Virus record (IMG/VR): IMGVR_UViG_3300012979_000003
Location: 36,254-100,253 of that record
Strand: one strand, 5' to 3'
Length of the DNA: 64,000 bases
Origin: a virus
Taxonomy: Duplodnaviria; Caudoviricetes
The position numbers and the translations under genes are program-made. Within the stretch, counting starts at the first letter, position 1; every line of letters starts with the position of its first letter. The notes under the pieces were generated by a model, which had not been told where the DNA came from, did no database searches, and saw only the letters and a list, made by a program, of their open reading frames with translations. Shown here one piece after another: positions 1 through 64,000 of the stretch.

Positions 1-1
1 T

Positions 2-1675
2 CTTAGTGACGGGGCTATTACAAGTGATGGAACAATCTTTGAATTACAGCTTCATTGCCTTAGAAATATATCGCTATTAGAGAAGAATGGCCAAGTAAAT
101 TACAACCCGATTGATGTCGATTCTGCTTTGCTGCAATATGCATTGAGAGGATTTATGACGTGGAATATTGTAGAAGATATTACAGTCAGCATGAGTGATA
201 TAGTTATGCACAACAACGCTGAAAATAAATGCAAATTAACAATAAATGGCAATGGCCATAAGATTACATTCGCGAATGATGGATTAACGAGGCAGATATG
301 TGATGTTGTAGAACTCAAGAATGTACACATCTATGCTGAGACAGAAGGTAAACAATATTATTGGTATGCGACGGGGCTAAGAGATAGATATAATTGTGAA
401 GTTTATGCCGATAATTGTATCTTTGAAAACTTATACATTGGTGGAACTTACAAATCGTTAAAATACAATGCTTGCAAATTTATAAATTGCTGGCAGATAT
501 ATGGTCATAATGCAGAAGATGCTGATATGAATGGAGAATTAAGTATAGATTCATCAACCTTTGTTCTTGGCAGTATAAATCAAGATAATAAAGCGGCGAT
601 ACAGATTTCGTATTTTGGCAAACTTGGGAGTGCGACAATAACAGGATGCAAATTCATTGATGAATCGGAAGATAGAAGAAGTACAGATTGGGTAGATTGC
701 TACAGTACCCAAAATCTCATAATTACAGGATGTACATTTCAGAGTTACAACGTAGGTAGTGGTGAGGCTGTATTCGTCAATATTAAAGGCCATTCCGAAG
801 CAGCTACATCAGGACAATCGAGCTGGTTAGACACGATTGGAGATACATTCAATTATATTGTAAGCAACAATATTTTCAATATTGAGAGAAAAAAGGCTGA
901 ATATGTTAATATACCGTCATTGATTACAATTCAAAATTATCCGAGATTGGAATCTGTGGCAGGTGAAGAATTTAACAGCAAAAGAAATGCTCAAATTGTG
1001 AATAATATAGTAAGAATAGCGGGCGAGTTTCCATATCCTCAGACAAATTCAAATAACGGTGATGCCAAAGCTGTAACTGTATTCTCCATTGCAGATGGAT
1101 TCAATGAGCTTATAATTTCGGGCAATACTGTGTTTGGAAATGTGCCATTCAAAGAAATTGTTGTTGACGAATCAACAGGAGAAACATTTTCATTGTTTGA
1201 GCGTATCATTTTTATCGAAACATCAAGATACAACGGACCTATATATAAGCAGAGAGTTGAGAATATGGTTGTGAAGAACAATGCGATATTTGCGAAGAGT
1301 ATGGCAGTTATGTTGATTCCATCTATGATATATTACAGCAATTTGACAGACGAGGAGAAGAAGGAAGCCCTGAAGCCTGTACGGAATGTATTTGAAAATA
1401 ATTATGTATTATCTGCGTCTTACAGAACTAATTTCAATTTGTCCACAATACCAACGGCATTTGCAGATGAAAGTAACAAGTTTAAGGGTAATATCTATAT
1501 AAGTGATAGCGATGGTTATACTATCGGAACTGCAAGCAAGCAGTTTAACACCCTTAATAGGCAGGACAAAGACAGTTCTATTGTTCATGCCGTAGGTGAT
1601 TGCCTATTTTCTGACGGAAAGCCTAAGTGGTGGTCAGGAAGTAAATGGGTGGATGCGACTGGTGCTGCTGTTTGA
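2..1675 (+). CDS. Tail fibre/tailspike-like parallel beta-helix protein (5' truncated by window edge)
   Basis: Frame is open from base 2 to TGA 1675. Has repeated beta-helix-like units (ITGCKF, ITGCTF, IVSNNIF, IVNNIV, ISGNTV, VKNNAI) and a C-terminal WWSGSKWVDATG motif of the kind seen in Bacteroidota phage tail proteins. Confidence 0.65.
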   Translation, partial: LSDGAITSDGTIFELQLHCLRNISLLEKNGQVNYNPIDVDSALLQYALRGFMTWNIVEDITVSMSDIVMHNNAENKCKLTINGNGHKITFANDGLTRQICDVVELKNVHIYAETEGKQYYWYATGLRDRYNCEVYADNCIFENLYIGGTYKSLKYNACKFINCWQIYGHNAEDADMNGELSIDSSTFVLGSINQDNKAAIQISYFGKLGSATITGCKFIDESEDRRSTDWVDCYSTQNLIITGCTFQSYNVGSGEAVFVNIKGHSEAATSGQSSWLDTIGDTFNYIVSNNIFNIERKKAEYVNIPSLITIQNYPRLESVAGEEFNSKRNAQIVNNIVRIAGEFPYPQTNSNNGDAKAVTVFSIADGFNELIISGNTVFGNVPFKEIVVDESTGETFSLFERIIFIETSRYNGPIYKQRVENMVVKNNAIFAKSMAVMLIPSMIYYSNLTDEEKKEALKPVRNVFENNYVLSASYRTNFNLSTIPTAFADESNKFKGNIYISDSDGYTIGTASKQFNTLNRQDKDSSIVHAVGDCLFSDGKPKWWSGSKWVDATGAAV

Positions 1676-1692
1676 TTTTAATATGGAAGCGT

Positions 1693-1998
1693 ATGAATGA
1701 CGTGCAAGAATACAAACTGAATGTCCATGTGGAGCCTATTGCGGGCTTCCACATGGATGAATTGGCAATTAAGTGTAAACTTTTTGTCTATCCAAACAAA
1801 ACCGTTGAAGTAGGAAAGGAGACAATGGTAAAGGTGGATAAAGACAACTATGTCATTCCACTGACAGCCGAGCTTGTGAAGAGAGTTGGGAGGGGGCAGT
1901 TGAAGGTCAAGGTAATTGCTGAGATTCCAGACAGTGATTTCCCTGATAATTTGAGGACAGAAATAGCGGAAGTATGCACAGGTATTGTAATCAATTAA
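1693..1998 (+). CDS. Hypothetical protein in tail-fibre cassette
   Basis: ORF 1645-1998; ATG at 1693 preferred because it avoids overlap with the upstream gene. Confidence 0.6.
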   Translation: MNDVQEYKLNVHVEPIAGFHMDELAIKCKLFVYPNKTVEVGKETMVKVDKDNYVIPLTAELVKRVGRGQLKVKVIAEIPDSDFPDNLRTEIAEVCTGIVIN

Positions 1999-2252
1999 AA
2001 GAAGGGTGTCTATCTGTCAAGGTGACACAGATTAGAGACCTTGTTGTGGCGAGAATAGAAGATGTAGGAGAGCATATACGGTGTAAGGCTACTGATGCTG
2101 CTGAACATCTGCAAGTATGTTGCAGCCTTGTATGTGGTGTCAATACTACAGACAAGTATTTGAATGTTACTCCTACGGTGGTATGGCTTACTCCTGATAT
2201 GCTATCAGGTGAGTTTAATATATATAGTAATACAGATTGGGATATTGTTTAA
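1974..2252 (+). CDS. Hypothetical protein with BACON-like C-terminal strands
   Basis: C-terminus YLNVTPTVVWL...FNIYSNTDWDIV resembles the SNTxW ends of BACON-like repeats. Confidence 0.55.
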   Translation: MHRYCNQLKEGCLSVKVTQIRDLVVARIEDVGEHIRCKATDAAEHLQVCCSLVCGVNTTDKYLNVTPTVVWLTPDMLSGEFNIYSNTDWDIV

Positions 2253-2271
2253 CAAATAATAAAAAAAGAAT

Positions 2272-2874
2272 ATGGTAAAAGCAAGTTGGGCGGTGGTAAA
2301 TCCGTCAAGTGGCAGTGGTAATAAGACGGTCAATGTGTCGTCAAGTTCTGAACATACTGGACGTAGTGCAAGAACAACTACGCTGACTATTACGGCGGCG
2401 AATGTTGATGCTAAGACAGTAACGGTAACACAGAGTGGTAAGCCTGTTTATACAGATGTGCAAGATTCTGCAAGTGCGGCTAAATCGGGTCAGAATGTGA
2501 CTATTAGAGGTAAGGCTAACAGCCAGAAATTGACATTCTCGTTGGGATCAGGAACACTTGCTGTTGAGCTACCATCAAGTTATACAGCAGGAGGTGTAAG
2601 CACCAATAATGGCACTAATATTACAGGAGACCCCGGAGCGACCGCAGAGTATGACTTCAGCATTGTGATAAATGTGCCTGAGAATGAGACTATCGAAGAA
2701 CTTACGAGACAAATTATCGTCACTGATGAAGGTGGCAATTCTGACACTTGTCTGTTGACTCAGGCTGTTGGTGATGCTACATTGTCTGTATCTAAGACAA
2801 GTATCGAACTTGATTACACTGGTGCTGCTGTGAGCTTCGACATTACAAGTAATACAAGTTGGACTATCAGCTAA
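2272..2874 (+). CDS. BACON-domain tail protein
   Basis: WAVVNPSSGSGN...HTGRSARTTTLTIT...VTVTQ is a BACON-type Ig pattern; ends ITSNTSWTIS. Confidence 0.75.
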   Translation: MVKASWAVVNPSSGSGNKTVNVSSSSEHTGRSARTTTLTITAANVDAKTVTVTQSGKPVYTDVQDSASAAKSGQNVTIRGKANSQKLTFSLGSGTLAVELPSSYTAGGVSTNNGTNITGDPGATAEYDFSIVINVPENETIEELTRQIIVTDEGGNSDTCLLTQAVGDATLSVSKTSIELDYTGAAVSFDITSNTSWTIS

Positions 2875-2880
2875 TAGCCT

Positions 2881-4338
2881 ATGGTAACAAAGACAGTTGC
2901 ATGGAATAGTGGAAGTGGTGTCATTACCTTGACTTATACAGGTCAGGGTAATGGCTCTGTTTCTGTCAAGAGCGATGCTAATGATAGTTTCGATGAGAGA
3001 AGTCAGAATCTGAATATAGTCACTACTGCTGGTAGTCCTGAGAAGGCTGTACAGGCGCTTGTGAAGCAAGCGGGAAAGCCGCTTGGCTGGACTACTAAGG
3101 ATTTTGATTATACGGGTAGTGTACAGGAGGTCACACTGCCAAAGGGAAGATATAAGTTGCAATGTTGGGGCGCACAAGGAGGTAGTGTGACAGGAACTTA
3201 TGCTGCTACTGGCTCCAAAGGCGGATATTCTGAGGGTATCATTACTTTGACGGAGACTACTACTCTGTATATCTTCGTAGGAGGACAAGGAGCGAGCTAT
3301 ACAAGTGCTGCAAGTCAGACATCCACTACTGTACTTAACGGAGGTTGGAATGGTGGTGGAGCTGGTGTGAGGACATCAAGATATAGCAGTGACGGAGTTG
3401 ATGGAAGGTCATTTCCAAGAGGTGGTGGAGGAGCCACTGACATTGCTATTGTAACATCATCTATGAGTTATCTTAGTGGTAGGACAAACAGAAGTTCACA
3501 ATCGCTATTAAGCAGAATCATAGTTGCTGGCGGAGGTGCTGGCGCAAGTGCAAGCCACACAATAAAGACAACAACGGAGAAAGAGTTAGTCTCAGCTAAA
3601 TTGCTGCCCGTTACAGTATGGTGGACAGACGGAAGCGGAAGAAGATGTGCACAAATACATATTACAGACTTGAGTATTTTCGATTCTTCGTATAGATATG
3701 CGCTACACTCTTCTGTAAGTGATAATGTTTCGCTTGTAACTTTTAATGTGCAAGAAAAACTTGGAGGAGCATTATTAACAGGTCTCAATATAACGCTGGA
3801 TGAACCATTTACTCTTCCTAATATCCCAAGTAATGCTACGTTTGCGCGATTTGACATTAGATATACAAGTGTGTCGGATGAAAGCAGTGTAACAGCCGAA
3901 TTGCTCAAGGAAGTAGTAACTACAGCCGAACAAGAATCATCAAGCAAGTCAACTACTTACCAACATGGCGGTGGTGTTCGCGGGCTTGGTGTATATCCAG
4001 GAAAGGAATCTTCTGCTGGGAATGGGGCTGAATTTGGTAACGGAGCGAACCAAATAACAACCAACTATCGTTATTGCGGAGGTGCTGGAGGTGGAGGCTG
4101 GTATGGCGGTGGCACTAATCATGGAGACAATGATGCAAATTATGTGCAATATAGCGGTGGAGGTTCAGGATTTATCAATACAGCCGCCAATGCGAGTTAC
4201 AGGCCGAGTGGATATACTGGATTGCAGCTTGATAGTGGCAGTACTACGGCAGGAAATAGTTCTCATCCTTCTGTGAGTGGTGGGACGGAAGTAGGGCATA
4301 GTGGTAATGGTTATGCGAGGATAACGGTTATAAACTAA
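2881..4338 (+). CDS. BACON plus glycine-rich (polyglycine-II type) tail/receptor-binding protein
   Basis: N-terminal BACON-like segment, then YKLQCWGAQGG, GGGGATDI, RIIVAGGGAG, GGAGGGGWYGGG and GHSGNGYARIT, all typical glycine-rich domain motifs. Confidence 0.75.
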   Translation: MVTKTVAWNSGSGVITLTYTGQGNGSVSVKSDANDSFDERSQNLNIVTTAGSPEKAVQALVKQAGKPLGWTTKDFDYTGSVQEVTLPKGRYKLQCWGAQGGSVTGTYAATGSKGGYSEGIITLTETTTLYIFVGGQGASYTSAASQTSTTVLNGGWNGGGAGVRTSRYSSDGVDGRSFPRGGGGATDIAIVTSSMSYLSGRTNRSSQSLLSRIIVAGGGAGASASHTIKTTTEKELVSAKLLPVTVWWTDGSGRRCAQIHITDLSIFDSSYRYALHSSVSDNVSLVTFNVQEKLGGALLTGLNITLDEPFTLPNIPSNATFARFDIRYTSVSDESSVTAELLKEVVTTAEQESSSKSTTYQHGGGVRGLGVYPGKESSAGNGAEFGNGANQITTNYRYCGGAGGGGWYGGGTNHGDNDANYVQYSGGGSGFINTAANASYRPSGYTGLQLDSGSTTAGNSSHPSVSGGTEVGHSGNGYARITVIN

Positions 4339-4343
4339 AGAAT

Positions 4344-4967
4344 ATGAGAATAGAAACTACAGAAACAAGTGTAAAGCTCATTGAACATTACGAAGAAAGA
4401 GGTCAATGGGCTGTGCGTTGGGACTTCAAGAAGAAGCCCAACGAGGAGGGTGTATATTTTTATGAGGAGGAAGTGTTCAACTTTATTCCAACAATAGAAG
4501 ACATTCAGCAAGTGATAACAGAGTGGCACAACAAGCAGACTGACGGAGTAATCAAACATGGCTTTGTGTGGAACGGTATCAGTGTATTGCTGACTGACGA
4601 GAACAAGTTCAACTATAAGGCCATCACCGATGAGGCGGCAAGACGTGAGACTGCCATCGCCATTTGGGACAAGGAGCATCCTGAATTAGCTGGGAAAGAT
4701 ATTATTTTTGTGGAAGGTGTAGATGAAGATGGTAATGCTGTTCAGATTGCCGATCCCACAGGAAGACCCCAATCGTTGCTTCCTGTAACGCTGAAACTTG
4801 GAGAGAACAATCTTCCTGAGAATTTCCACACGTTTACAACCTTGTCTGAATTGCAGGATTTCTTCAGTGCTGGTGTTGACCATTTGATTAGCGCGTATTG
4901 GGCAGGATGGTACAAGATTGCCACGTTCGATTGGATACCGTACGTTAGATCACTAGACCAACTGTAA
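4344..4967 (+). CDS. Tail fibre assembly-like protein (DUF4376-like)
   Basis: Directly follows the fibre gene; contains a GFVWNGISVLLTDENKFNYKA motif. Confidence 0.5.
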   Translation: MRIETTETSVKLIEHYEERGQWAVRWDFKKKPNEEGVYFYEEEVFNFIPTIEDIQQVITEWHNKQTDGVIKHGFVWNGISVLLTDENKFNYKAITDEAARRETAIAIWDKEHPELAGKDIIFVEGVDEDGNAVQIADPTGRPQSLLPVTLKLGENNLPENFHTFTTLSELQDFFSAGVDHLISAYWAGWYKIATFDWIPYVRSLDQL

Positions 4968-4991
4968 GCAAAGTGCGTAATGATGTGAAGT

Positions 4992-5423
4992 ATGAAAATT
5001 GTTGTTTGTAGGTTTTACAAAGGACCTAAATATACTGTAGGTAAATTGTATATAGATAATAAATACATCTGTGATACAATGGAAGACAAAGATAGAGGTC
5101 TGACTCAAGATATGCCTTTGACTGAAATAAAGAAGAAGAAAGTATATAGTCAGACAGCCATACCTACAGGTACATACAAAGTAATCGTTAATAATTCACC
5201 TAAGTTTAAACGCAACCTGCCTAGACTACTTAATGTGCCCGGGTTTGATGGCATTCTCATTCATAGAGGTAATACTCACGTTGATTCAGCAGGCTGTATA
5301 CTTGTTGGTGAGAATAGGCTGGTTGGTAAAGTAATTAACTCTACCAAATATGAAAAACTGATAACAGAGCTGCTTACCGCAGCATAGAATAGAAATGAAG
5401 AAATAACAATAACAATAAAATGA
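4992..5423 (+). CDS. DUF5675-family protein, putative endolysin/peptidase (one recoded TAG at 5385-5387)
   Basis: TAIPTGTY, VPGFDGILIHRGNTHVDSAGCILVG motifs. Reading through TAG gives ..ELLTAA-Q-NRNEEITITIK-TGA, whose stop overlaps the next ATG (ATGA 5420-5423). Confidence 0.75.
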
Positions 5424-6343
5424 AAACATTACAAAAGACATATACGGGCAAGTATGCCTCTAATCACTTAGAGTTTGATTATTGGATTGACTTAACTGCT
5501 GACGCAAAGGGTTCTGTTATAAAGACTTATAGTGGAATGGGTTGGACAGAGATAAGTGGTAGTTCTGGCGGATCTGATGGTAGCGGTATGAGTAGTACTA
5601 CATCAAGGTTGTTAATATCAATCTTACGCAACGGTGTATATGACTCAGACATGTCTTCTGCGATAAATGATTTGGAGAAACAGCTGAGTGTGTAGAGTAA
5701 CAGAACTTTAATCAGTATATCTGCTTTATACTCTGGTGGAGAAGTTCCAGTAGGTACAGCCGTCGGTAATCTGAAAGACTTGATTGTGACAGCCCACTAT
5801 TCAGATGGAACAAAGGAAGACATAACAAATTATACAATACTTGGTGAAATTGTAAAAGGTGACAATACCATTACGGTTGAGTATCAGGGGAAAACTGCAA
5901 CATTTGTGGTAGTTGGGATATCTGTAGAATTAACCGGCATAGCGTTGGGTGCAAGTGTTTCATTTGAAAGTTCCAACGGAATGACTATTTCAAATAGAAC
6001 AGATCGTGCCACAGCATTGCCGGTGGGATAGTATTTAACAAAAGGTAAGACTTACAATTTTAGTCTTGGTGAGTTCAGTGACGATTATAGTTACGGAATT
6101 CAAATAATGGTTGTATCCTCAAAAGGTTTGGTATTTGAGATAGACGATATTGAAGGCATTCAATACTTCCCAGAAGTATCTTCTCGTGAATTAGATTCTG
6201 GTTGGCTGACTGCCGATTATCAGTACCCCGCTACTAAAGATAACAGAATATTGTGTATTAATTTTAAGAAGAACGCAGGCGGTAACTTTTCAGAAACAGA
6301 TAGGATAAATCTCATTAATAACTTTAAGATAGAAGAAGTATAA
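5420..6343 (+). CDS. Virion protein with bacterial Ig-like domain (TAG-recoded)
   Basis: ORF-track pieces 5420, 5780 and 6107 are in one frame separated only by TAG. LIVTAHYSDGTKEDITNYTI is an Ig-like signature. Confidence 0.75.
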
Positions 6344-6345
6344 TC

Positions 6346-7182
6346 ATGGTAGATTTTTTCAATGGCACAGGTGATCAGATAAGATTAAATGAAACCGTTA
6401 ACCAGAAGACTAATGCGATTAACTCTATTAACATAGAATATGGTCGTGCAAATAATTCCAGCTATTACTTGATTCGCATACCAAAGTATACCATAGATGG
6501 TAAACACATTGTACCCAAAGTGGCAATTACTTCTGAAGACGGCAGTGTTGGCGGTGCGAAAGTGTCTGCGTTAGATTTTGCAAAACGCGAGAACACTGTA
6601 TTTACTTTGAATGCTGGATTGTTTAACACATCTTCTATGAAACCTCAAGGGTAGACCATTATTGATGGAGTGTCTATAACAAACACCCCAATGGAAGACG
6701 ATATGGGTACCGCGATTGCTGACGATGAGTGTTATCCGTTATGCATTGATAAAAATGGTGATTTGTCTGCACCATATGAACGTAGTGTTGACACATCTGC
6801 CATGATTGCGGATGGTGTTAAGTATGCGGTGACCGCCTGGGGTCAATTTATTGAGAATTATGCAAAAGCTGATTCTAGTAAGTTTGATGAAATAGTACAT
6901 GCTGGCGCATATGTTCGTCAAAGCATTGGTTAGTTTCAAAATGGAGACTATTTCGTATGTACATGTGACGCGAAGAAAGGTAGTATTACTACTAATGAAT
7001 CCGGTATGACATATGATCAACTGGCTGATCTGCTGATAGCAAAAGGGGTAAAGTTTGCTTATTCTCTCGATGGGGGAGGCAGTGCAGAAACAGTAATTGG
7101 AAATAGACAAATAAATCCGATATTTGAAGGTGTGTCTGGTAGGAAAGTTCCAACAGTCATTTATTTCGAAGTTGTTGAATAA
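6346..7182 (+). CDS. Phosphodiester glycosidase (NAGPA/DUF2233-like) family protein (TAG-recoded)
   Basis: Single frame through TAGs at 6652 and 6931 to TAA 7180-7182. Motifs NAGLF, RQSIG, AYSLDGGGS, RKVPT. Confidence 0.8.
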
Positions 7183-7208
7183 CAACGGCTATTACTGAAC
7201 AATAAACA

Positions 7209-7270
7209 GAAAGTCGCGCTAGCAACATAATTTAACATACTTCGTTAACATGTTACTTTCAGCGACTTTC
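7209..7270. other. Long imperfect hairpin upstream of holin
   Basis: GAAAGTCGC (7209-7217) pairs with GCGACTTTC (7262-7270), with inner AGCAACAT/ATGTTACT and TTAAC/GTTAA pairings. Confidence 0.55.
7222..7247 (+). promoter_or_regulatory. Putative ECF-type promoter GCAAC-N16-CGTTA upstream of holin
   Basis: Same bipartite motif and 16-nt spacing as at 47841-47866 (-) and 63224-63249 (+). Confidence 0.55.
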
Positions 7271-7289
7271 AGATATTTATAAATAAGAA

Positions 7290-7775
7290 ATGGTACATAA
7301 TGTAGGAGAGACAACAATGACACTAGTAAAGAGTATATTTGCATCTCCAGATCGGTTGCTCGGGTGTCTATGTTCAGGAATCATTTCTTTGTTTGCCCCT
7401 ATCTACATTGCAATCTTATCAGCCTTTTTCTTTATAATTGCTGATTGGGTTTACGGATATAAGGTCTCAAAGAAATACAAACGACGGAAGATAGAATCGA
7501 GCAAGATATGGAAGACAATAAATAAGATGACTGAAGCAGTCATGCTTATTGTTGGAGCTCATATAGTTGATTCATTTGTTGTAGTATCGTTAGACCTACA
7601 TGCCGTAGAGTTTGTGGCCGGACTAATATGTTTCACTGAATTCTGGTCAGTACTTGAATCACTCAGTGATTTGCATCCAAAAGGTCCGTGGAGACTATTA
7701 AAGAAAGTTATCAAAGCAAAGGGTGAAAAATACCTGGAAGTAGATATATCAGACAAAGACTTACAGAACCTATGA
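7290..7775 (+). CDS. Holin
   Basis: Multiple hydrophobic helices, ICFTEFWSVLES motif, charged C-terminus; located in the lysis cassette. Confidence 0.7.
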   Translation: MVHNVGETTMTLVKSIFASPDRLLGCLCSGIISLFAPIYIAILSAFFFIIADWVYGYKVSKKYKRRKIESSKIWKTINKMTEAVMLIVGAHIVDSFVVVSLDLHAVEFVAGLICFTEFWSVLESLSDLHPKGPWRLLKKVIKAKGEKYLEVDISDKDLQNL

Positions 7776-8401
7776 CAGTATTATCAGTGTTAAGGTCCTT
7801 TCATAATAATTTCAAAATAATCGCAGTAATTATCATATCGGTATTATCTGCGATTATTTTTTTACAGAAAGGTACCATCGAAAGAAAAGATGCAGAGATA
7901 GCTAGACAGGCAAACAATATTGCCTACTACTAGGATCAATGTTCTACGGAAAAGTAGAATAACAAAATACTACAACTGACTATTGATGAGCTACACTATA
8001 GTAAAGATAGTATTTTACAAGAAATTAACAAAGTAAAAGAAGAACTTAAAATCAAAGATAAAAGCCTTAAACGGGCACTCACTGTCCAAACACATATGAC
8101 AGATACTATCAGAGATACTGTAACTTTGGCTTGTAATTTCACCAAAGAACTTAAACCTAATTTACAGACAACTATCACAGTTATTAGGGAAGACTCAAAC
8201 TTGACTGTAATACCAGATATAAAGAACGAACAATACTTATTTGTAACTAGTGAACGTAAATACAGACGTAAGTACAAGAACTTTATATCACGACTTTTAC
8301 ACTTTGATTTTAAAAAAACTACTGCATATGAATATCAAATTGTAAACAGTAACGATCTCATAAACATAACAGATAGTAAGGTAGTTGAAATATCACATTG
8401 A
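7772..8401 (+). CDS. Spanin-like membrane-anchored coiled-coil protein (TAG-recoded)
   Basis: ATGA overlap with holin stop. N-terminal TM helix (IIAVIIISVLSAIIFL) followed by coiled coil; two in-frame TAGs; in frame with ORF 8096-8401. Confidence 0.6.
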
Positions 8402-8429
8402 GTATTAATCAACTTAATTAATCAATAAT

Positions 8430-9020
8430 ATGAAAGAGAGAATGTTTAAAAAGCATATGTACGAACATGGTCCTCATTTCGACGAGAAACTAGCTCGTAA
8501 AGCAGTAGAACATATGAAAAATGAAGACGGTACTCACGGAGAACACTGGTCTATGGAACAAGCTCATAAGCTTGCAGAACAGTACGGTGTTAACGTGAAG
8601 GGTGACTTCAATAAGTATGACTGGTATGTTGCTTTGAACATGGTATACTCAGACTTCTACAGGGCAGTTGTTACTTTAACTGGTAGCAACAACCCAAAAG
8701 CATTCGTTGAACTTGCTAAGGCTTGGTTGATGGATAAAGACGTAGATGAGGGTAAGATGTGGTATTACTACTCATTTGTCATCTGCGATAAACTCCGTGA
8801 ATGTTTTGAGGAGGAAGATGACGAAGAATATGATGATGAAGAAGAATACGGCTTCGGATCAAAACACCGTAGAGGTGGTCGTAGAGGCGGTATGAGAATG
8901 CGTGGTGACATGTATGGAGATACATCATATCGAATGGGTAGTCGTAGACGTCACAACATGTATGAAGACTATGACGACGATGACGATGATGACGTATATG
9001 AAATTCGTCATAAAAGATAA
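8430..9020 (+). CDS. Hypothetical protein with acidic/RGG low-complexity tail
   Basis: Intact ORF; HGPHF and YDWYVALNMVYSD core, then D/E tracts and RRGGRRGG. Confidence 0.75.
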   Translation: MKERMFKKHMYEHGPHFDEKLARKAVEHMKNEDGTHGEHWSMEQAHKLAEQYGVNVKGDFNKYDWYVALNMVYSDFYRAVVTLTGSNNPKAFVELAKAWLMDKDVDEGKMWYYYSFVICDKLRECFEEEDDEEYDDEEEYGFGSKHRRGGRRGGMRMRGDMYGDTSYRMGSRRRHNMYEDYDDDDDDDVYEIRHKR

Positions 9021-9055
9021 TCAAAAATTAATTTAATCAATAAAAACTTACAATT

Positions 9056-9907
9056 ATGGTAGAAGATAGAATTTATGTAGATCGTGGTTTGGATGCCGGA
9101 ACTGCGGCATTACTTAACCAACACGGAAATGGATTTGGTAACGATCCTTGGGCTGCTATGGCCATGATGAATGGCGGTATGGGTGGCATGAACGCAATGT
9201 GGAATAACCCCATGATGTACCTCGTATGGTTAGCCGTACTTGGTCGTGGTGGATTCGGTGGATACGGCTACGGCAACGAAGGCAATGGATGTGGCTGTTG
9301 CGACTGTATCCAATCTCAGTTGGCATCTATCCAGTCAACAATGGCTGACAATCAGAATACAGGTCTGTTGATGGATGCAATCAAGGGTAACGCTTCTGTT
9401 ATCGGCGATTTGGCTACTAGCCTTAACTGTGACTTCAACGCTTTGAACAGCGGTATCTGTGCAATTCAGTCTGCAATTCAGAACGTAGCTGCTCAGACTG
9501 GTTTCTCTGCAGAGCGTATTATCAACGCTGTTAACCAGGGCGATTGTGGTGTAATCCAAGCTATCAAAGACTGCTGCTGCAATACTCAACAGTCTATTTT
9601 GAAGATGGGTTACGAGAACCAGCTCGCTAACTGCAACCAGACTAATACCCTCATCGGAGCAATCAATGGCGTAAACACTGGTCTTGAACGTGGTTTCTCT
9701 AGCGTAGCTTATGAAACTTAGAATCAGACTTGTCAGCTGTTGAAGGCTAGTCAGGATAACACACAGCGTATTGTGGATGTATTAAATAGCCACTGGAATC
9801 AAGAACTGCAGCAGAAGTACGATTCAGCTCGTCTCGAGTTGTCTCAGCTTCGTCAGAACGCAGTATTGATTGAGGCTCTTCGTCCTACGACTACAACTGC
9901 AGCCTAA
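9056..9907 (+). CDS. Gly/Asn/Cys-rich (CCCN) probable virion protein (one recoded TAG)
   Basis: Frame continues past TAG 9719-9721 to TAA 9905-9907, immediately before a terminator. Confidence 0.7.
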
Positions 9908-9920
9908 TCTATATATTAAC

Positions 9921-9951
9921 AAGGGCTACTTCGGTAGCCCTTTCACTTTTT
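9921..9951 (+). terminator. Rho-independent terminator with cUUCGg loop
   Basis: AAGGGCTAC-TTCG-GTAGCCCTT followed by TCACTTTTT. Confidence 0.8.
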
Positions 9952-9955
9952 AATC

Positions 9956-10405
9956 ATGAATTTCAAAGACTTAAAAGTAGGCAATCCGGTTTATATACTT
10001 GAGAGTGCCGGTACATTCTTAAAGACGAATGTATATTATGTTGGTACAGTTTCCAACATTGGTGGGGTGTATGATGATAACACCATCAATAATCCTTACT
10101 TGTCTCCATCACTTAAAAAGAAATTAATAGACATAACCGTAAGTTGCAATGGTATATCCAAGAAACTTACTGTAAATGCCGACAAAGATATAATGTGTGA
10201 TGCTGCAATCGGTTTGACGATTGCTACTAACAAATAGCAATTGGTTAATCAAGTAACCAGTTTGTATAGGGACTGTGAATAGAAGATAGCATCTATTGAA
10301 TATTATAAGACAGAAGCTGACAAATGTAAACGAATCCTAGACCAACTGAAATCAGATGATCCTATTTCACAAGAGATTGAACATGATAGTATAAAGGTAG
10401 ACTAA
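9956..10405 (+). CDS. Hypothetical protein (TAG-recoded)
   Basis: Reads through TAGs to TAA 10403-10405, which lies in the loop of the next terminator. Confidence 0.7.
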
Positions 10406-10419
10406 GGTCTACCTTTTTT
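10393..10419 (+). terminator. Rho-independent terminator
   Basis: AAAGGTAGAC-TAAG-GTCTACCTTT followed by TTT. Confidence 0.8.
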
Positions 10420-10513
10420 GTTATAAGGGCTATAACAATTGTATTAGTGGTTGATGACCAAATTACTTTTTATGGTTTTTTACGTTACGCTATTATATTA
10501 ATATATTATAGTC

Positions 10514-11194
10514 ATGACTTTAAATAACATTATTGATGATATCTTACTTATTGCACGCAACAGTAGTATATCTGAATCTGAACACTTATCTAGAGTATAG
10601 GTAGAATAGTGGATTCATAGCTACAGAGCAAAGCTAATAAAGGAAGATATAGATAAAGGTAGAGATATCAATCCAATGTATCTCACCACAATCAAAGATA
10701 TTCATTTGGATAAAGAGTAGTACGTAGATGGCCACTACGTATTTAAAGGAGATAAGAAGCTCCCCAAACTCATCGACTTTCATTATATGCCTGGCGTAGT
10801 TGCCGTTAAAGATAAATTTGGCAATCTTATTTAGATTGGTTCTGAGACAAAGATGAAGTTCCAGAAGTATCGTAAATACAATTGCCACGACTATATTGCA
10901 TATATCAAAGGAGATGACCTGTATGTTGACGGAGAATAGGACTTACTTGAGTATGTTGACATCGATGTTATTGCTGAAAATCCTGCAGAGCTTGCTGATT
11001 GTTATGATCCAAACAGTGAATATCCTGCACCTGCCGCGATGATTCCAACAATAAAGGAATTGATATTTGCCAAAGAACTTGGTATAATGCAGTAGAACTA
11101 TACGGATACCACTAACAATACGTCAGATGACCTTCAGGATGGCACTGTAGCGGCTGCTAATCGACTTAAACAAGCTAGGAGGAGATCAGTATGA
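10514..11194 (+). CDS. crAss-type tail ring/structural protein (TAG-recoded; missing from ORF track)
   Basis: MTLNNIIDDILLIARNSSISESEHLSRV(Q)VE(Q)WIHSYRAKLIKEDIDKG...; open except for TAGs until TGA overlapping the next ATG; syntenic position before IHF-like, tubular and muzzle genes. Confidence 0.7.
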
Positions 11195-11640
11195 CAGAGA
11201 CTAAAAGTCACACTACAAAGGATTTCTATGCGTCCTACAAGGCTAATATAGACCCTGATACAGTATATGATGTAGATTACAAGGTCTATAAACAAATATT
11301 GATAGATTACTTTAAGTTCTTAAGGGATGAGGTCATTGAGAACAGCAAAGAAATAAGGTTGCCGTGTAGATTAGGTTACTTAAGTATAATAAAGAAAAAG
11401 CCTAAAACTTATACAAGTGGTAGCCTTAGAGTAGATTATCATGCTACTAAGCAGTACGGTAAGGTAATTTATCATTTAAATGAACATAGTGATGGATATA
11501 AATACAGAGCTTATTGGAGTAAAAAAGACAGCTTGTTAACCAACAAGACCAAATACTAGTTCGTATTAACTAGATACAACAAACGAAGATTGGCTCAGAT
11601 AATTAAGAATCGGGAACACGATTTCGTAGAAATTTATTAA
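11191..11640 (+). CDS. IHF/HU-like protein (TAG-recoded)
   Basis: EIRLPCRLGYLSIIKK resembles the IHF/HU arm region; crAss synteny; reads through TAG 11557 to TAA 11640. Confidence 0.65.
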
Positions 11641-11641
11641 C

Positions 11642-12535
11642 ATGGTAGATAAATTAATAAGTTCTAGCGCCGTAGTTGCCAAAGTAATTGCAGATAACAA
11701 TCTTCAAGAAAAAGATATGCGTATCGCAGATATACGTGCTTGGATTGGCGAAGCTGTTGAAAAGATCGGCGCTGTAACTCAATTAGACCACAGAGTTGCG
11801 ATTATAAACATCAAAGGATATTAGGCGTAGTTGCCATGCGATTTGTACAAACTAGACCAAGTAGCCTACTCAAGTAACGGGAAAGGATGGTTGCCTATGC
11901 GTAAAACTAGTAGTGCATTTCCTGCACAGTTGAATCGTCACAGTAAGTGTCATAACTGTGAAACAAAGATGACGATACCCGATGAAGCTATATTTCAACT
12001 CACAAAGACATTATTCAATCTTACTGATGACGCAGCAGCGTTAGCCAAATTAAATGAGAATCCTGGCATACGCTCAACATTAGCTACTTTAGTGGATAAC
12101 CATACCGTAGATGTACGATATGGTTTTAAGCGTTTACATACGTATCTTCAGTACGATGTCAAACCTGGGTACTTAGTATGTCCTATGTGTGATGGACAAC
12201 TTAAAGTATCGTATTATGCAATACATACTGATAACGAAGGTATGCCTATGATTCCTGATATGTAGTCATATCAAGAAGCAATATACTGGTATGTTACTAT
12301 GAAGATGTTTTACCCTGATTACATGAAAGGTAAAATACCTCAGTACATATACAATGATATGAAAAACTCATGGAACTTCTATGCCAAACAAGCATATGCC
12401 GAAGCAATGCTCCCTAATGTGGATGGATTAGAATCTATATAGAATAATTGGAATAGATTAGTACCTGATTTAGACGACCACGATGAATTCTTTGATCATC
12501 TTGGTGATGAAGAAATAATTTATAATTGGAATTGA
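11642..12535 (+). CDS. Tail tubular/ring protein (P22 gp4-like, TAG-recoded)
   Basis: Pieces 11642 and 11831 are joined by TAG-GCG-TAG and the frame continues to TGA 12535. Motifs LPCDLY and YYAIHTDNEGMPMIPD; synteny. Confidence 0.7.
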
Positions 12536-12536
12536 T

Positions 12537-15500
12537 ATGCAGAACAGTTAGACAAATACCTTTTTAAAAGGTATGAATTTAGATACGGCAAAGGAGTTTA
12601 TCGGTTCCGACCAATACACATACGCTGAAAATATACACTTGTCTGCAAAAGATTAGACAGAAGGTTGTATAACAAATCACAAAAGCTTATATGATACTGG
12701 AGTTGCTGTTAACACCGATGGTAAAATTTTAGCAACAACGTCTGGTAGTATATATCATGAAGACTCTGTACAAGAATGCTACATCGTATTAAGTAAATTG
12801 CTTGACGGTAGCACAAATCTGTCAGCGTATATCGGAGTATCTGCTGTCGAAGAAACACCCATCAAGGTATTTGATCTCACGTCATTTACTTTAGATGTTG
12901 CTTCCGATAGGGTTAAAATGATAAATGTATATGACAATCCACATCAGTCAAATGTGTACATAGCTAGTGAAGGTAGTGAGTTGCAAGTAGTGAATCTTTA
13001 GGCAAAAAATAATCCAAATGACACGTTTTCAATATTTCCAGAAACCGGCGCATTACCACCAATGGAATTTTATAATGAAGTTGTCGGTGCGCTAGACAAT
13101 TGTAGTGTGCAATATGCATATCAATTATTCGACGTTCGCGGAAAGTATACTGCGTTATCAGCAGTAAGTTCTGTTATTCCGGTAGGAACTGGTAAACCAG
13201 GCGAATCTTCTGGACTCGGTTTGTAGTTAAAAATAACCGGTAATTTCAAAAATTATTCAAAGATACGTGTGTATAAAATAAAATACACTAGTTCGCTTGA
13301 ATTACCAAACGTGTATATAAAAGATGAAATAAATATATCTGGAAATACACAAATTATATATTAGGATACATCTGAGAAATTCCTTACCCAAATAACTTTA
13401 GATGAATTCCAAAATATAAAAAGAATTGGATTTTCTGCAGCAACTATTGAATTTTTCAACAATCGATTATATGCTGCCAACTTGACTGAAAATTTATTTA
13501 CTGTTGAGTTTGACGCTCGTACGTATCGTTGTGATGATTCAGGAACTGTAAAACTGGAGTCTGATACAAACGTGCAAGAAACTATAACAACAACAATGGT
13601 TGATGCGGTCAAGCCGAATACAATTGCTCAAGATCATGATGCAATAAATCCGTCATTGCGGTCAGTTTCTGATGAAAAATATAGTTACACCAACAAATTT
13701 GGAAATTTGTTTTTAGGTGGTTCTGGGCCGAATGTGGATTATTGTTTTGTTCATCCATACGTATATTTATCTGCAAACAACTCTGTGTGTATTGAGCCTG
13801 GCGCAGATTCAAATGTAGTTAGTTCAGATTTGTCGTTCAATAGTGGAAGTTTTACTTTAAGTGCCATAAATGGGTCTAAATTCTATGCCCCGTGTACAAT
13901 CCCATCCGGAACAAGTCAATTTGTGACCGAAGACTACATTGATTACGATGATATAGCCTATGTGGCTAAAGACAAATCATTCAAGGATACGTACTTTAGT
14001 ACGAAATTCAGGGGTTATAAACGAGGTGAGATATACTCGTTTGGTATAGTGTTTTATAACCGAAAACACTAGCCGTCACAAGTGCATTGGATAGGTGATA
14101 TAAAAATACCAAACTCTGACTATCCGTACATTGCTGCATACAGTGATGGTGACACACAACATGATTGTGTTGGTAGCTCCGTAGGTATACGATTTAAAGT
14201 TGACTTATCAAACATAGATAAGACAACGCGCGAAGACATTTCAGCATTTGAAATCGTAAGATGTGACCGAACGGTTGCCGATAAGACAATATTGTGTCAG
14301 GGTATATGCAGTAAGTTGAATGGTGGGTACTTTAGTAAAGAAGATGGATTTCCTGACAAAACGGGATTTGGAAAATTATTAAATACACCTTTTTGCAAAA
14401 ACGTATTTACTGAAATACGTATGATAGATCACTTAAGTGATATATCATACTCTGTGAACAGAGAGCGTCCTTATGCAAATGCTGTTGCGTTTATTTCTCC
14501 AGAAGTATCAACAAATCGTGAATCGGTTGAGGGACTGTTAGACGGAGCAAAAAATGTACAAGTTAAAGGATTTTTAACATCTGTTATATACAATGAATCT
14601 CCTTTTGAAAGGCTTGGCGACGGACTAATCGTATTTAAAAATATAACATAGGGAATAGTATATACTACTGATCGCCCAGAAGCAAAAGCTAAAGTACAAG
14701 GTCGTATTGTTGGGCAATATGATAATCATGATACCAGACCGCGCTATGTGTTCGGAATTACTTCCACAAATAGTTTGCGGAACGAAAACGATTCTATTCT
14801 TACTGACACACTATATAAACTTTTCACTCCGGTTGTTGACAGCCAATAGTCAGAAATTAAAACTATAAATTTGAACGCATACAAATACATAGCCCCATAC
14901 GATCCAATATAGCAATATTCCCCAATTTCGCTAGACAACACAGCTGTCGGTGATTTAGCATTTCAAAATATATGTAATGGTTTTCCATTAGGAGCTGACC
15001 CGACTGGCGACATAGGTAAATATTTTGGTGCGGGTGGTCCAAAATTAATATTGCTTGGAGATTTCTACAATCTTTAGATACTTGATGGTAGTGATGTACA
15101 CATTGCGTTGAATGACAAACTCAAACAAGTTGATGATTTTGTCAGATATGATACGTTTGCTAACAATATTCGAAATGTGTCGGAAATATTGCAAGTTGCT
15201 GTGCCAATAGTAGAGCTTACATAGGACGTTGGTAATTAGTATGGGGGGTTTTCAAAAACTGCCAGACTTAGCCGATCATATTAGTCAATTGGTTGTTACA
15301 GTAGTGTGGAAAAGGACGAATCTGTTTTTTACGTGAACTGCTTTGGCGGAGATACGTTTATTGAGTTGCACAACGATGTTTGGTCATCGTATATGACAAG
15401 GATTAAAAGTGATGGTGATACTTTTTCAGAAACACGTAACACTACTGTCAGAATATCATATCCTGTCGAGACCAGTATTAACCTTAGTAGGACGTATGGA

Positions 15501-16649
15501 ATTGACTTGTAGAACCCTAAATACCTTTACGAACGCAAAGTCTTACAGGATCCTGCTTAGGTAGACAGTTACGTACAGACTGAACAACTAAACGCATACA
15601 ACGATGCATACTCGCCGCACGCAACAAACATCATACATGTTGCACCTGGTTTATACGATTATGATAATAAACATTTGTTATATAGGGTGGTGGTGTCAAA
15701 TGTTAAAAACTTTGGTGAAGTTGAAGACAAGCTTCAAGATTTCGATACACTGAATTACTTAGATGTTGACGCAAAGTACGGCCCAATTACTAATTTGATT
15801 TCAAACAAAGAAAGGCTGTATTATACACAATCCAGGTGTTTTGGAATGATCTCTTCTGAAGAAAGATCATTGGTGTAGGATACAAGTGGTTCGAGTCTAT
15901 TGTTGGGTACAGGTACAGTACTGCAAAGATATATTACCATGAGTGTTGATTATGGTGACGATATTATCAATGACCACAGTATATTGTGTTCTGATTCTGG
16001 CATATATTGGTTCGACTCATTGGCAAAAGATTTAGTATTGTACGACGGAAGTAGGATAGGTGGGTTATCTAATACAAAAAATGTAAATGGTTTTTTCAAA
16101 GCCATAAAATCTGAAATACATTCTGGAAGAAATCGCCAATCCGGTGAAATATGGTTTAAAGCAAAAGACGATAATAGGGCATTAATTTACAATGAAAATA
16201 TTGGTCAATTTGTGTCATATTATACAGACAATGTTGAATATATTTCGTTAATGAAAGGGTGTTCCGTCGGAATAGATGTTTCCAAAAATCAGCTGATAAA
16301 ACTTCATGACAATGAAGCTGGGGTTAAGCACAATAGTATGATACATTTTGTAGTTAATGATAACCCGTTAATAGTAAAAGTGTTTGATACTTTAGTTGTG
16401 GTTGATACAAATCTTCCAACACATGACGGAAACAATTTGCAATATCAATTTGAGTGCAAAACTACAAGACAAACCAGCACTTAGCGTGCAAATGGTAGAG
16501 CGTCTACAGAAGGTGTTTATTACTTACCAATCGGCAGAGATGAAAATGCAGAACGTATGCGAGGAAGGACGCTTACGGTAAAATTTGTAGCAAACGGTGA
16601 ATTCAACATTCCTTCAATACAAACAGTATATAGATAGTCAAGAGCATGA
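12537..16649 (+). CDS. Tail stabilisation/muzzle protein (P22 gp10-like), ~1370 aa, TAG-recoded
   Basis: All fragments (12798, 13482, 14082, 15306, 15675, 15900) share one frame. Start MQNS(Q)TNTFLKGMNLD; motifs GYKRGEIYSFGIVFYN, YLDVDAKYGPIT, LGTGTVLQRY, RMRGR; ends TGA overlapping the next ATG. Confidence 0.8.
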
Positions 16650-18100
16650 TAAATAAAATATTGGGTGGGGTTGGTTCATTCCTCGGTAATTTTGGAGAGA
16701 ACGCTGCACTTGGTTCAAGCATTGGTGGAGCATTTGGACCAATAGGAGGATTAATTGGCGGTGGCGTAGGGCTCATATCCGATTTACTTAATAATGATGA
16801 AGAAGAATAGTTAAAACAGATGCGAAAGCGTGAAAGCAATCTGAAACAGTATGGTGAAAACAGAGCCATGACATAGGCATTACGCGCTGATTGGGTTGCA
16901 AACAGCAATCCTGTGATGGCAGCAAAAGACGGTGGAGAAATACCAGTTTAGGCAATGGTTGCACCTGGAGAAGTCGTTGTCACTGAAGATGGACGTGTTG
17001 TACACGTAAAGGGAAATGGCAACAAAGATAATGTGCCTTGGACCGGCGGGCCTGCCACAGTGTTTGGTAATTTAAAAATGCCAGGCACAAATACAAAGTT
17101 TAAAGATTTTGCCAAAACGCATTATAAAGAAACAAGAGAAAATTCAAATACCGCTGAAGGCACATTAAAGGCTTAGGCAGCGACTGCAAAAATATTAAGC
17201 AACATGTAGAAAAACGTACAGCGATAGTAGAACATTGGGCCAAAAACAGCTGTAGTGACTCCCAAAAATCTGAAAAACATTAAAAACGCGAAAGTTCCGG
17301 CAGCTGAAACAGGTATCGACTATAATACGCTTTTGCAGCAAAACTTGGATATTATGAAGAAAGCTGCAGCAACGGCACAACAAACTATCGATTAGCAAAA
17401 CGAAACTAATTTCAGAACTAGTTTGGCAGATGCAACGCCTGTTAAAACAACAACCCCTATTGTAGGCAGTGAAAGAAAATTTAATTGGAAAAATGTGTTA
17501 AATTCGTTTACAAATGCGGTTCCGGCAATTGGACAAATGGCCATGCTTTACGGTAACGCTCGTGAAAACAACATGGCACCGGATCAAGTTCCTATTAACT
17601 ACAATCGGTTAACACCGGCTGCAATTAGATTGGGATATAACAACACGTACGATTTACTTGGGGGTTTGAATGACGTTAATGACTTAAACCGCACAATGAC
17701 TTATAATGCTAATATGCTAGGGAATAGTTCAGGTGTCAGTACTATGTAGAAAATAGCAGCTCATGCAAAATCATTAGACGCCATGCGTAACGTGCACCAT
17801 GATTACAGTGTTGCGTAGGCAGAAGCGAATAGAGCACTTGGTGATTTTCTACATAAAGCTGGTGCAGAAGATGTTGTTGCTGAAAATTACCAACAGGATT
17901 TGCAAGCTAGAAACAATGCTGCCGCATATAAAGCTAGACAAACCAATAGACGAGATATCGCAAACGCATACGCTAAGATTGGCACAGATATGAAAGGCAA
18001 TGCTAACAATGATGCGTTAATGGCAATATTACAACCATACTTAGCACACGGAATAGATCAGGAAACTCTCGATAGTGTGTTAAGTAAATTAACAGTGTAA
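16646..18100 (+). CDS. Injected cargo protein with N-terminal glycine-zipper segment (TAG-recoded)
   Basis: ATGA overlap; GSSIGGAFGPIGGLIGGGVGLI; fragments 16955, 17423 and 17900 are in frame; position after muzzle. Confidence 0.7.
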
Positions 18101-18103
18101 TCC

Positions 18104-20170
18104 ATGAATAGATATTATGAACCAGTAAGCATTGATTTCTAGAGTACTTATGTACCAATACCTTTTTAGGAATTGGTTACCATAGGTAGAGAGTTAAATG
18201 CTCGTAGAGATGCTGCCGAAAAGCAGTTGCGTGACGCAAATAGAGAATGGGGTAAGTTTTAGACAATGTCTGACGTAGATCGTGCTGCATACAATGAGGA
18301 AACGTTTGATAGAATGAAACCGTTGTTGGATCAGTTCGCATCTGATCCAAATATGATAAAAACTGCAGCTGGACAAGCAGCTATATCCAACCTTATTAAT
18401 AACACAGATTATGGTAAATTGGCTTAGCTTGAGTTAGGCGCGAAAGCGTATGCACAGCGTGCTGAAAACATAGCTAAGTTAGAGGCTGCGGGTAAGTACA
18501 ACAAGGACTGGGATGACGTCAACATGAAGGCGTGGGATACACTGAATCAAGGCGTGGTGGGCTTATCACCCTTGGAGTATAGAAGTGTTGTTGACATAGT
18601 GAAACCGTTCTTGAACGACCTTGGTGAAAAATCATAGCGTACAGGCACAGGATATATTTGGAAAGGTAAAAGTAGAGACATGGTTGAGCATCAAGTACAA
18701 CAAAACATGTCGGCAATATTAAATTCGCCGTTTTCGTAGGCGCACATTCGTTCAATCATGCGTAACAATCCTAGCATGTCTGAAGATGATGCTGTTAAAC
18801 AATACATGCAATAGGTAATGACGGCGTCACATGAATTTGAAACTAGTTCATTGACAGCGGATCCAGTTTATATTCAACAAATGGTAAACGACCGTTATTT
18901 AAATAAGGGAAGTGGTAGTTCGGATAGTTCATCACCGTTGCAAGATTGGATGTCTAGAAATGGTAAAGTTAGTCAAGACACACATGCTGCAAATTTCGAC
19001 GAATTTGCATCAGATGACTACAAAGACATGGCTGCACAACGCAATGCAAATTAGGCAGGAATATTGGCTCGAGCTAAAGAATTACAAGCAGTATTGAATG
19101 ATTCAGCATCTTCCGCAGAGGCAAAAGAGTCAGCTAAACAGCAATTGCAGACACTAGAACAACAATACGTTGAGACAGCAAAACTTGCAGAAGCAGAGGA
19201 CAAGCATGAAATTGTACAAGGGGCTTTAACTAAATACGTTACAGGTTTAAAAGGAATGGGTAACTTCTTTGACGAAAGTAGTCAGTTATGGACTGGTGAA
19301 TATGAAGGTGGTGGTAGCGAAGATAGTCGTAGACACAAATATTCTGCTTTTGCTCTCGATGCTCCGTATACTTCCACAACACAATCTGCAAAGAAAACTC
19401 GCGCAAGGGAATACGGTAACGTATTCGATCTAAATAGTGAGAAATACAATGAAGGTTGGTTTAAAGATGACAATAAATACTCAAATTCTGATGTTGATGA
19501 CTTGTTTAATCATGTTGCTAACGTTGTAATGATACCTTCTGAAAATGGAAACGTTAAGGCTGTTGAAGAGTATCTTTTCAAAAATCTTACAAATTATGGA
19601 GGAGATCAAAGCGGTTATGATTTACCTAGTAAATTTAGAATAAAGTCTACTGCGCAGTTCCTTGGCGAATATGATCCAATGCTAAAAGAATAGGCAAACT
19701 CTGCTGGGATTAATCTAGATCTATTGCGGCGTGATGACTTTCCTATACCGCAGTGGTTAAATGGAAATGGTGATGGTAAGATAAGTGGCGCTAAGGTACA
19801 CGACATAGTAGGTCTAAACTTTAGTACAGATTTACACAACCGCAGACAGGTTGATATTCTGATGAACGTTGACGTTCCTTTATCTGAAATAGAAAGACTG
19901 TCTGGTTCGTGGACAAGCGACGAAGATGATTTGCGCGAACTTCATTTTCAAATAGTTGGCGGTGTTGGGGAAGGTGCTGAAAAATACGTTAGAGTGCCAG
20001 TAGTTACTACAAGACCATACGATGTTAACTTTAGTTCGTTTGTAAATCCCACATACCAACATCAGGTAAACATGCCGTCAACAGCAATTCGCGATAATGA
20101 AGCATACCGCAGTTTGTTAGAATACATGGCTTATGGAATATCTCCAGCCGATCAATATGTAAACAATTAA
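18104..20170 (+). CDS. Cargo protein upstream of virion RNAP (TAG-recoded)
   Basis: MNRYYEPVSIDF(Q)STYVPIPF(Q)EL start; fragments 18818, 19064 and 19724 are in frame; TAA at 20170. Confidence 0.7.
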
Positions 20171-20171
20171 T

Positions 20172-23100
20172 ATGGAAAACAGTAAATATATACCAAAAAG
20201 ATCTCTATTTACGAGCTCATTTTCAAGTCTTACTAACAGTACAACCCCCGCTGTAAATTCTGCATACGATCCTGACTATGGGTTTACTGATTGGTTTAGT
20301 GACATGACGTCTGCATTTTACAGATCTTTGCAGTAGGGTGAAATGGAGGAGAGTCTGGACATCATCGCGAAGGCGTAGCAAGATAAAAACGATGCACAAG
20401 CGTATAAAGAATACCTTGAACTCACTGCTGAAATGACTGATGATGAACTGGAGATGTTTAAGAATTCAGAAGATTACAAATTCTATTCAGACAAGTTAGA
20501 AAGTCTGCGCAAAAACGGCATGTGGACAAATAACAATGAACCAACGTTATAGAATTTGGATCAAATAATACAACAATCTGATTCTGATATATCGGAGGCT
20601 TAGAAAAATTACGCCATCGATAGAGAACAGTATCAATCCAGTATAAGAAATAATGATATAAGTCAGTATTATACGTCCAAAAGCAACGAAGAGGTTATGA
20701 ATTTTGGCAACCTCTTCTTCAAAATGCCTGCCACAATGGGTACTAGTAATACTAGTGCCGGTTGGTAGGCAATTAGTATGCTTGGTGCATTTGTTGGCTC
20801 CAAGGTTGGTACTTGGCTTGGTGGTATTAGTGGTAGTTTTATTGGCCCTGAAGGAACTGCTGCGGGTGCTATGGTCGGAAACGTGTTGGGTTCAGCATTA
20901 GGTTCTTTGCCTGGAAATATCATGGCTAGAAAGGGCGAATCACACATGGAAGCTTTTGCTGGCATAAAGCAGAGAGCCTTGGATGAACTAGCAAAATAGG
21001 GTGTGGACACTTCTGGTGTAATACAAGCAGTTAAAGATCAGTATAAACAAGCTGGCATCGATACTTATGGTATGACTGATGACATGCTGTTGTCTGAGGC
21101 AATGACTAACCCGGATATTCGATCTGGTAACAAGCTATTCGATGAGATTGTAAGCGAATCTTACAAAGGCTCTAGACGTCTGTATGAACGAAACATGGCT
21201 CTTGGTGCGGGTGAGGTTCTTTCAGATATGTCCTACTTTATCCCACTGTCTAAGTGGGCCACAAACGGTTTAAAATCAGCTTATAATGGTATTGCTAGAG
21301 GTTTGACAAAACGAGCATTGGCTGGCACACAGGTTGCTAGAAAATCATTAGATACTGCCATAGGTAATATCACAAAGAAGGTTCATTGGGATTTCTGGAA
21401 AAACGGTTTAGTTGGTACCGGTATTAGGTCACTGATAGAGGGATCTGAAGAAGGTACGCAAGGTATGTGGACTGACGAGTTCATTAAAGGTATGTATGAC
21501 GATGAATACGCAAACGATTCATTTTTGGATGCACTCGGTAGTGGTCAAATTGTAGAAGATATCGCAGAGAGTACTCTGAAACGTGGTAGATCTCTGTTGG
21601 CTGCGTTTACTCCATTTGACCCTATATACTCGGATGACCAACAGCTGCTGGAACAAATCGTAAGTGGTATGATGTTGCCATTAACTAGTCCACAAGCCAT
21701 GATTGGTAGCGCTAGTAACTTTTATGACTACGTTAAGTAGGTGCAAGCGTCAAAACAGTTTGAGCAATTGTACTCTAACGCATTACTTGAACACGAACAG
21801 TTTGATAGAGTTGTGGCGTTAAATAAAATGTTGCGCGAGGAGAAAATATCATTCGACCAGTATCAGAATATTATGGACAATATTGCTGAGCAACTCAAAT
21901 CTGGCAAATACGATACCAGTACTTTGAGTGAGGACGGTTAGACTCAAATGTCCAATGACGATATTGACAAATTTGTAGCAGCACAAAAGCAAAGTCATAA
22001 AATATTATCAGGCATACAGAAGAAGTATAAAAAGATCGCTGATGAATTTGGATTGTCTGACGAAGATGCAGACTACTACTACGCGTTAAAATTCCGTGCC
22101 AGAAACGGAAAGGTGAATACTGGAAATCAGTTGATTCAAAGTAATCTCCAGAAGTTGCAATAGATTTCAAGATTAACTGAATCCGATGAATTCTCTGAAG
22201 CAGTTGCTCGCGAATTAGGGGATGAAATAGTTTCTAAATCTGGAGATGCGTTGAAACCACTGATGGCCAGATTGGCTGTACTGAACCGACAGATAGAAAT
22301 TCTTGACGCGCAATTAGCTAAAGAAATAACAACCGCTTAGTTTCAATCAGCACTTGCTGAAAGAGCTGGTAGCATTGAAACTAATGTTTTGACTTTGGCA
22401 AATACGGCTAATTCTTCTTTAAATGTTAAAGACAAATTAGTGAAAGAGCGTCGTGAACTGATTAAGAATATTAATAAGTTGTATGATGCAGCTGAAATGG
22501 ATAAGCACAGTGAATGGTGGTTTGAAAATTTTGATGGTATTTCCGAAGATCAGGTTGAGGAACTCAACGAGTTACTTCAAAAAACTAACAGTCATCTTGT
22601 TACTGCGGATATGTTCAAGATTGCGGATGAATCTTTATCAAACGATAAACAAGCAACAATAGATAAAATTACGGCCGCAAAGAACAGAGTTCGCAGACAA
22701 CATGTTTTGGCAGATGCTGCTGATGCTGCGGCTAGAGAAGTTACACCAACATCTGCACAGTCATACCAAGCCTCATCGTCTGAAACACTTGACGAACAAA
22801 TCAATACGATGCGTGGGGAAATACAAACTGAAGTAGATCAGTTTGATTCTGTATTAAGTAACATTCCTGTTACGCATCCCATGTATCGTTTAGCACAGAC
22901 GTTGCGAAGAGGAATTGCTTTGGCGGACACTGCTGAATCAAAAGCCGCATTTATCCAAAATAGGGCAGAATCGTTGTCTAAATACTACGATAAAGAGTCT
23001 GCTAGAGAAGATGCTACCGAAGAAGAAAAGAATCTTGCAAAACAGCTGCGCGACCATGCCAAAACAATTGCAACAAGGTATCAAAACATAAACAATGCTG

Positions 23101-26100
23101 TAGTTGAAAGCAAGGCGCGTAAACAAGTTCACAATCCCAGATTTGACAATCACAGTACCGTATATACTGATGAGGCAGGCAATCGTTATCAATTCAGTAT
23201 GCAAAATGCAAGATATACTGAAGAGGGCGGCTTGGAATTACAAATGTTTAACGCTACAGAACACGATAGACGTAGACGTGAAACAGAAGAAACTTTGAAA
23301 TTGATTGAAACGCAGCGTAAAGAAATAGACAAACGCTTGCAACAAGCGATAGCAGACACAGAAAGGGAAGAGCAGGAAAAACTAGACTCTGGAGTATTTA
23401 CTTCGGATCAGATTGCTGACATTCAAGAAGAATACACTGAAAGGTTAGATGGTCTACGCAGAGATAGAGATGCCGAACAAGAACAACTAAATTCATTGGA
23501 GGATTCTCTGAAGAAGAGTCTAAATGCCGGCATATAGTATGAAACTGTGAATGTGAATGAGCAGCGAGACTTTTTGAATAGTCTGAAACACACAGACAAC
23601 AAAGGAAACGTCAAAGAGTTTAAAACCCATCTTGACAAACTTGTAAAAGATGTAGATAAAGCGATTGAAAAGCATAAATAGAACAGACAAGACTATAAAG
23701 ATACTCAGTATCATGAAGGCGATGTTGTTATAGATAACACCAGCGCAACAGACAAGATGAAGAGTCTTACTGATATGGTAGAAAATGCTGAAGATCGCGC
23801 TTTACGTGTGCACGCATACCCGTTGAGAAATTCCGATGGTGCAAAATCACAAACAAAACTTGGAAATCCTCACTTTAGAGCAGAATACTGGCGTGGGTAC
23901 ATTTATATGCCTTATAATGACGTAGCGGATCTGATTGAATCGTTCTCTAAGAACCTAAAAGGATCTACTGAACAAGAAAGAAAAGATGAGCTTAATGCAA
24001 AACTCGTATTTGAAAGCGGTGGTAAAAAATACAATCGCAAAAACGCTGTGATCGCTTTTCACGAATTAGCTAAAGCTTTGGCCAGTTCTAGGATAACGAA
24101 TAAACAAGCTACTGATTTTATAAATGCACTTATCGAAGGAAAAGATATCGAAGTAGGCAAGTTAAAGTTTACAAAAAGTCAGTGGGAAAACCTTGTAGCG
24201 GCTTTGCCAGTTACTCAAGTGTTGTATCAACCTCGTGCCGGTTATGCCAGAGAAGTATTGCCTGACTTGGGTAGCATGAAGAAAACAGAACACAACACTG
24301 AAGCAGAAACAAAACATCGTGAAGAACTCATTGCAAACCTTGTTTTGAGTTATAATCCAGATGTGGTTAAAAATGCATCTGAAGCTGAATTGGATTCAAT
24401 TGCTGCTTTCGACAGCAAAGCTGAAGACAAGCACGCTGCTAAACGGAACAACGGTGTCATTGTTAGACCAGGCATGGTTGTGGTAGTATCTAGCGCGTTC
24501 AATCAAAAAGTCGTAACCACTGCCGATACATCAGATTCAGTATTCTTGGATGAAACTGGCAACGAGTTGACCGATCGCGAATTGCGGGAACAGTATGAAA
24601 ATTCAGCCATGGCTGCTCAAGCAAACATTGACATAAATCAGTTGGCAGACATACTTGTGTCGCTTGGTTATGGTGAACCGTCTGACGTTGCAGCTGCGTT
24701 GCACGCAATCGATTCAAAAACAAACCAATCCGGATTGTACACACTTACATTGGGGGCACTTAAGTATGGTGACGGATATATTAAACAAGAGACATTCCTT
24801 CTCAACTATGTTAAACCTGTACTTGGTTTGGCGAAAACGACTGGTAACAAGAAAGCTGCTGCTAATTTGAGAGCCAAAGGCATCTTGAATGCTTTTAGAA
24901 ATTTTGTACCACAGTCTTTCAGAAGCTACAGGGATGTTCAATTTGAGACAGGCAATACACCATCTGTAGAAGTTACGGTTAATGACGCATTGTAGAATTT
25001 TTACGGCAGTAAGATAAAAATTTCATATAATGGCGAAGAACTATTGTTCCAACCAAAAACACAGCGTGGTAGTAAGGGATACAGAGAGGAAGCTGCCAGC
25101 ATTAGAGATTCTGCATACGTAAGCCGTGTTTCTAGACTTATGGAAACGTTGGAAGAAGTGCTGACAAAAAGCACTTCCGCTGATCAATTCTGGCAAGAAA
25201 TAACCGATTTAGGTTTCACATTTGACGGTGGCAGAATCAATGCTGAAGAAGTACTTAAAGAGTATTTCAATAACAGAAAATTCCAGCTGTTAAAAACGCC
25301 TACAAACATAGTAAATGCTATTACTTTGGGTAAGTCTACACCTTTGAACGATGATATAAATTACGACCAATTTAGAACAAAAACAGCAGTTGTTCAGAGT
25401 AACTTGAACGAGGTTGATTCATTAGGTCTTATCAAAAATAAGGCTGGCGAATACGTGTTCTCTATTGAAAAGTGGCGTCGTAAAACAGACGATGAAAGTG
25501 CGGAAGCTGCCAACGAAGAAGTAGACAAAAAGTTATAGGAGTTTGCTGTATCTCGTACAGAGGTTGAAAATGATCGTAAAGCGTACAAAGCAACACTCAA
25601 GGCGATTAACTACAAGGACAAGAACTTGCTTAGTGACTTTTTCAACAGTTTGATTGAATCTTACTCAGAAGAAGAACAAAACAGTATTCGTGAACAATTT
25701 AAAACCACCAAGCAAGACTTGAGTAGGCTTGTTGATAAGGTGGTAGATGATAAAATTGCTGCACTGGATACACAAGAGCAAGCGTATATGGAGCAGCAAG
25801 AGGCTGAAGCGTTAAAAGAAATCGAAGAAGCTGTCATCGAAGACTTCTCTGATAGAATGTCTTCCCCGTTGGTGTTTGTTGTTGGTGGTCCTGCGGCAAG
25901 AGGTACCGATAAAGGTTCAGCTATTTATGTGGACAAATACGGCAACAAGCACGTCATGAAAAACGTTCCTGCTACACCTGGATCGATTTATTTGCTATTG
26001 CCGAAGTTGTTACATCCAAATGGCGTAAAAGCATTGATGAAGCTGAATCCAAAAAGTTTTGATGATTCTATGATTAATGTATTGTTGACATTGTTTAGCA

Positions 26101-29100
26101 CCGGTATACAAACAGGTTTCGATTCTAGTATCAACGACATACCAGGAATGAGTGGTGATTATACAATAGAAGAATTACTCAACGAGCTTATTTTTATGGG
26201 CAAGGACGCGGTGTTAAATCGTCCAACGCAACACAATTATGACCATTTGCTTTATATTGAAAACGGAGTAGTTCACTACGGCAATTCTGTTGATGAATCC
26301 GGATTTATACTAGACAACACACCTGAGTCAAGAGAACACTTTGCCAAATGGTTGACACAATATAAAACATTTAGAATAGATCGCGAAAAATTATAGAAAC
26401 CTGGTTATAGATACAAGAAGGCAGTATCTATTTCTGATGGTACCAATGTTGTATATAGTCACGAAGCTGACCAATTGTACACAACCCATGTAATTGAAGC
26501 TGGTCTACTCACAACATCGTTGAATCCAAACAAGGGCGAACGAATATTCCAGAATATGAGTACATATTCTAACTATGTTCGTACTGCAAGATATCAGTCT
26601 TCTGCAAACGCTTCAAATAAAAAATCAGCTGTTAGTAGAGAGGAGTCTGCTAAGAAAAAGACTACAAAATCTACAGCACAGTATGAGCCAGGAAATTGGC
26701 CATCTGCAAAAGGTGTTGATAACGTTTCTGACGAACAATTGGCTGCATATCGGAAGCAGATCATTGATCAAATTAATGAATTTTTAAGTCCATATATTGT
26801 AAACGAGGAGTGGGATGACGCACCCGATAAGGCTAGAGTTCACGCTAAAGTTGCAAAAAAGAAACAGCAACATGGCACAATTAGCATAAATGAAAGCAAC
26901 AAGATAGTTAAGATATCAGACGGTCTTCTCAAATACATAGTTGATGAAATAATTAACAACAACCAAAAAGTTACGCTAAACTTTGGTCAACTTGTTAAAG
27001 AAGGGCTTGTTCCTAAAAAAACACAGCTTGATATAAAGATAACTCGTATAAACACTACGCAAGATGAATCTCAAACAGCCTCTACATAGCAGCAAGCGGC
27101 AACAACTACGGCAACTACTGCTCCACAACAGCAAATGCCTAGTGTTAATGCTCCAACATCTTACGCAGTTGGCCAACCTGTAATTGTACCGCAAGATACA
27201 GAATTGCACTTGACGTTGCCAAATGATCTTGGGGTTGTGGTACTGCCTGCAGGAACAGACGTTGTGGAATACATAAATAATTACGATCAGTCAAAAATCG
27301 ACAAGATTCGTAAAAAAATGTTTATCTCACAGCTCATTAAAAAGCTGAATGACGGTGTAGTTAAGTTCACACAAACATCAACCCAGCCTGCAACACCAAC
27401 CGCACAAACTGTTGCTAATACACAAAACGCCACTGAGGACAACAATACTAATGCCACAGGTTTACTAATGGGGTCATTTTAGACACCTGCTGCAAAACCA
27501 GCAGAACAGCAAAATAAACCAGCAGCTGCTAAATTTGAAGATGCTACAATCTCCTCAGATGCCGTAACCGCTGCGATTACTTGGATTAATTAGAATGGTA
27601 ATACGAATGCGAAAGCCAACGCAAATGCAACGGATGAAGAAAAAAGAAAAGTTGCTGCTATAAAAGGTGCTACAGACGCACATTCACGATTGAAGGAAGC
27701 TTTGTAGAACAACGACGTGGTTGAATTCGTAAAACAGGCAAAAGTTATCATTGGATACCATCTTGTACACACGTATGGCGTAAATATGGCGCAAGTTGCA
27801 CAGAAACTTGGTTCAGACGATACCGCGTTTAGACAGGCGTATCAGCAAATGTCTGCAAGTAAAGCGAACTTTGGTAGTCTTGTTTCATTCTTTGATGATT
27901 GCGTAGAAAAAGAGGATTACGATGTCGCTTTAACAAGAGTACGTCGCATTCTTGGGGATAACTTTGACTTTGACGTATTGCCTGAAGAACAACTTGCTTG
28001 GGATTATGTGCGAGGCGCTGAGATTTTTGTATTCGGTTACACCACTGCTGCTGGTTTGCATATTTTGAAAAACGCAGGCAAGGTTGTAAAACGTGTTGGT
28101 GAACACGAAGCATTCCACAGAGTATCATTGTTCTTACTTTCACAACGCGATCGTGAAAAAATGTATCAAGATGCAAGAAACAGATATGGTTTGACAGATT
28201 ATACTGATCAAGAGGTTGAAGAATTTCTTGCTGACGAATTTGCCAAATTTGTTGTAAATGCTTCTGAACACAATCAAGGTAACTTCTACGAAAAGAATCC
28301 CATAAAGCGTGCATTCTAGAAACTTATCGACGGCATTAGAAGGAACCTGAATAAGATATTCAAGACTTCGTGGGTAAAACATTACCGAAACATTGATGAA
28401 CTTTTCCAAGATATGTATTCTGGAAGATACGCATACGCCTAGGCTACAAAAAACAACAAATAGTTGTTCAATGAGTTGTACCGCGGTAATGCTGCCTTCT
28501 CCGGAATCGTTGGACACTCTGGCGCAGTGTTGGCAACTAATGCAAAACAGTTTACTACAATTGAAAAGAACTTGATTGCTAAGCTATTTACTGTATCAGG
28601 TACACTTAGTCAATATTTTGGCGTAGAAGGGTTTAAATACAACGTGTTGCGAGATCACATTGCAGAACAAGTGAAATTCTATGAGTAGGCAATGAACACG
28701 CTGTCTGAAGACTTTTCAAAACTGGATGAATTCTTACAAGCTAGTAGAATATACAACGTATACAAAGGAATTCTTGACAATTTCAACGAATGGTAGGATT
28801 ACATCTCTAGAAAAGTAAGTAAGGAATTTAAGTTACACAAAGTAACTCAAGCTGATGCTAATGCACAATTAGAAGATTCTACCGAAGATTTTGACGATGG
28901 TGCAAAACAAAAAGACAATCCGGCAAATTTCAATTCTGGCGATTATAATAGGGAATCATTCAAAGAAAATTTGTATGATACCACCAGTATGAGTACAAAG
29001 TTCTTGTTGTGGCTTGTTACAGAATCTGAGAAGTTTGACGCAGACGGTATGTTGTAGTATGCAGATACTCGTTCGTTGTGGTTTAATGTGATATACGATC

Positions 29101-32100
29101 TACAAGGCGTTCGGTCATTTGATGACGCGTTGTCCTGTTTAACAGCCTTATCGAAGAGAAAAGACTTTGAGAATGCTGAATACTATAGTCAAATCGTAGG
29201 ATTGCTACAATCTGCATCCCCCAATGTGCAAAAAGCGTTCTTTTCAGATATTGCCAGATTGTATAACACATTTGTAAATACAGATTATGTACAAGAAATC
29301 CAAGAACTAACGAAGGAACAGAAGGAAGAAGGACAAGTAGCAGTCACTACTATTGTTGGAGCATTGAAGAACAGCAATGCTGAAACAGCCGCAGCAAATA
29401 ATATAAAAACTTGGCGTAGCAATATACGCGAAGCACTTTCAGTATTTGTTACTGAGATTGCGGCAATACCAAAAACAGCTGACAAAACGGCGTACAGAAC
29501 CAAACTAGTTAACAAATTAGCAAAGGCTACAGATGCTACAAGTTTGGCTAGTAAAAACGGTGCTTCGGATTTAGCTGCCGCCTTACAAGAAGTGTTTAAT
29601 ATTGAAATAAACGTAACAACGTTGCGCAAATATATAAACGCTTTAAAACCATCTGATCCAAAGCTAACTGCCTTCTCAAAAGAGCTGAAGAGTCAGCTGT
29701 TGGCAACTTGGCCAATAACTATTCAAGAAGCAACTATAGAAAAAACAATTCTTGAGAAGATGGTTGGTTAGAAGTCAATCTTGCGTGCAATATCTGACTT
29801 CTCGGCATCAAAAGAAGTTAGTGTTAAAAACGCTACAACTCGAGGTGCTGCTGGAGGTAAACTATATGTGATTAGTGCATATGACTATATTAGCCGCGTA
29901 TTTACTCAATTTATACGCGATAATAATTCTGAAACGGAAGAAGGATCGTCTGTAGAAGGATGGCTGAACAAGTAGTCGAGAAACCCATACAGTCAAAATT
30001 CAGTTTGGTTGAAAGCTTTTAGAGGTTTTGGAAAGGCGTTCCCCGTGAAGATATTTACGAACAGTGCTACTGTGGTTGACGGAGATGTGTTTGAAAGTAG
30101 AGGTACAATGGAATTGAGTCCAAGAGAGGATATGCTTAATAAATTTACTGGTATACTTTCTGGCTATCACATAATCCCCGCACTCGCAAACAAGGCTAAA
30201 TTCTACTGGTTAAAGGGTTTTGCTGAAATGAATGTCGATGACGTAGTAACTGTCACAAGTAACGGGTGGTGTATGCTTACAGATCGTAAAAACAGCTCAC
30301 TCGATCACTTTATTGGGTATTTAGCTGATGAATTCTTGGCAATTGCCAACGCACACAAAACTCGTGATAATTTCATATCCGAGTTGAATAGAATTACTGG
30401 TGGAAAACGTGTTGGAAATAAAACCGAACCTTGGAGCATTGAGTCATTCTCAAAATTGTCAGCAGAAGAACAAGAAGAGATTAAACGCAAGTATGATGTT
30501 GGTGCTATATTTGGAACACTTGTTGTGAACTATCACTACAAAAGTGGTAAACCACAATTTGTACGCAATTCTGAAGGCAAGGTTATAATGCGTGCTGGAG
30601 GTATTGATTTGACAACCGGAAATGGCTACCAAAGTCGTCATTTTGGAAGAATGCTTGCTGGTTTAAGATTGACTAATAAACAGATACAGGAGTTGACTGG
30701 TGATGATGCAAACACTGTTGCTAGAAACATGGCGCAGGCGTATAAAGACCAAGTATCAAACATTCTTCTTAAGAATATTGCGCTGACAATAAACTCATTC
30801 ATCGATAATGGATTGATAATCGGTTAGAAAATAGATATAACCCGTTCTGATTTCGGTCCTGGTACGTTTGCGAAGATTGGAATTAGCAATAAATTCTTGC
30901 CAAAGAATGTTATTCTGGAAAACAAACAGATAAATCCGAATCCTGATAACAACGTTGATGGCATAATTACTCCAAAAATGTTGTTACAAGCTATTGCAAT
31001 GTATACAGTAAACGGTATGCAGGATGTTATGGAATTTGAGAAACTTGTATCAGGCGACATCGCATTCTTCAAAGACATAACTGATGTGAACAAACGTTAT
31101 AGTGCCCTCACATCTACAATTCAGTTGAATGATAAAACTGGTACAATTTCAGCAAATGAATCTAATATGTTCCTTGGGGTTACTGATCGTCTGTATGATT
31201 CTCCAACATATAATACTATTACGTTCAATACAACTACGGTAAGCAATCTAAGGGACTACAAGAAGTATGTTGCGGACTTTTTAGGTGACTCTTCCCTGTT
31301 TGACGAACGTAATTTCAGTAAAGACAAGAAAGAAAAAGGATTCACTGTTAAGTTAGATCCATCAAAATTGCTAGATGAGCACGGCAACTTTACAAGTAAG
31401 GCAAAAAAAGGAATGCTTGTTAATTTGTATATACAACATCGTCAGAACGGTAGTTCTATCGCATTGGACGCAAGCGGAAATCCTTTATCCGACAAGCAAC
31501 TTGCTGAAGTGATTATCGATAACTTCAACACACGATTTGACGGATATCTAAACATTGACCCCACTGACGCACAAACGTGGGTGACTGCTGAAATGTACCG
31601 ACAGCTTCGCCAGCGAGTTGGTAAATGGACAGACCATGATGAAGCTTGTTACAACCTTATGGAAAATTTTGATCGTATTGACGAGCTTTCAAAATCACAC
31701 TACATCGAGCTTGGTAATATTTGTGTCGAATTAAATATTCCTGACGGAGTTGAGGGTTTGAAACGTCAGTTCGAAAAATGGAAATCAGGCGATCGCCAGA
31801 AAATGAACGAATATAAAGGTTTTATTTTGAACGTGTGCCGCAATTTCGATGCAACTTCACTTAAGTATGTTTACTACGGTAACACTGCCGAGCGTGTAGA
31901 CGATATGTTTGTCCCCGTGTACGATAAACTGTCTGCCAGCCCTATCTTTAAGATATTTGCAGAAGGGCATCAAATGGAAGATGTATACAACTTCATCACT
32001 GACAAACAAATCGACATGGTTAAGATGAACAGTGCTGTAAAAGTTGGCGGAGTCCCTTCAGCTGAAGCTTTGGATGTAGATGGTAATTTCAATAGAGAAG

Positions 32101-35100
32101 TTCTCGAACATAGCCCTATACAACAACAGTATTTTGATCAGTTCGGTAAGCAGTTGAACACAGATCCACACCATACAACTACAGCCACGTTGTTGACTCA
32201 GTTTATGAAGATTGCTGTAACAAACATAAAGACTGGCAAAAATTACAAAGTAAACGGTGTATCAATAAAGGGTAATAAGTTACTTAAAGTGTATCAAAAC
32301 ATACTTGATGAACTTACTGTGCGTGGTTACCACAAGTTTATGGAAGAGTTTGGTGTTACGGTCAAGGATGGTAAATACTCCGTAGATAAGACCAAGTTCA
32401 TGCGTGCTTTGCACAATATGGCAGAAACTCAAGATTTGCCTGTAGAAACTTTGCAAGCACTTACTACTGACAATGGCGAATTTACAATACATCCTGCGGC
32501 TTTGCCAAATATAAACTGGATATAGTCTCGTCTGATATCAAAGATGGATAAAACTGTAATTAAAACAGTAACACCTGGACAACCGCTGTTCCAGGTAGCC
32601 AGCTTTGGTTATGACAATCTGCACGACACTAAAGTACATGCTGATTCTCATTTGAGTGCATGTAATGAAAGAGGTTGTATGGAGGTGAAGCTTTCAATAA
32701 ACCTGTTCGCAGATGTTTTGGAAGCGGCAGGTTTGAAGTATGATAATTTTGAAGTTCAGAAAAAATTCATACTTGAGAATAAAGACTTGTTAGCATTGGC
32801 ATACCGTGTACCAACTCAGGGTCAAAACTCAACAATTCCTATTGAAATTGTGGATGTACTATCACCTCAGCAAGGTGCTATCATAATGTTCCCGGCAGAC
32901 ATTACTGCAAAGACAGGTGCTGACTTCGATATCGATAAAATGTTCTTGGCTCGTTACAATTACATTGTTGACAAACCAAACGAAAACGATAAACGTACTT
33001 GGAAACTGAAAAAAGTTGAATATGACGCTGACGAGATAATTAGTAAATTGGAGTCTGGTAATGCAGAAGAAATTGAATCAAAACAATTACAAAACTTCTT
33101 GCTAGACATTTATTTAAGTGTACTTACATCTCCGTTACACAAACTGGAAGCAATAACACCACTTGATGTAACAACTGCGCCACTTAAAGATATAAAGACC
33201 AAAATTGAGGAAATCACTGGTTCTGGTGACAGCTCTGTTCCAGCAGACCTGTGGTTCCTTAGTCCAACGTTCCAAACAGCTTAGAAAGTCAAGAACTCTG
33301 GTTCAGACAATGGTATTGGTCCTATGGCATTGAATAACGTATTCCGTTTCTTCATACAGATGAGTAATCTTAGAATGAGACCAAATGCTTATTTGAAATC
33401 ACTCGGTCTAGGAGAAATGAATAGAATTTATGACAGAAACGGTAACGATATTCTTGATAGTACGTCTGCCCTCATCAATGCTCACGTAGATGCTGTGAAA
33501 GATAATTACATCGGTCGTATGAATGTAAACACGCACACATTTGATGTAACATCATTCTTGATATCTTGTGGTATGGGTAACGATGTCTACTGGTTCTTAG
33601 GACAACCGGCGTTGAAAGAGTTATCTTCAAACTATATTGATTTGAAAGAAGGACAGTTGGGTGTATCTCCTGAAGACAAGTAGGGATCTGTGTATTTGTC
33701 GCTTACTTTACTAAAGTACGCAGACATGGCTGGTATTGATATAGATGAAGCTCTTGGTATCAGCGAGAAAGCTTCGGCTGAAGAAATGACGCAGGCATAT
33801 ATGGAGGCAGTACTTAAGAAGTAGCATTTGGATGGTTCAAAAATGAGTGACAAAGAATACGCTTTGCAACAAATAAGATACATCAATACTTTCAGATACA
33901 TAAAGGATTTGGCTCAAAATTATCGTGACGCGTTAAGCGGTGCTCAGATCGATACCGCAAAATACGGTATAACCGCAAATGAAATATTGAGTTTCATACA
34001 GTCGCATGATAATTTTGTATCTGACTACAACGTTGCGTTCGAAAACCCAAATGCACTGTTTGACGATACATTCCTTGGTTCAAAGTATGAACTTGGTGTG
34101 CAGGGTATGTTTAATGCGTTCAATGGGGTTATATTTGAATTTGCGCCGGTACACAAAAATAACTTAGATAAGCTTAGTCATCAAATGGGTGTGTACGGCA
34201 GATTTAGTAAGAATTTTACCAGACGTATTGGAGTAAGACTTAAAACTGTTATGTTACAAGGATTTTTTAATGGTTGGCTCAAACAGAGATTCCCAGGAAC
34301 AGACACACCGTTGAAATCACTCCTGATAGGTGAGCAAAGTGTTCTAGCAAGATATGCAAACATCAAGGCTAAAGCTTTTGTTACTGGTGAAGGTGAAGCG
34401 CTGTTCGATGTAATAAACAACATCATGCAATTTGGAAAAGCTCCCTCGTTTATGCAGATAAAAACGATCATCAGAGAGAATCCTTACATGAAGAATAATG
34501 TTTAGTTGGCATGGTCTGAATTATTGGAAAGTGCAGACGAAGATATTCGCCAATGGGCTGAAGATTTGATGGTTTACATGTTCTACATAACCGGCGGTAC
34601 AGATAGTAACGCATCTAGCGCAATAAAGACTACACTGTTTGATTTAGTTCCGCCGCAGTACCTTGCTAATTTGCGTATTGGAGACTTCTCTTACAATCAG
34701 TACATGTCTGAAATAATGGAACAACACATGACTGCGCAAGATGCAACTAGTCCAGAAGTATTGCTTGACCAGGCCATGTTGCTTTCAGCTAAGTTTGATG
34801 ATGACATATTCCCGACAATAGATACTTCGAAATCTAAAGGTTTGTATTCAACCACATTTGTTGGTGATGGAAAGCAATTTGCAATAATTCGCAAAGGTGC
34901 ATTCCGATTGTTAAACTTCAAAACAGGTTTATACAGCCCGTATGTCAGGATAAAGGATTCGCAAACAGGTCAAATGCTTGTGTACAAATTGTGTAATTTA
35001 CAATTCTCAAAGAGTAAGAATGGTAATGTGTTTACCAACCCTGTTTATACGAGAATGCCGAATCTTGGTTATCGTAACTTAGCTAGAGCTGTGTATTCGG

Positions 35101-36284
35101 TACGTGCGGATGGTTTTGTTGACGGTGACGGTAAGATACAATCGTTATTGAACAACAACGAGAATCTTTTTGCATCAATCCAACAGCTGTTGCGGTCGCG
35201 TAATACCAAACTTGATTCAAAATACGCATCAGCATTCGGTATAAGTCAAAAGGAAGATAAAGAATCAATTACATTCTCAAATGTACCTATCGTATTCAAC
35301 CAGAATACGACATTTGATCAACTGGCTAATGAGAATGGTGAATTACCTGCGCAATTCGCATCATCTAGGTGGACACCACCGTATGCTACATATGCAGCAA
35401 TTGATTCAGCAGATAATGTAGTACTAGTGTATTCGGCTGATTCTGGCGCAGTACAAGATTTGGTTGACTACGCTCAGTATAGAAACAAGCCATTTACTGT
35501 TGTAAATCCTGAAGACAAAGGTAAACTAAATATAGACGGTCTCGTTACTATTTTGGGTACTGATGATGTGGGCGTACTTAAAAATGTGATGTCTAGATTA
35601 CCAAAATCAACTGAATATGTAGCATCTTCTGAATTTGGTACTGGTCTCGGATATATGATTGAACGAGGGGAAGTAAAAGGATTTACATACTATCCTGGCG
35701 AAAAGCCTAAAAACAGCCAACAAGGTGTGATTAGTCAAAAACGATACACTAGAGAGACAACAAAGGCAGACAACACTGGACTTTACATATTTACTGACAA
35801 CACTGATAGAAACAGCGGGTCTGAATTAATTCCTGCAAGTAGTTGGTACGCTAAAAAATATGGTCAAAACAAACATCATCCGGGTGAAACCACAGCGCAA
35901 ATCAGAGGTTTGCAAAACGCCTACCCAGTTAGTACGCAACGTTATTTTAATGACAGTGCTAAAGGTGCTACTGGCAGATGGTCAGATGCTGATATTGACG
36001 AATTTAAGTTGGTAATCGATGATGAATTTGAAGATATATTTAACGCGTGGGATTCAGGAAAATATACACACATTGTGTTACCTGTTGGAGACGGATTCTT
36101 TAATGCACCAATATCGCAGATAACCCAATAGAGAACACCAAAATTATACCAGTATTTGCAGCAAAAAGTGTAGGAATTAAAAGCTTATGTTGGGGATGAT
36201 GTAAATGACGATTTGAATCAAAGTCAGTCAATTGTCGACCAACATTAGAACAACAAGGGTGAAAGACCTAGTGATAAATGTTAA
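20172..36284 (+). CDS. Giant virion RNA polymerase polyprotein (~5370 aa, >30 recoded TAGs)
   Basis: About 20 ORF-track fragments from 20778 to 34506 are all in one frame, interrupted only by TAG. Catalytic TGADFDIDKMFL (DFDID at 32922-32936) is preceded by AYRVPTQG; zincin HEAFH at 28104-28118. Confidence 0.88.
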
Positions 36285-36295
36285 AATAACAAATT

Positions 36296-39200
36296 ATGTG
36301 TCCAAATATAAATATTGAACAAGTTAGAAATCAGTTTAATGAGATTGTCACCGCTTTAGGTGGCAATCCATTAACTGTTGAAGAGTTTAAAGACAAAGAA
36401 CTCAGACATTAGAGAACAGGTGTAGATGCTGCTGCAATGGATGCAGCATATGACATTTGGGATTAGAACTAGGGAAACCCCATAGATAAGGCACCAAATG
36501 GCCAAGAATCGATTTTATTTAGATCTCTCGAAGAACACTACGGCGATAGACAAAAAGCGATTGTAGCTAAAGCAAACGTATATTCCAAAGCTTTTAAGAA
36601 TTGGTTTGGTGATTGGACGTCAACTGATAAAGCTGATGTGTCTAAAGTAGTAGATGAAAACGGTGAGCCTTTGGTTGTTTATCATCACACAGATGATCCA
36701 AATCTAAATGAATTTAGTACCGAATTTGACAATTATTTTGCAAAATCGGGCGGTACGAAGAATGCAATATTCTTTGATCAAAACACAACAGGTACACTCA
36801 ATAGGGCGTATGACATTCCAGCATTTTTAAATATCCGTCAGTTGTCTACATACGAAGGTACGAAAGAAGATTTGCACAAACGTGGTACAACGTATCGAGA
36901 AGTTGTAAACAATAGCGCTGAGGAAAACCCCACCACAGGTGGATTACACATGGCTAAGTTTGACGACAATCGTTTGGAAAATCAAGATGTATGGATCATT
37001 CACAACGAAAAGCAAGTTAAACATATAGAAAATGACGGAATACTTCGTGATAGTGATGCAAACATTCATCATCTTCCTGAAGAACAAGACCCGACTAAAA
37101 TAAAAAGACGGGAAGCATTTACTATCGAAGAAGTTGCATTTTCAAATGCTCTTGCTACCAATCTGAAGGCATTGTTCCCAGAATTATCTGTTGATTATGT
37201 AGAAGCTATTGACGGTAACTATGTTGGTGAAGTTGATTTGAAAGCGTTGCGTGTACTAATACACAGCACTAAATCAACCATGGACACACTGCCTCACGAG
37301 TACGCACACTACTATATTGCAATGTTTAGAGGGTCAGATCTCGTGAACGAGGGTATTGCTGAATTCGGCAGTGAGGAGGCACTTGTTTAGGCAATCGGTG
37401 AACAGACTGTAGCACAAAAAGGTAAAGCTAGAAACTTGTGGAAGAGATTCACCGATTGGGTTAAAAATAAGTTAAATAAAAATAAATATGGTCAACAAGT
37501 ACTACTTGCTTAGCTAACTGATGCGTTCTTGACTCGTAAGACATTAGGACAAATATAGGCAGAATTAGACGGGATTGAACATTAGACAGCAAATCCTTCT
37601 ATTACTGAAGTAAAAGACAGATTATCTAGTATTAGCGCGTTGGTTGAATTCGATGAGCCTTCTCACGGTTTCACTGACCGACAGACTGGCAAATCGTTGC
37701 GTGCAGTTAGTGATTGGAAGAAATTGTATGGTTATGAAACGTACGATGATACTAACGAAGATTCATTACAACGCAGGGTGTCGGATGAGGCTAGACGATA
37801 CGGCGATTACATACATGCCGCAATGCAGGCATTATTTGAGCAACGTTTTGATCCGGCTGCATTTTCCAACATGTCGGAAGAAACTGTTAATTCTCTCACG
37901 TGGATTGTTAATAGGATTAAAGAAGATTATGACTTTGTTGCCGCAGAGGCAATATTAGCAGATCCTGAAAAAAACGTAGCAGGTATTACTGACTTGATTC
38001 TCAGGGATAAACACACCGGCGAGTACGTGTTGATGGATTATAAGACCAAACTTATCAACTACAATGGCAGTAATGAAAACATAAGGGGTAAGAAATTGTG
38101 GGGATTTAGATATGTAGATAGTACTGAATATTCATAGAGAACATCAAGACACTCTTATGACTTTCAGTTGAGTATGTATTAGCAAATACTGAAGAAATAT
38201 GGCATAAACATATCTAAGCGATTTATTGTACCCATTTCTTATAAACGCCAAGACGATCAAATAACTGGTTGTTTCGTTGGACATAAGTTTGGAGATAAGA
38301 CTTTACCAGACAAGGCTGCTTATGCAGAAATTGTACCAAACCCAGCTGTCAGATTTGATGTTGTTACAAAAATATTTGGGGATGTGTCCAATACAAAATT
38401 GTCCAAAGAGTTTTTACAGCAACAGGTGGAAAACTTTGTAGAAATATCTTCTAAGTTTAGAAAATAGTTGGAAGCTTCTGTCAAATTATTTGAGAGAAGT
38501 AATAAGACTAAAAGCTAGGCTAGAGATATACGTGAAACACTTTCTCATTTGGCTGATGCATAGGAAGTTGATTTCTTTATGGCTTATCTTACACTAGTTC
38601 AAAATCAACTGGCTAAGTTTGTCGCTCAGTTGAACAAGCGATATGAAGACTACGATAATGCCTTGTGGGATTTGGATGTATTGCAAAGATATAAAGAAGT
38701 ATCTTCTGCATACGAAGATATGGATTCAATTATTGCATTCATGTATCAGTTTCAAAACGCGTTTACAGAAGAACAGATTGCATTGGTAGAAGGTGCTTGC
38801 AATTAGGTAATGTCGTTGAAAAATCAAATTGATGGTGCATACAAGCAGAAAGGAGCTGAAATCTACATAAATCAAATTATGAAGTATGTGGGCAATGTTA
38901 GACAACAATTTGAAGATGAAGCTCGTAAAACATTTATCGAAAACAACCCCGATGCAACAGAACAGCAGATTAAACAGCATGTCGAACAAAAGGTGTCTGA
39001 TAACAAAGAAAAGATAGAATTCAAGACAAAGGAATGGATTCGTAGACAGATGAGTGTTGCTGACAGTGTGTTTGAATGTAGTTAGCTTAGCGCGTATCTT
39101 AATTCGGTATATGCTTCCAGAGATCCGTTGGTGTAGGCAACCGTAGCAATGTTTGAAGAAAAGATGCAACCTGTTGATAGAGCGTATAACAGATACGTTC

Positions 39201-41539
39201 AACAAGCGTCAGCCCTACTTAAGGAATATGTTGCTAAATACGGTGGTGGAACCTTTGCAAACCAACGTGACTTGTACGACGACATGATTGAAGTACATGA
39301 CGGGTTGTGTTATTTGGTACAAGAAATCCCGTTGTCCTATACTCTTGCCAAACAGGCTCTTGAAAAACAATTACGTGAAGACACGTCATTGAATAGACAA
39401 AAACGTGAAGCAAAATTGTTCGAATGGTTGGAAACCAACGCACCTGTACACGATTTGGGAGCCTATCAGACTGAATTAAATAATCGTGTTGAAGAGATTG
39501 TTTAGGGTTTGTCGGCCGAAGAGAAAAAAGCAGTATATGACAACCTTAAAAAACCTATGAAGGATAGAAGTACTTGGTATTATTTATATAAGACTAACAA
39601 GATTTCTTCAGAAACAGAAGCCGCATTGAGGGAATTATTTATCGACTTAGAAAAGTTTAGAAAACCTTCTCCAATTTATAAAAATGATAAATATCAGAAA
39701 CTCTTAGCGTTAAAGAGTTCTAATGATGTTAAATGGAGAATGTATGAGTTCTTATTAGAAACCGCAAAAGATGCTGACAGTAAAGTGGATTTGTACAAAA
39801 AACGTTTGGATGGTAGACTGCCTGCGGTTAGAAAAACATCTTTAGATCGTACGTTAGAAGGACAGGGCGCAAAATCTGTAGCAACAAACTGGGCTAAAGA
39901 AAACAGTTGTCTTGTAGAAGACGATGCATTCCAAGGTGAATATATTGACGTAAACGGTAGAAAAATCAAACAAATACCACTATATTACAACAGTAAGAGA
40001 CTTACTGAGCAGGATCAGAGATTTGATTTGCCAACGATTTATGGCATGTGGTACAAGTCTGCATTGGAATATGACGCCAAACGACAGGTTAGAGCTTTCA
40101 TGGAGTATACAGAATTCGTACTCAGTACCAGAATGACGAAAACTAATACAATCTCTTGGCTGGACAAGGTTAGAGGTAATAACCAAGGGCAAGAGGTTCT
40201 TACGAAAGTAGATAATACTGCAAGATAGTTTTCTGGATTCATGGATTAGGTGTTCTACAATAACACTTTGCAAGACCTCGGTTAGACTGGAATCGTCAAC
40301 AATTCAAAAGTATTTCAGAAAATTCTTAGTTATTACTCTTCTCTCGTTATGTCATTCAATGGTGTTAGTGGTATAAACAACTTCCTGAATGCTGAAACAC
40401 AAGGCTTGGAGGAAGCATTTGGTGGTGAGTTGTTTGGCATAAAGAACTACATGAAAGCTACCAAAGAGTACTGGAAACATATGAAAGGTATGCTGACTGA
40501 TTTATCATCTGGCAGAGCTCCCAAAGACAAAGTATCGTTGTTGGTTAAACACTTTGGTCTTTTTGATAGAAACACTATTAGTTTGCGAGCAAGTGGTATG
40601 ATGCGACATAGTCTTAGCGATATCGCTCATTGGCCAAATACTATCGGTGAACACCATTCACAAGTAAGATTGCTACTTGCGGCGTTAATGCAGCGTGAAG
40701 CATTGGATGAAAACGGCAAGTCATTGGGAAGTCTATATGATTACTTGTCATTCGACGCGGATGGTAATCTCATTGTTGCAGATGGTGTTGCTAACTTTAG
40801 TGAGGCTGACCAGATTGAATTTGCTACAGCAATACGTACTACGATAATGGAAACGGCAGGTAATTACGATTCTCGTATGAAAGCTCTTGCTAATCAATAG
40901 GCTTGGGGTCGATTGGTTTTAACGTTGCGTAAGTGGGTGTACCCGTCAATTCACAGACGTTTTGCAGAGGAGTACTATGATAACTTGCGTGGACAAAAAG
41001 TAAAGGGTTTTTATCGCAGCGGATATAAAACGATACGTGATGTAGCGATAGCGCCAATTTTGCAATATGTAGGACTAGCGGATAAGTTAAAACTAAAAGC
41101 TACCAAATGGAATGAACTTTCTGAACTTGATAAACGCAATTTTAAACGATTCGCTACAGAAATGGGTGTGCTTGCGCTAAGTTCTGCAATATTCTATATG
41201 TTGAGTGGCATTTCCGGCGATGGTGATGACGAATGGGATGTATTCTTGCAGAATATACAATACCAAGCGTATCGTCTTAGCAACGATTTGAGTTTTTATT
41301 TTAATCCTGAGTCGTTTGCACGTATTTTACAAGATCCGTTCCCAACAATGACCTTGCTTACGGATATAACTAGGCTGTTTTGGTAGTTATTTGATCCACT
41401 AGAAGAATACACTTCTGGTGCTCGCAAAGGTGAAAGTAAACTTTGGTATTATAGTTCAAGACTTTTGCCAGGAATAAAACAAATGGATCGTTTTGGAAAT
41501 ATTGCAGAGGAAATGGAGTTGTTCCAAAACGTGTTCTAA
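36296..41539 (+). CDS. Polyvalent cargo protein (~1750 aa): ART-PolyVal-like, zincin and PD-(D/E)XK domains (TAG-recoded)
   Basis: One frame across 8 fragments. FKNWFGDW..SKVVDENGEPLVVYH; HEYAH at 37295-37309; VAGITDLILRD..VLMDYKT. Confidence 0.8.
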
Positions 41540-41577
41540 TTTTACGTTATTTCGTTCTGATTTTTGTGGTAATTTTT

Positions 41578-41615
41578 ATAAAAATAGGCTATCTTCACAG
41601 ATAGCCTATTTTATT
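41578..41615. terminator. Bidirectional terminator between convergent modules
   Basis: AAAAATAGGCTATCT-TCAC-AGATAGCCTATTTT with A and T tracts on either side. Confidence 0.85.
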
Positions 41616-42163
41616 GCTTCTAGATCTTCATCTTTCAGCTTCACATTCGATATATTTAAAACTTCATTTTTTGAATTTTTAAATGGATATCTTACGATAC
41701 CTTTTGTGTTTCTTGGTAACAAATTTGGAGAAAATAGAATTTTTTCTAGAAATTCGTTTACACCAGGTATTGATTTAAAGATATTACATATTTTTATACC
41801 TATTGGAGCGTGTAATTTTTCATACTCACCGTTTATGATGTGGTCAGCATCTTTTTTGTATTTAGGTGGTATTATGAAGCTAAATACATTGTGTATCGTT
41901 CCATCTACGTTTTCCACATACTTATCATATGCGTATTCAGATTTATTGTAGAATTCCATTACTTGCAGTGGTGGAATTCTTTCATAATCTAGAATTATTT
42001 TTATACCCCAATTTGGTTTATTTATGTCTTTGTAATAAACTCCTTTTAGATTTGGTGTGAATAACAGTCTGTATTCAGTTCTGTTTTTACAAATCAATGG
42101 GAGTAAAAACGTTGCCGTTAATTTTGCAATGCCCATATCATAACTTCTCAACACCGTCACCAT
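41606..42163 (-). CDS. Hypothetical protein (ends at TAG; would extend to 41576 if read through)
   Basis: 185-aa ORF coupled to the upstream exonuclease gene. Confidence 0.7.
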   Translation of the reverse strand: MVTVLRSYDMGIAKLTATFLLPLICKNRTEYRLLFTPNLKGVYYKDINKPNWGIKIILDYERIPPLQVMEFYNKSEYAYDKYVENVDGTIHNVFSFIIPPKYKKDADHIINGEYEKLHAPIGIKICNIFKSIPGVNEFLEKILFSPNLLPRNTKGIVRYPFKNSKNEVLNISNVKLKDEDLEAIK

Positions 42164-43121
42164 TGTAATATTCCAACGAATGGTCCCACATGTTAAGTTT
42201 GGTATGTTCTGATATTTTCTGCATTGTATCTTTAATGAGGTTTATCTTATCACATAAAGTTTGGTAGTCACTCATGTCAAACACTCTAATCTGGTTACGT
42301 TTACTTTTGTCAATACAGATAATATACGCTTCAAAGTCATAATCATCCGTATTTAGATTTAGAACGTTTGCCATGTACCATTGTATTGCAAGACTATAAA
42401 ATGCTATTTGTCTATAGTAATCGTATGTTTCTACAGACTTCTTGAAATTGTATGCATCGACTGTTGTCTTTAAGTCAATCAAGATGATCTTCTTATTAAC
42501 ATGATCAAAGCACACTCTATCTAATAATGACTTGCACTTTATATCTCGTTTAGTGTCTTCCCAATTTATGTGAAATTCATTAAAAGATTCAAAGGTTACC
42601 GGCAAATTAAACAATAATTCATTTGCTTTCTTGTGTTCCTCGAGATTCTTCTTAATCTGTTTAAGCATATTTACATCTGCAAAGGATATAACTTTCTTAG
42701 TATCCTTTACTTTACAGTATTCTATATATGCAGAATACTTCTTACACAGCTCAGAAGCCTCTTTTAAGGCGATTTGCCAGGACTTTGAGTTGCTGTATGA
42801 AGATTTGTATGCCTGAAGCTTTTTTTCGTCTTCTAGGAGCTCTAATGAGCTTGCATAAGCTTCACAGAAATCCTTCTGTTGTTTTACTTTCGGGACTTCG
42901 AAGTCTAATACCACATAGTCCTTCCAAAATTCATCAGGTTGTAAGATATACTCGTGGATCATAGTTCCTTTCTCTAGAAAAGAACCTTCCAGTTTGTCCT
43001 CTTTACCGTCCATAGAGTCACGAAAAAAGGCTGGCCCTCTTTCGAGGAACCAACCTAACGCGCTATTGTTTAATCTACTATGGTCTTCGTAATAAGGAAT
43101 TTCAATTTTCATTCGTTCCAT
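42138..43121 (-). CDS. PD-(D/E)XK exonuclease (RecE/DUF3799-like)
   Basis: GTMIHEYIL, KSLLDRV, LIDLKTT, YDYYRQIAFY motifs. Confidence 0.8.
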   Translation of the reverse strand: MERMKIEIPYYEDHSRLNNSALGWFLERGPAFFRDSMDGKEDKLEGSFLEKGTMIHEYILQPDEFWKDYVVLDFEVPKVKQQKDFCEAYASSLELLEDEKKLQAYKSSYSNSKSWQIALKEASELCKKYSAYIEYCKVKDTKKVISFADVNMLKQIKKNLEEHKKANELLFNLPVTFESFNEFHINWEDTKRDIKCKSLLDRVCFDHVNKKIILIDLKTTVDAYNFKKSVETYDYYRQIAFYSLAIQWYMANVLNLNTDDYDFEAYIICIDKSKRNQIRVFDMSDYQTLCDKINLIKDTMQKISEHTKLNMWDHSLEYYNGDGVEKL

Positions 43122-44038
43122 TATGCTGCGTCGAAATAATCGTCATCATCGTCATCCCATTCTTCATCACCCCAATCTCCTTCATCTTTAAGTTCAAGCG
43201 AATCAGGATCGACATTATCTTCTGCACCCAACTGAGGTACGGTGGAGTCAGTATCTGATGATTTTTTGCTCAACGTGATACTCATGTTGGATACAATATC
43301 TTCAACAGATTCGCCAGTTTCTTGGAAGTATTCAACTTCTTCAAGGATCGATGAAATATTATCTACTGAAGTGGCTACAACACGTTCGCGAATGAAATTG
43401 CGTACACCCTCTTTGTCAATTACAGAACTGTCTTCCAATAGACAATCGAGCAATTCGAGGTTGTTTTCAAATGTGTAATTCTTTGCATAACGAATACGTG
43501 AACAACGATCTTCCAAATACTTAGAAGTCTTACCACGATCATTGCAAGTCATTACTACAAGCTTCTTTGCTGTCTTTTCAATACCGTCCAAGAAGCCAAG
43601 AAGGGATTCAGTATTGAAGTTCTTTTCAACCTCATCGAATAAACAACATACCGGTGTGGTAAATTGCTTGAAGAACTTATTCAAGTCTCCAAATCGACAA
43701 GATTCATTTACAACGAAAATGGGTAGACCAGATTGCTGTGCAATCTGTTTAGCGGTAATAGACTTACCAGTACCCTTTTCACCATACAGCATTACACCAG
43801 TTGTCTGCTTACCCGTCTTATTGAAGAAATCGAGTACTCGTTTCACAAACTTAGTGTTGTTTGCAATTTCATACAGTTTCGGAGGCATATTCAAGTCACC
43901 ATTCAACGATAGGTTGAACGTTTCTTGATAACGATTGTAATTAAGGTCATAAACCTTACCTGCTTCCAAGTTGTACTGATTGCCTGCGGGAATAGGTACT
44001 ACGTTATTCCCGTATTTCATAAATTCTTTATTCTGCAT
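43121..44038 (-). CDS. AAA-family ATPase
   Basis: Walker A GEKGTGKS, Walker B CLFDEVEK, RCSRIRY arginine finger. Confidence 0.85.
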   Translation of the reverse strand: MQNKEFMKYGNNVVPIPAGNQYNLEAGKVYDLNYNRYQETFNLSLNGDLNMPPKLYEIANNTKFVKRVLDFFNKTGKQTTGVMLYGEKGTGKSITAKQIAQQSGLPIFVVNESCRFGDLNKFFKQFTTPVCCLFDEVEKNFNTESLLGFLDGIEKTAKKLVVMTCNDRGKTSKYLEDRCSRIRYAKNYTFENNLELLDCLLEDSSVIDKEGVRNFIRERVVATSVDNISSILEEVEYFQETGESVEDIVSNMSITLSKKSSDTDSTVPQLGAEDNVDPDSLELKDEGDWGDEEWDDDDDDYFDAA

Positions 44039-44408
44039 AGTTCTTTCGTAATTCTGTTACTAATTTGTCTACTTCTTTTTGATTACGCACAACATAGAAT
44101 TTTATATTTGGCATATTGTTACTCAAGTAATACTTGAATAACTTTTCTCGTAAAGGCCAGGCATCGTTACCAAACCCCTTACATTCTATGATGAATCCAT
44201 TACCTACAAAGTCTGGCAGGTATGTCATTGCACGTATCTTTTTTCCATCGTACATAAAGCCAGGAAGTAGTTCGTAGCGACAACACTCATAATCTGCGTG
44301 TAAGTTTGCTTCTTTTAGCTTTTTGTACGTATATGCCTCTAGTTTACTACGGAATTTGATTCCGTCTATTTCAACCTTTGTGGCATTTTTTACTTTTTTG
44401 TTCTACAT
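44028..44408 (-). CDS. DUF1064/T7 endonuclease I-like PD-(D/E)XK endonuclease with TAG at codon 2
   Basis: ATG-TAG-AAC-AAA.. gives M(Q)NKKVKNATKVEIDGIKFRSKLEAY...TYLPDF...IIECKG, in frame with ORF 44028-44255. Confidence 0.75.
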
Positions 44409-44509
44409 AGTTTTTCAAACAGTATTTTTATTCCTACTATTAATGCAAATATTCCTGCTAGCGCTAGGTATGCTAGGAACATAATTATGCTTCGTAATAA
44501 CTTTGTCAT
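44390..44509 (-). CDS. Small membrane protein
   Basis: MTKLLRSIIMFLAYLALAGIFALIVGIKIL, single TM helix; overlaps neighbouring stop/start codons. Confidence 0.5.
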   Translation of the reverse strand: MTKLLRSIIMFLAYLALAGIFALIVGIKILFEKLCRTKK

Positions 44510-44868
44510 TTGTTCTTGTTTTTGCGGTTTTTGTACCAGTGTATAAAATTGTCGTACAGAATCGCTATGTCCATTTTGAACATGCTCCAACGATAATCAA
44601 GTTTTGACTTTAATCTGTACGTAAACTTTTCGTATTTGGACATCGCATTCCATTCGTCCTCCCATTCTTTTGACTTTCGCTTATAATAAGCTTCTTCGTC
44701 ACAAGTGTTTATTACAAAGTATGCGTCCTCTCTTTCTGAACTATATCGTTGAATAAAATCAAATATTTCAACTTCTTCCATTTCAGGGGTTTGAATAAGT
44801 ACTTCAGGATCGTCTTTGAACGAATTACGCGATTCAGTTAGATTCTTTATCAATTCTGAGAGTTTCAT
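44506..44868 (-). CDS. Hypothetical protein
   Basis: ORF; MKLSELIK start preferred. Confidence 0.6.
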   Translation of the reverse strand: MKLSELIKNLTESRNSFKDDPEVLIQTPEMEEVEIFDFIQRYSSEREDAYFVINTCDEEAYYKRKSKEWEDEWNAMSKYEKFTYRLKSKLDYRWSMFKMDIAILYDNFIHWYKNRKNKNK

Positions 44869-45814
44869 AAATCCAAGATTTAATTGTTTCGAATCCATTC
44901 AACTTAATTGCATCAGATATATCTTTTGCTTTAAACTTCTTATGGACTAGCACTGGCTCTAAGCCTGTTTTTAGGCTTATTTTTCGAAGATAAGACACAC
45001 CTGGACCATCTCTATCAAAACACACTAAAATGCGCTTAAAACGCCTCTTAAGGGCATCTATGAAGGTCTGAGGTATGAATGTACTCTCTGACGATGGTGA
45101 AATAGCTGGTATTCCCATTTCATGTAGACACATTACGTCTTTTAACGACTTTGTTATGATTAGTAAGTCACCTTTTTTAGGTAATTGCTCATAACCTTGT
45201 ATGTCTGTTTCTGTCAGATTGTTTCTCCATTTAGTATACTTATCTCCTAATGGTCTATATATCTTAAAGTGATTGTAGACCTTATAGGCATACATTGGAT
45301 TTTCGTCTTTGTATATACCTTTTACAATGCCATTGCAAAGATAATATTTGATACTATTTACGTTAAACTTCTTAAGGGTTGGTTCACTGATTCCAAATTG
45401 AGACCAGTATTGTTTATCCACATCGGTAAACTCTTGGCGTACTACACCAATTACTGTATCTCCTGTTGGTATATATTGCTTAGAGCTAACGAGTTTGGTG
45501 TTATTGGTAATCTTCATTTTAGCTACAATGTCATTAAGAATGTCATTGTAGTTTGTTAGACCTGTATAAAGTTGTACAAATTTGATGATGTTACCACATT
45601 CACCGGTTCCATGATCTTTAAAAAGTAGTTGTCCTGTACGTTTACTATAGTATATCCCAAATGACGGGTTGTTGTCCTGTCTAAATGGACTATTGTATAT
45701 CATACCTACTTTAAATTGACCTATATAGCTAGCATATATATCGTATTCTGTTACCTTAGATAGTATCCAATCTAAAGTAACATTAGTTGGTTTCTTTTTC
45801 TTTGTACTATACAT
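44834..45814 (-). CDS. DNA primase (DnaG/TOPRIM type)
   Basis: SPFRQDNNPSF, FKDHGTG, IITKSLKDVM, FDRDGPG, KDISD motifs. Confidence 0.85.
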   Translation of the reverse strand: MYSTKKKKPTNVTLDWILSKVTEYDIYASYIGQFKVGMIYNSPFRQDNNPSFGIYYSKRTGQLLFKDHGTGECGNIIKFVQLYTGLTNYNDILNDIVAKMKITNNTKLVSSKQYIPTGDTVIGVVRQEFTDVDKQYWSQFGISEPTLKKFNVNSIKYYLCNGIVKGIYKDENPMYAYKVYNHFKIYRPLGDKYTKWRNNLTETDIQGYEQLPKKGDLLIITKSLKDVMCLHEMGIPAISPSSESTFIPQTFIDALKRRFKRILVCFDRDGPGVSYLRKISLKTGLEPVLVHKKFKAKDISDAIKLNGFETIKSWIYETLRIDKESN

Positions 45815-45831
45815 ATGCTTTAATTTAGTTG

Positions 45832-45904
45832 AGCCTGTGCTGGATTTGAACCAAACTCTTTCTTCAAATAATGAAGTTGTGCTAACCTTATAACACTAAC
45901 AGGC
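45832..45904 (-). ncRNA. tRNA-like element with non-canonical anticodon arm
   Basis: Acceptor GCCUGU/ACAGGC, D-arm UGUU..AGCA, T-arm UGG-UUCAAAU-CCA; anticodon arm CUUCA-UUAUU-UGAAG is atypical. Confidence 0.65.
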
Positions 45905-46030
45905 AAAATGACCCAATGGCAGTTCTTATGGGATGCCATTGGGTTCTTGACTGGATTAATCCACCAGCCGTTTTATAGTGCAGATGAGCGCGACGGGGGC
46001 ATCTCATGTACACTCTGTTAAACTCTAACG

Positions 46031-46651
46031 TTAAAACGGCAAATCGTTAGGGTTTGTAGTTGCTTCATTCTTTACATCCGCAAAGGGATCTGCGTTTGCT
46101 ACAGGAGTTTCAGCATCAGCTACTACGGGACGAGTGAACTGGTCAATACCAAGTTCTGTGATGCTGCTTGTCTTACCTTCAGGGAGTTCCTGAGGTTCAA
46201 TAAAGGTATACTTTGCATATGCAGGTAAAGCGGTATATCCTTTTCGATTGTATACAACTTTTACGCGGAGCTTCTTTGTCTTATCTACAGTACTCAGTTT
46301 ATAAGCCACCCAATCAATGAATGACTTGAACGTGTCACCTTCAAATACAGCATCTTCTTCTGCATAGAAGCATGAAATAATCTGCATGATTCGTGATACA
46401 ATGTTGTCAGCCTTAGCTTCCAACTTTTCTTGAGTATCTGTGGGACCACCGAGGGTGGGTTCCCATTCAGTGTGAGTCAACGTTGCACTGTCTTTCTCAA
46501 AGACAAATTCGATGAAGTTGTTTCCATTAGGTGACTTATCAATGCGAACGCTCTTAAAGGTTACGTTCTCATGAATACCTGCGGGAATGTACTTAATATC
46601 TTTCTTCTCAATATTTTGTTTTGCTCTACTTGTACTAAACATATTCTTCAA
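46031..46651 (-). CDS. Single-stranded DNA-binding protein (putative)
   Basis: Located in the replication cluster next to the AAA/Sak4-like gene; acidic tail ending NDLPF. Confidence 0.65.
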   Translation of the reverse strand: MKNMFSTSRAKQNIEKKDIKYIPAGIHENVTFKSVRIDKSPNGNNFIEFVFEKDSATLTHTEWEPTLGGPTDTQEKLEAKADNIVSRIMQIISCFYAEEDAVFEGDTFKSFIDWVAYKLSTVDKTKKLRVKVVYNRKGYTALPAYAKYTFIEPQELPEGKTSSITELGIDQFTRPVVADAETPVANADPFADVKNEATTNPNDLPF

Positions 46652-46658
46652 ATTTTAA

Positions 46659-48235
46659 TTATTCTGGTAAATAAACACGATCCCAATAAACATTAATGTT
46701 GTTGGAATCATCACTCTCTGCAATCACTAAGTTTTTGCCACGTAAATGTGGTGCACGTGCTTCACGAACTGAATTATCTCCACCTTCAAATGAAATGTGA
46801 GTTTCGTTCTTTTTTCGGTAAACGTAACCTACTGCATCTGCTTCTCCACAGATGATATTAGCTAGTTTACCTACAAGGTCTAACGACATTTCTGATAACT
46901 CTTCTCCATCTTTGTTTATCATCTTGTCTTTCAAGTGACCAATTAAAATGAAGTTATCACAGAGATCTCGGAACATGTCGATAATCTTACGTACTGCTTG
47001 TTGTAGATATAAATATCCACTACCGTTTGGTAACGTGCGTACGTCTGTACCTTGATAAGACTTTCCCATTGGTGTTGCTTTGTCATTATCTTCTATATAA
47101 ACCGCAACGTTTATATACGTTCTCTTATGAACTGCTGCATGTCACCATGCAGATGAGACTATATCATCTCCTTTTACCTTATGCGGCAGTCAGGAGTTCC
47201 CCATTTCCATCACCATTGGCTTGTGATGTACTCTCTTTCGAGATAGTCGTTGAACCTTCAACATAAAACTTTTCATAGATTTTTTTAATTTTTTCCATGA
47301 ACACATTAATTGGATATTTGTTTTTCATACGATTGCAAATAAAACAGCATGGTACACAATTTTCTTTTGTGTAATGTTTTGTGGAATCCAACCTGTCTAT
47401 TCCATTGGCGTGTGGTTCTCCACAATAGTGACAGGGTTTATGTAGAAATTCTTTAATTTCGTCATCTGTTAATTCCATTTGGTAGTTTCTACCTTTCGCG
47501 TTACTTTTTATAGAACTAATTCTGTATTTATCCGGTCGATCTGCTTTATATTTTTTGTCAGCTATTTCTTTTTGTAGATCGTTGATGCAGTTGGTGCATG
47601 CTTTTGGCATATATTTTCCTTTTCCGAATCTATCTGCTCTAACAACTGTTATGTTTCCGCAACGGTTGCATCTGCATTTAAAGTAACTTCTCTTTATTTG
47701 TTTTGTTTTATCGTATTCTTCGTGATCCAATTCTAATATGGTTAATACTCCATGTGTCGTGTTCAAATATTTTTTTAATGTTTCTTGTTTCATGTTGCTT
47801 GGCTTCTGATTGTTTTACCCAAAACTATTTATATAACATATAACGTAGCAATTGGTAAAATGTTCCAGAAGTTAAGGGAATTTTCTGTAAATATTTCTAT
47901 TTACAGCTCCACAGAATTTAGAGTTGTACTGCATACGGCAACGCCATTTCTTCAAGTCTTGAAGCATTATCTATAGTAATATACTTATATGGTTTATTAC
48001 CAGAAGTGTTAATTTCTTCTTTAATCGCATTGGCAATTTCACCAAGATCTTTAACAGATCGTGCTTGTACTGCTAATGCGTCTAAGAATTCAGATCCTCC
48101 TTCTAGGTCAACAATCAAGTTGTTTTCCAACTTTGATACTAATGTTGTTTTACCTGCTTTTGGTTTACCAAACAGGATTAAGAATCGAGGATTCTGAACC
48201 TTAGCTTTTATTTTTTCTTTAGGTAGTACTATCAT
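46659..48235 (-). CDS. AAA_24/Sak4-like ATPase, two exons (48235-47920, 47083-46659), 246 aa spliced
   Basis: Walker A GKPKAGKT and ITIDN in exon 1. Splicing joins CTC-T|AC-AAA to give LPYAVQLYKATPMGKSY in frame. Confidence 0.85.
47179..47793 (-). CDS. Intron-encoded HNH homing endonuclease
   Basis: CRCNRCG zinc motif, CHYCG, NGIDRLDSTKHYTKENCVPCCFICNRMK. Confidence 0.85.
   Translation of the reverse strand: MKQETLKKYLNTTHGVLTILELDHEEYDKTKQIKRSYFKCRCNRCGNITVVRADRFGKGKYMPKACTNCINDLQKEIADKKYKADRPDKYRISSIKSNAKGRNYQMELTDDEIKEFLHKPCHYCGEPHANGIDRLDSTKHYTKENCVPCCFICNRMKNKYPINVFMEKIKKIYEKFYVEGSTTISKESTSQANGDGNGELLTAA
47841..47866 (-). promoter_or_regulatory. Putative ECF-type promoter GGAAC-N16-CGTTA for intron HNH
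   Basis: GGAAC-attttaccaattgcta-CGTTATA lies ~50 nt upstream of the HNH ATG. Confidence 0.6.
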
Positions 48236-48260
48236 GTTTATTAAGTTAGTACTTCGCTAA

Positions 48261-48300
48261 AAATTTGATAGAATCTGACAGAGTTTGCAATAATCTGAGA
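48261..48300. repeat. Four 10-bp-period TYTG repeats
   Basis: aaatttgata/gaatctgaca/gagtttgcaa/taatctgaga in the intergenic spacer. Confidence 0.55.
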
Positions 48301-48311
48301 ATATGCAAAGT

Positions 48312-48851
48312 TTAGTCTGTAATAATGTTGTTAATCTGAACAATCACGTTGATGATAATCTGCTTATCTTCACCGCTCAGTGAATCGAAATAGTCGCGAT
48401 TATTGCGACGAGGGATGATGTGGTTACCAATCTGAGTAAAGTTCTGATAAATTCGTACGGGCATACCGAAGTACTTGAAGTCGTAACCCTTATCAAGGCG
48501 AATCTTCTTTTCTTCAGCATATTCCTCAAGACGTTCGATGGCTGCATCGAAGTCGTTATACAAATTAATCTTCGGTGTATTGTTTACAATCATTGCCTTC
48601 TCACCACGGATAATGTCCCAGAAACTGCGACGCTTACGCTTTGCAGCCACGTCTACGAAGGGTGAATCACCAATAGTGATAAAATCACCAGGACCGGCAT
48701 ATTGTACGCTACTGCGCTTGTTAAGCGGAGTATCTACACCGTCTACTGACAGGAAGGGGAACCGTGTCAAAATGTTCTTTACGAGGATATCCTTCAAAAT
48801 ACCCTTATTGTCTTGTTCTTTACTAGGAAGTTCAATATAAAAACGTTTCAT
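48312..48851 (-). CDS. Hypothetical protein
   Basis: 179-aa ORF in the operon. Confidence 0.75.
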   Translation of the reverse strand: MKRFYIELPSKEQDNKGILKDILVKNILTRFPFLSVDGVDTPLNKRSSVQYAGPGDFITIGDSPFVDVAAKRKRRSFWDIIRGEKAMIVNNTPKINLYNDFDAAIERLEEYAEEKKIRLDKGYDFKYFGMPVRIYQNFTQIGNHIIPRRNNRDYFDSLSGEDKQIIINVIVQINNIITD

Positions 48852-48857
48852 ATAATT

Positions 48858-49811
48858 TCAGCCTTTAAAATTTGTTAGTACTACTTTTTCCTGTTGCACT
48901 GCGCTTTCTATCAAGTTGCCATATTTCAATTCGTTGTCGAATGAAAGTATGCAAGCTTCTCCAGCATCTCGTACTTTTAAGAAGTGCAAATAGACTTTAT
49001 CTTTAACAGGTAGTCTTTGTGGACCATATATGCTCAAATTGAGCAGTTCTGGCCTACTTAGTACTACTATAAAGTCACTTGCTTGATAAATCGCATCAGA
49101 TGCAGACAAATCACTTCTCATTGGGTAATGAGTAGATGGGTTGTTGATCCTCTCAGGTTGTTCAATGTTTCGATTCATCTGTGAAATCTGTATTATACTT
49201 GTCTTGGGAAGTTTTTTCTTCCGTATAAACATTTTCTGTAAATCAACAATGATACTTCTTTCACTACCTTCGCCTTCTACAAGTAGAGTATGGTCTAATA
49301 TTACTATCAACCATTTGTCTTTAGCGATACTGTTATGAAAGTAGTCTATAGTCTTCTCAATGCCTTCTACTGTACTTGGAGTATCAACATAGTATATTTG
49401 ATACTTTTTGATCTTTTCAGCTTCTGCTTTTACTTTCGCAAAGTCTTCTTCTGATAGATCTTCTTCAGCACTGTAGAGTTCCGAAGTTGTACGGCGTAAC
49501 TTATTACTAAGCTTTCTTCCGATTTGTCGATAACTCAACATTTCGAAAGAGAAATTGAGTATAACTATTTCCTGATCGGGATTTAAATCAATTAGATTGT
49601 TTTCAAGAGTGTTAACGAATGCAGATTTACCTGAGCCAGAAGTTCCGGCTATAGTAAAGATCATATTAGGTTCAATACCTCCACAACAAACTTTATTAAA
49701 TTTGTTCCATCCTGTCTTTAACGGGACGATGTTGTGTTCTTTACGATCTTTAATGTACTTTACTGACTCATTTGCTACTTCTGCAATAGACTTAAAAGAC
49801 AGTGTTTCCAT
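48858..49811 (-). CDS. dnaB: DnaB-like replicative helicase
   Basis: AGTSGSGKS, FSFEM, ILDH, SQMNR, SDLSASDAIYQASD, KVRD motifs. Confidence 0.9.
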   Translation of the reverse strand: METLSFKSIAEVANESVKYIKDRKEHNIVPLKTGWNKFNKVCCGGIEPNMIFTIAGTSGSGKSAFVNTLENNLIDLNPDQEIVILNFSFEMLSYRQIGRKLSNKLRRTTSELYSAEEDLSEEDFAKVKAEAEKIKKYQIYYVDTPSTVEGIEKTIDYFHNSIAKDKWLIVILDHTLLVEGEGSERSIIVDLQKMFIRKKKLPKTSIIQISQMNRNIEQPERINNPSTHYPMRSDLSASDAIYQASDFIVVLSRPELLNLSIYGPQRLPVKDKVYLHFLKVRDAGEACILSFDNELKYGNLIESAVQQEKVVLTNFKG

Positions 49812-50361
49812 AGGTTGGCTCTACATTTTGTGGTTTGTTAAAATTCATTTCATCTTCGATTGCTTCCCATTCTCTATTGGTTATCCACTTCCACATAGTT
49901 TTGAAATATCCTAGTTTGCCTGTCATGGCTTTCTGTGATACTTCGTACTTTAGACACTCCAATAAGTGTTCATGCATTGCTCTAGACTTACCTACAACCT
50001 TGTTGTATTCTTTCTTACACTTATTTACGTTTGCACGTAAAAAGCCTTTGGTTCCATCTGGGCGTGTTACATAAACTGGAAAGACTTCATAAAACTCATC
50101 AAAGAATGTTACTTCTGACGTAGTCATTTCGACTAGTCGTTTTGATGGTTTGTATGAAATACTGTCGTCAGAAACGTCAACTACGACGTAATCTCGATGA
50201 ACTAATTCTTGTATTTCGTCCTCACTAATTCGGCTGAGAAATTCGTGAATGTCTTGATGATTTGATTTGTTGTCATTCAATACAAGAGTTAGGAAAACTA
50301 ATTGATTGATTGTTAAGTCTTCAATTAACTTGAAGATTGCTGTATCCAATTCTAATATCAT
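49792..50361 (-). CDS. Hypothetical protein, possible replication initiator/helicase loader
   Basis: Between PolB and DnaB; FDEFYEVFP motif. Confidence 0.6.
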   Translation of the reverse strand: MILELDTAIFKLIEDLTINQLVFLTLVLNDNKSNHQDIHEFLSRISEDEIQELVHRDYVVVDVSDDSISYKPSKRLVEMTTSEVTFFDEFYEVFPVYVTRPDGTKGFLRANVNKCKKEYNKVVGKSRAMHEHLLECLKYEVSQKAMTGKLGYFKTMWKWITNREWEAIEDEMNFNKPQNVEPTYGNTVF

Positions 50362-50413
50362 AACAGTATAACTTTTATGAAGTCTAGTATTTGATACAAT
50401 TTGGCAAGCTCTG

Positions 50414-52270
50414 TTAAAATAGACTTAGTTGTTTATTCTTTAATTGAGCAATAATCTTGTTTGCTTCTGCAATGTAATACCGATAGTTTATTTTAGGGTC
50501 TTCTTTGAGGTCGTCAAAGTTATTTAACAAAGTTACACCAGATGCAGTAAGCATGTTCTGATATTTCTTTTCCCCGTTATCTTCAATCTTCCATTTGTAT
50601 AGGAAGTAACCATCGGTTGATGCATAAAATCGGTTGGTTCGTTGTTGTTTGATGTCGTTATATTCTACTGTCCACTGTTTACCTGTTTTCTCAGACATTA
50701 AGAAATCTTTAATGTCTGTACAGTTTTTAATGTAATCCTGAGGTTTAACGCCTTCTGTGAAATACTTTATAACAGCTTTCGGTATTATTTTAGGAGTTAA
50801 TCCTTTACCTAACACAACATCTGTAATAAAACAACCTTTTTCTTTTATCTTACCATTTTCATATACACCAAAATAGTCATTGATTGCTAATTGGTAGAAT
50901 GCCTTAAATCTGTCTTCTTCTAGCACAAGACCGGTAAGTTCTTGCCAGTCTTTGAATATCGTTTGTATTTTAGGGTAGATATCCTTTTTACACTTAAAGA
51001 AGACACCATCAGTGTTAATCTGAATGATTTGAGCACCTACTTTAATTAACTTTTCAGTTAACATAAGTAATAGCAATTGACCATTTATACGAATACCCAT
51101 TACAGCATAAGGGTCATAACACCAGCTGTATTCATTTTGTAGATTACCTGATAATCCGTTCAATGCGTACTTTAAAGTTTCATTTGTCACATCATCTTTG
51201 GCTTTCTTTGCAGCTAATCTTCGCACTCTAATATCCTCGTATGTTATCTTGAATTCTGGACCCAAGTGTTTAGGGTAGAAGTCAAAATTTAATAACATAC
51301 TTGGATATAGAGATGCTACATCAGCGTCTATGAGTAATTCGTCCTCTGCAGGAATTATAATTTCTGGTTCGTTTATTGAATGAATACCACCGACACCAAC
51401 TGAGTACGTCAGGTTTTGCATAAGAAATTTCTTCTCATATCCTTTTCGTCCCGGTGATACCACTAGTGATTTCATTTCTTCCAGCAATTCTTGCAAAATT
51501 GGGGTGTCGTATTTTATGAAAGGTAAAATGACTTTGTCCAAGATTATAGTATCTGCTGGGGAGCGTAAGTTTTTTAATACGTTCCAGCTAATACCTGTTT
51601 TACGCATATATTCTTCTGCAAGAATCTGCATACCTACATTGACTTTGTCTACGCTTAGACAGTCAATTTTGTAGATATTTCCAATATCAATACGTAATTT
51701 GAGTAAGTCTTCACATCTCTTTAGAAGCTCATATGTTGACATTACGTCATTTACGTTGTAGGCAATCATTTCATCAATCTCATTTAGAGCTAATGGTGCT
51801 TGCCAGTCGACATTGAATTCTTGGACATTTTTATACATCATTGTTACTTGCATTTCTTTGAGAGATACTCGCAATGCTTTACTATACAACATTGTGAGTA
51901 AATCTACTGTTAGGAAGTTTTTTGTATACTTCCATTTCTTCCACAGGTGTAAGTTATCATCTTCTTTTTCAGTGATTACTTTAGACATGTTGAAGAGTGA
52001 CGTACATATTTTGTCGTACGTATAGTTAGAATTGGAGAAGTAATCAATACAATAGTTTACGATAGGGTTATCATAGTGAATATTGTTGTATCCGACAAAG
52101 TATCCATCAACTGTTAAAAAGAAAATACACATTTCTTCTATTGTATTTCTACGCTGGGAACATTCGAATTTATATAAATCGTTTGTTTCAGTGTTTAATA
52201 TACAGCAATGGAATACGTTTTTGAATACCTCAATATCGTATACGTAAGCTACTTTATCTTTTATTCTCAT
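50414..52270 (-). CDS. DNA polymerase, family B
   Basis: Exo motifs YDIE and GYNNIHYD; pol motifs DADVASLYPS, KYALNGLSG, INTDG. Start moved to MRIKDK because the upstream extension is a tRNA-like RNA. Confidence 0.9.
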   Translation of the reverse strand: MRIKDKVAYVYDIEVFKNVFHCCILNTETNDLYKFECSQRRNTIEEMCIFFLTVDGYFVGYNNIHYDNPIVNYCIDYFSNSNYTYDKICTSLFNMSKVITEKEDDNLHLWKKWKYTKNFLTVDLLTMLYSKALRVSLKEMQVTMMYKNVQEFNVDWQAPLALNEIDEMIAYNVNDVMSTYELLKRCEDLLKLRIDIGNIYKIDCLSVDKVNVGMQILAEEYMRKTGISWNVLKNLRSPADTIILDKVILPFIKYDTPILQELLEEMKSLVVSPGRKGYEKKFLMQNLTYSVGVGGIHSINEPEIIIPAEDELLIDADVASLYPSMLLNFDFYPKHLGPEFKITYEDIRVRRLAAKKAKDDVTNETLKYALNGLSGNLQNEYSWCYDPYAVMGIRINGQLLLLMLTEKLIKVGAQIIQINTDGVFFKCKKDIYPKIQTIFKDWQELTGLVLEEDRFKAFYQLAINDYFGVYENGKIKEKGCFITDVVLGKGLTPKIIPKAVIKYFTEGVKPQDYIKNCTDIKDFLMSEKTGKQWTVEYNDIKQQRTNRFYASTDGYFLYKWKIEDNGEKKYQNMLTASGVTLLNNFDDLKEDPKINYRYYIAEANKIIAQLKNKQLSLF

Positions 52271-52285
52271 ATTCTTAAGTTTATT

Positions 52286-52333
52286 GTTCCGTTGGGAGAC
52301 TTGAACTCCCTGAAGGCCTAACCTTAACGGTAC
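52286..52333 (-). ncRNA. Minimal tRNA-like element (acceptor + T arm)
   Basis: GUACCGUU/AACGGAAC stem, GGGAG-UUCAAGU-CUCCC T arm, and one small hairpin in place of the D and anticodon arms. Confidence 0.6.
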
Positions 52334-52360
52334 CACTATAAAAAGATGGCTTATTTGTTG

Positions 52361-53074
52361 TTATTTAAACATTTGCTCTTTAAACAATTGAATCGCATTG
52401 TATTTGTCAATTGTTTCTTGGTCGAACCAATAAGGATTCTTTACACAGGGTCCTGAATTAAAACACGTAGGTTTATTGTTGACGCTTAGAGTCAAATGAG
52501 CATATGTTGATGGATACATTATCGATATTAGGTGATTTATAAAAGTTATGACCACATCACGTTTTTTTGTACGTTTGTACAATTTTACGTTGTGTACTGC
52601 ATCTTCAGATACAAATCGCACGATGTCTGCAGTTTCATCGTTGTAGATAACGTCCGCTTTCCTGTTTTTTCTGTTTAAGAAGATGTTTAAACGAACATCT
52701 TTGTCACTTTTTGGTTGTGACGTTGTGTAATTTTGAATCAAACATTTTATACCATACAAGGTCTTCTTGTATAAGTTTAATTCTTTGTCTGTTGTTGGTT
52801 TTGTTTTGTGAGGCAAATAACGTATTTTTTCTAAGTTATCTATTTTGCTCTCTTTCATGTTTTGTCGACGAGCCTTTGCTTCTTCTTTTGTCAAAGAAGC
52901 CAGTTTGCTACGTCTTGTTTTGGTAACTTTCTTTGTAAAGTTTCCTTTGGTCTTTTTGTTTTCAGTCATCGCTCCTTTGGCAATGTCTGTGGTATAATAA
53001 GCAGTTTCAAATTCTGCATGGTCACCGTCTAAGGCAATCCAATTTTGGTTACGGCGTTTAATTCTTGAGTTCAT
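52361..53074 (-). CDS. Hypothetical basic protein
   Basis: 237-aa ORF. Confidence 0.7.
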   Translation of the reverse strand: MNSRIKRRNQNWIALDGDHAEFETAYYTTDIAKGAMTENKKTKGNFTKKVTKTRRSKLASLTKEEAKARRQNMKESKIDNLEKIRYLPHKTKPTTDKELNLYKKTLYGIKCLIQNYTTSQPKSDKDVRLNIFLNRKNRKADVIYNDETADIVRFVSEDAVHNVKLYKRTKKRDVVITFINHLISIMYPSTYAHLTLSVNNKPTCFNSGPCVKNPYWFDQETIDKYNAIQLFKEQMFK

Positions 53075-53100
53075 ATTGATGGGTATTTAAGGTTAGACAA

Positions 53101-53595
53101 TTAGGCTGCTAAACTCATATGTACAGTGTCTTCTGTTACATCTGTATCTTTGTTGAACTCGTCAATCTTGCTACGAAGTTCTGCAATACGCAAATCGATT
53201 TCTCGTGTGCGTGCGTCAATCCATGACTTAGTTAGAACTTCTTTCTTTGCAAGCTTATTTTTGCCTTTCTTTGCTTTCAGAGTAGGATTGATATACTTAA
53301 TCTTACTCAGTTTTGTGCGAATCTCTGTCATTTCACTGAGCAGAAATACTGTGTATTGGTTTACATCCTTATTGATGTCAGACTTCTTGGTAAAACCAAG
53401 GTTAATGTATGCCAATGTAAGCTTAGCCATTGCACGGTCTTCAGCAAGGTTCTGAATAAGGCCATATAAAGCCTTCAAATCATACTTGTGCTCAAAATTC
53501 TTAGGAGCTACGTTAGTTTTTTGGATATAATCCCAATATTTTGACAATTCATTGTCAAGGTCTTTTCTTTTCTTGATATATTCTGTTGCTTTCAT
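53101..53595 (-). CDS. Hypothetical coiled-coil protein
   Basis: 164-aa ORF ending MSLAA. Confidence 0.75.
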   Translation of the reverse strand: MKATEYIKKRKDLDNELSKYWDYIQKTNVAPKNFEHKYDLKALYGLIQNLAEDRAMAKLTLAYINLGFTKKSDINKDVNQYTVFLLSEMTEIRTKLSKIKYINPTLKAKKGKNKLAKKEVLTKSWIDARTREIDLRIAELRSKIDEFNKDTDVTEDTVHMSLAA

Positions 53596-53630
53596 TGATT
53601 TCTATTTTTAGTGATTAATACTTAGTTTGA

Positions 53631-53661
53631 TAAAAAGGTTGACCCAGTTAAGGGCCAACCT
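53631..53661 (-). terminator. Rho-independent terminator
   Basis: AGGUUGGCCC-UUAACU-GGGUCAACCU-UUUUA on the - strand. Confidence 0.65.
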
Positions 53662-53812
53662 GTGCGAGTAGGTTTTCTCTTTTAATGTGTTTCTTTATGC
53701 ATTCAAATGCAGAAATTAACAACACTAATGTGAGTTTACTACATTTACCTAACGGTTTCCCGTCGACAGTGCACTTTGCAGTTCCACCGTCATAGATGAT
53801 TTCGATTTTCAT
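53648..53812 (-). CDS. Small hypothetical protein
   Basis: MKIEIIYDGG start directly after a tRNA-like element. Confidence 0.55.
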   Translation of the reverse strand: MKIEIIYDGGTAKCTVDGKPLGKCSKLTLVLLISAFECIKKHIKRENLLAQVGP

Positions 53813-53814
53813 AG

Positions 53815-53958
53815 TTGCACCGGTGGGATTCGAACCCGACATAGATATACATCTTATGTTGATGTACCAATACGTTTTACCAGTACACGTATTGCGCGTT
53901 TCCACGGAGTATGATTTTGAGCTCATTTGGTAAAAGTGTCTCCTTACGCTACGGTGCA
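53815..53958 (-). ncRNA. Expanded tRNA-like RNA (~143 nt)
   Basis: UGCACCG/CGGUGCA acceptor, GGG-UUCGAAU-CCC T arm, and a ~100-nt insert with hairpins and a possible UUUUACCA/UGGUAAAA pseudoknot. Confidence 0.65.
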
Positions 53959-53995
53959 GTGTTTGTTTAATAGATGTTCATTTCTGAAATACTTA

Positions 53996-54385
53996 TTATT
54001 TTCCATAATTTAGTACCTTTTCCTTAAATTCTTTAAAAGTATCAGAATAAGAATACCATTTAAGTTCTTCAGTAGAATCATTAGATAAATAATCTTTAAG
54101 TTCTTGTAAAGAATCGAACCATTCAATACTATTATATAGCCCATCCATGAGTTCTTGTACTTCGTCTAGGGTATCACATGCTTGTAAAGCATCACAACCA
54201 CTACAGCTTCCCCAACCAAAAACAAGAAGTCCATATTTATTATCGTTTTTATAGATTAGAAAACTGTCACCTTGATAAGCTTCTTCATCTACTTGAATAA
54301 GTATTTCTCCAAATTCATCTAACATAGGTTGATAGTCATACCAAGAAAATATATCATTTTCGTATATTTCTTTTGCTTTTTTCAT
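53996..54385 (-). CDS. Hypothetical protein with GSCSGCD motif
   Basis: MKKAKEIY start; GWGSCSGCDAL. Confidence 0.7.
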   Translation of the reverse strand: MKKAKEIYENDIFSWYDYQPMLDEFGEILIQVDEEAYQGDSFLIYKNDNKYGLLVFGWGSCSGCDALQACDTLDEVQELMDGLYNSIEWFDSLQELKDYLSNDSTEELKWYSYSDTFKEFKEKVLNYGK

Positions 54386-54411
54386 AATTATTAAGTTTAA
54401 AGTTAATACTG

Positions 54412-54480
54412 TGCCCAGGTTGGGAGTCGAACCCACGAGTTTTATAGCTTCATTGCTTTTTAACTATCCGATACAAGGGC
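54412..54480 (-). ncRNA. Degenerate tRNA-like element
   Basis: GCCC../..GGGC-A acceptor, UGGG-UUCGACU-CCCA T arm, no canonical D or anticodon arms. Confidence 0.55.
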
Positions 54481-54485
54481 GTGTG

Positions 54486-54581
54486 ATATCCGTTTCATAC
54501 ATCATCCACGGATATTATAGTTGAACAATACTTTAGTAACATTCTTATTGTCATCTGCTGTTTCATACATCATTCACAACA
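54486..54581 (-). repeat. Two tandem hairpins with near-identical GRAUGAUGUAUGAA loops
   Basis: 54486-54515 (AUAUCCGU/ACGGAUAU stem) and 54556-54581 (UGUUGU/ACAGCA stem). Confidence 0.65.
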
Positions 54582-54672
54582 TCTTATCGTCATTCAATTA
54601 CCATTGTAGAGTAATCAGTTTCTTTTTAAGTGTCCATAAGTTCACATCAAACTTAAACTTATTGGAAATTGA

Positions 54673-55203
54673 TTATCGGGGCAATTCGTCAACGTAGATT
54701 TGTACTGGAATTGCTCCTCCCCCAAGATCAATGGCTGCCATGCCAGCTGCTCGGGTTCTAATTGTCGAGGATCTTTCTTGTACGGCTTCCTTGTCTTCCG
54801 TCTTTATATACTTAGAGGCATAATAACCTCCTTTGAAACCAAACATATTAGTTGCAAACAATGCATCAACTACATAATCGTAGTCTTTACCTTGAATTGC
54901 TTTTTCGATAATCTCTTCGGATATACCTTTGAAGATCTTATCATTCTTGTTACTTCCGTGTCCGGACATAACGCTGGCTATACGGAATGCTACTTCCATG
55001 AAGGTAATAGTTTTACCATTTCCTCCAAATAGCCAGTTAATGAACCAGTTACGACTACGTTGAATCAATACAGACCCATCATCCTGTATTGTAATAGTCG
55101 GAGCTACCTTCTCGTTATCCAAGAGAAACTCGCGACGAATTGCTTCGTCCTTGAAAAGTGCCAAAAGAAGCACTTTACGAGATTCACTTATCAATGATAC
55201 CAT
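54673..55203 (-). CDS. Hypothetical protein
   Basis: 176-aa ORF. Confidence 0.75.
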   Translation of the reverse strand: MVSLISESRKVLLLALFKDEAIRREFLLDNEKVAPTITIQDDGSVLIQRSRNWFINWLFGGNGKTITFMEVAFRIASVMSGHGSNKNDKIFKGISEEIIEKAIQGKDYDYVVDALFATNMFGFKGGYYASKYIKTEDKEAVQERSSTIRTRAAGMAAIDLGGGAIPVQIYVDELPR

Positions 55204-55210
55204 GCACTAA

Positions 55211-55771
55211 TTAAGGCTTGCGGTCCAATGACTTGTAGTAACGCTCACAGTTGAACTTCTCGTTCTCGTTGATAGTGCGAAGAGCACCGCTCCATTCAAC
55301 AAGCTGCTTGCTGAGGCTATCGATGTCCTCCATAACTTGCTTGTTGTAGGCAGTAACTACGTCTACCAACTCCTTGTAGTCGGTGAAGAAGATGTTTGAA
55401 TCGGGGTTCTTAATTGCTTCCTCAACCTTGTCTGAGGTCGCCTTCTCAAACTTAGGCGCAGTAATCGGGAACTGCAAAGATGCCTTGTGGTTGAACTCTA
55501 CGACAGGCTTGCCGTTTGCGTTGGTCTTGATTTCCATTGAGATAATCTCAACGTCCTCAACATAGTACTTCTTGAACGGGCGTGCAAGACGCGGATGTGT
55601 GTCATTGAGTACCTTTTCGTTGTGGCTCAAGTCCAGGTTATCACTCTTGATCGCAAAGATCTTCTTACCAAAATAGGGAGCAAATGCTTCCAATGAAGCT
55701 CGGTGGGCGTTGATGTCGAAGCCCAAATTATTGTTATTGTTCATAATTATATTCTCTTTTGATTTCGCCAT
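55211..55771 (-). CDS. Hypothetical protein (codon usage suggests high expression)
   Basis: 186-aa ORF with AAG/AAC/UUC/AUC-biased codons. Confidence 0.75.
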   Translation of the reverse strand: MAKSKENIIMNNNNNLGFDINAHRASLEAFAPYFGKKIFAIKSDNLDLSHNEKVLNDTHPRLARPFKKYYVEDVEIISMEIKTNANGKPVVEFNHKASLQFPITAPKFEKATSDKVEEAIKNPDSNIFFTDYKELVDVVTAYNKQVMEDIDSLSKQLVEWSGALRTINENEKFNCERYYKSLDRKP

Positions 55772-57912
55772 TGATTGTACCGACGAATATGTTAATTACT
55801 AAAGTTAAAACTCACTTTTGTTCCTGATATTGGTGTCAAAATAATAAGTGGGGTGTCTTTGTGTAGGTATTATGGCAAGACGGTATATACGGAATTGGTG
55901 AATTCAATCACTACCATTCACAAAGATTATACTAAATGTGTATCTGACAATATCTGAAACGATTTGAAATTGCTAACAAAAGCCAGTCACTTAGGCTTCG
56001 CTTTAAGAAAGCTATGAAAACATGTTAGCGGGAATGACTCAATACGTAGTAATACACAGAATTGTGTATACGGGATCCCAACGGTAGGGATAGCTGCGCC
56101 CATAAGTATTGTAGAATGTTTGTTATCGAGTGTTTCCACACACGGATGCAAGCTTTGATGCTTATTCCTGCATTCTAGGTTTTCCTGCTTTCGAGAGGAG
56201 TCCGGTAGTTATCGTGATACGCACGGTAGGAATTCTATATTTTGATGTCCTACGCACCCTAAATAAAACAGCCCATTGCTTATAGCATGGCCCACTGTTA
56301 CCATTCCTGGATTTGTTGTTTATACAGCGCGAATACTCGGGATTTCCACCCGATCGTCAGATTAACGGCTAATGAGACCGTCCTGTTTCCGATTCAGCGT
56401 TCTTCCTCCTTAACACGTATAGTTGCGGCTATACGCTTTCAGTATGAGAAAAGTGTCTAATGTCAGCGTAACGGTTGGCTGTCGGGGGTGGAGGCTATAC
56501 TACTTTGGAATAATGGCAGTTACAGGTGGGTAACTCCTTCTTTAGTTCATCGTAATACAGTCCATTGGACTTCCCCTATTATTAAGGTTAGTAATGTTAA
56601 CAATCTCTATTTTTTACGTGTAAACCACGGCAATCAGTTAGCTTACTGCTGGCACAGGCGGGAGCGTCTGCAAGGATTCCCACGTGCATCCACATGGCGA
56701 ACCAGTCTACCCGTAACTAGCTATCTGCAGTGGAGTATGCAGACTAGTCATTAAATGCTCGTTTGGTTTCTTTCTTTAGTCACCCAGTGAAAGAGCTGGA
56801 TATTTTACTTTACATTCTGCCTTATATCAGTCGGCATTTGTCAGAAATAGGTTACAGCGCCTTCGACCGCTATTCCCCCACATTCATTTCCTCGTTGCAA
56901 AGCACTCGCGGATTTATAGTCGTACTGTGGGTACTTGACGACTTTACAAAAGTAACTACTTGATTCTAATGCTGCTTCTTGGAGAAACAGGTGGCATTGC
57001 AGCCATTCTTATACTGGACATTGCTACTCAGCCATAAGGCACGCAATTTACTAATTGAGTCAACACAAGCACTCAGTTACAACTCATCAACATGCTTGCT
57101 ATCAATCAACGGAGATATTTCTTCTTTCCCGCATTACGTATGGGTTTGGCACCCAATCCAGGATAACCTATAGTATAAGCATAGCTATAGTTCTTTTGTT
57201 CGACCTTTATATATCGCCTTCATCCGTACAGGTTACTTCAGTTAGCGATAAAACACTATCGAGATATTTTTTGAAGGTTTTGGAGACCTTCGGAGACACG
57301 CTAGTCGGTGTATAAGGATAATTCTCTACATCTTGAATGGTTTTGGAGACCATTCTCCATGCATGAATACGGCTGTTGGCGACTCGTGTAGACAGTATCT
57401 CCTCTCTTGATTTCGCTTATAAACACCTACGGAGGACTGTCGGGTTAGTTGTACATCTATGCCGCGTATATTTGTACATTATCGATACCCTTGCTTTGTT
57501 CATCTAATATACTGTAACTACTACATGTTGGATGCTTAGAGACAGTAAGCACCGCGTGTTTCATCTACTTCGGTATACTTCAACGCGTCTTCAGTAATAA
57601 TAACATCGCCAATTCGGTTCTCATGTTAGTATCACCACGGGTTAAGCACGCTCTCCCGTTTTCTACTTAATTTTTCTGTCAAAAATGCCAATGACATAAG
57701 TAGTTATCATGGTTTATTCAGGGCCTCTAATTGGCTTTCTATTGGAGATAGTTACCTGGTTTCAACCATCATGTATGCATTTTCACATTCTACGACTAGC
57801 TAAGTCCCAGTAAAATGTTGTAGCATTTACGTTGCCCTACGACTTTTTGCGTGTTGAATAAAGATACTAATTTAAGTATAGTGCGTACAAATGCACTATA
57901 CTTAATATGTCT
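55772..57912 (-). ncRNA. Large (~2.1 kb) structured non-coding region, candidate giant ncRNA or ncRNA cluster
   Basis: No credible ORF on the coding strand; dense inverted repeats throughout. Confidence 0.6.
57872..57905. other. Long perfect hairpin at the boundary of the non-coding region
   Basis: TTAAGTATAGTGC / GCACTATACTTAA, 13 bp. Confidence 0.7.
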
Positions 57913-58239
57913 TTAATCAATAGGCACGCTTGCTATAGATTTTGCAAGGTGTTCCTCTACAGGAATAAATGGAGATTTCATTTGTAGGGGAATACGTCGC
58001 ACGGCCTTAGCTGCCCATAATTCATCTCTAACCGGAGTTATGATGTTGACAGTACGTACAAGTGTATCTGTCTTCATGACAATCCTTTTATCGATGATTG
58101 TGTTAGTAACTGTGTCCCGTATAAATATAGGAACTGTTTCAGTCTCTGCCTTAGCGGTACTGGATAATGTCGACTGTAATCCAATAAATCCGCCGATTGC
58201 CATCACAATGATGAAGCTAAATAATTTTGTTTTTCTCAT
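57913..58239 (-). CDS. Hypothetical membrane/secreted protein
   Basis: N-terminal signal/TM segment MRKTKLFSFIIVMAIGGFIGL. Confidence 0.7.
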   Translation of the reverse strand: MRKTKLFSFIIVMAIGGFIGLQSTLSSTAKAETETVPIFIRDTVTNTIIDKRIVMKTDTLVRTVNIITPVRDELWAAKAVRRIPLQMKSPFIPVEEHLAKSIASVPID

Positions 58240-58250
58240 CTTTTGATAAG

Positions 58251-60011
58251 TTATTTGCTGTACGAACTCATGTCGGCATACTTGGCAATACGCTCAAGGT
58301 TGCTGTTATAGAACGGGGCAAGCTTCTTTACGATGTCCTTAGCGATGGACTCTGAGTTACTGTACTGCTTTGAGATTGTATCGAGGATCAATGATCCGTT
58401 AATGTTGCAGTCAGTAAGGTATTTCAGCTTACGTTCCAGCTTAGTTCCATTACAGATCGCATCGATTACTGTACTGGGAACATTTGCGAGTTGTTCGTAC
58501 CCTTGTTCGGTTTGGTATTTGTCAATTTCTTCTTCGGTGAACTTTACGTTTGACTTTCCTGCAGCAAGGTTCTTTCCTGCAATGTAGCGCAAGTGGCTTG
58601 CATACAGTACTTTGATGATATTTGATACCTCTTCGTCAGTATAGTTCGTGAAGGTATAGTTGGGACCAAGAATTGCATGAGCGGTCAACAAGTTGTTATA
58701 GGTATTGGTAATACCCCACACTCTACCACTGGCACCGGCTAATGAAAGCGGACGTGCTTCATTCTTGTACAACTTTTCAAACATAACTGCCAGAATCTGA
58801 GAAGGTGAGTCTTTCTCAAGACCAAATGCCTTTCTTGCCCATTCGATTCCGTTGTAGATGTTCACAGTCATCTGATCCTTACCTTCCTTCTTTGTCTGCT
58901 TGGTACCGGGTTGCGACAAAATGGCGCGAAGGATCTTCAGCTTTTCTTCAAGTGGAAGTGCTGCATCAGGTTCAGGGAACGTCTTCTCTTCACTCTTTGC
59001 TACTTCCTTTGCAACTTCCTCTACGGCAGTTACATCAGCGTCAATTGACTCTTTTACATCTTCAGGGATGTCGAATTCGAGACGCATCTGACCGTCATTA
59101 CCACGAGGCAATGCGCGTGCAGTTACGCCCCAACAGTCTTCCAACAATGTTACAAGTACAGGACCAACTTTGTCGTCAAGTCTTACGCCAAGGATTTCCT
59201 CACCTTCCTTCATAATCTGATTATGCAGGAACAGGCAATTCATTGCCATACCTTCGTTGAAAATCTTTGCGTATGCTGCACGTTGCTCTGCTGGAATATC
59301 TGCAGTCTTATCGAGATACTCTGACTTAATCATACCCAAGAACTCAACCTGCTTGTCGGCAGACATTCGGTCTCCCTTCAAGGTTTCGTGGATGGCTGCA
59401 GAGATGTTGCGAATCTTGGTTTGTTTCGGGTCAATGATCTCTGCCGTCTTGGTAGTTTCAACTTTCTTTGAATCCATCGGCTTCTTGGTTTCTTCAGTCT
59501 TAGTTTCAGTTTTTGTCTCTTCGACAACAACTGCTTCCTCGATGTTAGCATTTTTGTCAACTTTCTTTTCAGGTTCTTTTTCAGACTCCTTCTTGGCTTC
59601 CTTCTTAGCCTCTTTAGCAGCTTTCTTTTCTGCCTTCTTGGCTTCATATTCAGCCTTCTGACGAGCCTTCTTTTCTTCCTTAGTCTCCTTCTTTGTTTCT
59701 TTTTCAGGAGCCTTGTCGGCAGGCTTGTCTTCGGGGCTAGTGCCAATGCCAAGTTGGTGATCTACGGCAGCTTCTGCGGGTTTTTCCTGTTCAGCAGGTT
59801 TTTCTGCGGGAGCTGTCTCCTCAGTCTTTGTGTTATCTACTTGAGCCTGAGCTTCAGCTTTAGCAGCCTCCTCATTCTCTTTCTTTGCGATTTCTTCAGA
59901 GCTGAGTGTTTCTGTGCTCTTAGCAGCCTCAGTAGTTTTTACTGTTGCTTTCTTAGCAGACTTCTGAGCAAGTGTCTGCAATGCTCTTTCTTTATGTTTA
60001 TTCTTTGCCAT
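58251..60011 (-). CDS. Large hypothetical protein with K/E/A-rich disordered N-terminus
   Basis: MAKNKHK start; EAKKAEKKAAKEAKKEAKKE low-complexity region then a globular C-terminal half. Confidence 0.8.
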   Translation of the reverse strand: MAKNKHKERALQTLAQKSAKKATVKTTEAAKSTETLSSEEIAKKENEEAAKAEAQAQVDNTKTEETAPAEKPAEQEKPAEAAVDHQLGIGTSPEDKPADKAPEKETKKETKEEKKARQKAEYEAKKAEKKAAKEAKKEAKKESEKEPEKKVDKNANIEEAVVVEETKTETKTEETKKPMDSKKVETTKTAEIIDPKQTKIRNISAAIHETLKGDRMSADKQVEFLGMIKSEYLDKTADIPAEQRAAYAKIFNEGMAMNCLFLHNQIMKEGEEILGVRLDDKVGPVLVTLLEDCWGVTARALPRGNDGQMRLEFDIPEDVKESIDADVTAVEEVAKEVAKSEEKTFPEPDAALPLEEKLKILRAILSQPGTKQTKKEGKDQMTVNIYNGIEWARKAFGLEKDSPSQILAVMFEKLYKNEARPLSLAGASGRVWGITNTYNNLLTAHAILGPNYTFTNYTDEEVSNIIKVLYASHLRYIAGKNLAAGKSNVKFTEEEIDKYQTEQGYEQLANVPSTVIDAICNGTKLERKLKYLTDCNINGSLILDTISKQYSNSESIAKDIVKKLAPFYNSNLERIAKYADMSSYSK

Positions 60012-60082
60012 TTTGATAATTTTTAAAAGTTTGATACTAGAATTCATAAAACCTAACTAACTCAGTAATACAGATTATAGGT

Positions 60083-60466
60083 TCATGAATCGTTTTGGAT
60101 TTCTGGTTCTAATGGGGGAAGAGCCCTTTCGGTATCAAATGCCACTGTGTCACGTAAGACCTGCTCCTGACCCGTATAATTTGTAAGAACCTCTATAGAG
60201 TCACATTTCGTTTCTCTTTCAAGAGGTTCTTCACTATACGTGGGAGACGCATCTTTTACCATTCGTGCGGCATCCACTACACTAACTCTCTCAGTTGCAA
60301 TCTGATTAAGCAAATACATTGTCTTAACATTAATTGCCCCTGCACCCACAAGAAGACCAATTGTCAACGCGAATGTAAGCCGAGCAAACATTCCACTGTC
60401 CTTGCAGCGTAAAGACGCCACATAGATTGCAAGTACTGCAATTACGAACAATACGTAATAGGTCAT
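60083..60466 (-). CDS. Membrane protein downstream of ECF sigma
   Basis: Two N-terminal hydrophobic helices. Confidence 0.7.
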   Translation of the reverse strand: MTYYVLFVIAVLAIYVASLRCKDSGMFARLTFALTIGLLVGAGAINVKTMYLLNQIATERVSVVDAARMVKDASPTYSEEPLERETKCDSIEVLTNYTGQEQVLRDTVAFDTERALPPLEPEIQNDS

Positions 60467-60482
60467 AATTTGTGAATATTGG

Positions 60483-61034
60483 TTAATTTACTGATTCGTA
60501 CATTTTGCGTAAGTGCTGTCTTGCTTTATTGAGGTCACTTTTTACGGTGATTTCATTAGAGCCAAGCAACTCAGCAATTTGTTTATACGATTTACCTTCG
60601 ATGCGGTAAGTAAGTACTTCTCTATACTTCTTTTTCATTCTTGGAATTAGTCCTAATACTATTTTGAGTTTTTCTGATGCTAACATGGCTTCTTCTGGGC
60701 CATTATCAGTTCCTCTAACCTGGATGAATGAATTATCGTCATCGATATAAGCATTGAGATTTTCTTTCTTAGTTCTCCTAATATAGTCTATTGCACTATT
60801 GGTAGCTATTGTTTTTAGCCACATTTTCAGAGAAATGTTATCAACGAAGGTTTCTCGTTTGTACCATGCTTTAGTAAACACGATAGATGTGATGTCGTCA
60901 GCAGCATCTTTGTTTTTTACGACAAAAAATGCTGCATTGTAGACGATATCTTTGTATTTGTGATAGAGCGTATTGAACGCTTTTTCACTGCCTTGTTTTA
61001 CTTGCTCTATTAAAGTTTTTTCATTATCTTCCAT
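60483..61034 (-). CDS. ECF-type sigma-70 family RNA polymerase sigma factor
   Basis: AFNTLYHKY, DAADDITSIVFTKAW, LKMWLKTIATNSAIDYIRR (region 2); GKSYKQIAELLGSNEITVKSDLNKARQHL (region 4). Confidence 0.9.
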   Translation of the reverse strand: MEDNEKTLIEQVKQGSEKAFNTLYHKYKDIVYNAAFFVVKNKDAADDITSIVFTKAWYKRETFVDNISLKMWLKTIATNSAIDYIRRTKKENLNAYIDDDNSFIQVRGTDNGPEEAMLASEKLKIVLGLIPRMKKKYREVLTYRIEGKSYKQIAELLGSNEITVKSDLNKARQHLRKMYESVN

Positions 61035-61051
61035 ATCACAAGTATTTATAG

Positions 61052-61083
61052 TACACAGAGAGGGAGTCGAACCCTCTCCATGT
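61052..61083 (-). ncRNA. tRNA minihelix (12-bp stem capped by T-loop)
   Basis: ACAUGGAGAGGG-UUCGACU-CCCUCUCUGUGU-A, between the upstream stop codon and the sigma start. Confidence 0.6.
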
Positions 61084-61502
61084 TAGAACGGTAATTTAAC
61101 TATTTCTGACAGATAATAATCAATTACTGCCCGTTTCCTTGACCAATATATTTCGTTTACCCAGAATTCCCAATCAATTTTATCGGTTTCTTTTATTGGT
61201 AACGCTTTTAATTTGGTAGTAAATATTCGTTTCTTTACCAGTTCTGTAGTACAATCCGTCTTATTTTTCCAAAGAAGGTTGTTTATCATCAGTTGGAAAA
61301 CATTTTTGTTTAACCAACTCGCCATTTGTTGAACTTCTTCTACACAAGCAAGACCATTTTCATACCATGCTGTAGGAATTACATTCATATCATTGTAGAC
61401 TGATGTAAATTCTACTACATTTTTTCCGTTGACTTTGATATCATTTACGAAATAATGTTCGGTATTTTGCATTCTGCTGTTGAGTTTCATAAACAAATCC
61501 AT
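61083..61502 (-). CDS. Hypothetical protein
   Basis: 139-aa ORF. Confidence 0.7.
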   Translation of the reverse strand: MDLFMKLNSRMQNTEHYFVNDIKVNGKNVVEFTSVYNDMNVIPTAWYENGLACVEEVQQMASWLNKNVFQLMINNLLWKNKTDCTTELVKKRIFTTKLKALPIKETDKIDWEFWVNEIYWSRKRAVIDYYLSEIVKLPF

Positions 61503-61503
61503 A

Positions 61504-61674
61504 TCATCCGATATTTAAATATTGTCGTACTTCCTCAATAATGCTGTTATGCATACCAATTGGTTGCTTTTCTTTGAGTAATAAATACTCTCTGAATCTT
61601 TGGTCGTTGCCTGAAGTGGCCAACATTTCCCTATAAACTTTTGATAGTCTTGGGATTTTACTTTTCTTGCTCAT
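61504..61674 (-). CDS. Small hypothetical protein (56 aa; not in ORF track)
   Basis: MSKKSKIPRLSKVYREML...YLNIG-TGA fills the gap between neighbours. Confidence 0.55.
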   Translation of the reverse strand: MSKKSKIPRLSKVYREMLATSGNDQRFREYLLLKEKQPIGMHNSIIEEVRQYLNIG

Positions 61675-61882
61675 CTTTGTACAAATTGTTTGCCAGAGTG
61701 ATTGCAGTAGTTACATCTACATACTGTGACATTTTCTCTTGAAACTCAAACTTGTCTGCGCAAGATGCTTTAACCATCTCTACATACTTTTTACTGTTTT
61801 TGTTTTTAAAGAATGCCCAATTTCTGATTTCTATGCTGAAATCATCTGGAGTTAATTCTTCGATTTTTGTTTTCATCGGCAA
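61658..61882 (-). CDS. Hypothetical protein
   Basis: ORF coupled to its neighbours. Confidence 0.6.
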   Translation of the reverse strand: MPMKTKIEELTPDDFSIEIRNWAFFKNKNSKKYVEMVKASCADKFEFQEKMSQYVDVTTAITLANNLYKDEQEK

Positions 61883-62175
61883 TTGAATTCGTAAGTTTCG
61901 ATTTTTTCAATAATTTGTTTCCAGAACGCTCTAGATTTCTTGGAATTTGGAGCTACTGTGTAAGTTAGGTGATATTTGTAGCGAAGGATATCGTGACATA
62001 CCAACCAAGTTTTACCTGCTTTCCAGTTATTACCACGTTTCTTTTTTGGGATTGCTGCATAAACAGCTTCAATGAAGTCATTCTTGCATTTTTCTTTTAC
62101 AATTACGACTTTCCATGATTCAGGAGTTCTATCCCAAATCAAACCTCTTAATCCTGTTGATGATAGTGTTGCCAT
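61873..62175 (-). CDS. Hypothetical protein
   Basis: 100-aa ORF. Confidence 0.65.
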   Translation of the reverse strand: MATLSSTGLRGLIWDRTPESWKVVIVKEKCKNDFIEAVYAAIPKKKRGNNWKAGKTWLVCHDILRYKYHLTYTVAPNSKKSRAFWKQIIEKIETYEFNCR

Positions 62176-62186
62176 AATGAGTTAAT

Positions 62187-62591
62187 TTAGAGACATTTTA
62201 CTTCAGTTCGATAATCCCGTGTGTCAAAATGCATCGTTACGTTGCAGTGTAAGTTTTTGAGTTCTGCGTAAGCACTAGCGGCACGGGGTTCTGATAGTTT
62301 TAACTCAAACGTTTCGGCATTGAAAACTAAATCTTTTGCTTCTTTGAGTGAACAATCTAGCAACCGTTTTACATACGCTACTATGTTTAATTTTGATGCG
62401 TCTTCCATTGGAGTTACTTTCAGAATATATTCTTTTGATTCTGATTCATTTCCGTTTTGAAACATTGTTTCAATCCACTGGAATTGTTGTTTTTCTGGCA
62501 AAATTGTCAGTGCGTTTACAATATTTTCTATTGAAAGCAAACCTTTACTTTGCAAGCCTAGTACTACTAATTCTAAGATTTCTTTTTTCAT
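62187..62591 (-). CDS. Protein with ribosomal protein L7/L12 C-terminal-like domain
   Basis: SKLNIVAYVKRLLDCSLKEAKDLV matches the bL12 CTD pattern K..VIK.V....GLKEAKDLV. Confidence 0.65.
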   Translation of the reverse strand: MKKEILELVVLGLQSKGLLSIENIVNALTILPEKQQFQWIETMFQNGNESESKEYILKVTPMEDASKLNIVAYVKRLLDCSLKEAKDLVFNAETFELKLSEPRAASAYAELKNLHCNVTMHFDTRDYRTEVKCL

Positions 62592-62602
62592 GCCACATAT
62601 AG

Positions 62603-62821
62603 TTATATTATTTTAGAAAAGTAATAACAGTAACATACAGATGTGTTGAAATTGCGCATCCAATCTGCTCTGGTTAAGGTGTCAGTAACTGGCACACAAC
62701 TCACTAGTAGGTAATCTTTGTACCTATTGCCAATATATTCAGCACTTAATAGGTGCGAACTTAGCACTCGTAGACTGTTTCCATCTTTGGATTTGTCTTC
62801 TTTGATTAATTGATTTTCCAT
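62603..62821 (-). CDS. Hypothetical protein
   Basis: 72-aa ORF downstream of a tRNA-like element. Confidence 0.5.
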   Translation of the reverse strand: MENQLIKEDKSKDGNSLRVLSSHLLSAEYIGNRYKDYLLVSCVPVTDTLTRADWMRNFNTSVCYCYYFSKII

Positions 62822-62851
62822 ATTTTTGATAATTTAGATGGTTATTTACTT

Positions 62852-62926
62852 TGGTGACAACAATTGGATTCGAACCAATAACTCAACTTAGTTGGGTTGT
62901 GATGTTACCATTACATCCATGTTGTC
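62852..62926 (-). tRNA. tRNA-like gene with encoded CCA and non-canonical anticodon arm (identity undetermined)
   Basis: GACAACA/UGUUGUC-A-CCA acceptor, GAUG/CAUC D arm, AUUGG-UUCGAAU-CCAAU T arm; anticodon region CAACCCAACUAAGUUGAGUU does not give a 7-nt U33 loop. Confidence 0.7.
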
Positions 62927-63071
62927 CCAGCTTTTTACGACATTAGCTTAGCCGTTGACTTACTGCATCACGCTGCGATGCAAGTGTAGTCAGTTACGAA
63001 AGTTTTGCCATTTAATTGGCGATAAGACCTATTCATTACATCTCACTACTAATCAAAACCAAAATACCCCC
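62927..63071 (-). ncRNA. ssrA: tmRNA coding piece (permuted two-piece tmRNA), tag (A)GKTFVTDYTCIAA
   Basis: Starts GGGGGUAUUUUGGUUUUGA. Resume context UUAAAU-GGC at 63009; tag ORF 63009-62968; H5-like stem around the stop; pk2-like ACGGC/GUCGU + AGCU/AGCU. Confidence 0.8.
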
Positions 63072-63186
63072 TTGTTTCTCCAAATCGCATATCCGTTGCC
63101 ACGGTATTTGGAGAAATGTTCTGCATCTTCGGATACTGGCTTTATTTTTGTATCTATCTGCGCGCTTGCCACTGCAAAATGCATAG

Positions 63187-63205
63187 TGGAGGTAGAGGGA
63201 TTCGT
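63187..63205 (-). ncRNA. ssrA: tmRNA acceptor piece, 3' exon (T-stem 3' strand, acceptor strand, discriminator)
   Basis: CGAAU-CCCUC-UACCUCC-A; UACCUCC pairs with GGGGGUA at 63071-63065 giving G3.U70 and A73. Confidence 0.75.
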
Positions 63206-63223
63206 CTTTGTATTACAACATTT

Positions 63224-63249
63224 GCAACCATATCCACTTATATACGTTA
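63224..63249 (+). promoter_or_regulatory. Putative ECF-type promoter GCAAC-N16-CGTTA for antisense HNH
   Basis: GCAAC-catatccacttatata-CGTTATA, 25 nt upstream of ATG 63275. Confidence 0.6.
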
Positions 63250-63274
63250 TATTTGTATGTTGAAAATTAATATT

Positions 63275-63880
63275 ATGCAAAAATACAAATGTGGTAGAAA
63301 GTTAGTCACGGTAATTTGTGATTACTGTGGATGTGAGGTTGAAAAACCGTTATCTGAAGTTAATAGAAATCGTAAATTAAATCGTCATTTGTTTTGTTCA
63401 CGATCGTGTGCGATGAAGTTTTTGAACAAAAATCGTACACAAGCAATGGATGAATATGCAAATTCGGAAAAGAATAAACAATTTTTAGCAAATCTCAATA
63501 ATACTTATTATGAGAGATATCCAGAAAAAGTGTTTTCTTATTTTTTACGTAACTGTAGAAAAAGGTATAAAGAGTGCACTTTAACTCTTCTCGATTTACA
63601 AGAGCAATGGGATAGGCAAAATGGTATTTGTCCGTATAGCGGGATAAAATTAAATATTCCAACGTATACTAAAAACCATAAAGATCCAATTCATAATGCT
63701 TCTGTAGATCGCATTGATAGTACTAAAGGATATGTTCCTGGAAATATTCAATTTGTTTCTACATGTATAAATTATATGAAAAACACAATGTCTGATTCAG
63801 ATACACGATTGATGTGTAAACATATCGCTGAATATTTCTATTCAGAAGGGACTATATCATCACCTTGCATTGCTGCTTAA
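63275..63880 (+). CDS. Intron-encoded HNH-type homing endonuclease, antisense to its intron
   Basis: CDYCG..FCSRSC zinc finger; CPYSG..NASVDRIDSTKGYVPGNIQFVSTCINYMKN. Confidence 0.85.
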   Translation: MQKYKCGRKLVTVICDYCGCEVEKPLSEVNRNRKLNRHLFCSRSCAMKFLNKNRTQAMDEYANSEKNKQFLANLNNTYYERYPEKVFSYFLRNCRKRYKECTLTLLDLQEQWDRQNGICPYSGIKLNIPTYTKNHKDPIHNASVDRIDSTKGYVPGNIQFVSTCINYMKNTMSDSDTRLMCKHIAEYFYSEGTISSPCIAA

Positions 63881-64000
63881 GGTGTCGGACGCTCTTGCTG
63901 GTTATTAAGGAAACTATATTCCTCCAGTAGTCTCTGCACTTTCTTAGAGTGTACTCTAAGCTTAGCTCAGGATTGGCATGTAAAAATGTCATTTCTGAGC

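Follow-up and report, generated by a model that had tools for sequence, protein, structure and literature searches.

Minus-strand elements in the replication block

The window, the whole stretch of DNA analysed here, is the last 64 kb of the 100-kb genome of a Suoliviridae (crAss-like) phage. Six elements with tRNA-like features (A to F) are encoded on its minus strand at gene boundaries of one co-oriented early/replication block. All six lie where the original prediction had placed them, and the ATG that follows each is 2 to 30-33 nucleotides away, measured from the discriminator, the base that follows the acceptor stem. The gene names proposed at the time, primase, PolB and sigma, hold by PHROG matches. 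Four of the elements are solid: A before the primase gene, B before PolB, E before sigma, and F after the coding piece of a tmRNA.

Element A (45831..45905, minus strand) is a cloverleaf-like element of 75 nucleotides, 16 nucleotides before the ATG at 45814 of the primase gene (44834..45814, minus strand; PHROG 12622, E 6e-40). It folds as a cloverleaf (z -2.66) with one mismatched pair in the T stem and one in the acceptor stem; its anticodon loop has 5 nucleotides, or 7 with U37, and can be drawn with the anticodon UAU. Element B (52286..52332, minus strand), 15 nucleotides before the ATG at 52270 of the DNA polymerase (PolB) gene (50414..52270, minus strand; PHROG 1252, E 1e-137), is an armless tRNA mimic of 47 nucleotides, made up of six of seven acceptor pairs, a small hairpin and a perfect T arm (z -2.85), with no anticodon arm. 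Neither A nor B is reported by the Rfam tRNA model (RF00005) at the reporting limit of E<=10. Element E (61052..61083, minus strand) is a bare acceptor/T-arm minihelix 17 nucleotides before the ATG at 61034 of an RNA polymerase sigma factor gene (60483..61034, minus strand; PHROG 1740, E 1e-26). Its perfect 12-bp helix, two G.U pairs included, is closed by a UUCGACU loop (fold z -5.4), scores 16.6 bits with the Rfam tRNA model (E 0.056) and likewise has no anticodon arm.

Element F (62852..62926, minus strand) is a real tRNA-shaped RNA with an encoded CCA. At 43.7 bits it is the only one of the window's six elements to pass the Rfam gathering cut-off of 29 bits, and ARAGORN calls it as tRNA-???; its anticodon arm has a 4-bp stem and a loop of 8 (or 6) nucleotides without U33. 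The ORF that follows it, of 72 amino acids (62603..62821, minus strand; from the ORF list), belongs to no PHROG family and starts 30 nucleotides past the CCA, its ATG at 62821 lying 30-33 nucleotides from the discriminator.

Elements C and D, taken alone, are weak, and both lie within a lineage-specific insert. Element C (54412..54480, minus strand) is a degenerate tRNA-like fold 26 nucleotides before the ATG at 54385, with 4+1 acceptor pairs and four of five T-stem pairs (z -0.53; Rfam tRNA 9.4 bits, E 5.6). The 129-aa ORF after it (53996..54385, minus strand; PHROG 28969, E 4e-5) belongs to the window-specific insert and has no orthologue in 80 related loci. Element D (53815..53958, minus strand), an 'expanded' type of 143 nucleotides, ends 2 nucleotides before the ATG at 53812. 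It has a 7-bp acceptor-like closing stem, five inner hairpins and a T stem of only 3 bp (z -2.45; Rfam tRNA 12.3 bits, E 0.86, on its 3' part); with no nucleotide homologue among relatives, it is lineage-specific.

A canonical anticodon arm (5-bp stem, 7-nt loop, U33 and a purine at 37) is absent from A, B, E and F. The claim that no element has a usable anticodon loop stands for five of the six, but A can be read as UAU, albeit with U37. The minihelix geometry of a minimal RNase P/RNase Z substrate, a 7-bp acceptor stem stacked on a 5-bp T stem with a 7-nt T loop, is present in all four, with 12 of 12 pairs formed in E and in F, 11 of 12 in B and 10 of 12 in A; the 3' RCCA of such a substrate is missing, CCA being encoded in F only. 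The combination that defines a t-element, a non-canonical tRNA-like fold with an acceptor stem and the T-arm motif GGTTCRANYCC, is found in A, B, E and F, and such folds recur in the relatives' matches described below; C and D conform to it loosely.

As predicted, F abuts the tmRNA coding piece (62927..63071, minus strand), which was recognised by homology to the ARAGORN permuted tmRNA of cr125_1 and encodes the tag GKTFVTDYTCIAA* at 63009-62968: a conserved 24-nt block of the piece (62953-62930) stops 3 nucleotides before F. The 5' acceptor strand of the coding piece starts at 63071, and the true tmRNA acceptor is formed by 63071-63065 and 63194-63188, with G3.U70, the 3' strand of the acceptor piece lying at 63204-63187. 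We rejected F as the tRNA-like domain of the tmRNA, given that it closes on itself with C3-G70 and not G3.U70; a low-threshold ARAGORN one-piece model using the 3' strand of F has G2.U71 and C3-G70.

Conserved slots and a constant upper half

A strict detector of acceptor stem plus T arm gave 146 matches on the gene strand of ~80 related loci (1.55 Mb), one on the opposite strand of the same sequence and 0-1 in shuffled sequence, which excludes chance for the element family and bears out the proposal that its members share the top half of a tRNA. None of the 146 lies within a long ORF, and 101 are not tRNAs by ARAGORN.

The elements occupy four conserved slots: after the tmRNA piece (slot 1, here F), before a gene for a 164-aa protein (slot 2, of which C is probably this genome's version), before PolB (slot 3, B) and before primase (slot 4, A). 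A tRNA-like element is present at the tmRNA junction in all seven distinct relatives that have the tmRNA block, with lengths of 43 to ~80 nucleotides and differing acceptor sequences. At slot 2, a conserved leader motif precedes the 164-aa gene in 72 of 75 relatives, and 45 of 54 distinct sequences have a closed, mostly tRNA-like structure whose end lies 2-8 nucleotides before that motif (shifted controls, 13-22). The detector finds an element at most 60 nucleotides upstream of PolB in 77 of 79 relatives; by a rule based on position only, the T-loop motif is present in 78 of 79, and the T-stem positions are 98% paired compared with 66% for shuffled partners. The corresponding values before primase are 57 of 71 (detector) and 68 of 71 (position only), with 89% paired against 61%, and under the position-only rule several pair types occur at each T-stem position of both slots. 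Before all orthologous genes other than PolB and primase, the strict detector found no element in the related loci. Membership of the predicted family of six is thereby narrowed: the four slots are conserved, but the sigma minihelix E is private to this genome and lineage-specific, none of 60 sigma orthologues in relatives having an element upstream, and C and D are the weak pair of the insert. In the closest relative, L012, the PolB slot keeps an acceptor stem and a hairpin but no longer has the T-loop consensus. No elements of this kind precede the polymerase or primase of cultured crAss001, so they are not general to Crassvirales.

What the relatives conserve is an acceptor stem with a T arm, plus a linker that carries GG (the tRNA elbow). 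In 67 of 94 distinct T arms, the 7 nucleotides directly after the T stem have a perfect 7-bp partner, whereas control 7-mers shifted by at least 2 nucleotides have 2-11 (25 for a 1-nt shift), so the acceptor stem is real. With RNAalifold, five of six T-stem pairs show compensatory changes, and GG is kept in 16 of 17 short linkers compared with a random mean of 5.8. In lineages whose PolB is ~54-83% identical to that of the window, the stems have been kept by compensatory change while the sequence was fully replaced; BLASTN detects no similarity between orthologous elements, and 43-nt forms of identical architecture and different sequence persist in separate lineages. These observations speak for mimics of the tRNA top half that form a family under selection, rather than for noise. 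The acceptor/T-arm top half is the part of a tRNA recognised by RNase P, RNase Z and the CCA-adding enzyme, and the comparison of relatives agrees with the earlier suggestion that this is the part retained.

The remainder of the element is exchanged freely. One slot variously holds an Arg-UCU, Leu-UAA, Thr or Ile tRNA, an armless form of 42-58 nucleotides or a form of 110-175 nucleotides; intact-looking tRNAs occupy the PolB slot in 11 of 80 relatives, and the PolB tree implies at least 19 changes of element class. Between flanks that are ~99% identical, a 118-nt element has been swapped for a 72-nt tRNA-Arg, with boundaries exact from the first acceptor base to the discriminator. A clean 23-nt deletion in L045 (flanks 98-100% identical) has removed the anticodon region and left the acceptor stem and T arm. 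The tRNA top half is the sole part to stay constant through such exact swaps among near-identical genomes. In the long forms, additional hairpins totalling 60-130 nucleotides separate the acceptor 5' strand from the T arm.

The element is followed by a C(T/A)AA trailer and, except in F, never by CCA. Among 78 distinct elements, C is found at +1 in 67, A at +3 in 71, and CTA, CAA or TAA in 70. An ATG lies within 40 nucleotides of 78 of 88 distinct elements, at a spacing of 13-22 nucleotides in 71 of 78 distinct cases, and the intervening leader has few Gs and is rich in A from -11 to -13. Position -1 shows no base bias of the kind that points to RNase P. Upstream of A, a hairpin of 10 bp with a T-rich run (45912..45943, minus strand) ends 6 nucleotides before the element, a layout shared by cr6_1, cr60_1, cr113_1, L012, L015 and L092; it could be a leaky terminator, or could protect the 3' end of the upstream message after cleavage. 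Strong upstream hairpins are not universal, occurring at 17-26% of distinct sites compared with 7.5% of control 45-mers.

Proposed processing signals and alternative readings

The best explanation, to which we give about an even chance, is that the elements do in the phage what t-elements do in plant mitochondria, being cleaved by the RNase P and RNase Z of the host. The tRNA genes and top-half mimics would be built into a leftward early/replication transcript at fixed gene boundaries. Host RNase P would cut at the 5' end of each element and so end the upstream RNA, including the tmRNA coding piece, whose 3' end would be set by the cut at the 5' end of F. Host RNase Z, or RNase E together with exonucleases, would cut on the 3' side of the discriminator and so free the downstream message (PolB, primase, the 164-aa protein or the first ORF after the tmRNA) with a short, G-poor leader of 13-22 nucleotides; expression of that message might be affected. 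Since processing would need only the acceptor stem, T arm and GG linker, the rest of the tRNA would be free to stay, as in a working tRNA, to be lost (42-58-nt forms) or to grow (110-175-nt forms). A hairpin of acceptor stem and T arm is enough for RNase P to act on, and pre-tmRNA, phage RNAs and mRNAs are among its other targets (PMC11143913); in plant mitochondria, t-elements that share the T-arm motif mark the mRNA ends generated by RNase P and RNase Z (PMC1920247). We found no host-type promoter motif directly upstream of A, B, E or F, and no RNase Z gene in the phage genome. The lost T-loop consensus of L012, the absence from crAss001 and the lack of a -1 bias count against the t-element reading. 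The short distance to the ATG may merely reflect genome compaction, as with the phage's two real tRNAs, both of which have an ATG 11-21 nucleotides downstream. In addition, the very fast allelic turnover at a slot exceeds what a plain cleavage mark needs, which hints at a function of the released RNA.

Such a function is the substance of an alternative that we consider unlikely, though worth serious thought, in which the released elements are themselves the product: small tRNA-scaffolded RNAs acting in trans, with the tRNA shape serving excision and stability. Possible roles are decoys or sponges for enzymes or defence toxins with affinity for the tRNA acceptor end or elbow, and carriers of a payload at the anticodon-arm position; decoys for tRNA-targeting defences, raised in the original prediction, are possible. 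The frequent class changes and exact swaps among near-identical genomes resemble an accessory or arms-race locus, and the extra hairpins of the long forms fit as well, as does a seventh element in the same genome (G000 4167-4238; 44 bits), where an odd loop replaces the anticodon loop. crAss001 also has tRNA-like RNAs of 139-144 nucleotides adjoining a Ro60/TROVE gene; this phage, however, has no TROVE gene and no Y-RNA match. The 42-47-nt and 32-nt forms are too small for a payload, anticodon nucleases would not be decoyed by forms lacking an anticodon loop, and action in trans gives no need for the same four gene boundaries in nearly all relatives. It is more doubtful still that the elements stay uncleaved as 5'-leader structures, each a stable helix bordering the ribosome-binding region on its 5' side. 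Such a helix would guard the mRNA against decay that depends on its 5' end, or serve PolB and primase translation as an operator or standby site. T4 gp43 and gp32, which repress their own mRNAs via leader structures, are a precedent, and the tight spacing to the ATG, the leader composition and the helix that L012 retains without a T-loop consensus are all in keeping with this reading. A generic stabiliser or operator, however, has no need of the conserved T-loop sequence, the 7+5-bp geometry or the GG linker; the same slots are filled by real tRNAs, which are certainly excised, and F follows a non-coding RNA that needs a 3' end made somehow.

That the elements are neutral, slowly decaying relics of tRNA genes lying by chance between genes seems very improbable. 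Uniform decay from intact tRNAs at these sites had been named as the mark of simple pseudogenes, and intact-looking tRNAs do occur in the same slots of some relatives, alongside the fresh deletion in L045 and the degenerate C and D; the decay, however, is non-uniform, with stems kept by compensatory change as the sequence turns over, 43-nt forms of the same architecture and unlike sequence in separate lineages, and an occupancy of 77 of 79 at the PolB slot in compact genomes. The loss or replacement of anticodon and D arms while the top half is kept argues for function over plain pseudogenes. We find it barely credible that all six are working, if unusual, decoding tRNAs. F does pass the Rfam cut-off and encode CCA, and A can be given an anticodon, but B, E and the 42-58-nt forms of relatives have no anticodon arm, the loop of F has the wrong size (8 or 6 nucleotides) and no U33, and A to E fall under any tRNA threshold.

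Relation to known systems

The t-elements of plant mitochondria (Hanic-Joyce 1990; Forner et al. 2007, PMC1920247) are likewise tRNA-like folds that do not decode and have retained the T-arm motif; they adjoin mRNA coding regions, have the same roles as nearby true tRNAs, and have been proposed, and partly shown, to guide RNase P and RNase Z to the cuts that form the 5' and 3' ends of mRNAs (PMC1920247). The phage elements differ in belonging to a bacterial virus that would rely on its host's RNA-based RNase P, in their fixed slots, syntenic in ~80 genomes, with exact swapping of tRNA and mimic, and in forms as small as 32-43 nucleotides, one element ending a tmRNA piece. We found no paper describing such elements in phages. 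The RNase P model substrates of McClain, Guerrier-Takada and Altman 1987 (reviewed in PMC11143913) are synthetic acceptor-stem/T-stem-loop RNAs with a 3' CCA. Their architecture is that of E, B and the 42-43-nt forms of relatives, whereas the natural phage elements end in C(T/A)AA.

In YrlA-type bacterial Y RNAs, acceptor, T and D parts reportedly form a tRNA-like module and a large foreign domain replaces the anticodon arm, a layout that the 110-175-nt phage forms resemble; the phage elements lie at gene starts and not beside rsr. A Y RNA was rejected, with no Rfam Y-RNA match at E<=10 in 44000-64000 and no TROVE domain in the genome. The mascRNA of MALAT1 and the TMERs of MHV68, the latter also viral, are non-aminoacylated tRNA mimics that serve as RNase P/RNase Z handles ending or releasing a neighbouring RNA; they differ in their eukaryotic nuclear setting, in the Pol III promoters of the TMERs and in their unrelated origin. 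In mitochondria, tRNAs between the cistrons of a polycistronic transcript are said to act as cleavage signals (tRNA punctuation), whereas the phage has elements, most of them non-decoding, at four to six boundaries of ~30 genes. Transcripts that join tRNAs to protein genes are also familiar from E. coli thrU-tyrU-glyT-thrT-tufB, and the small ORFs Gp5-Gp9 are embedded among the tRNAs of the crAss001 array. Those tRNAs are all working ones; here the processing half alone is retained, and this is what is new compared with tRNA-mRNA co-transcripts.

The six elements and their setting

All six tRNA-like elements on the minus strand were recovered at the coordinates of the original prediction. Its claim that every one keeps an acceptor-like stem and a T-loop stands for four of them, A (before the primase gene), B (before the polymerase gene PolB), E (before the sigma factor gene) and F (after the tmRNA coding piece), and holds only loosely for the weak elements C and D (before ORFs 54385 and 53812, respectively). 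Element F (62852-62926), with a 7-bp acceptor stem, a D arm, a T arm and an encoded CCA, is the only one that a tRNA model accepts (Rfam 43.7 bits versus a cut-off of 29), and was alone in matching as a tRNA when positions 44000-64000 were scanned at E<=10. The anticodon stem of F has 4 bp and carries an 8-nt loop, and ARAGORN therefore assigned no isotype. Element E (61052-61083) is a perfect 12-bp helix capped by a T-loop sequence (z -5.4), element B (52286-52332; z -2.85) has a perfect T arm together with an acceptor stem and a small hairpin, and element A (45831-45905; z -2.66) takes a cloverleaf fold with one mismatched pair in the T stem and one in the acceptor stem. Element C (54412-54480) reaches just z -0.53 and 9.4 bits, and the T stem of element D (53815-53958) has just 3 bp, though its closing stem is a good 7 bp. 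With lowered thresholds ARAGORN made 57-63 calls, mostly spurious, and its calls for A, D and E therefore carry little weight.

The virus record, of which the window is bases 36254-100253, spans 100,253 bp with an 85-bp terminal repeat. A seventh tRNA-shaped element lies 32 kb before the window (G000:C1:4167-4238 in the whole record, minus strand; Rfam tRNA, 44 bits), with an odd anticodon loop (a 4-base 'tgta' anticodon by ARAGORN), a CAAA trailer as in the rest of the family and an ATG 24 nt downstream. Two ordinary phage tRNAs, a CUA suppressor and a Met tRNA, are encoded on the strand opposite to the family. Nucleotide matches place the window in the crAss-like family Suoliviridae, where cr6_1 (Bearivirinae) is the nearest named genome, with approximately 78% identity across the primase-polymerase region. 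From 64000 down to about 43000, nearly every gene is on the minus strand with short spacers, including those assigned by PHROG to primase (44834-45814), DNA polymerase (50414-52270) and sigma factor (60483-61034).

Several other features were observed in this region. About 2.1 kb at 55772-57912, flanked by two conserved genes, holds no minus-strand ORF of 60 codons or more, and equivalent gaps of about 2 kb occur in cr6_1 (L002 22449-24530) and in relatives such as L011 (5383-7438) and L015 (4841-6999). A 134-aa ORF (62187-62591, minus strand) matches the C-terminal domain of ribosomal L7/L12 below threshold (23.2 bits, cut-off 25.9), and one small ORF between the tmRNA and the sigma gene of cr125_1 is annotated 'ribosomal protein-like'. 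The sole Rfam match at gathering threshold was a group I intron (63828-64000, minus strand, crossing the genome end; 54.6 bits), with an HNH/endonuclease VII-like ORF (63116-63880, plus strand) antisense to it.

Fixed positions in related genomes

For comparison, 80 related IMG/VR loci were collected via polymerase alignment (polymerases 54-83% identical to that of the window), with up to 10 kb on each side. A loose detector (225 gene-strand, 154 opposite-strand and 109 shuffle matches) and a 6/7 acceptor criterion within 200 nt (background 55-80%) were replaced. The strict detector demands the T loop G-TTCRANY-C, a 5/5 T stem and, directly after it, a 7-nt acceptor strand with its partner upstream; it matched 146 times on the gene strand and once on the opposite strand, and shuffles of the 1.55 Mb gave 0-1 matches. 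None of the 146 falls inside a long ORF, and 126 finish 10-29 nt ahead of an ATG. With the T arm alone as anchor, a choice made against circularity, the 7 nt right after the T stem had a perfect 7-bp partner in 67 of 94 distinct T arms, versus just 2-11 of 94 when the same 7-mer was shifted by 2-25 nt. Counts of G.U versus A.C were uninformative as a sign of sense-strand (RNA) structure.

When every ORF in the relatives was labelled by its window orthologue and elements were counted within 60 nt upstream, 77 of 79 relatives had one ahead of the polymerase gene and 57 of 71 had one ahead of the primase gene; no other orthologous gene had one, except for six cases at a 164-aa gene (orthologue of 53101-53595). 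A rule based on position only, a T-loop motif 30-55 nt ahead of the ATG, gave 78/79 and 68/71. At the polymerase and primase slots, 98% and 89% of T-stem cells are paired, against shuffled-partner means of 66% and 61% and maxima over 1000 shuffles of 77% and 75%. Most T-stem positions show 3-5 pair types, and compensatory changes were found in five of six T-stem pairs by RNAalifold on a MAFFT alignment of eight short elements, which covers the T arm only and leaves the acceptor stem outside that score.

The slot at the 164-aa gene was first undercounted because many of its loops read TTTGAAT, not TTC. Here a leader motif 47-62 nt ahead of the ATG is conserved in 72 of 75 relatives, and a structure closed by a perfect 7-bp stem finishes 2-8 nt before that motif in 45 of 54 distinct sequences (shifted controls, 13-22). 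These structures are mostly tRNA-Arg(UCU)-like or without an anticodon arm, and in the window this slot probably survives, decayed, as element C. Elements C and D sit, with two small ORFs, in a window-specific insert absent from relatives (53636-54672), which looks like a self-contained, moron-like unit, since it has a Bacteroides-type -7 motif (54655) at one boundary and a strong terminator (53661-53636) at the other. None of 60 sigma orthologues has an upstream element, making element E a recent gain. After the tmRNA coding piece, a tRNA-like element begins about 3 nt past its conserved 24-nt end in all seven distinct relatives with that block; these elements measure 43 to about 80 nt, and the acceptor sequence is different in each.

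Ahead of the element at the 164-aa gene, we also observed 2-4 hairpins (window 54490-54610; among relatives, for example, L014 8458-8640, L015 8130-8260 and L012 8175-8320) with unrelated stems and a common loop motif (GATGTATGAA in the window; relatives have TGGTTGGGT or GATGGGT), to which a protein may bind. The window shows no enrichment of GATGTAT (15 present, 12.7 expected).

Conserved and exchanged parts

By ARAGORN, 101 of the 146 strict matches are not tRNAs. In 11 of 80 genomes, the polymerase slot is occupied by tRNA-Arg(UCU), Leu(UAA), Thr or Ile; elsewhere it contains forms of 47-59 nt without an anticodon arm, non-tRNAs of 71-92 nt or expanded forms of 110-123 nt. At the primase slot, the forms are either 42-43 nt long, consisting of an acceptor stem, a 10-11-nt linker and a T arm, or up to 175 nt long. 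Acceptor sequences are almost wholly different between lineages, with the pairing of the stems maintained, and since a BLASTN search of all loci with the five intergenic regions gave no homologue, not even among orthologous elements, the elements are conserved in shape only. The short linkers contain GG in 16 of 17 cases (random expectation 5.8; 0 of 2000 trials as high), which would reproduce the elbow between D-loop and T-loop.

The polymerase tree implies at least 19 changes of element class at the polymerase slot and at least 19 at the primase slot. At about 9860-9985, L015, L020 and L028 carry a 118-nt element (G3.U70 acceptor stem) versus a 72-nt tRNA-Arg(UCU) in L018 and L021, with flanks about 99% identical; the exchanged segment begins precisely at the first acceptor base and ends at the discriminator, the base after the acceptor stem. 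Relative to L043, L045 has a clean 23-nt deletion of the anticodon region, with acceptor stem and T arm intact and flanks 98-100% identical. In the closest relative, the polymerase slot (L012 9931-9985) keeps a 7-bp acceptor stem and two hairpins and has lost the T-loop consensus (5-nt loop).

Past the discriminator the sequence almost always reads C, then T/A, then AA (+1 C in 67/78, +3 A in 71/78), and CCA occurs in element F and one relative only. The leader between element and ATG is almost G-free, the expectation for Bacteroidota hosts. Position -1 of the elements shows no base preference, and strong hairpins upstream are modestly enriched (17-26% vs 7.5%). The sequences immediately upstream of A, B, E and F contain neither a candidate ECF-type promoter motif nor the Bacteroides -7 motif, and a sigma-70 scan gave background level.

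Possible processing and alternative readings

Hairpins of acceptor stem and T arm suffice as substrates of bacterial RNase P, which also include pre-tmRNA, phage RNAs and some mRNAs (PMC11143913). In plant mitochondria, tRNAs and non-decoding t-elements are the RNase P/RNase Z signals for mRNA ends, and their T-arm motif is common to the Suoliviridae elements (PMC1920247). The simplest reading, to which we give an even chance, is that the phage elements mark RNase P and RNase Z cuts in the same way. RNase P would end the upstream RNA, which in a minority of cases (e.g., before element A) would carry a stable terminal hairpin, and a 3' cut past the discriminator would free the downstream mRNA with a leader of 13-22 nt. 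Avoidance of CCA in the trailer would leave RNase Z unimpeded. Host enzymes would do the cutting, as we found neither an RNase Z encoded by the phage nor an RNA-processing enzyme among ten neighbouring ORFs; a phage-encoded RNase Z was rejected as unsupported.

The most concrete hint of function comes from the tmRNA. This is permuted in cr125_1 (ARAGORN), and the window holds a homologous coding piece with the tag GKTFVTDYTCIAA*. The strand from 63071 pairs with the acceptor 3' strand 63194-63188 to give G3.U70, so element F does not serve as the tRNA-like domain of the tmRNA itself. If RNase P cut at the first base of F, the coding piece would gain an exact 3' end in every relative examined, meeting the need of a two-piece tmRNA for a defined 3' end there. 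A distal strand, GGCAACG at 63094-63100, is an alternative partner for the 3' acceptor strand of F (62856-62862), and this pairing yields a low-threshold ARAGORN 'one-piece tmRNA' of 249 nt without G3.U70.

The very fast, exact swapping of types at one slot suggests that the released RNA may itself matter, as a decoy, sponge or scaffolded payload, an explanation we consider unlikely. A role as a leader structure that stays uncleaved and serves to stabilise or regulate the mRNA would leave the kept T-loop sequence and tRNA geometry unexplained, and is quite improbable. Along with the original prediction came the alternative of simple pseudogenes, with intact tRNAs in relatives and uniform decay: intact-looking tRNAs do occur at the polymerase slot in those 11 genomes, but compensatory maintenance contradicts uniform decay and, together with the 77/79 occupancy, makes neutral decay of the elements highly improbable. 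A broader and doubtful proposal is that the polymerase, primase, third-gene and post-tmRNA positions are obligatory slots for tRNA-shaped cassettes in Suoliviridae. Every cassette would be excised by way of its top half (acceptor stem plus T arm), and the interior would be a freely exchangeable payload: foreign hairpins, a functional anticodon arm, or no insert at all. Exact swapping of cassettes would let phages pass small RNAs (tRNAs, decoys, protein-binding RNAs) among themselves, and the cut that frees a cassette would also mature the adjacent mRNA or tmRNA. Nature would then have its own version of the laboratory 'tRNA scaffold' and of tRNA-gRNA arrays, and phages would have an accessory-RNA locus of a new type.

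The same elements are present, unannotated, in cr6_1, cr125_1, cr53_1, cr60_1 and cr113_1, from three Suoliviridae subfamilies, whose records have only gaps at these sites; we found no description of such elements in phages in the literature. If they do mark cleavage, host tRNA-processing enzymes cut the early message of a phage group that is among the most abundant in the human gut, the same enzymes finish the phage's own two-piece tmRNA, and this layer of phage gene expression is one for which we found no published description. It would also account for the 'pseudo' or 'undetermined' tRNAs that tRNA-finders report in crAss-like genomes, and for the unannotated gaps of 60-300 nt before primase and PolB in the GenBank records examined. 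As an annotation rule, an acceptor stem plus T arm should be sought 13-22 nt ahead of the ATG. Elements of 32-47 nt are compact natural parts for multi-gene constructs in Bacteroides, and where a tRNA and a mimic replace each other exactly at one slot, a tRNA gene can be seen directly becoming a structural signal.

In the cultured crAss001 (Steigviridae), no such elements were found at the tightly packed polymerase and primase genes, and small ORFs are interleaved with a tRNA array. A Y-RNA identity for the window's elements was rejected, as the genome from which the window comes has no TROVE gene. In crAss001 (L097, MH675552), two unannotated tRNA-like RNAs of 139-144 nt with large inserts (96203-96341 and 96453-96596, minus strand) lie in a 900-nt gap adjoining the TROVE/Ro60 gene Gp96; they may represent YrlA-like Y RNAs encoded by a phage. 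The same genome also has a 48-nt top-half mimic at 99499-99546.

Follow-up and report, generated by a model that had tools for sequence, protein, structure and literature searches.

A conserved, intricately folded candidate non-coding RNA element in the early gene region of Suoliviridae phages

The phage analyzed here has a complete genome of 100,253 bp with terminal repeats (IMG/VR record IMGVR_UViG_3300012979_000003). Unless stated otherwise, coordinates refer to the window, the stretch of 64,000 nucleotides that we analyzed (positions 36,254 to 100,253 of the record). In this window, a block of genes running on the minus strand from an ECF-type sigma factor to a family-B DNA polymerase encloses a region without open reading frames, which is flanked by two small genes and lies about 3.4 kb upstream of the polymerase gene, within the replication/early module (Table 1). 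The element contained in it is single-copy in the genome, and its GC content is 0.41-0.46, compared to 0.32-0.36 in nearby minus-strand genes. The structured body starts near 57904 and ends near 55960; leader and control region of the downstream gene occupy the final ~190 nt. The neighboring proteins gave no informative match in searches of Pfam, PHROGs, a protein atlas and PDB profiles, or in Foldseek searches with AlphaFold models, and none of those examined has a recognizable RNA-binding fold; the 186-aa protein comprises a β-rich domain and a long C-terminal helix, with no fold match.

Table 1. Genes and structural features at the locus (window coordinates; features of the element in 5' to 3' order of the minus strand)
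Feature	Position	Strand	Remarks
ECF-type sigma factor	60483-61034	-	Pfam Sigma70_r2/r4
Upstream neighbor gene, 108 aa	57913-58239	-	No known family; outside the RNA
ORF-free region	55772-57912	-	Between the 108-aa and 186-aa genes
5'-terminal hairpin, 12 bp	57873-57904	-	6 compensated pairs (window lineage); directly after the stop codon of the upstream gene
5' module (model R2)	57471-57675	-	Hairpin 57637-57659 with GAGAGCGUG loop; invariant AUGAGAACCG block
Twin hairpins	57335-57355 and 57273-57291	-	Identical CUCCAAA loops; compensated pairs
Middle sub-domain	57122-57223	-	GCCAA-loop hairpin 57141-57155; weak partial match of model R3
Two stacked helices, variable region	56714-56750	-	5 compensated pairs
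12-bp hairpin, variable region	56675-56703	-	6 compensated pairs
Core (model R1)	56264-56489	-	Multi-helix junction; long-range closing helix GACAG...CUGU; GCCAACCG junction strand
Core, GNRA hairpin	56415-56436	-	8-bp stem; invariant GCAA tetraloop
Core, T-loop-like hairpin	56338-56352	-	CGGG-UGGAAAU-CCCG
Core, 3' hairpin	56265-56300	-
3' domain, hairpins	56049-56071, 56127-56144, 56150-56163	-	First hairpin 8 bp; domain 56049-56260; window-lineage covariation
3' domain, mid-range helices	56255-56272 with 56093-56118	-	Window-lineage covariation
3'-edge element	55897-55960	-	Direct repeats UUUCAGAUA and UUGUCAGAUA (55941-55959); UUAGUA; 15-mer GTGATTGAATTCACC (55897-55911)
Downstream neighbor gene, 186 aa	55211-55771	-	Syntenic across Suoliviridae; 25-32% identity
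Family-B DNA polymerase	50414-52336	-	PHROG 1252

An earlier, sequence-only reading of this DNA had found no minus-strand ORF that reaches 60 codons. This held under genetic code table 11, where the longest minus-strand ORF has 54 aa, and for any single stop reassignment: with TAG read as Q, TGA as W or TAA as Q, no minus-strand frame exceeded 120 aa and, on either strand, there was nothing beyond about 200 aa and nothing contiguous. A stop-codon-recoded protein gene was therefore rejected, as single reassignments of TAG, TGA and TAA open no gene. The homologous gaps described below also have no long sense ORF, their longest stop-free sense stretches being 51-85 codons.

Known RNA families do not account for the region either. 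As had been proposed, we scanned it with cmscan and Rfam 15: the window at gathering thresholds gave no match within 55772-57912, a scan of positions 55400-58300 at E<=1 with lax filters gave none, and neither did the homologous gaps of three further Suoliviridae loci (L003, L126, L128). The Rfam models for GOLLD, ROOL, OLE, HEARO and raiA thus remained unmatched in the region, and ARAGORN and the Rfam tRNA model found no tRNA in it, and hence no tRNA gene array. In agreement with the earlier observation that group I and group II signatures are missing, a group I intron was rejected, there being no Rfam match to the Intron_gpI core (P3-P9) and the flanking ORFs being complete with their own stop and start codons. 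A group II intron was rejected because the Intron_gpII and group-II-D1D4 models (domain V/VI) were unmatched at E<=1.

Elsewhere in the genome, Rfam did match a group I intron at 63828-64000 on the minus strand (54.6 bits, E 4e-11), which is truncated by the end of the window; the gene that it probably interrupts would be located at the genome's right end. ARAGORN reported a 75-nt tRNA with undetermined anticodon ('tRNA-???') at 62852-62926 on the minus strand, which may be a suppressor tRNA for stop-codon reassignment. The late block on the plus strand (~11000-41000, e.g. 18098-19054) contains many TTG-start ORF fragments under table 11, and the longest stretch that seems free of ORFs (genome positions 54351-55307) disappears when TAG is read as a sense codon; judging from this, the late genes are probably amber-reassigned.

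In blastn searches against annotated phages, the window shared only a core of ~210 nt with seven Loutivirinae genomes, each of which has an unannotated syntenic gap of 2109-2152 nt. Using the DNA polymerase as a starting point, we found a gap of 2037-2514 nt with conserved gene order in seven genomes of other subfamilies, cr6_1 (Bearivirinae), cr10_1, cr1_1 and cr50_1 (Boorivirinae), and cr272_1, cr131_1 and cr7_1 (Oafivirinae), which come from human, pig and macaque. All 14 of 14 annotated Suoliviridae genomes, representing four subfamilies, thus carry an ORF-free gap of 2037-2514 nt at the equivalent position between sigma factor and DNA polymerase. The window shares this family trait: its syntenic gap, within the range of 2.0-2.5 kb, follows the sigma-factor cassette and precedes the two small genes ahead of the polymerase. 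In IMG/VR, a pattern scan followed by a nucleotide profile identified the element at about 85 loci, of which 65 are full-length (2053-2220 nt); the remaining 31 hits of the pattern fell by chance into GC-rich coding DNA.

The RNA core of the window is 82-88% identical to that of the other subfamilies over ~80 nt. Core and DNA polymerase gene are the sole nucleotide-level similarities across subfamilies in the 12-kb neighborhood, where the immediate neighbors of the element are 24-32% identical or undetectable. A nucleotide profile built without the window additionally matched its 5' module (nhmmer, E 6e-9), and no module was found alone or elsewhere in the genomes searched. We found no earlier description of the element in the literature searched, including the searchable descriptions of Suoliviridae genomes, and in public records the region is blank or has ORFs called antisense to it. 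The antisense 'hypothetical proteins' of 145-160 aa in the records of cr109_1 (L003:3795-4232), cr113_1 (L005:3795-4232) and cr7_1 (L132:3428-3910) are probably spurious.

By its DNA polymerase, the window is closest to cr6_1 of the Bearivirinae (65%). The Loutivirinae core model, however, scores 120 bits against the window and 63 bits against the core of cr6_1, and an exact 14-mer at the 3' edge is common to the window and Loutivirinae only. These conflicting affinities suggest a mosaic ancestry for this part of the genome.

To compare the element across subfamilies, we used covariance models. Model R1, which describes the core with 271 positions and 56 pairs, was built from Loutivirinae sequences only, with the window excluded; it nevertheless matched the window over its full length (120 bits, E 2e-31), with compensatory changes in the closing helix, the GNRA hairpin, the T-loop-like hairpin and the 3' hairpin. 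It also matched six of seven gaps from other subfamilies (E 2e-15 to 2e-9). Across subfamilies, 92% of cells are paired and both sides have changed in 37 of the 56 pairs, compared to 18 +/- 2.8 in shuffles, none of 500 of which reached this value, and 5-16 in controls with slid partners. The long-range closing helix covaries across subfamilies in each of its five pairs; in the core, 24 of 62 pairs are compensated and two U·G pairs are invariant.

Model R2, for the 5' module and likewise built without the window, matched the window (40 bits, E 3e-8) and five gaps from other subfamilies, with 91% of cells paired and 12 of 26 pairs changed on both sides (0/500 shuffles; slid controls 0-2). Beyond Loutivirinae, R1 finds the core in three further subfamilies, and R2 reaches all four. 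The middle domain is the most conserved part within Loutivirinae, and its window-free model R3 gave weak, partial matches at the syntenic places in the window (14 bits, E 0.009) and in cr10_1 (E 3e-5). Its GCCAA-loop hairpin has, relative to the family, a fully exchanged stem and the same loop, which bears out across subfamilies the TGGGT/ACCCA stem picked out in the sequence-only reading. In the window, the anchors of R2, R3 and R1 follow each other in the order of the family, with similar spacing and on the gene-sense strand.

Within Loutivirinae, an RNAalifold consensus of 16 representatives contains 423 pairs, of which 128 have changed on both sides, compared to 17-28 when the partners are slid. 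For a held-out test, a structure inferred from 10 sequences of one clade was evaluated on 6 sequences from a different clade, with a mixed result. In the held-out clade, 79% of cells pair (controls about 40%), as do 75% of double-changed cells (controls 37-50%), but only 46% of all changed cells, which is near the controls (about 40%). At the level of helices, 21 (121 pairs), distributed over the whole length, pass the test, with pairing preserved in 235 of their 250 changed cells and in 200 of their 206 double changes; 15 more show no variation, and 30 fail, mostly long-range ones or ones in poorly aligned variable stretches. The passing helices are all local or mid-range and bridge at most about 290 nt. 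The global long-range pairings proposed by RNAalifold failed on the held-out sequences and were dropped. The local and mid-range architecture is solid, whereas the global fold, and with it the reading as a single molecule, is tentative.

The Loutivirinae RNAs, otherwise collinear, differ by entire hairpins of 24-72 nt, which occur in some and are missing from others at fixed insertion points (alignment columns 183-206, 404-475, 605-673, 760-790 and 903-970). These optional peripheral hairpins could help to define a minimal functional RNA.

For the window's own lineage, we compared five sequences from three sub-lineages, which are 78-84% identical over the whole gap. The contigs were reached through the 186-aa protein; searches of IMG/VR with a window-specific DNA pattern or a protein pattern found no closer relatives. 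This comparison yielded 96 compensated pairs (9-14 in slid controls) and 38 supported helices between 57904 and 55827. In a fold computed from the window only (628 pairs), 138 of 169 double changes still pair, compared to 33-46 of 84-105 in slid controls; 50% of all changed cells pair, which is near the controls (34-45%), and one-sided changes do no better than controls. Fold-energy z-scores are modest (-1.5 and -2.7). The collection of homologues and the covariation analysis that the sequence-only reading had called for thus revealed strong compensatory change at three levels, within Loutivirinae, across subfamilies and in the window lineage.

The region had been described as filled with hairpins, based on short stems that are unremarkable by themselves and gain their reality from covariation. 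Most of them recur among the supported helices: ATACAC/GTGTAT is the first hairpin of the 3' domain (56049-56071), TCGGG/CCCGA the T-loop-like hairpin (56338-56352), CGTATAG/CTATACG the GNRA-capped hairpin (56415-56436) and CTAG/TCTGCA the two stacked helices (56714-56750), while the 13-bp hairpin given as 57872-57905 is confirmed with 12 bp at 57873-57904. Three stems, AGTCGT/ACGACT, CTATAG/CTATAG and CGCGT/ACGCG, are absent from these helices. The 57873-57904 hairpin is not followed by a U-run on the minus strand and has a terminator-like tail on the plus strand only. In the family, the twin hairpins have an equivalent with a YUCCAAM loop (Loutivirinae alignment columns 679-697).

The 3'-edge element is a conserved block, with TTATCAGA repeats in the family, and may be either a control region of the downstream genes or the 3' end of the RNA. 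Its 14-mer GTGATTGAATTCAC was rejected as a recurrent promoter, being unique in the window; there is one copy per Loutivirinae locus, always at this edge.

Several features point to a tertiary-folded RNA on the gene-sense (minus) strand. The GCAA tetraloop is invariant in all subfamilies, on a fully covarying 8-bp stem; other loops (UGGAA, UGAAA, UUGAA) fit the T-loop pattern U-N-N-R-A; and two U·G pairs of the core are invariant, as mentioned above. Of the unpaired positions, 44% are A, as are 200 of the 345 unpaired columns that are invariant; such a wealth of invariant unpaired adenosines usually marks RNAs with a tertiary fold. In the window, the YCCAA motif is present in four hairpin loops and again in the core junction. 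Strand-neutral counts of G·U versus A·C exceptions, in four designs that were symmetric or too weak to fix the strand, showed no excess of G·U. Further, the held-out procedure validated 18 helices on the opposite strand compared to 21, those validated solely on the reverse strand being invariant long-range pairings or the same helices extended by a terminal A·C. The assignment to a strand therefore rests on the loop motifs, the adenosine bias and the gene orientation.

In contigs from four metatranscriptomic runs, the region and its flanking genes are covered alike and at low depth, possibly from phage DNA. Scans of the region for sigma-70 promoters and intrinsic terminators performed no better than on shuffled sequences.

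We conclude that 55772-57912 is a conserved, intricately folded candidate non-coding RNA element outside the known RNA families. The sequence-only reading had proposed one very large structured RNA or an array of them, longer than GOLLD and ROOL, and synteny, constant length, covariation and the negative Rfam searches all speak for this. With a probability of roughly 0.7, the locus encodes, as one gene or as closely linked domains, a multi-domain structured non-coding RNA of about 1.9-2.0 kb on the minus strand. The RNA would be read together with the early/replication gene block and, by analogy with the long non-coding RNAs of phage phi14:2, might be transcribed early and accumulate. Its fold might allow it to act in trans, serving as scaffold or decoy, in the form of a ribonucleoprotein with a phage or host partner or of an RNA-only assembly, for which the recurrent YCCAA loops and the conserved adenosine-rich junctions could serve as contact sites. 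The sequence-only reading had considered the upstream cassette of sigma factor, membrane protein and large K/E-rich protein as a possible source of partner proteins; these neighbors are barely conserved (24-32% identical or undetectable), and no RNA-binding fold was recognized among the neighbors examined. Throughout the family, the 5' module and the junction core have been conserved, whereas divergence has made the flanking proteins nearly unrecognizable. A bolder version, which we hold tentatively and at somewhat less than even odds, is that of one molecule of ~2 kb with about 40-50 helices, early and abundant in every member of the family, which would be the largest structured non-ribosomal RNA known from a phage or bacterium and a fold-based machine, as a ribonucleoprotein or of RNA only, that seizes or shields a host process. 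In that case it would represent a new class on a par with, and unrelated to, GOLLD and ROOL.

It is rather unlikely, by our estimate, that the gap instead harbors an array of independent smaller structured RNAs of roughly 100-300 nt each, processed from it or transcribed within it. Such an array would fit the limited span of the held-out-validated helices and the failure of long-range pairings, as well as the separation of the conserved modules (5' module, middle sub-domain and core) by variable stretches that gain and lose hairpins; phi14:2, moreover, has two separate abundant intergenic transcripts. Against an array, four subfamilies share total length and module order, internal promoter- or terminator-like signals do not exceed chance, and modules never occur alone or elsewhere in the genomes searched.

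We regard a cis-acting replication element, either an origin formed by single-stranded DNA hairpins or a transcript priming replication through an R-loop, as improbable. The location in the replication/early module upstream of the polymerase gene would suit an origin, as would the direct repeats and the near-palindromic, invariant 15-mer at the 3' edge, and the symmetric G·U/A·C exceptions and the similar success of both strands in the helix test would be expected if both strands paired. The element also resembles the ColE1 RNA II and T4 oriF/oriG transcripts in being a structured sequence of a replication module in which folding matters. These transcripts are a few hundred nt long, with few hairpins and no conserved tertiary motifs. 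GC skew, in contrast, does not support an origin at the element: its cumulative extremes coincide with the strand switches at about 8 and 77 kb of the genome and not with 92-94 kb. Hairpins in DNA would also leave unexplained the 200 invariant unpaired adenosines on one strand, the GNRA and T-loop-like loops and the junction strands, and 2 kb with about 40 conserved helices far exceed the needs of any origin known to us. A long structured leader or insulator that controls the downstream replication genes in cis (through attenuation, processing or stability) would agree with the orientation of the flanking genes, the lack of an evident terminator before the 186-aa gene and the conserved control-like block and 5'-UTR hairpin ahead of the downstream start codon, but is very improbable given that the most conserved modules lie 0.5-1.9 kb from this start, that the element is more conserved than the genes it would regulate and that we know of no cis-regulatory RNA near this size.

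Among known large RNAs, GOLLD and ROOL, which are about 800 and 580 nt long, respectively, resemble the candidate RNA of about 2 kb. Like it, these are large, intricately folded non-coding RNAs of phages and prophages with multi-helix junctions, have no known biochemical function and often have tRNA genes nearby, as do several Suoliviridae loci; the Suoliviridae element is about 2.5-3.5 times longer, however, and does not match their Rfam models at E<=1. GOLLD and ROOL belong to the large ornate RNAs and have been studied by cryo-EM (PMC12286853). A homo-oligomeric, RNA-only cage is characteristic of them. The group I and II introns of crAss-like phages are likewise large structured RNAs and common in these genomes, but the element lies between two complete genes, has no intron ORF and shows no domain V-like or P7/P3 signatures.

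The closest precedent is provided by the early long non-coding RNAs of the crAss-like Cellulophaga phage phi14:2. This phage has a stretch of ~1.7 kb without credible ORFs (NC_021806, 2905-4601) upstream of its replication genes and in gene direction; the eight short ORFs once annotated there were withdrawn in 2020. Its long intergenic regions are transcribed early, persistently and abundantly, above most genes, in the direction of the genes (Drobysheva et al., bioRxiv 10.1101/2020.03.07.982082). phi14:2 belongs to a different family, Steigviridae, and expression is documented for its RNAs, while it is predicted for the Suoliviridae element; structural or covariation analyses of the phi14:2 RNAs, on the other hand, do not seem to have been published. 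Searches with R1, with filters off, found nothing meaningful in the phi14:2 region and whole genome, nor in the genome of crAss001. Homology of the element to the non-coding region of phi14:2 is thus not detectable by this model.

If the element is a single RNA, it would raise the upper size of ornate structured RNAs about threefold. A further benefit would be a conserved, alignable and covariation-rich target for cryo-EM, chemical probing and genetics, of which about 85 or more natural variants are available. The core model marks the family precisely, and the region should be annotated as non-coding RNA in its genomes. Suoliviridae rank among the commonest phages in the guts of humans and animals, and the element bears on a question raised by the one crAss-like phage studied by transcriptomics, namely which role its abundant early long non-coding RNAs have. 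RNAs of this kind may have evolved independently as a general feature of the early regions of Crassvirales.

Follow-up and report, generated by a model that had tools for sequence, protein, structure and literature searches.

A probable two-piece tmRNA gene, split in its T-loop by a group I intron, in a crAss-like gut phage

Permuted tmRNA genes and tmRNA genes of the intron form are both established (PMC11915505). The permuted order is that of the two-piece tmRNAs known from Alphaproteobacteria and from some Betaproteobacteria and Cyanobacteria, which are held together by the acceptor stem and P2 and are modelled in Rfam as RF01849-51, merged as RF04321. The intron form, in which a one-piece gene is interrupted by a group I intron in the T-loop, accounts for 883 sequences in the 2025 tmRNA database, which also includes 79 phage entries; a terminal G is reported in every one of these introns, and their endonucleases are of the LAGLIDADG type (PMC11915505). 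A 'permuted plus intron' form is absent from the five tmRNA forms tabulated there. Literature searches on tmRNA in crAss-like phages returned generic annotation mentions only, and we found no paper discussing the permuted form in these phages.

crAss-like phages are an abundant group of human-gut phages, for which Bacteroidia is the expected host class. Here we analysed the last 64 kb (hereafter the window) of a 100,253-nt virus record from a crAss-like gut phage, and conclude with high confidence that it carries a permuted (two-piece) tmRNA gene in which an 870-nt group I intron interrupts the T-loop of the acceptor piece. The locus has the topology of the bacterial two-piece tmRNAs, but belongs to phages of Bacteroidota hosts and has a much shorter coding piece with no recognisable PK1. 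With the intron-form genes it shares the T-loop group I intron and a U.G at the 5' splice site, whereas its two-piece order, its terminal A and its HNH/EndoVII-like endonuclease, encoded antisense, set it apart from them.

Layout of the locus across the circular join

The first 85 bases of the record are identical to its last 85, a terminal repeat that marks the record as circular, so that the 5' exon of the acceptor piece, absent from the window, sits at the opposite end of the contig; upstream of window position 64000 the minus strand continues from genome position 86 onward (locus L002). The Rfam group I intron model RF00028 matched the minus strand on either side of this join, with model positions 69-253 falling on window positions 63828-64000 (54.6 bits, E 4.2e-11, 5' side cut off) and positions 1-153 on L002 170-1 (45.4 bits). 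These two matches overlap across the 85-nt repeat and thus confirm both the intron and the circular join (Table 1). When ARAGORN and Rfam were run on the raw window, they returned a tRNA-like element and half an intron only, and no tmRNA. The gene became visible once the contig ends had been joined, candidate introns removed in silico and ARAGORN run on the resulting joins; all 4 joins that restored a T-loop of 7 nt gave a call of a permuted tmRNA ('tmRNA*') with the tag GKTFVTDYTCIAA, and the remaining 52 joins tested gave no such call.

Table 1. Features of the intron-split tmRNA locus. Positions are those of the window unless given as genome positions.
Feature	Position	Strand	Basis or remark
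5' exon of acceptor piece	genome C1:199-160	-	40 nt, ends GAGGGUU; found across the terminal repeat
Group I intron, first 74 nt (P1, P2, start of P3)	genome C1:159-86 (L002)	-	
Group I intron, in-window part (whole intron 870 nt)	63205..64000	-	RF00028 halves; boundaries from intron-free alleles
Ribozyme core, P4 to P9 (Rfam model positions 69-253)	63828..64000	-	RF00028
Endonuclease ORF, 207 aa, antisense to the intron	63257..63880	+	PHROG matches
3' exon of acceptor piece: T-loop CGAAU, T-stem CCCUC, acceptor UACCUCC, discriminator A	63187..63204	-	
Intervening sequence (spacer), 115 nt, between acceptor and coding pieces; removal expected	63072..63186	-	fold
Coding piece, 144 nt up to the next tRNA-like element	62928..63071	-	
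Tag reading frame, GGC...UGA	62968..63009	-	ARAGORN
tRNA-like element with encoded CCA, two bases after the coding piece	62852..62926	-	ARAGORN 'tRNA-???'; Rfam tRNA, 43.7 bits

On the minus strand the gene has the permuted order, running from the 3' tRNA half through an intervening sequence to the 5' tRNA half and the tag. The 5' exon begins at the stop codon of an 88-codon ORF, so that the strand directly before the intron P1 helix reads ...UAA GACUGUUAGGUCAUUAUACAGCUAUUAAGACGAGGGUU, and ARAGORN called no tRNA or tmRNA in this region. After in silico splicing, the T arm reads GAGGG-UUCGAAU-CCCUC. The coding piece opens at 63071 with GGGGGUA-UUUUGGUUUUGA, and its first seven bases form with UACCUCC a 7-bp acceptor stem that includes G3.U70 and is accompanied by the discriminator A73; acceptor stem, T arm and discriminator are thus those expected of a tRNA-like domain. 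CCA is not encoded after the acceptor strand, the next bases being CUA. The spacer has a fold z-score of -2.6 and contains an 11-bp stem just upstream of the coding piece.

Behind its acceptor strand, the coding piece holds a D-loop analogue, three P2 strands and a resume-codon hairpin, followed in its 3' part by the tag frame, a tag hairpin and a terminal hairpin or possible pseudoknot. No PK1 is apparent in the coding piece, where the small hairpin with the resume codon stands in its place. The tag codons are GGC AAA ACU UUC GUA ACU GAC UAC ACU UGC AUC GCA GCG UGA, that is, GKTFVTDYTCIAA and a stop, and the frame has the resume codon, in-frame stop, hydrophobic residues and AA ending of a tmRNA tag; the hairpin UGCAUC/GAUGCA, supported by covariation, encloses the stop codon. 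A candidate 3' pseudoknot (CGGC/GUCG with GCU/AGC) can be drawn in a region that is invariant, for most relatives by construction because it served as the search pattern; identical stem sequences are present in cr52_1 and cr53_1, both retrieved by BLAST. The model RF04321 could not be scored on this gene owing to the intron and the contig wrap. Charging requires a free acceptor 3' end, and therefore a working RNA from this gene order must be two-piece.

Much of this arrangement had been proposed in a first-pass annotation of the window, whose interpretation as a two-piece, intron-split tmRNA proves largely right. The group I intron core on the minus strand, the tmRNA 3' end (CCCUC, UACCUCC and A73, at 63204-63187), a structured spacer of about 115 nt, the 5' end GGGGGUA pairing with UACCUCC through G3.U70, and a tag with its stop inside a helix were all recovered, ARAGORN returning the same tag in the permuted tmRNA that it called, as had been suggested, after in silico intron removal; the compact coding piece, put at 145 nt, measures 144 nt to the next tRNA-like element. 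An upstream exon ending in GAGGG had also been predicted, and the one found across the join ends in GAGGGUU, pairs with 63052-63024 of the coding piece and, at 40 nt, is neither a complete tmRNA nor a complete tRNA.

Permuted tmRNA genes in the Suoliviridae

BLAST of the coding piece against phage records gave matches in Crassvirales, family Suoliviridae, and a 28-nt pattern from the coding piece retrieved 85 IMG/VR contigs; 81 related loci were resolved, with 51 distinct mature sequences. Among these Suoliviridae crAss-like loci, 69 of 81 are intron-free and 12 bear an intron, which in 11, counting this phage, is the intron described here and in one (L032) lies at another T-loop position. RefSeq annotates 'transfer-messenger RNA, SsrA' over the coding-piece match in cr125_1, cr114_1 and cr52_1, and ARAGORN calls all three permuted, with the tags GNFYVTDYTRIAA and GNTSYVTDYTRLVA. 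On RF04321 (tmRNA_permuted) these intron-free relatives are borderline, at 50.9, 46.3 and 41.3 bits (41-51 bits against a threshold of 47), and their T-loops read UUCGAAU, UUCGACU and UUCAACU. They resemble the present gene in gene order, start motif GACUGUUAGGUC, P2 helices, tag core VTDYT(R/C)IAA, invariant 3' hairpin region and downstream tRNA-like element, with coding pieces 73-78% identical to that of this phage, but they lack the intron and have the acceptor stem GGGGCAU/AUGCUCC instead of GGGGGUA/UACCUCC.

Closer in organisation are cr6_1 (Afonbuvirus, NC_055894.1), whose locus is unannotated, and about 10 IMG/VR contigs, which have the same T-loop intron site, antisense endonuclease and permuted order and are 84% identical to this phage over the intron. 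They differ from it in having ACGGG/CCCGU or GAGGG/CCCUC as T stem, GGGGCAU/AUGCUCC as acceptor stem and, in most copies measured, a longer spacer (132 or 192 nt versus 115 nt here). Spacers in the relatives are 16 to 193 nt long, apart from a single one that measures 597 nt. In nearly every relative inspected, a tRNA-Ile or tRNA-like element adjoins the coding piece or follows it within a few nucleotides; none was directly evident after the coding piece in L035 and L100. The element of this phage is homologous to the tRNA-Ile(GAU) found at the same position in relatives, with an anticodon loop one base shorter, and is one of two tRNA-like genes in the genome with abnormal anticodon loops, their anticodons being given by ARAGORN as 'ac' (here) and 'tgta' (genome 4166-4238, minus strand).

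At the level of sequence, covariation shows the predicted pairings between the acceptor and coding pieces. Across the 51 sequences, pairing of the T stem, whose halves flank the intron, holds in 100% of cells, and each of its 5 positions has changed on both sides; the acceptor stem occurs in five sequence types that are always complementary and always keep G3.U70; and the tag hairpin is paired in 98.6% of cells, with compensatory changes. The outermost P2 helix, P2c, reads AAGAC/GUCUU here and UUGAC/GUCAA in nearly all others. In the alignment, the codons for VTDYT in the tag differ among relatives mostly at the third position, synonymously, and the tag frames of the 51 sequences end in UGA or UAA, never in UAG. 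For several members, co-folding the acceptor piece with the coding piece produced the layout expected of a tmRNA.

These data bear on the reading that the pieces are unrelated, namely that a 3' fragment of a tRNA or tmRNA, such as an attachment-site remnant, lies by accident near an orphan intron and a chance GGGGGUA, with no two-piece tmRNA at all. Such a reading would account for the silence of ARAGORN and Rfam on a tmRNA in the raw window, but in dozens of phages the three segments are tied to one another by compensatory changes, ARAGORN calls the tmRNA once it is spliced, and the intron-free homologues are called by ARAGORN, RF04321 and RefSeq alike, which makes it scarcely credible. The permuted tmRNA is a trait shared by a whole family of Suoliviridae crAss-like phages and not a one-off. 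The first-pass annotation had taken it as an independent permutation in a phage; the two-piece order in a phage stands, but it is not special to this one and, when intron-free, is already annotated in RefSeq.

The surveyed loci held further variants. An intact tRNA-His gene lies inside the tmRNA intervening sequence of cr114_1 (L015 1351-1423), and likewise in L057 and L068; a tRNA inside an intervening sequence has been described as unique to one MAG (PMC11915505). Strong Rfam matches to RAGATH-9, RAGATH-20 and RAGATH-7-associated RNAs (120-154 bits; L014 1088-1256, L015 827-994, L016 889-991 and L017 887-1008) lie upstream of the acceptor piece, directly before it in cr125_1 and cr6_1 and at a distance of 250-330 nt in cr114_1 and cr52_1; in this genome no RAGATH RNA was found upstream of the acceptor piece, where the 88-codon ORF is located instead. 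A reduced tmRNA variant with a spacer of 16-18 nt occurs in L018, L022, L027, L058 and about 25 other IMG/VR loci. Most copies have a non-canonical T-loop (UUCGCC-like) and a D-loop analogue without GG, although the L058 group retains both a T-loop UUCAAUU and the D-loop GG, and ARAGORN calls none of them. It also misses an unannotated permuted tmRNA in cr53_1 (L019 about 1636-1910), with the T-loop UUUGAUC and acceptor stem GGGGCUG/CAGCUCC.

The T-loop intron, its splice junction and its endonuclease

The conserved ribozyme core (P3-P9) was recognised by RF00028 on both halves of the intron and in the contiguous homologue of cr6_1, which matches the model over its full length at 96.7 bits. 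Intron boundaries were taken from allele comparison: the exons of the intron-free L087 and of cr6_1 are identical, and the insert lies unambiguously between GGGUU and CGACU. The same comparison puts the intron of this phage at UU|CGAAU, within the T-loop, which is T-loop position 3 in the published numbering and a site reported from the class Bacteroidia only (PMC11915505). As read from the sequence, the intron guide UCGGACCC is complementary to the ligated exons GGGUU|CGA; in P1, GGGUU pairs with GGACCC, with a U.G at the last exon base at the splice site, and P10 is CGA/UCG. The guanosine-binding pair in P7 looks standard, G-C, in our own reading. Copies of the intron are 870-872 nt long, apart from that of L077, which lacks the endonuclease ORF and measures 297 nt. 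A scan of bacterial genomes with the P1 sequence gave no matches, and one with the core motif pointed to Omnitrophota, Planctomycetota, Nitrospirota and similar groups, with no Bacteroidia.

Group I introns usually end in G. Here, allele comparison gives the 3' end as ...AAGA|CGAAU, so that the terminal (omega) base is not a G; every one of the 12 intron-bearing loci in which the 3' junction was read, this phage among them, has A as the last base of the intron. A G sits one base upstream of the terminal A, and its use would leave an extra or altered T-loop base. Other 3' splice sites were considered. One at G63828, where the Rfam model ends and CGA comes next, was rejected, as cr6_1 and other copies have CAA there; it is also disfavoured by the 48-nt tail, which persists even in the endonuclease-free copy. 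Three junctions that would provide a terminal G mismatch the intron-free alleles and were kept as alternatives, namely U|ACGAAU, which would require U-A pairing at the splice site, UU|ACGAAU, which gives an 8-nt loop, and UUU|AAU, which gives a 6-nt loop.

With a terminal A instead of a G, splicing is thus a step that we infer. We consider it doubtful that the position-3 intron splices accurately despite its terminal A, or uses the upstream G to give a working tmRNA with the T-loop UACGAAU or UUACGAAU; if true, terminal-A splicing would make this a natural group I intron that ligates its exons without a terminal G. Alternatively, the intron allele may be a disabled copy, in which a homing intron invaded, at the DNA level, a two-piece tmRNA gene that worked, but has lost the terminal G and so fails to ligate the exons, leaving no functional tmRNA or only traces. 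Homing requires the endonuclease only and not splicing, most relatives (69/81) are intron-free, and the terminal A of the 12 junctions contrasts with the G that ends the related introns of cr128_1 (same site) and L032 (position 8), all of which would suit such a history. Yet the exons are intact and identical to those of working-looking intron-free alleles, the ribozyme core is intact (as the cr6_1 score attests), P1 and P10 are tailored exactly to this T-loop site, L077 keeps the ribozyme and both junctions after losing the endonuclease, and the intron is present in three different exon backgrounds; a disabled copy accordingly appears quite improbable.

Two related introns bear comparison with that of the two-piece tmRNA gene described here. 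In L032 (about 4123-4888), a ribozyme core 96.7% identical is inserted after the seventh base of the T-loop (UUCGACU), five bases further along, with a different P1-P2, a terminal G (...UAUG|CCCUC) and a different, canonical HNH gene; judged from these sequences, it looks like a relocation of the intron within the 7-nt loop. In cr128_1 (Steigviridae), a related intron occupies the site UU|CGAAU with the same P1/P10 design and an antisense endonuclease; it is 74% identical over its 3' half, and a second match spans the final 19 nt of the 5' exon together with the initial 72 nt of the intron. The gene order of cr128_1 is, however, standard, GGGGCAU lying some 430 nt ahead of the 5' splice site (located by eye), and its intron ends in G (...UUCG|CGAAU), as do those of three IMG/VR relatives (4/4 copies). 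The cr128_1 locus (L123 2325-3640; relatives L124-L126) appears to encode a one-piece tmRNA that starts GGGGCAU, contains the tag-like frame GNTYRAAA and is split by an 869-nt intron; it is unannotated and received no ARAGORN call even after in silico splicing.

The 207-codon ORF on the opposite strand of the intron has matches at E 1e-21 to 2e-13 among the PHROG families for endonuclease, endonuclease VII and HNH, with no Pfam family match, and its cr6_1 homologue carries an endonuclease annotation. As read from the sequence, the ORF is situated 3' of P9, for the most part within a peripheral loop that a short helix of GUUUACA with UGUAAUAC closes, and its last codons overlap the P9-to-P8 region of the ribozyme, including the 3' strand of P7. 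Eight nucleotides before its start codon, at 63224-63249 on the plus strand, the sequence reads GCAAC-N16-CGTTA, and the corresponding block AUAACG-N15/16-GUURC is conserved in other endonuclease-bearing introns. The C terminus of the endonuclease (...SSPCIAA, 63857-63880, plus strand) and the end of the tag (...YTCIAA, 62968-62982, minus strand) share CIAA, which may be chance or a degradation-tag-like tail on the endonuclease. The unrelated HNH ORF of L032 also ends in ...SSPCIAA, because its last codons overlap the ribozyme core.

Proposed maturation and genomic context

We infer each processing step, from splicing and cleavage into two pieces to charging and tagging, from established tmRNA and tRNA biology. 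The minus-strand transcript would run from the 5' exon through the intron and the 3' exon to the 115-nt spacer, and on through the coding piece to the tRNA-like element. The intron would splice itself out, and accurate splicing would join ...GAGGGUU to CGAAUCCCUC and so restore the T arm; UACCUCC would then pair with the GGGGGUA that lies 115 nt downstream, building the tRNA-like domain, and the three further helices (P2) would tie the acceptor and coding pieces together. RNase P is expected to cut before G1 of the coding piece (G63071) and again before the downstream tRNA-like element, which is likely to serve as an RNase P signal setting the 3' end of the coding piece, while the acceptor 3' end would be trimmed after A63187 and then receive CCA. 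Alanyl-tRNA synthetase could charge this RNA through G3.U70, and the charged RNA would enter stalled ribosomes with host SmpB and add the tag GKTFVTDYTCIAA.

No SmpB gene was detected in the phage genome, in which PF01668 had no match, whereas the control search matched in 10 reference bacteria including Bacteroides thetaiotaomicron; host SmpB would therefore be needed, and is presumed to serve the phage tmRNA. Reliance on host SmpB is usual for phage tmRNAs, and its absence from the phage does not exclude membership of the tmRNA class. The first-pass annotation had also suggested that the tmRNA could rescue ribosomes stalled during a TAG code switch. When TAG is read as sense, the longest open frame grows from 986 to 5,373 codons, and positions 14390-14464 of the genome encode a tRNA with the anticodon CUA, so that TAG recoding is real in this genome.

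The permuted and intron-split forms, two rare tmRNA gene forms each known singly, are combined here in one gene of an abundant group of gut phages. Standard finders are blind to an intron-split permuted gene, and the cr6_1 locus has no RefSeq annotation. Both one-piece (cr128_1) and two-piece (Suoliviridae) tmRNA occur in crAss-like phages, which is compatible with the idea that the permutation has an origin of its own, apart from the known bacterial lineages. As a live polymorphism, the intron may be lacking or present, may carry an endonuclease gene or not, and occupies either of two T-loop positions with a near-identical ribozyme core; the locus is therefore a natural system in which to study how introns move to new sites. 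For a phage that recodes TAG, an extra tmRNA may help to cope with ribosomes that read through host stop codons, an idea that can be tested.
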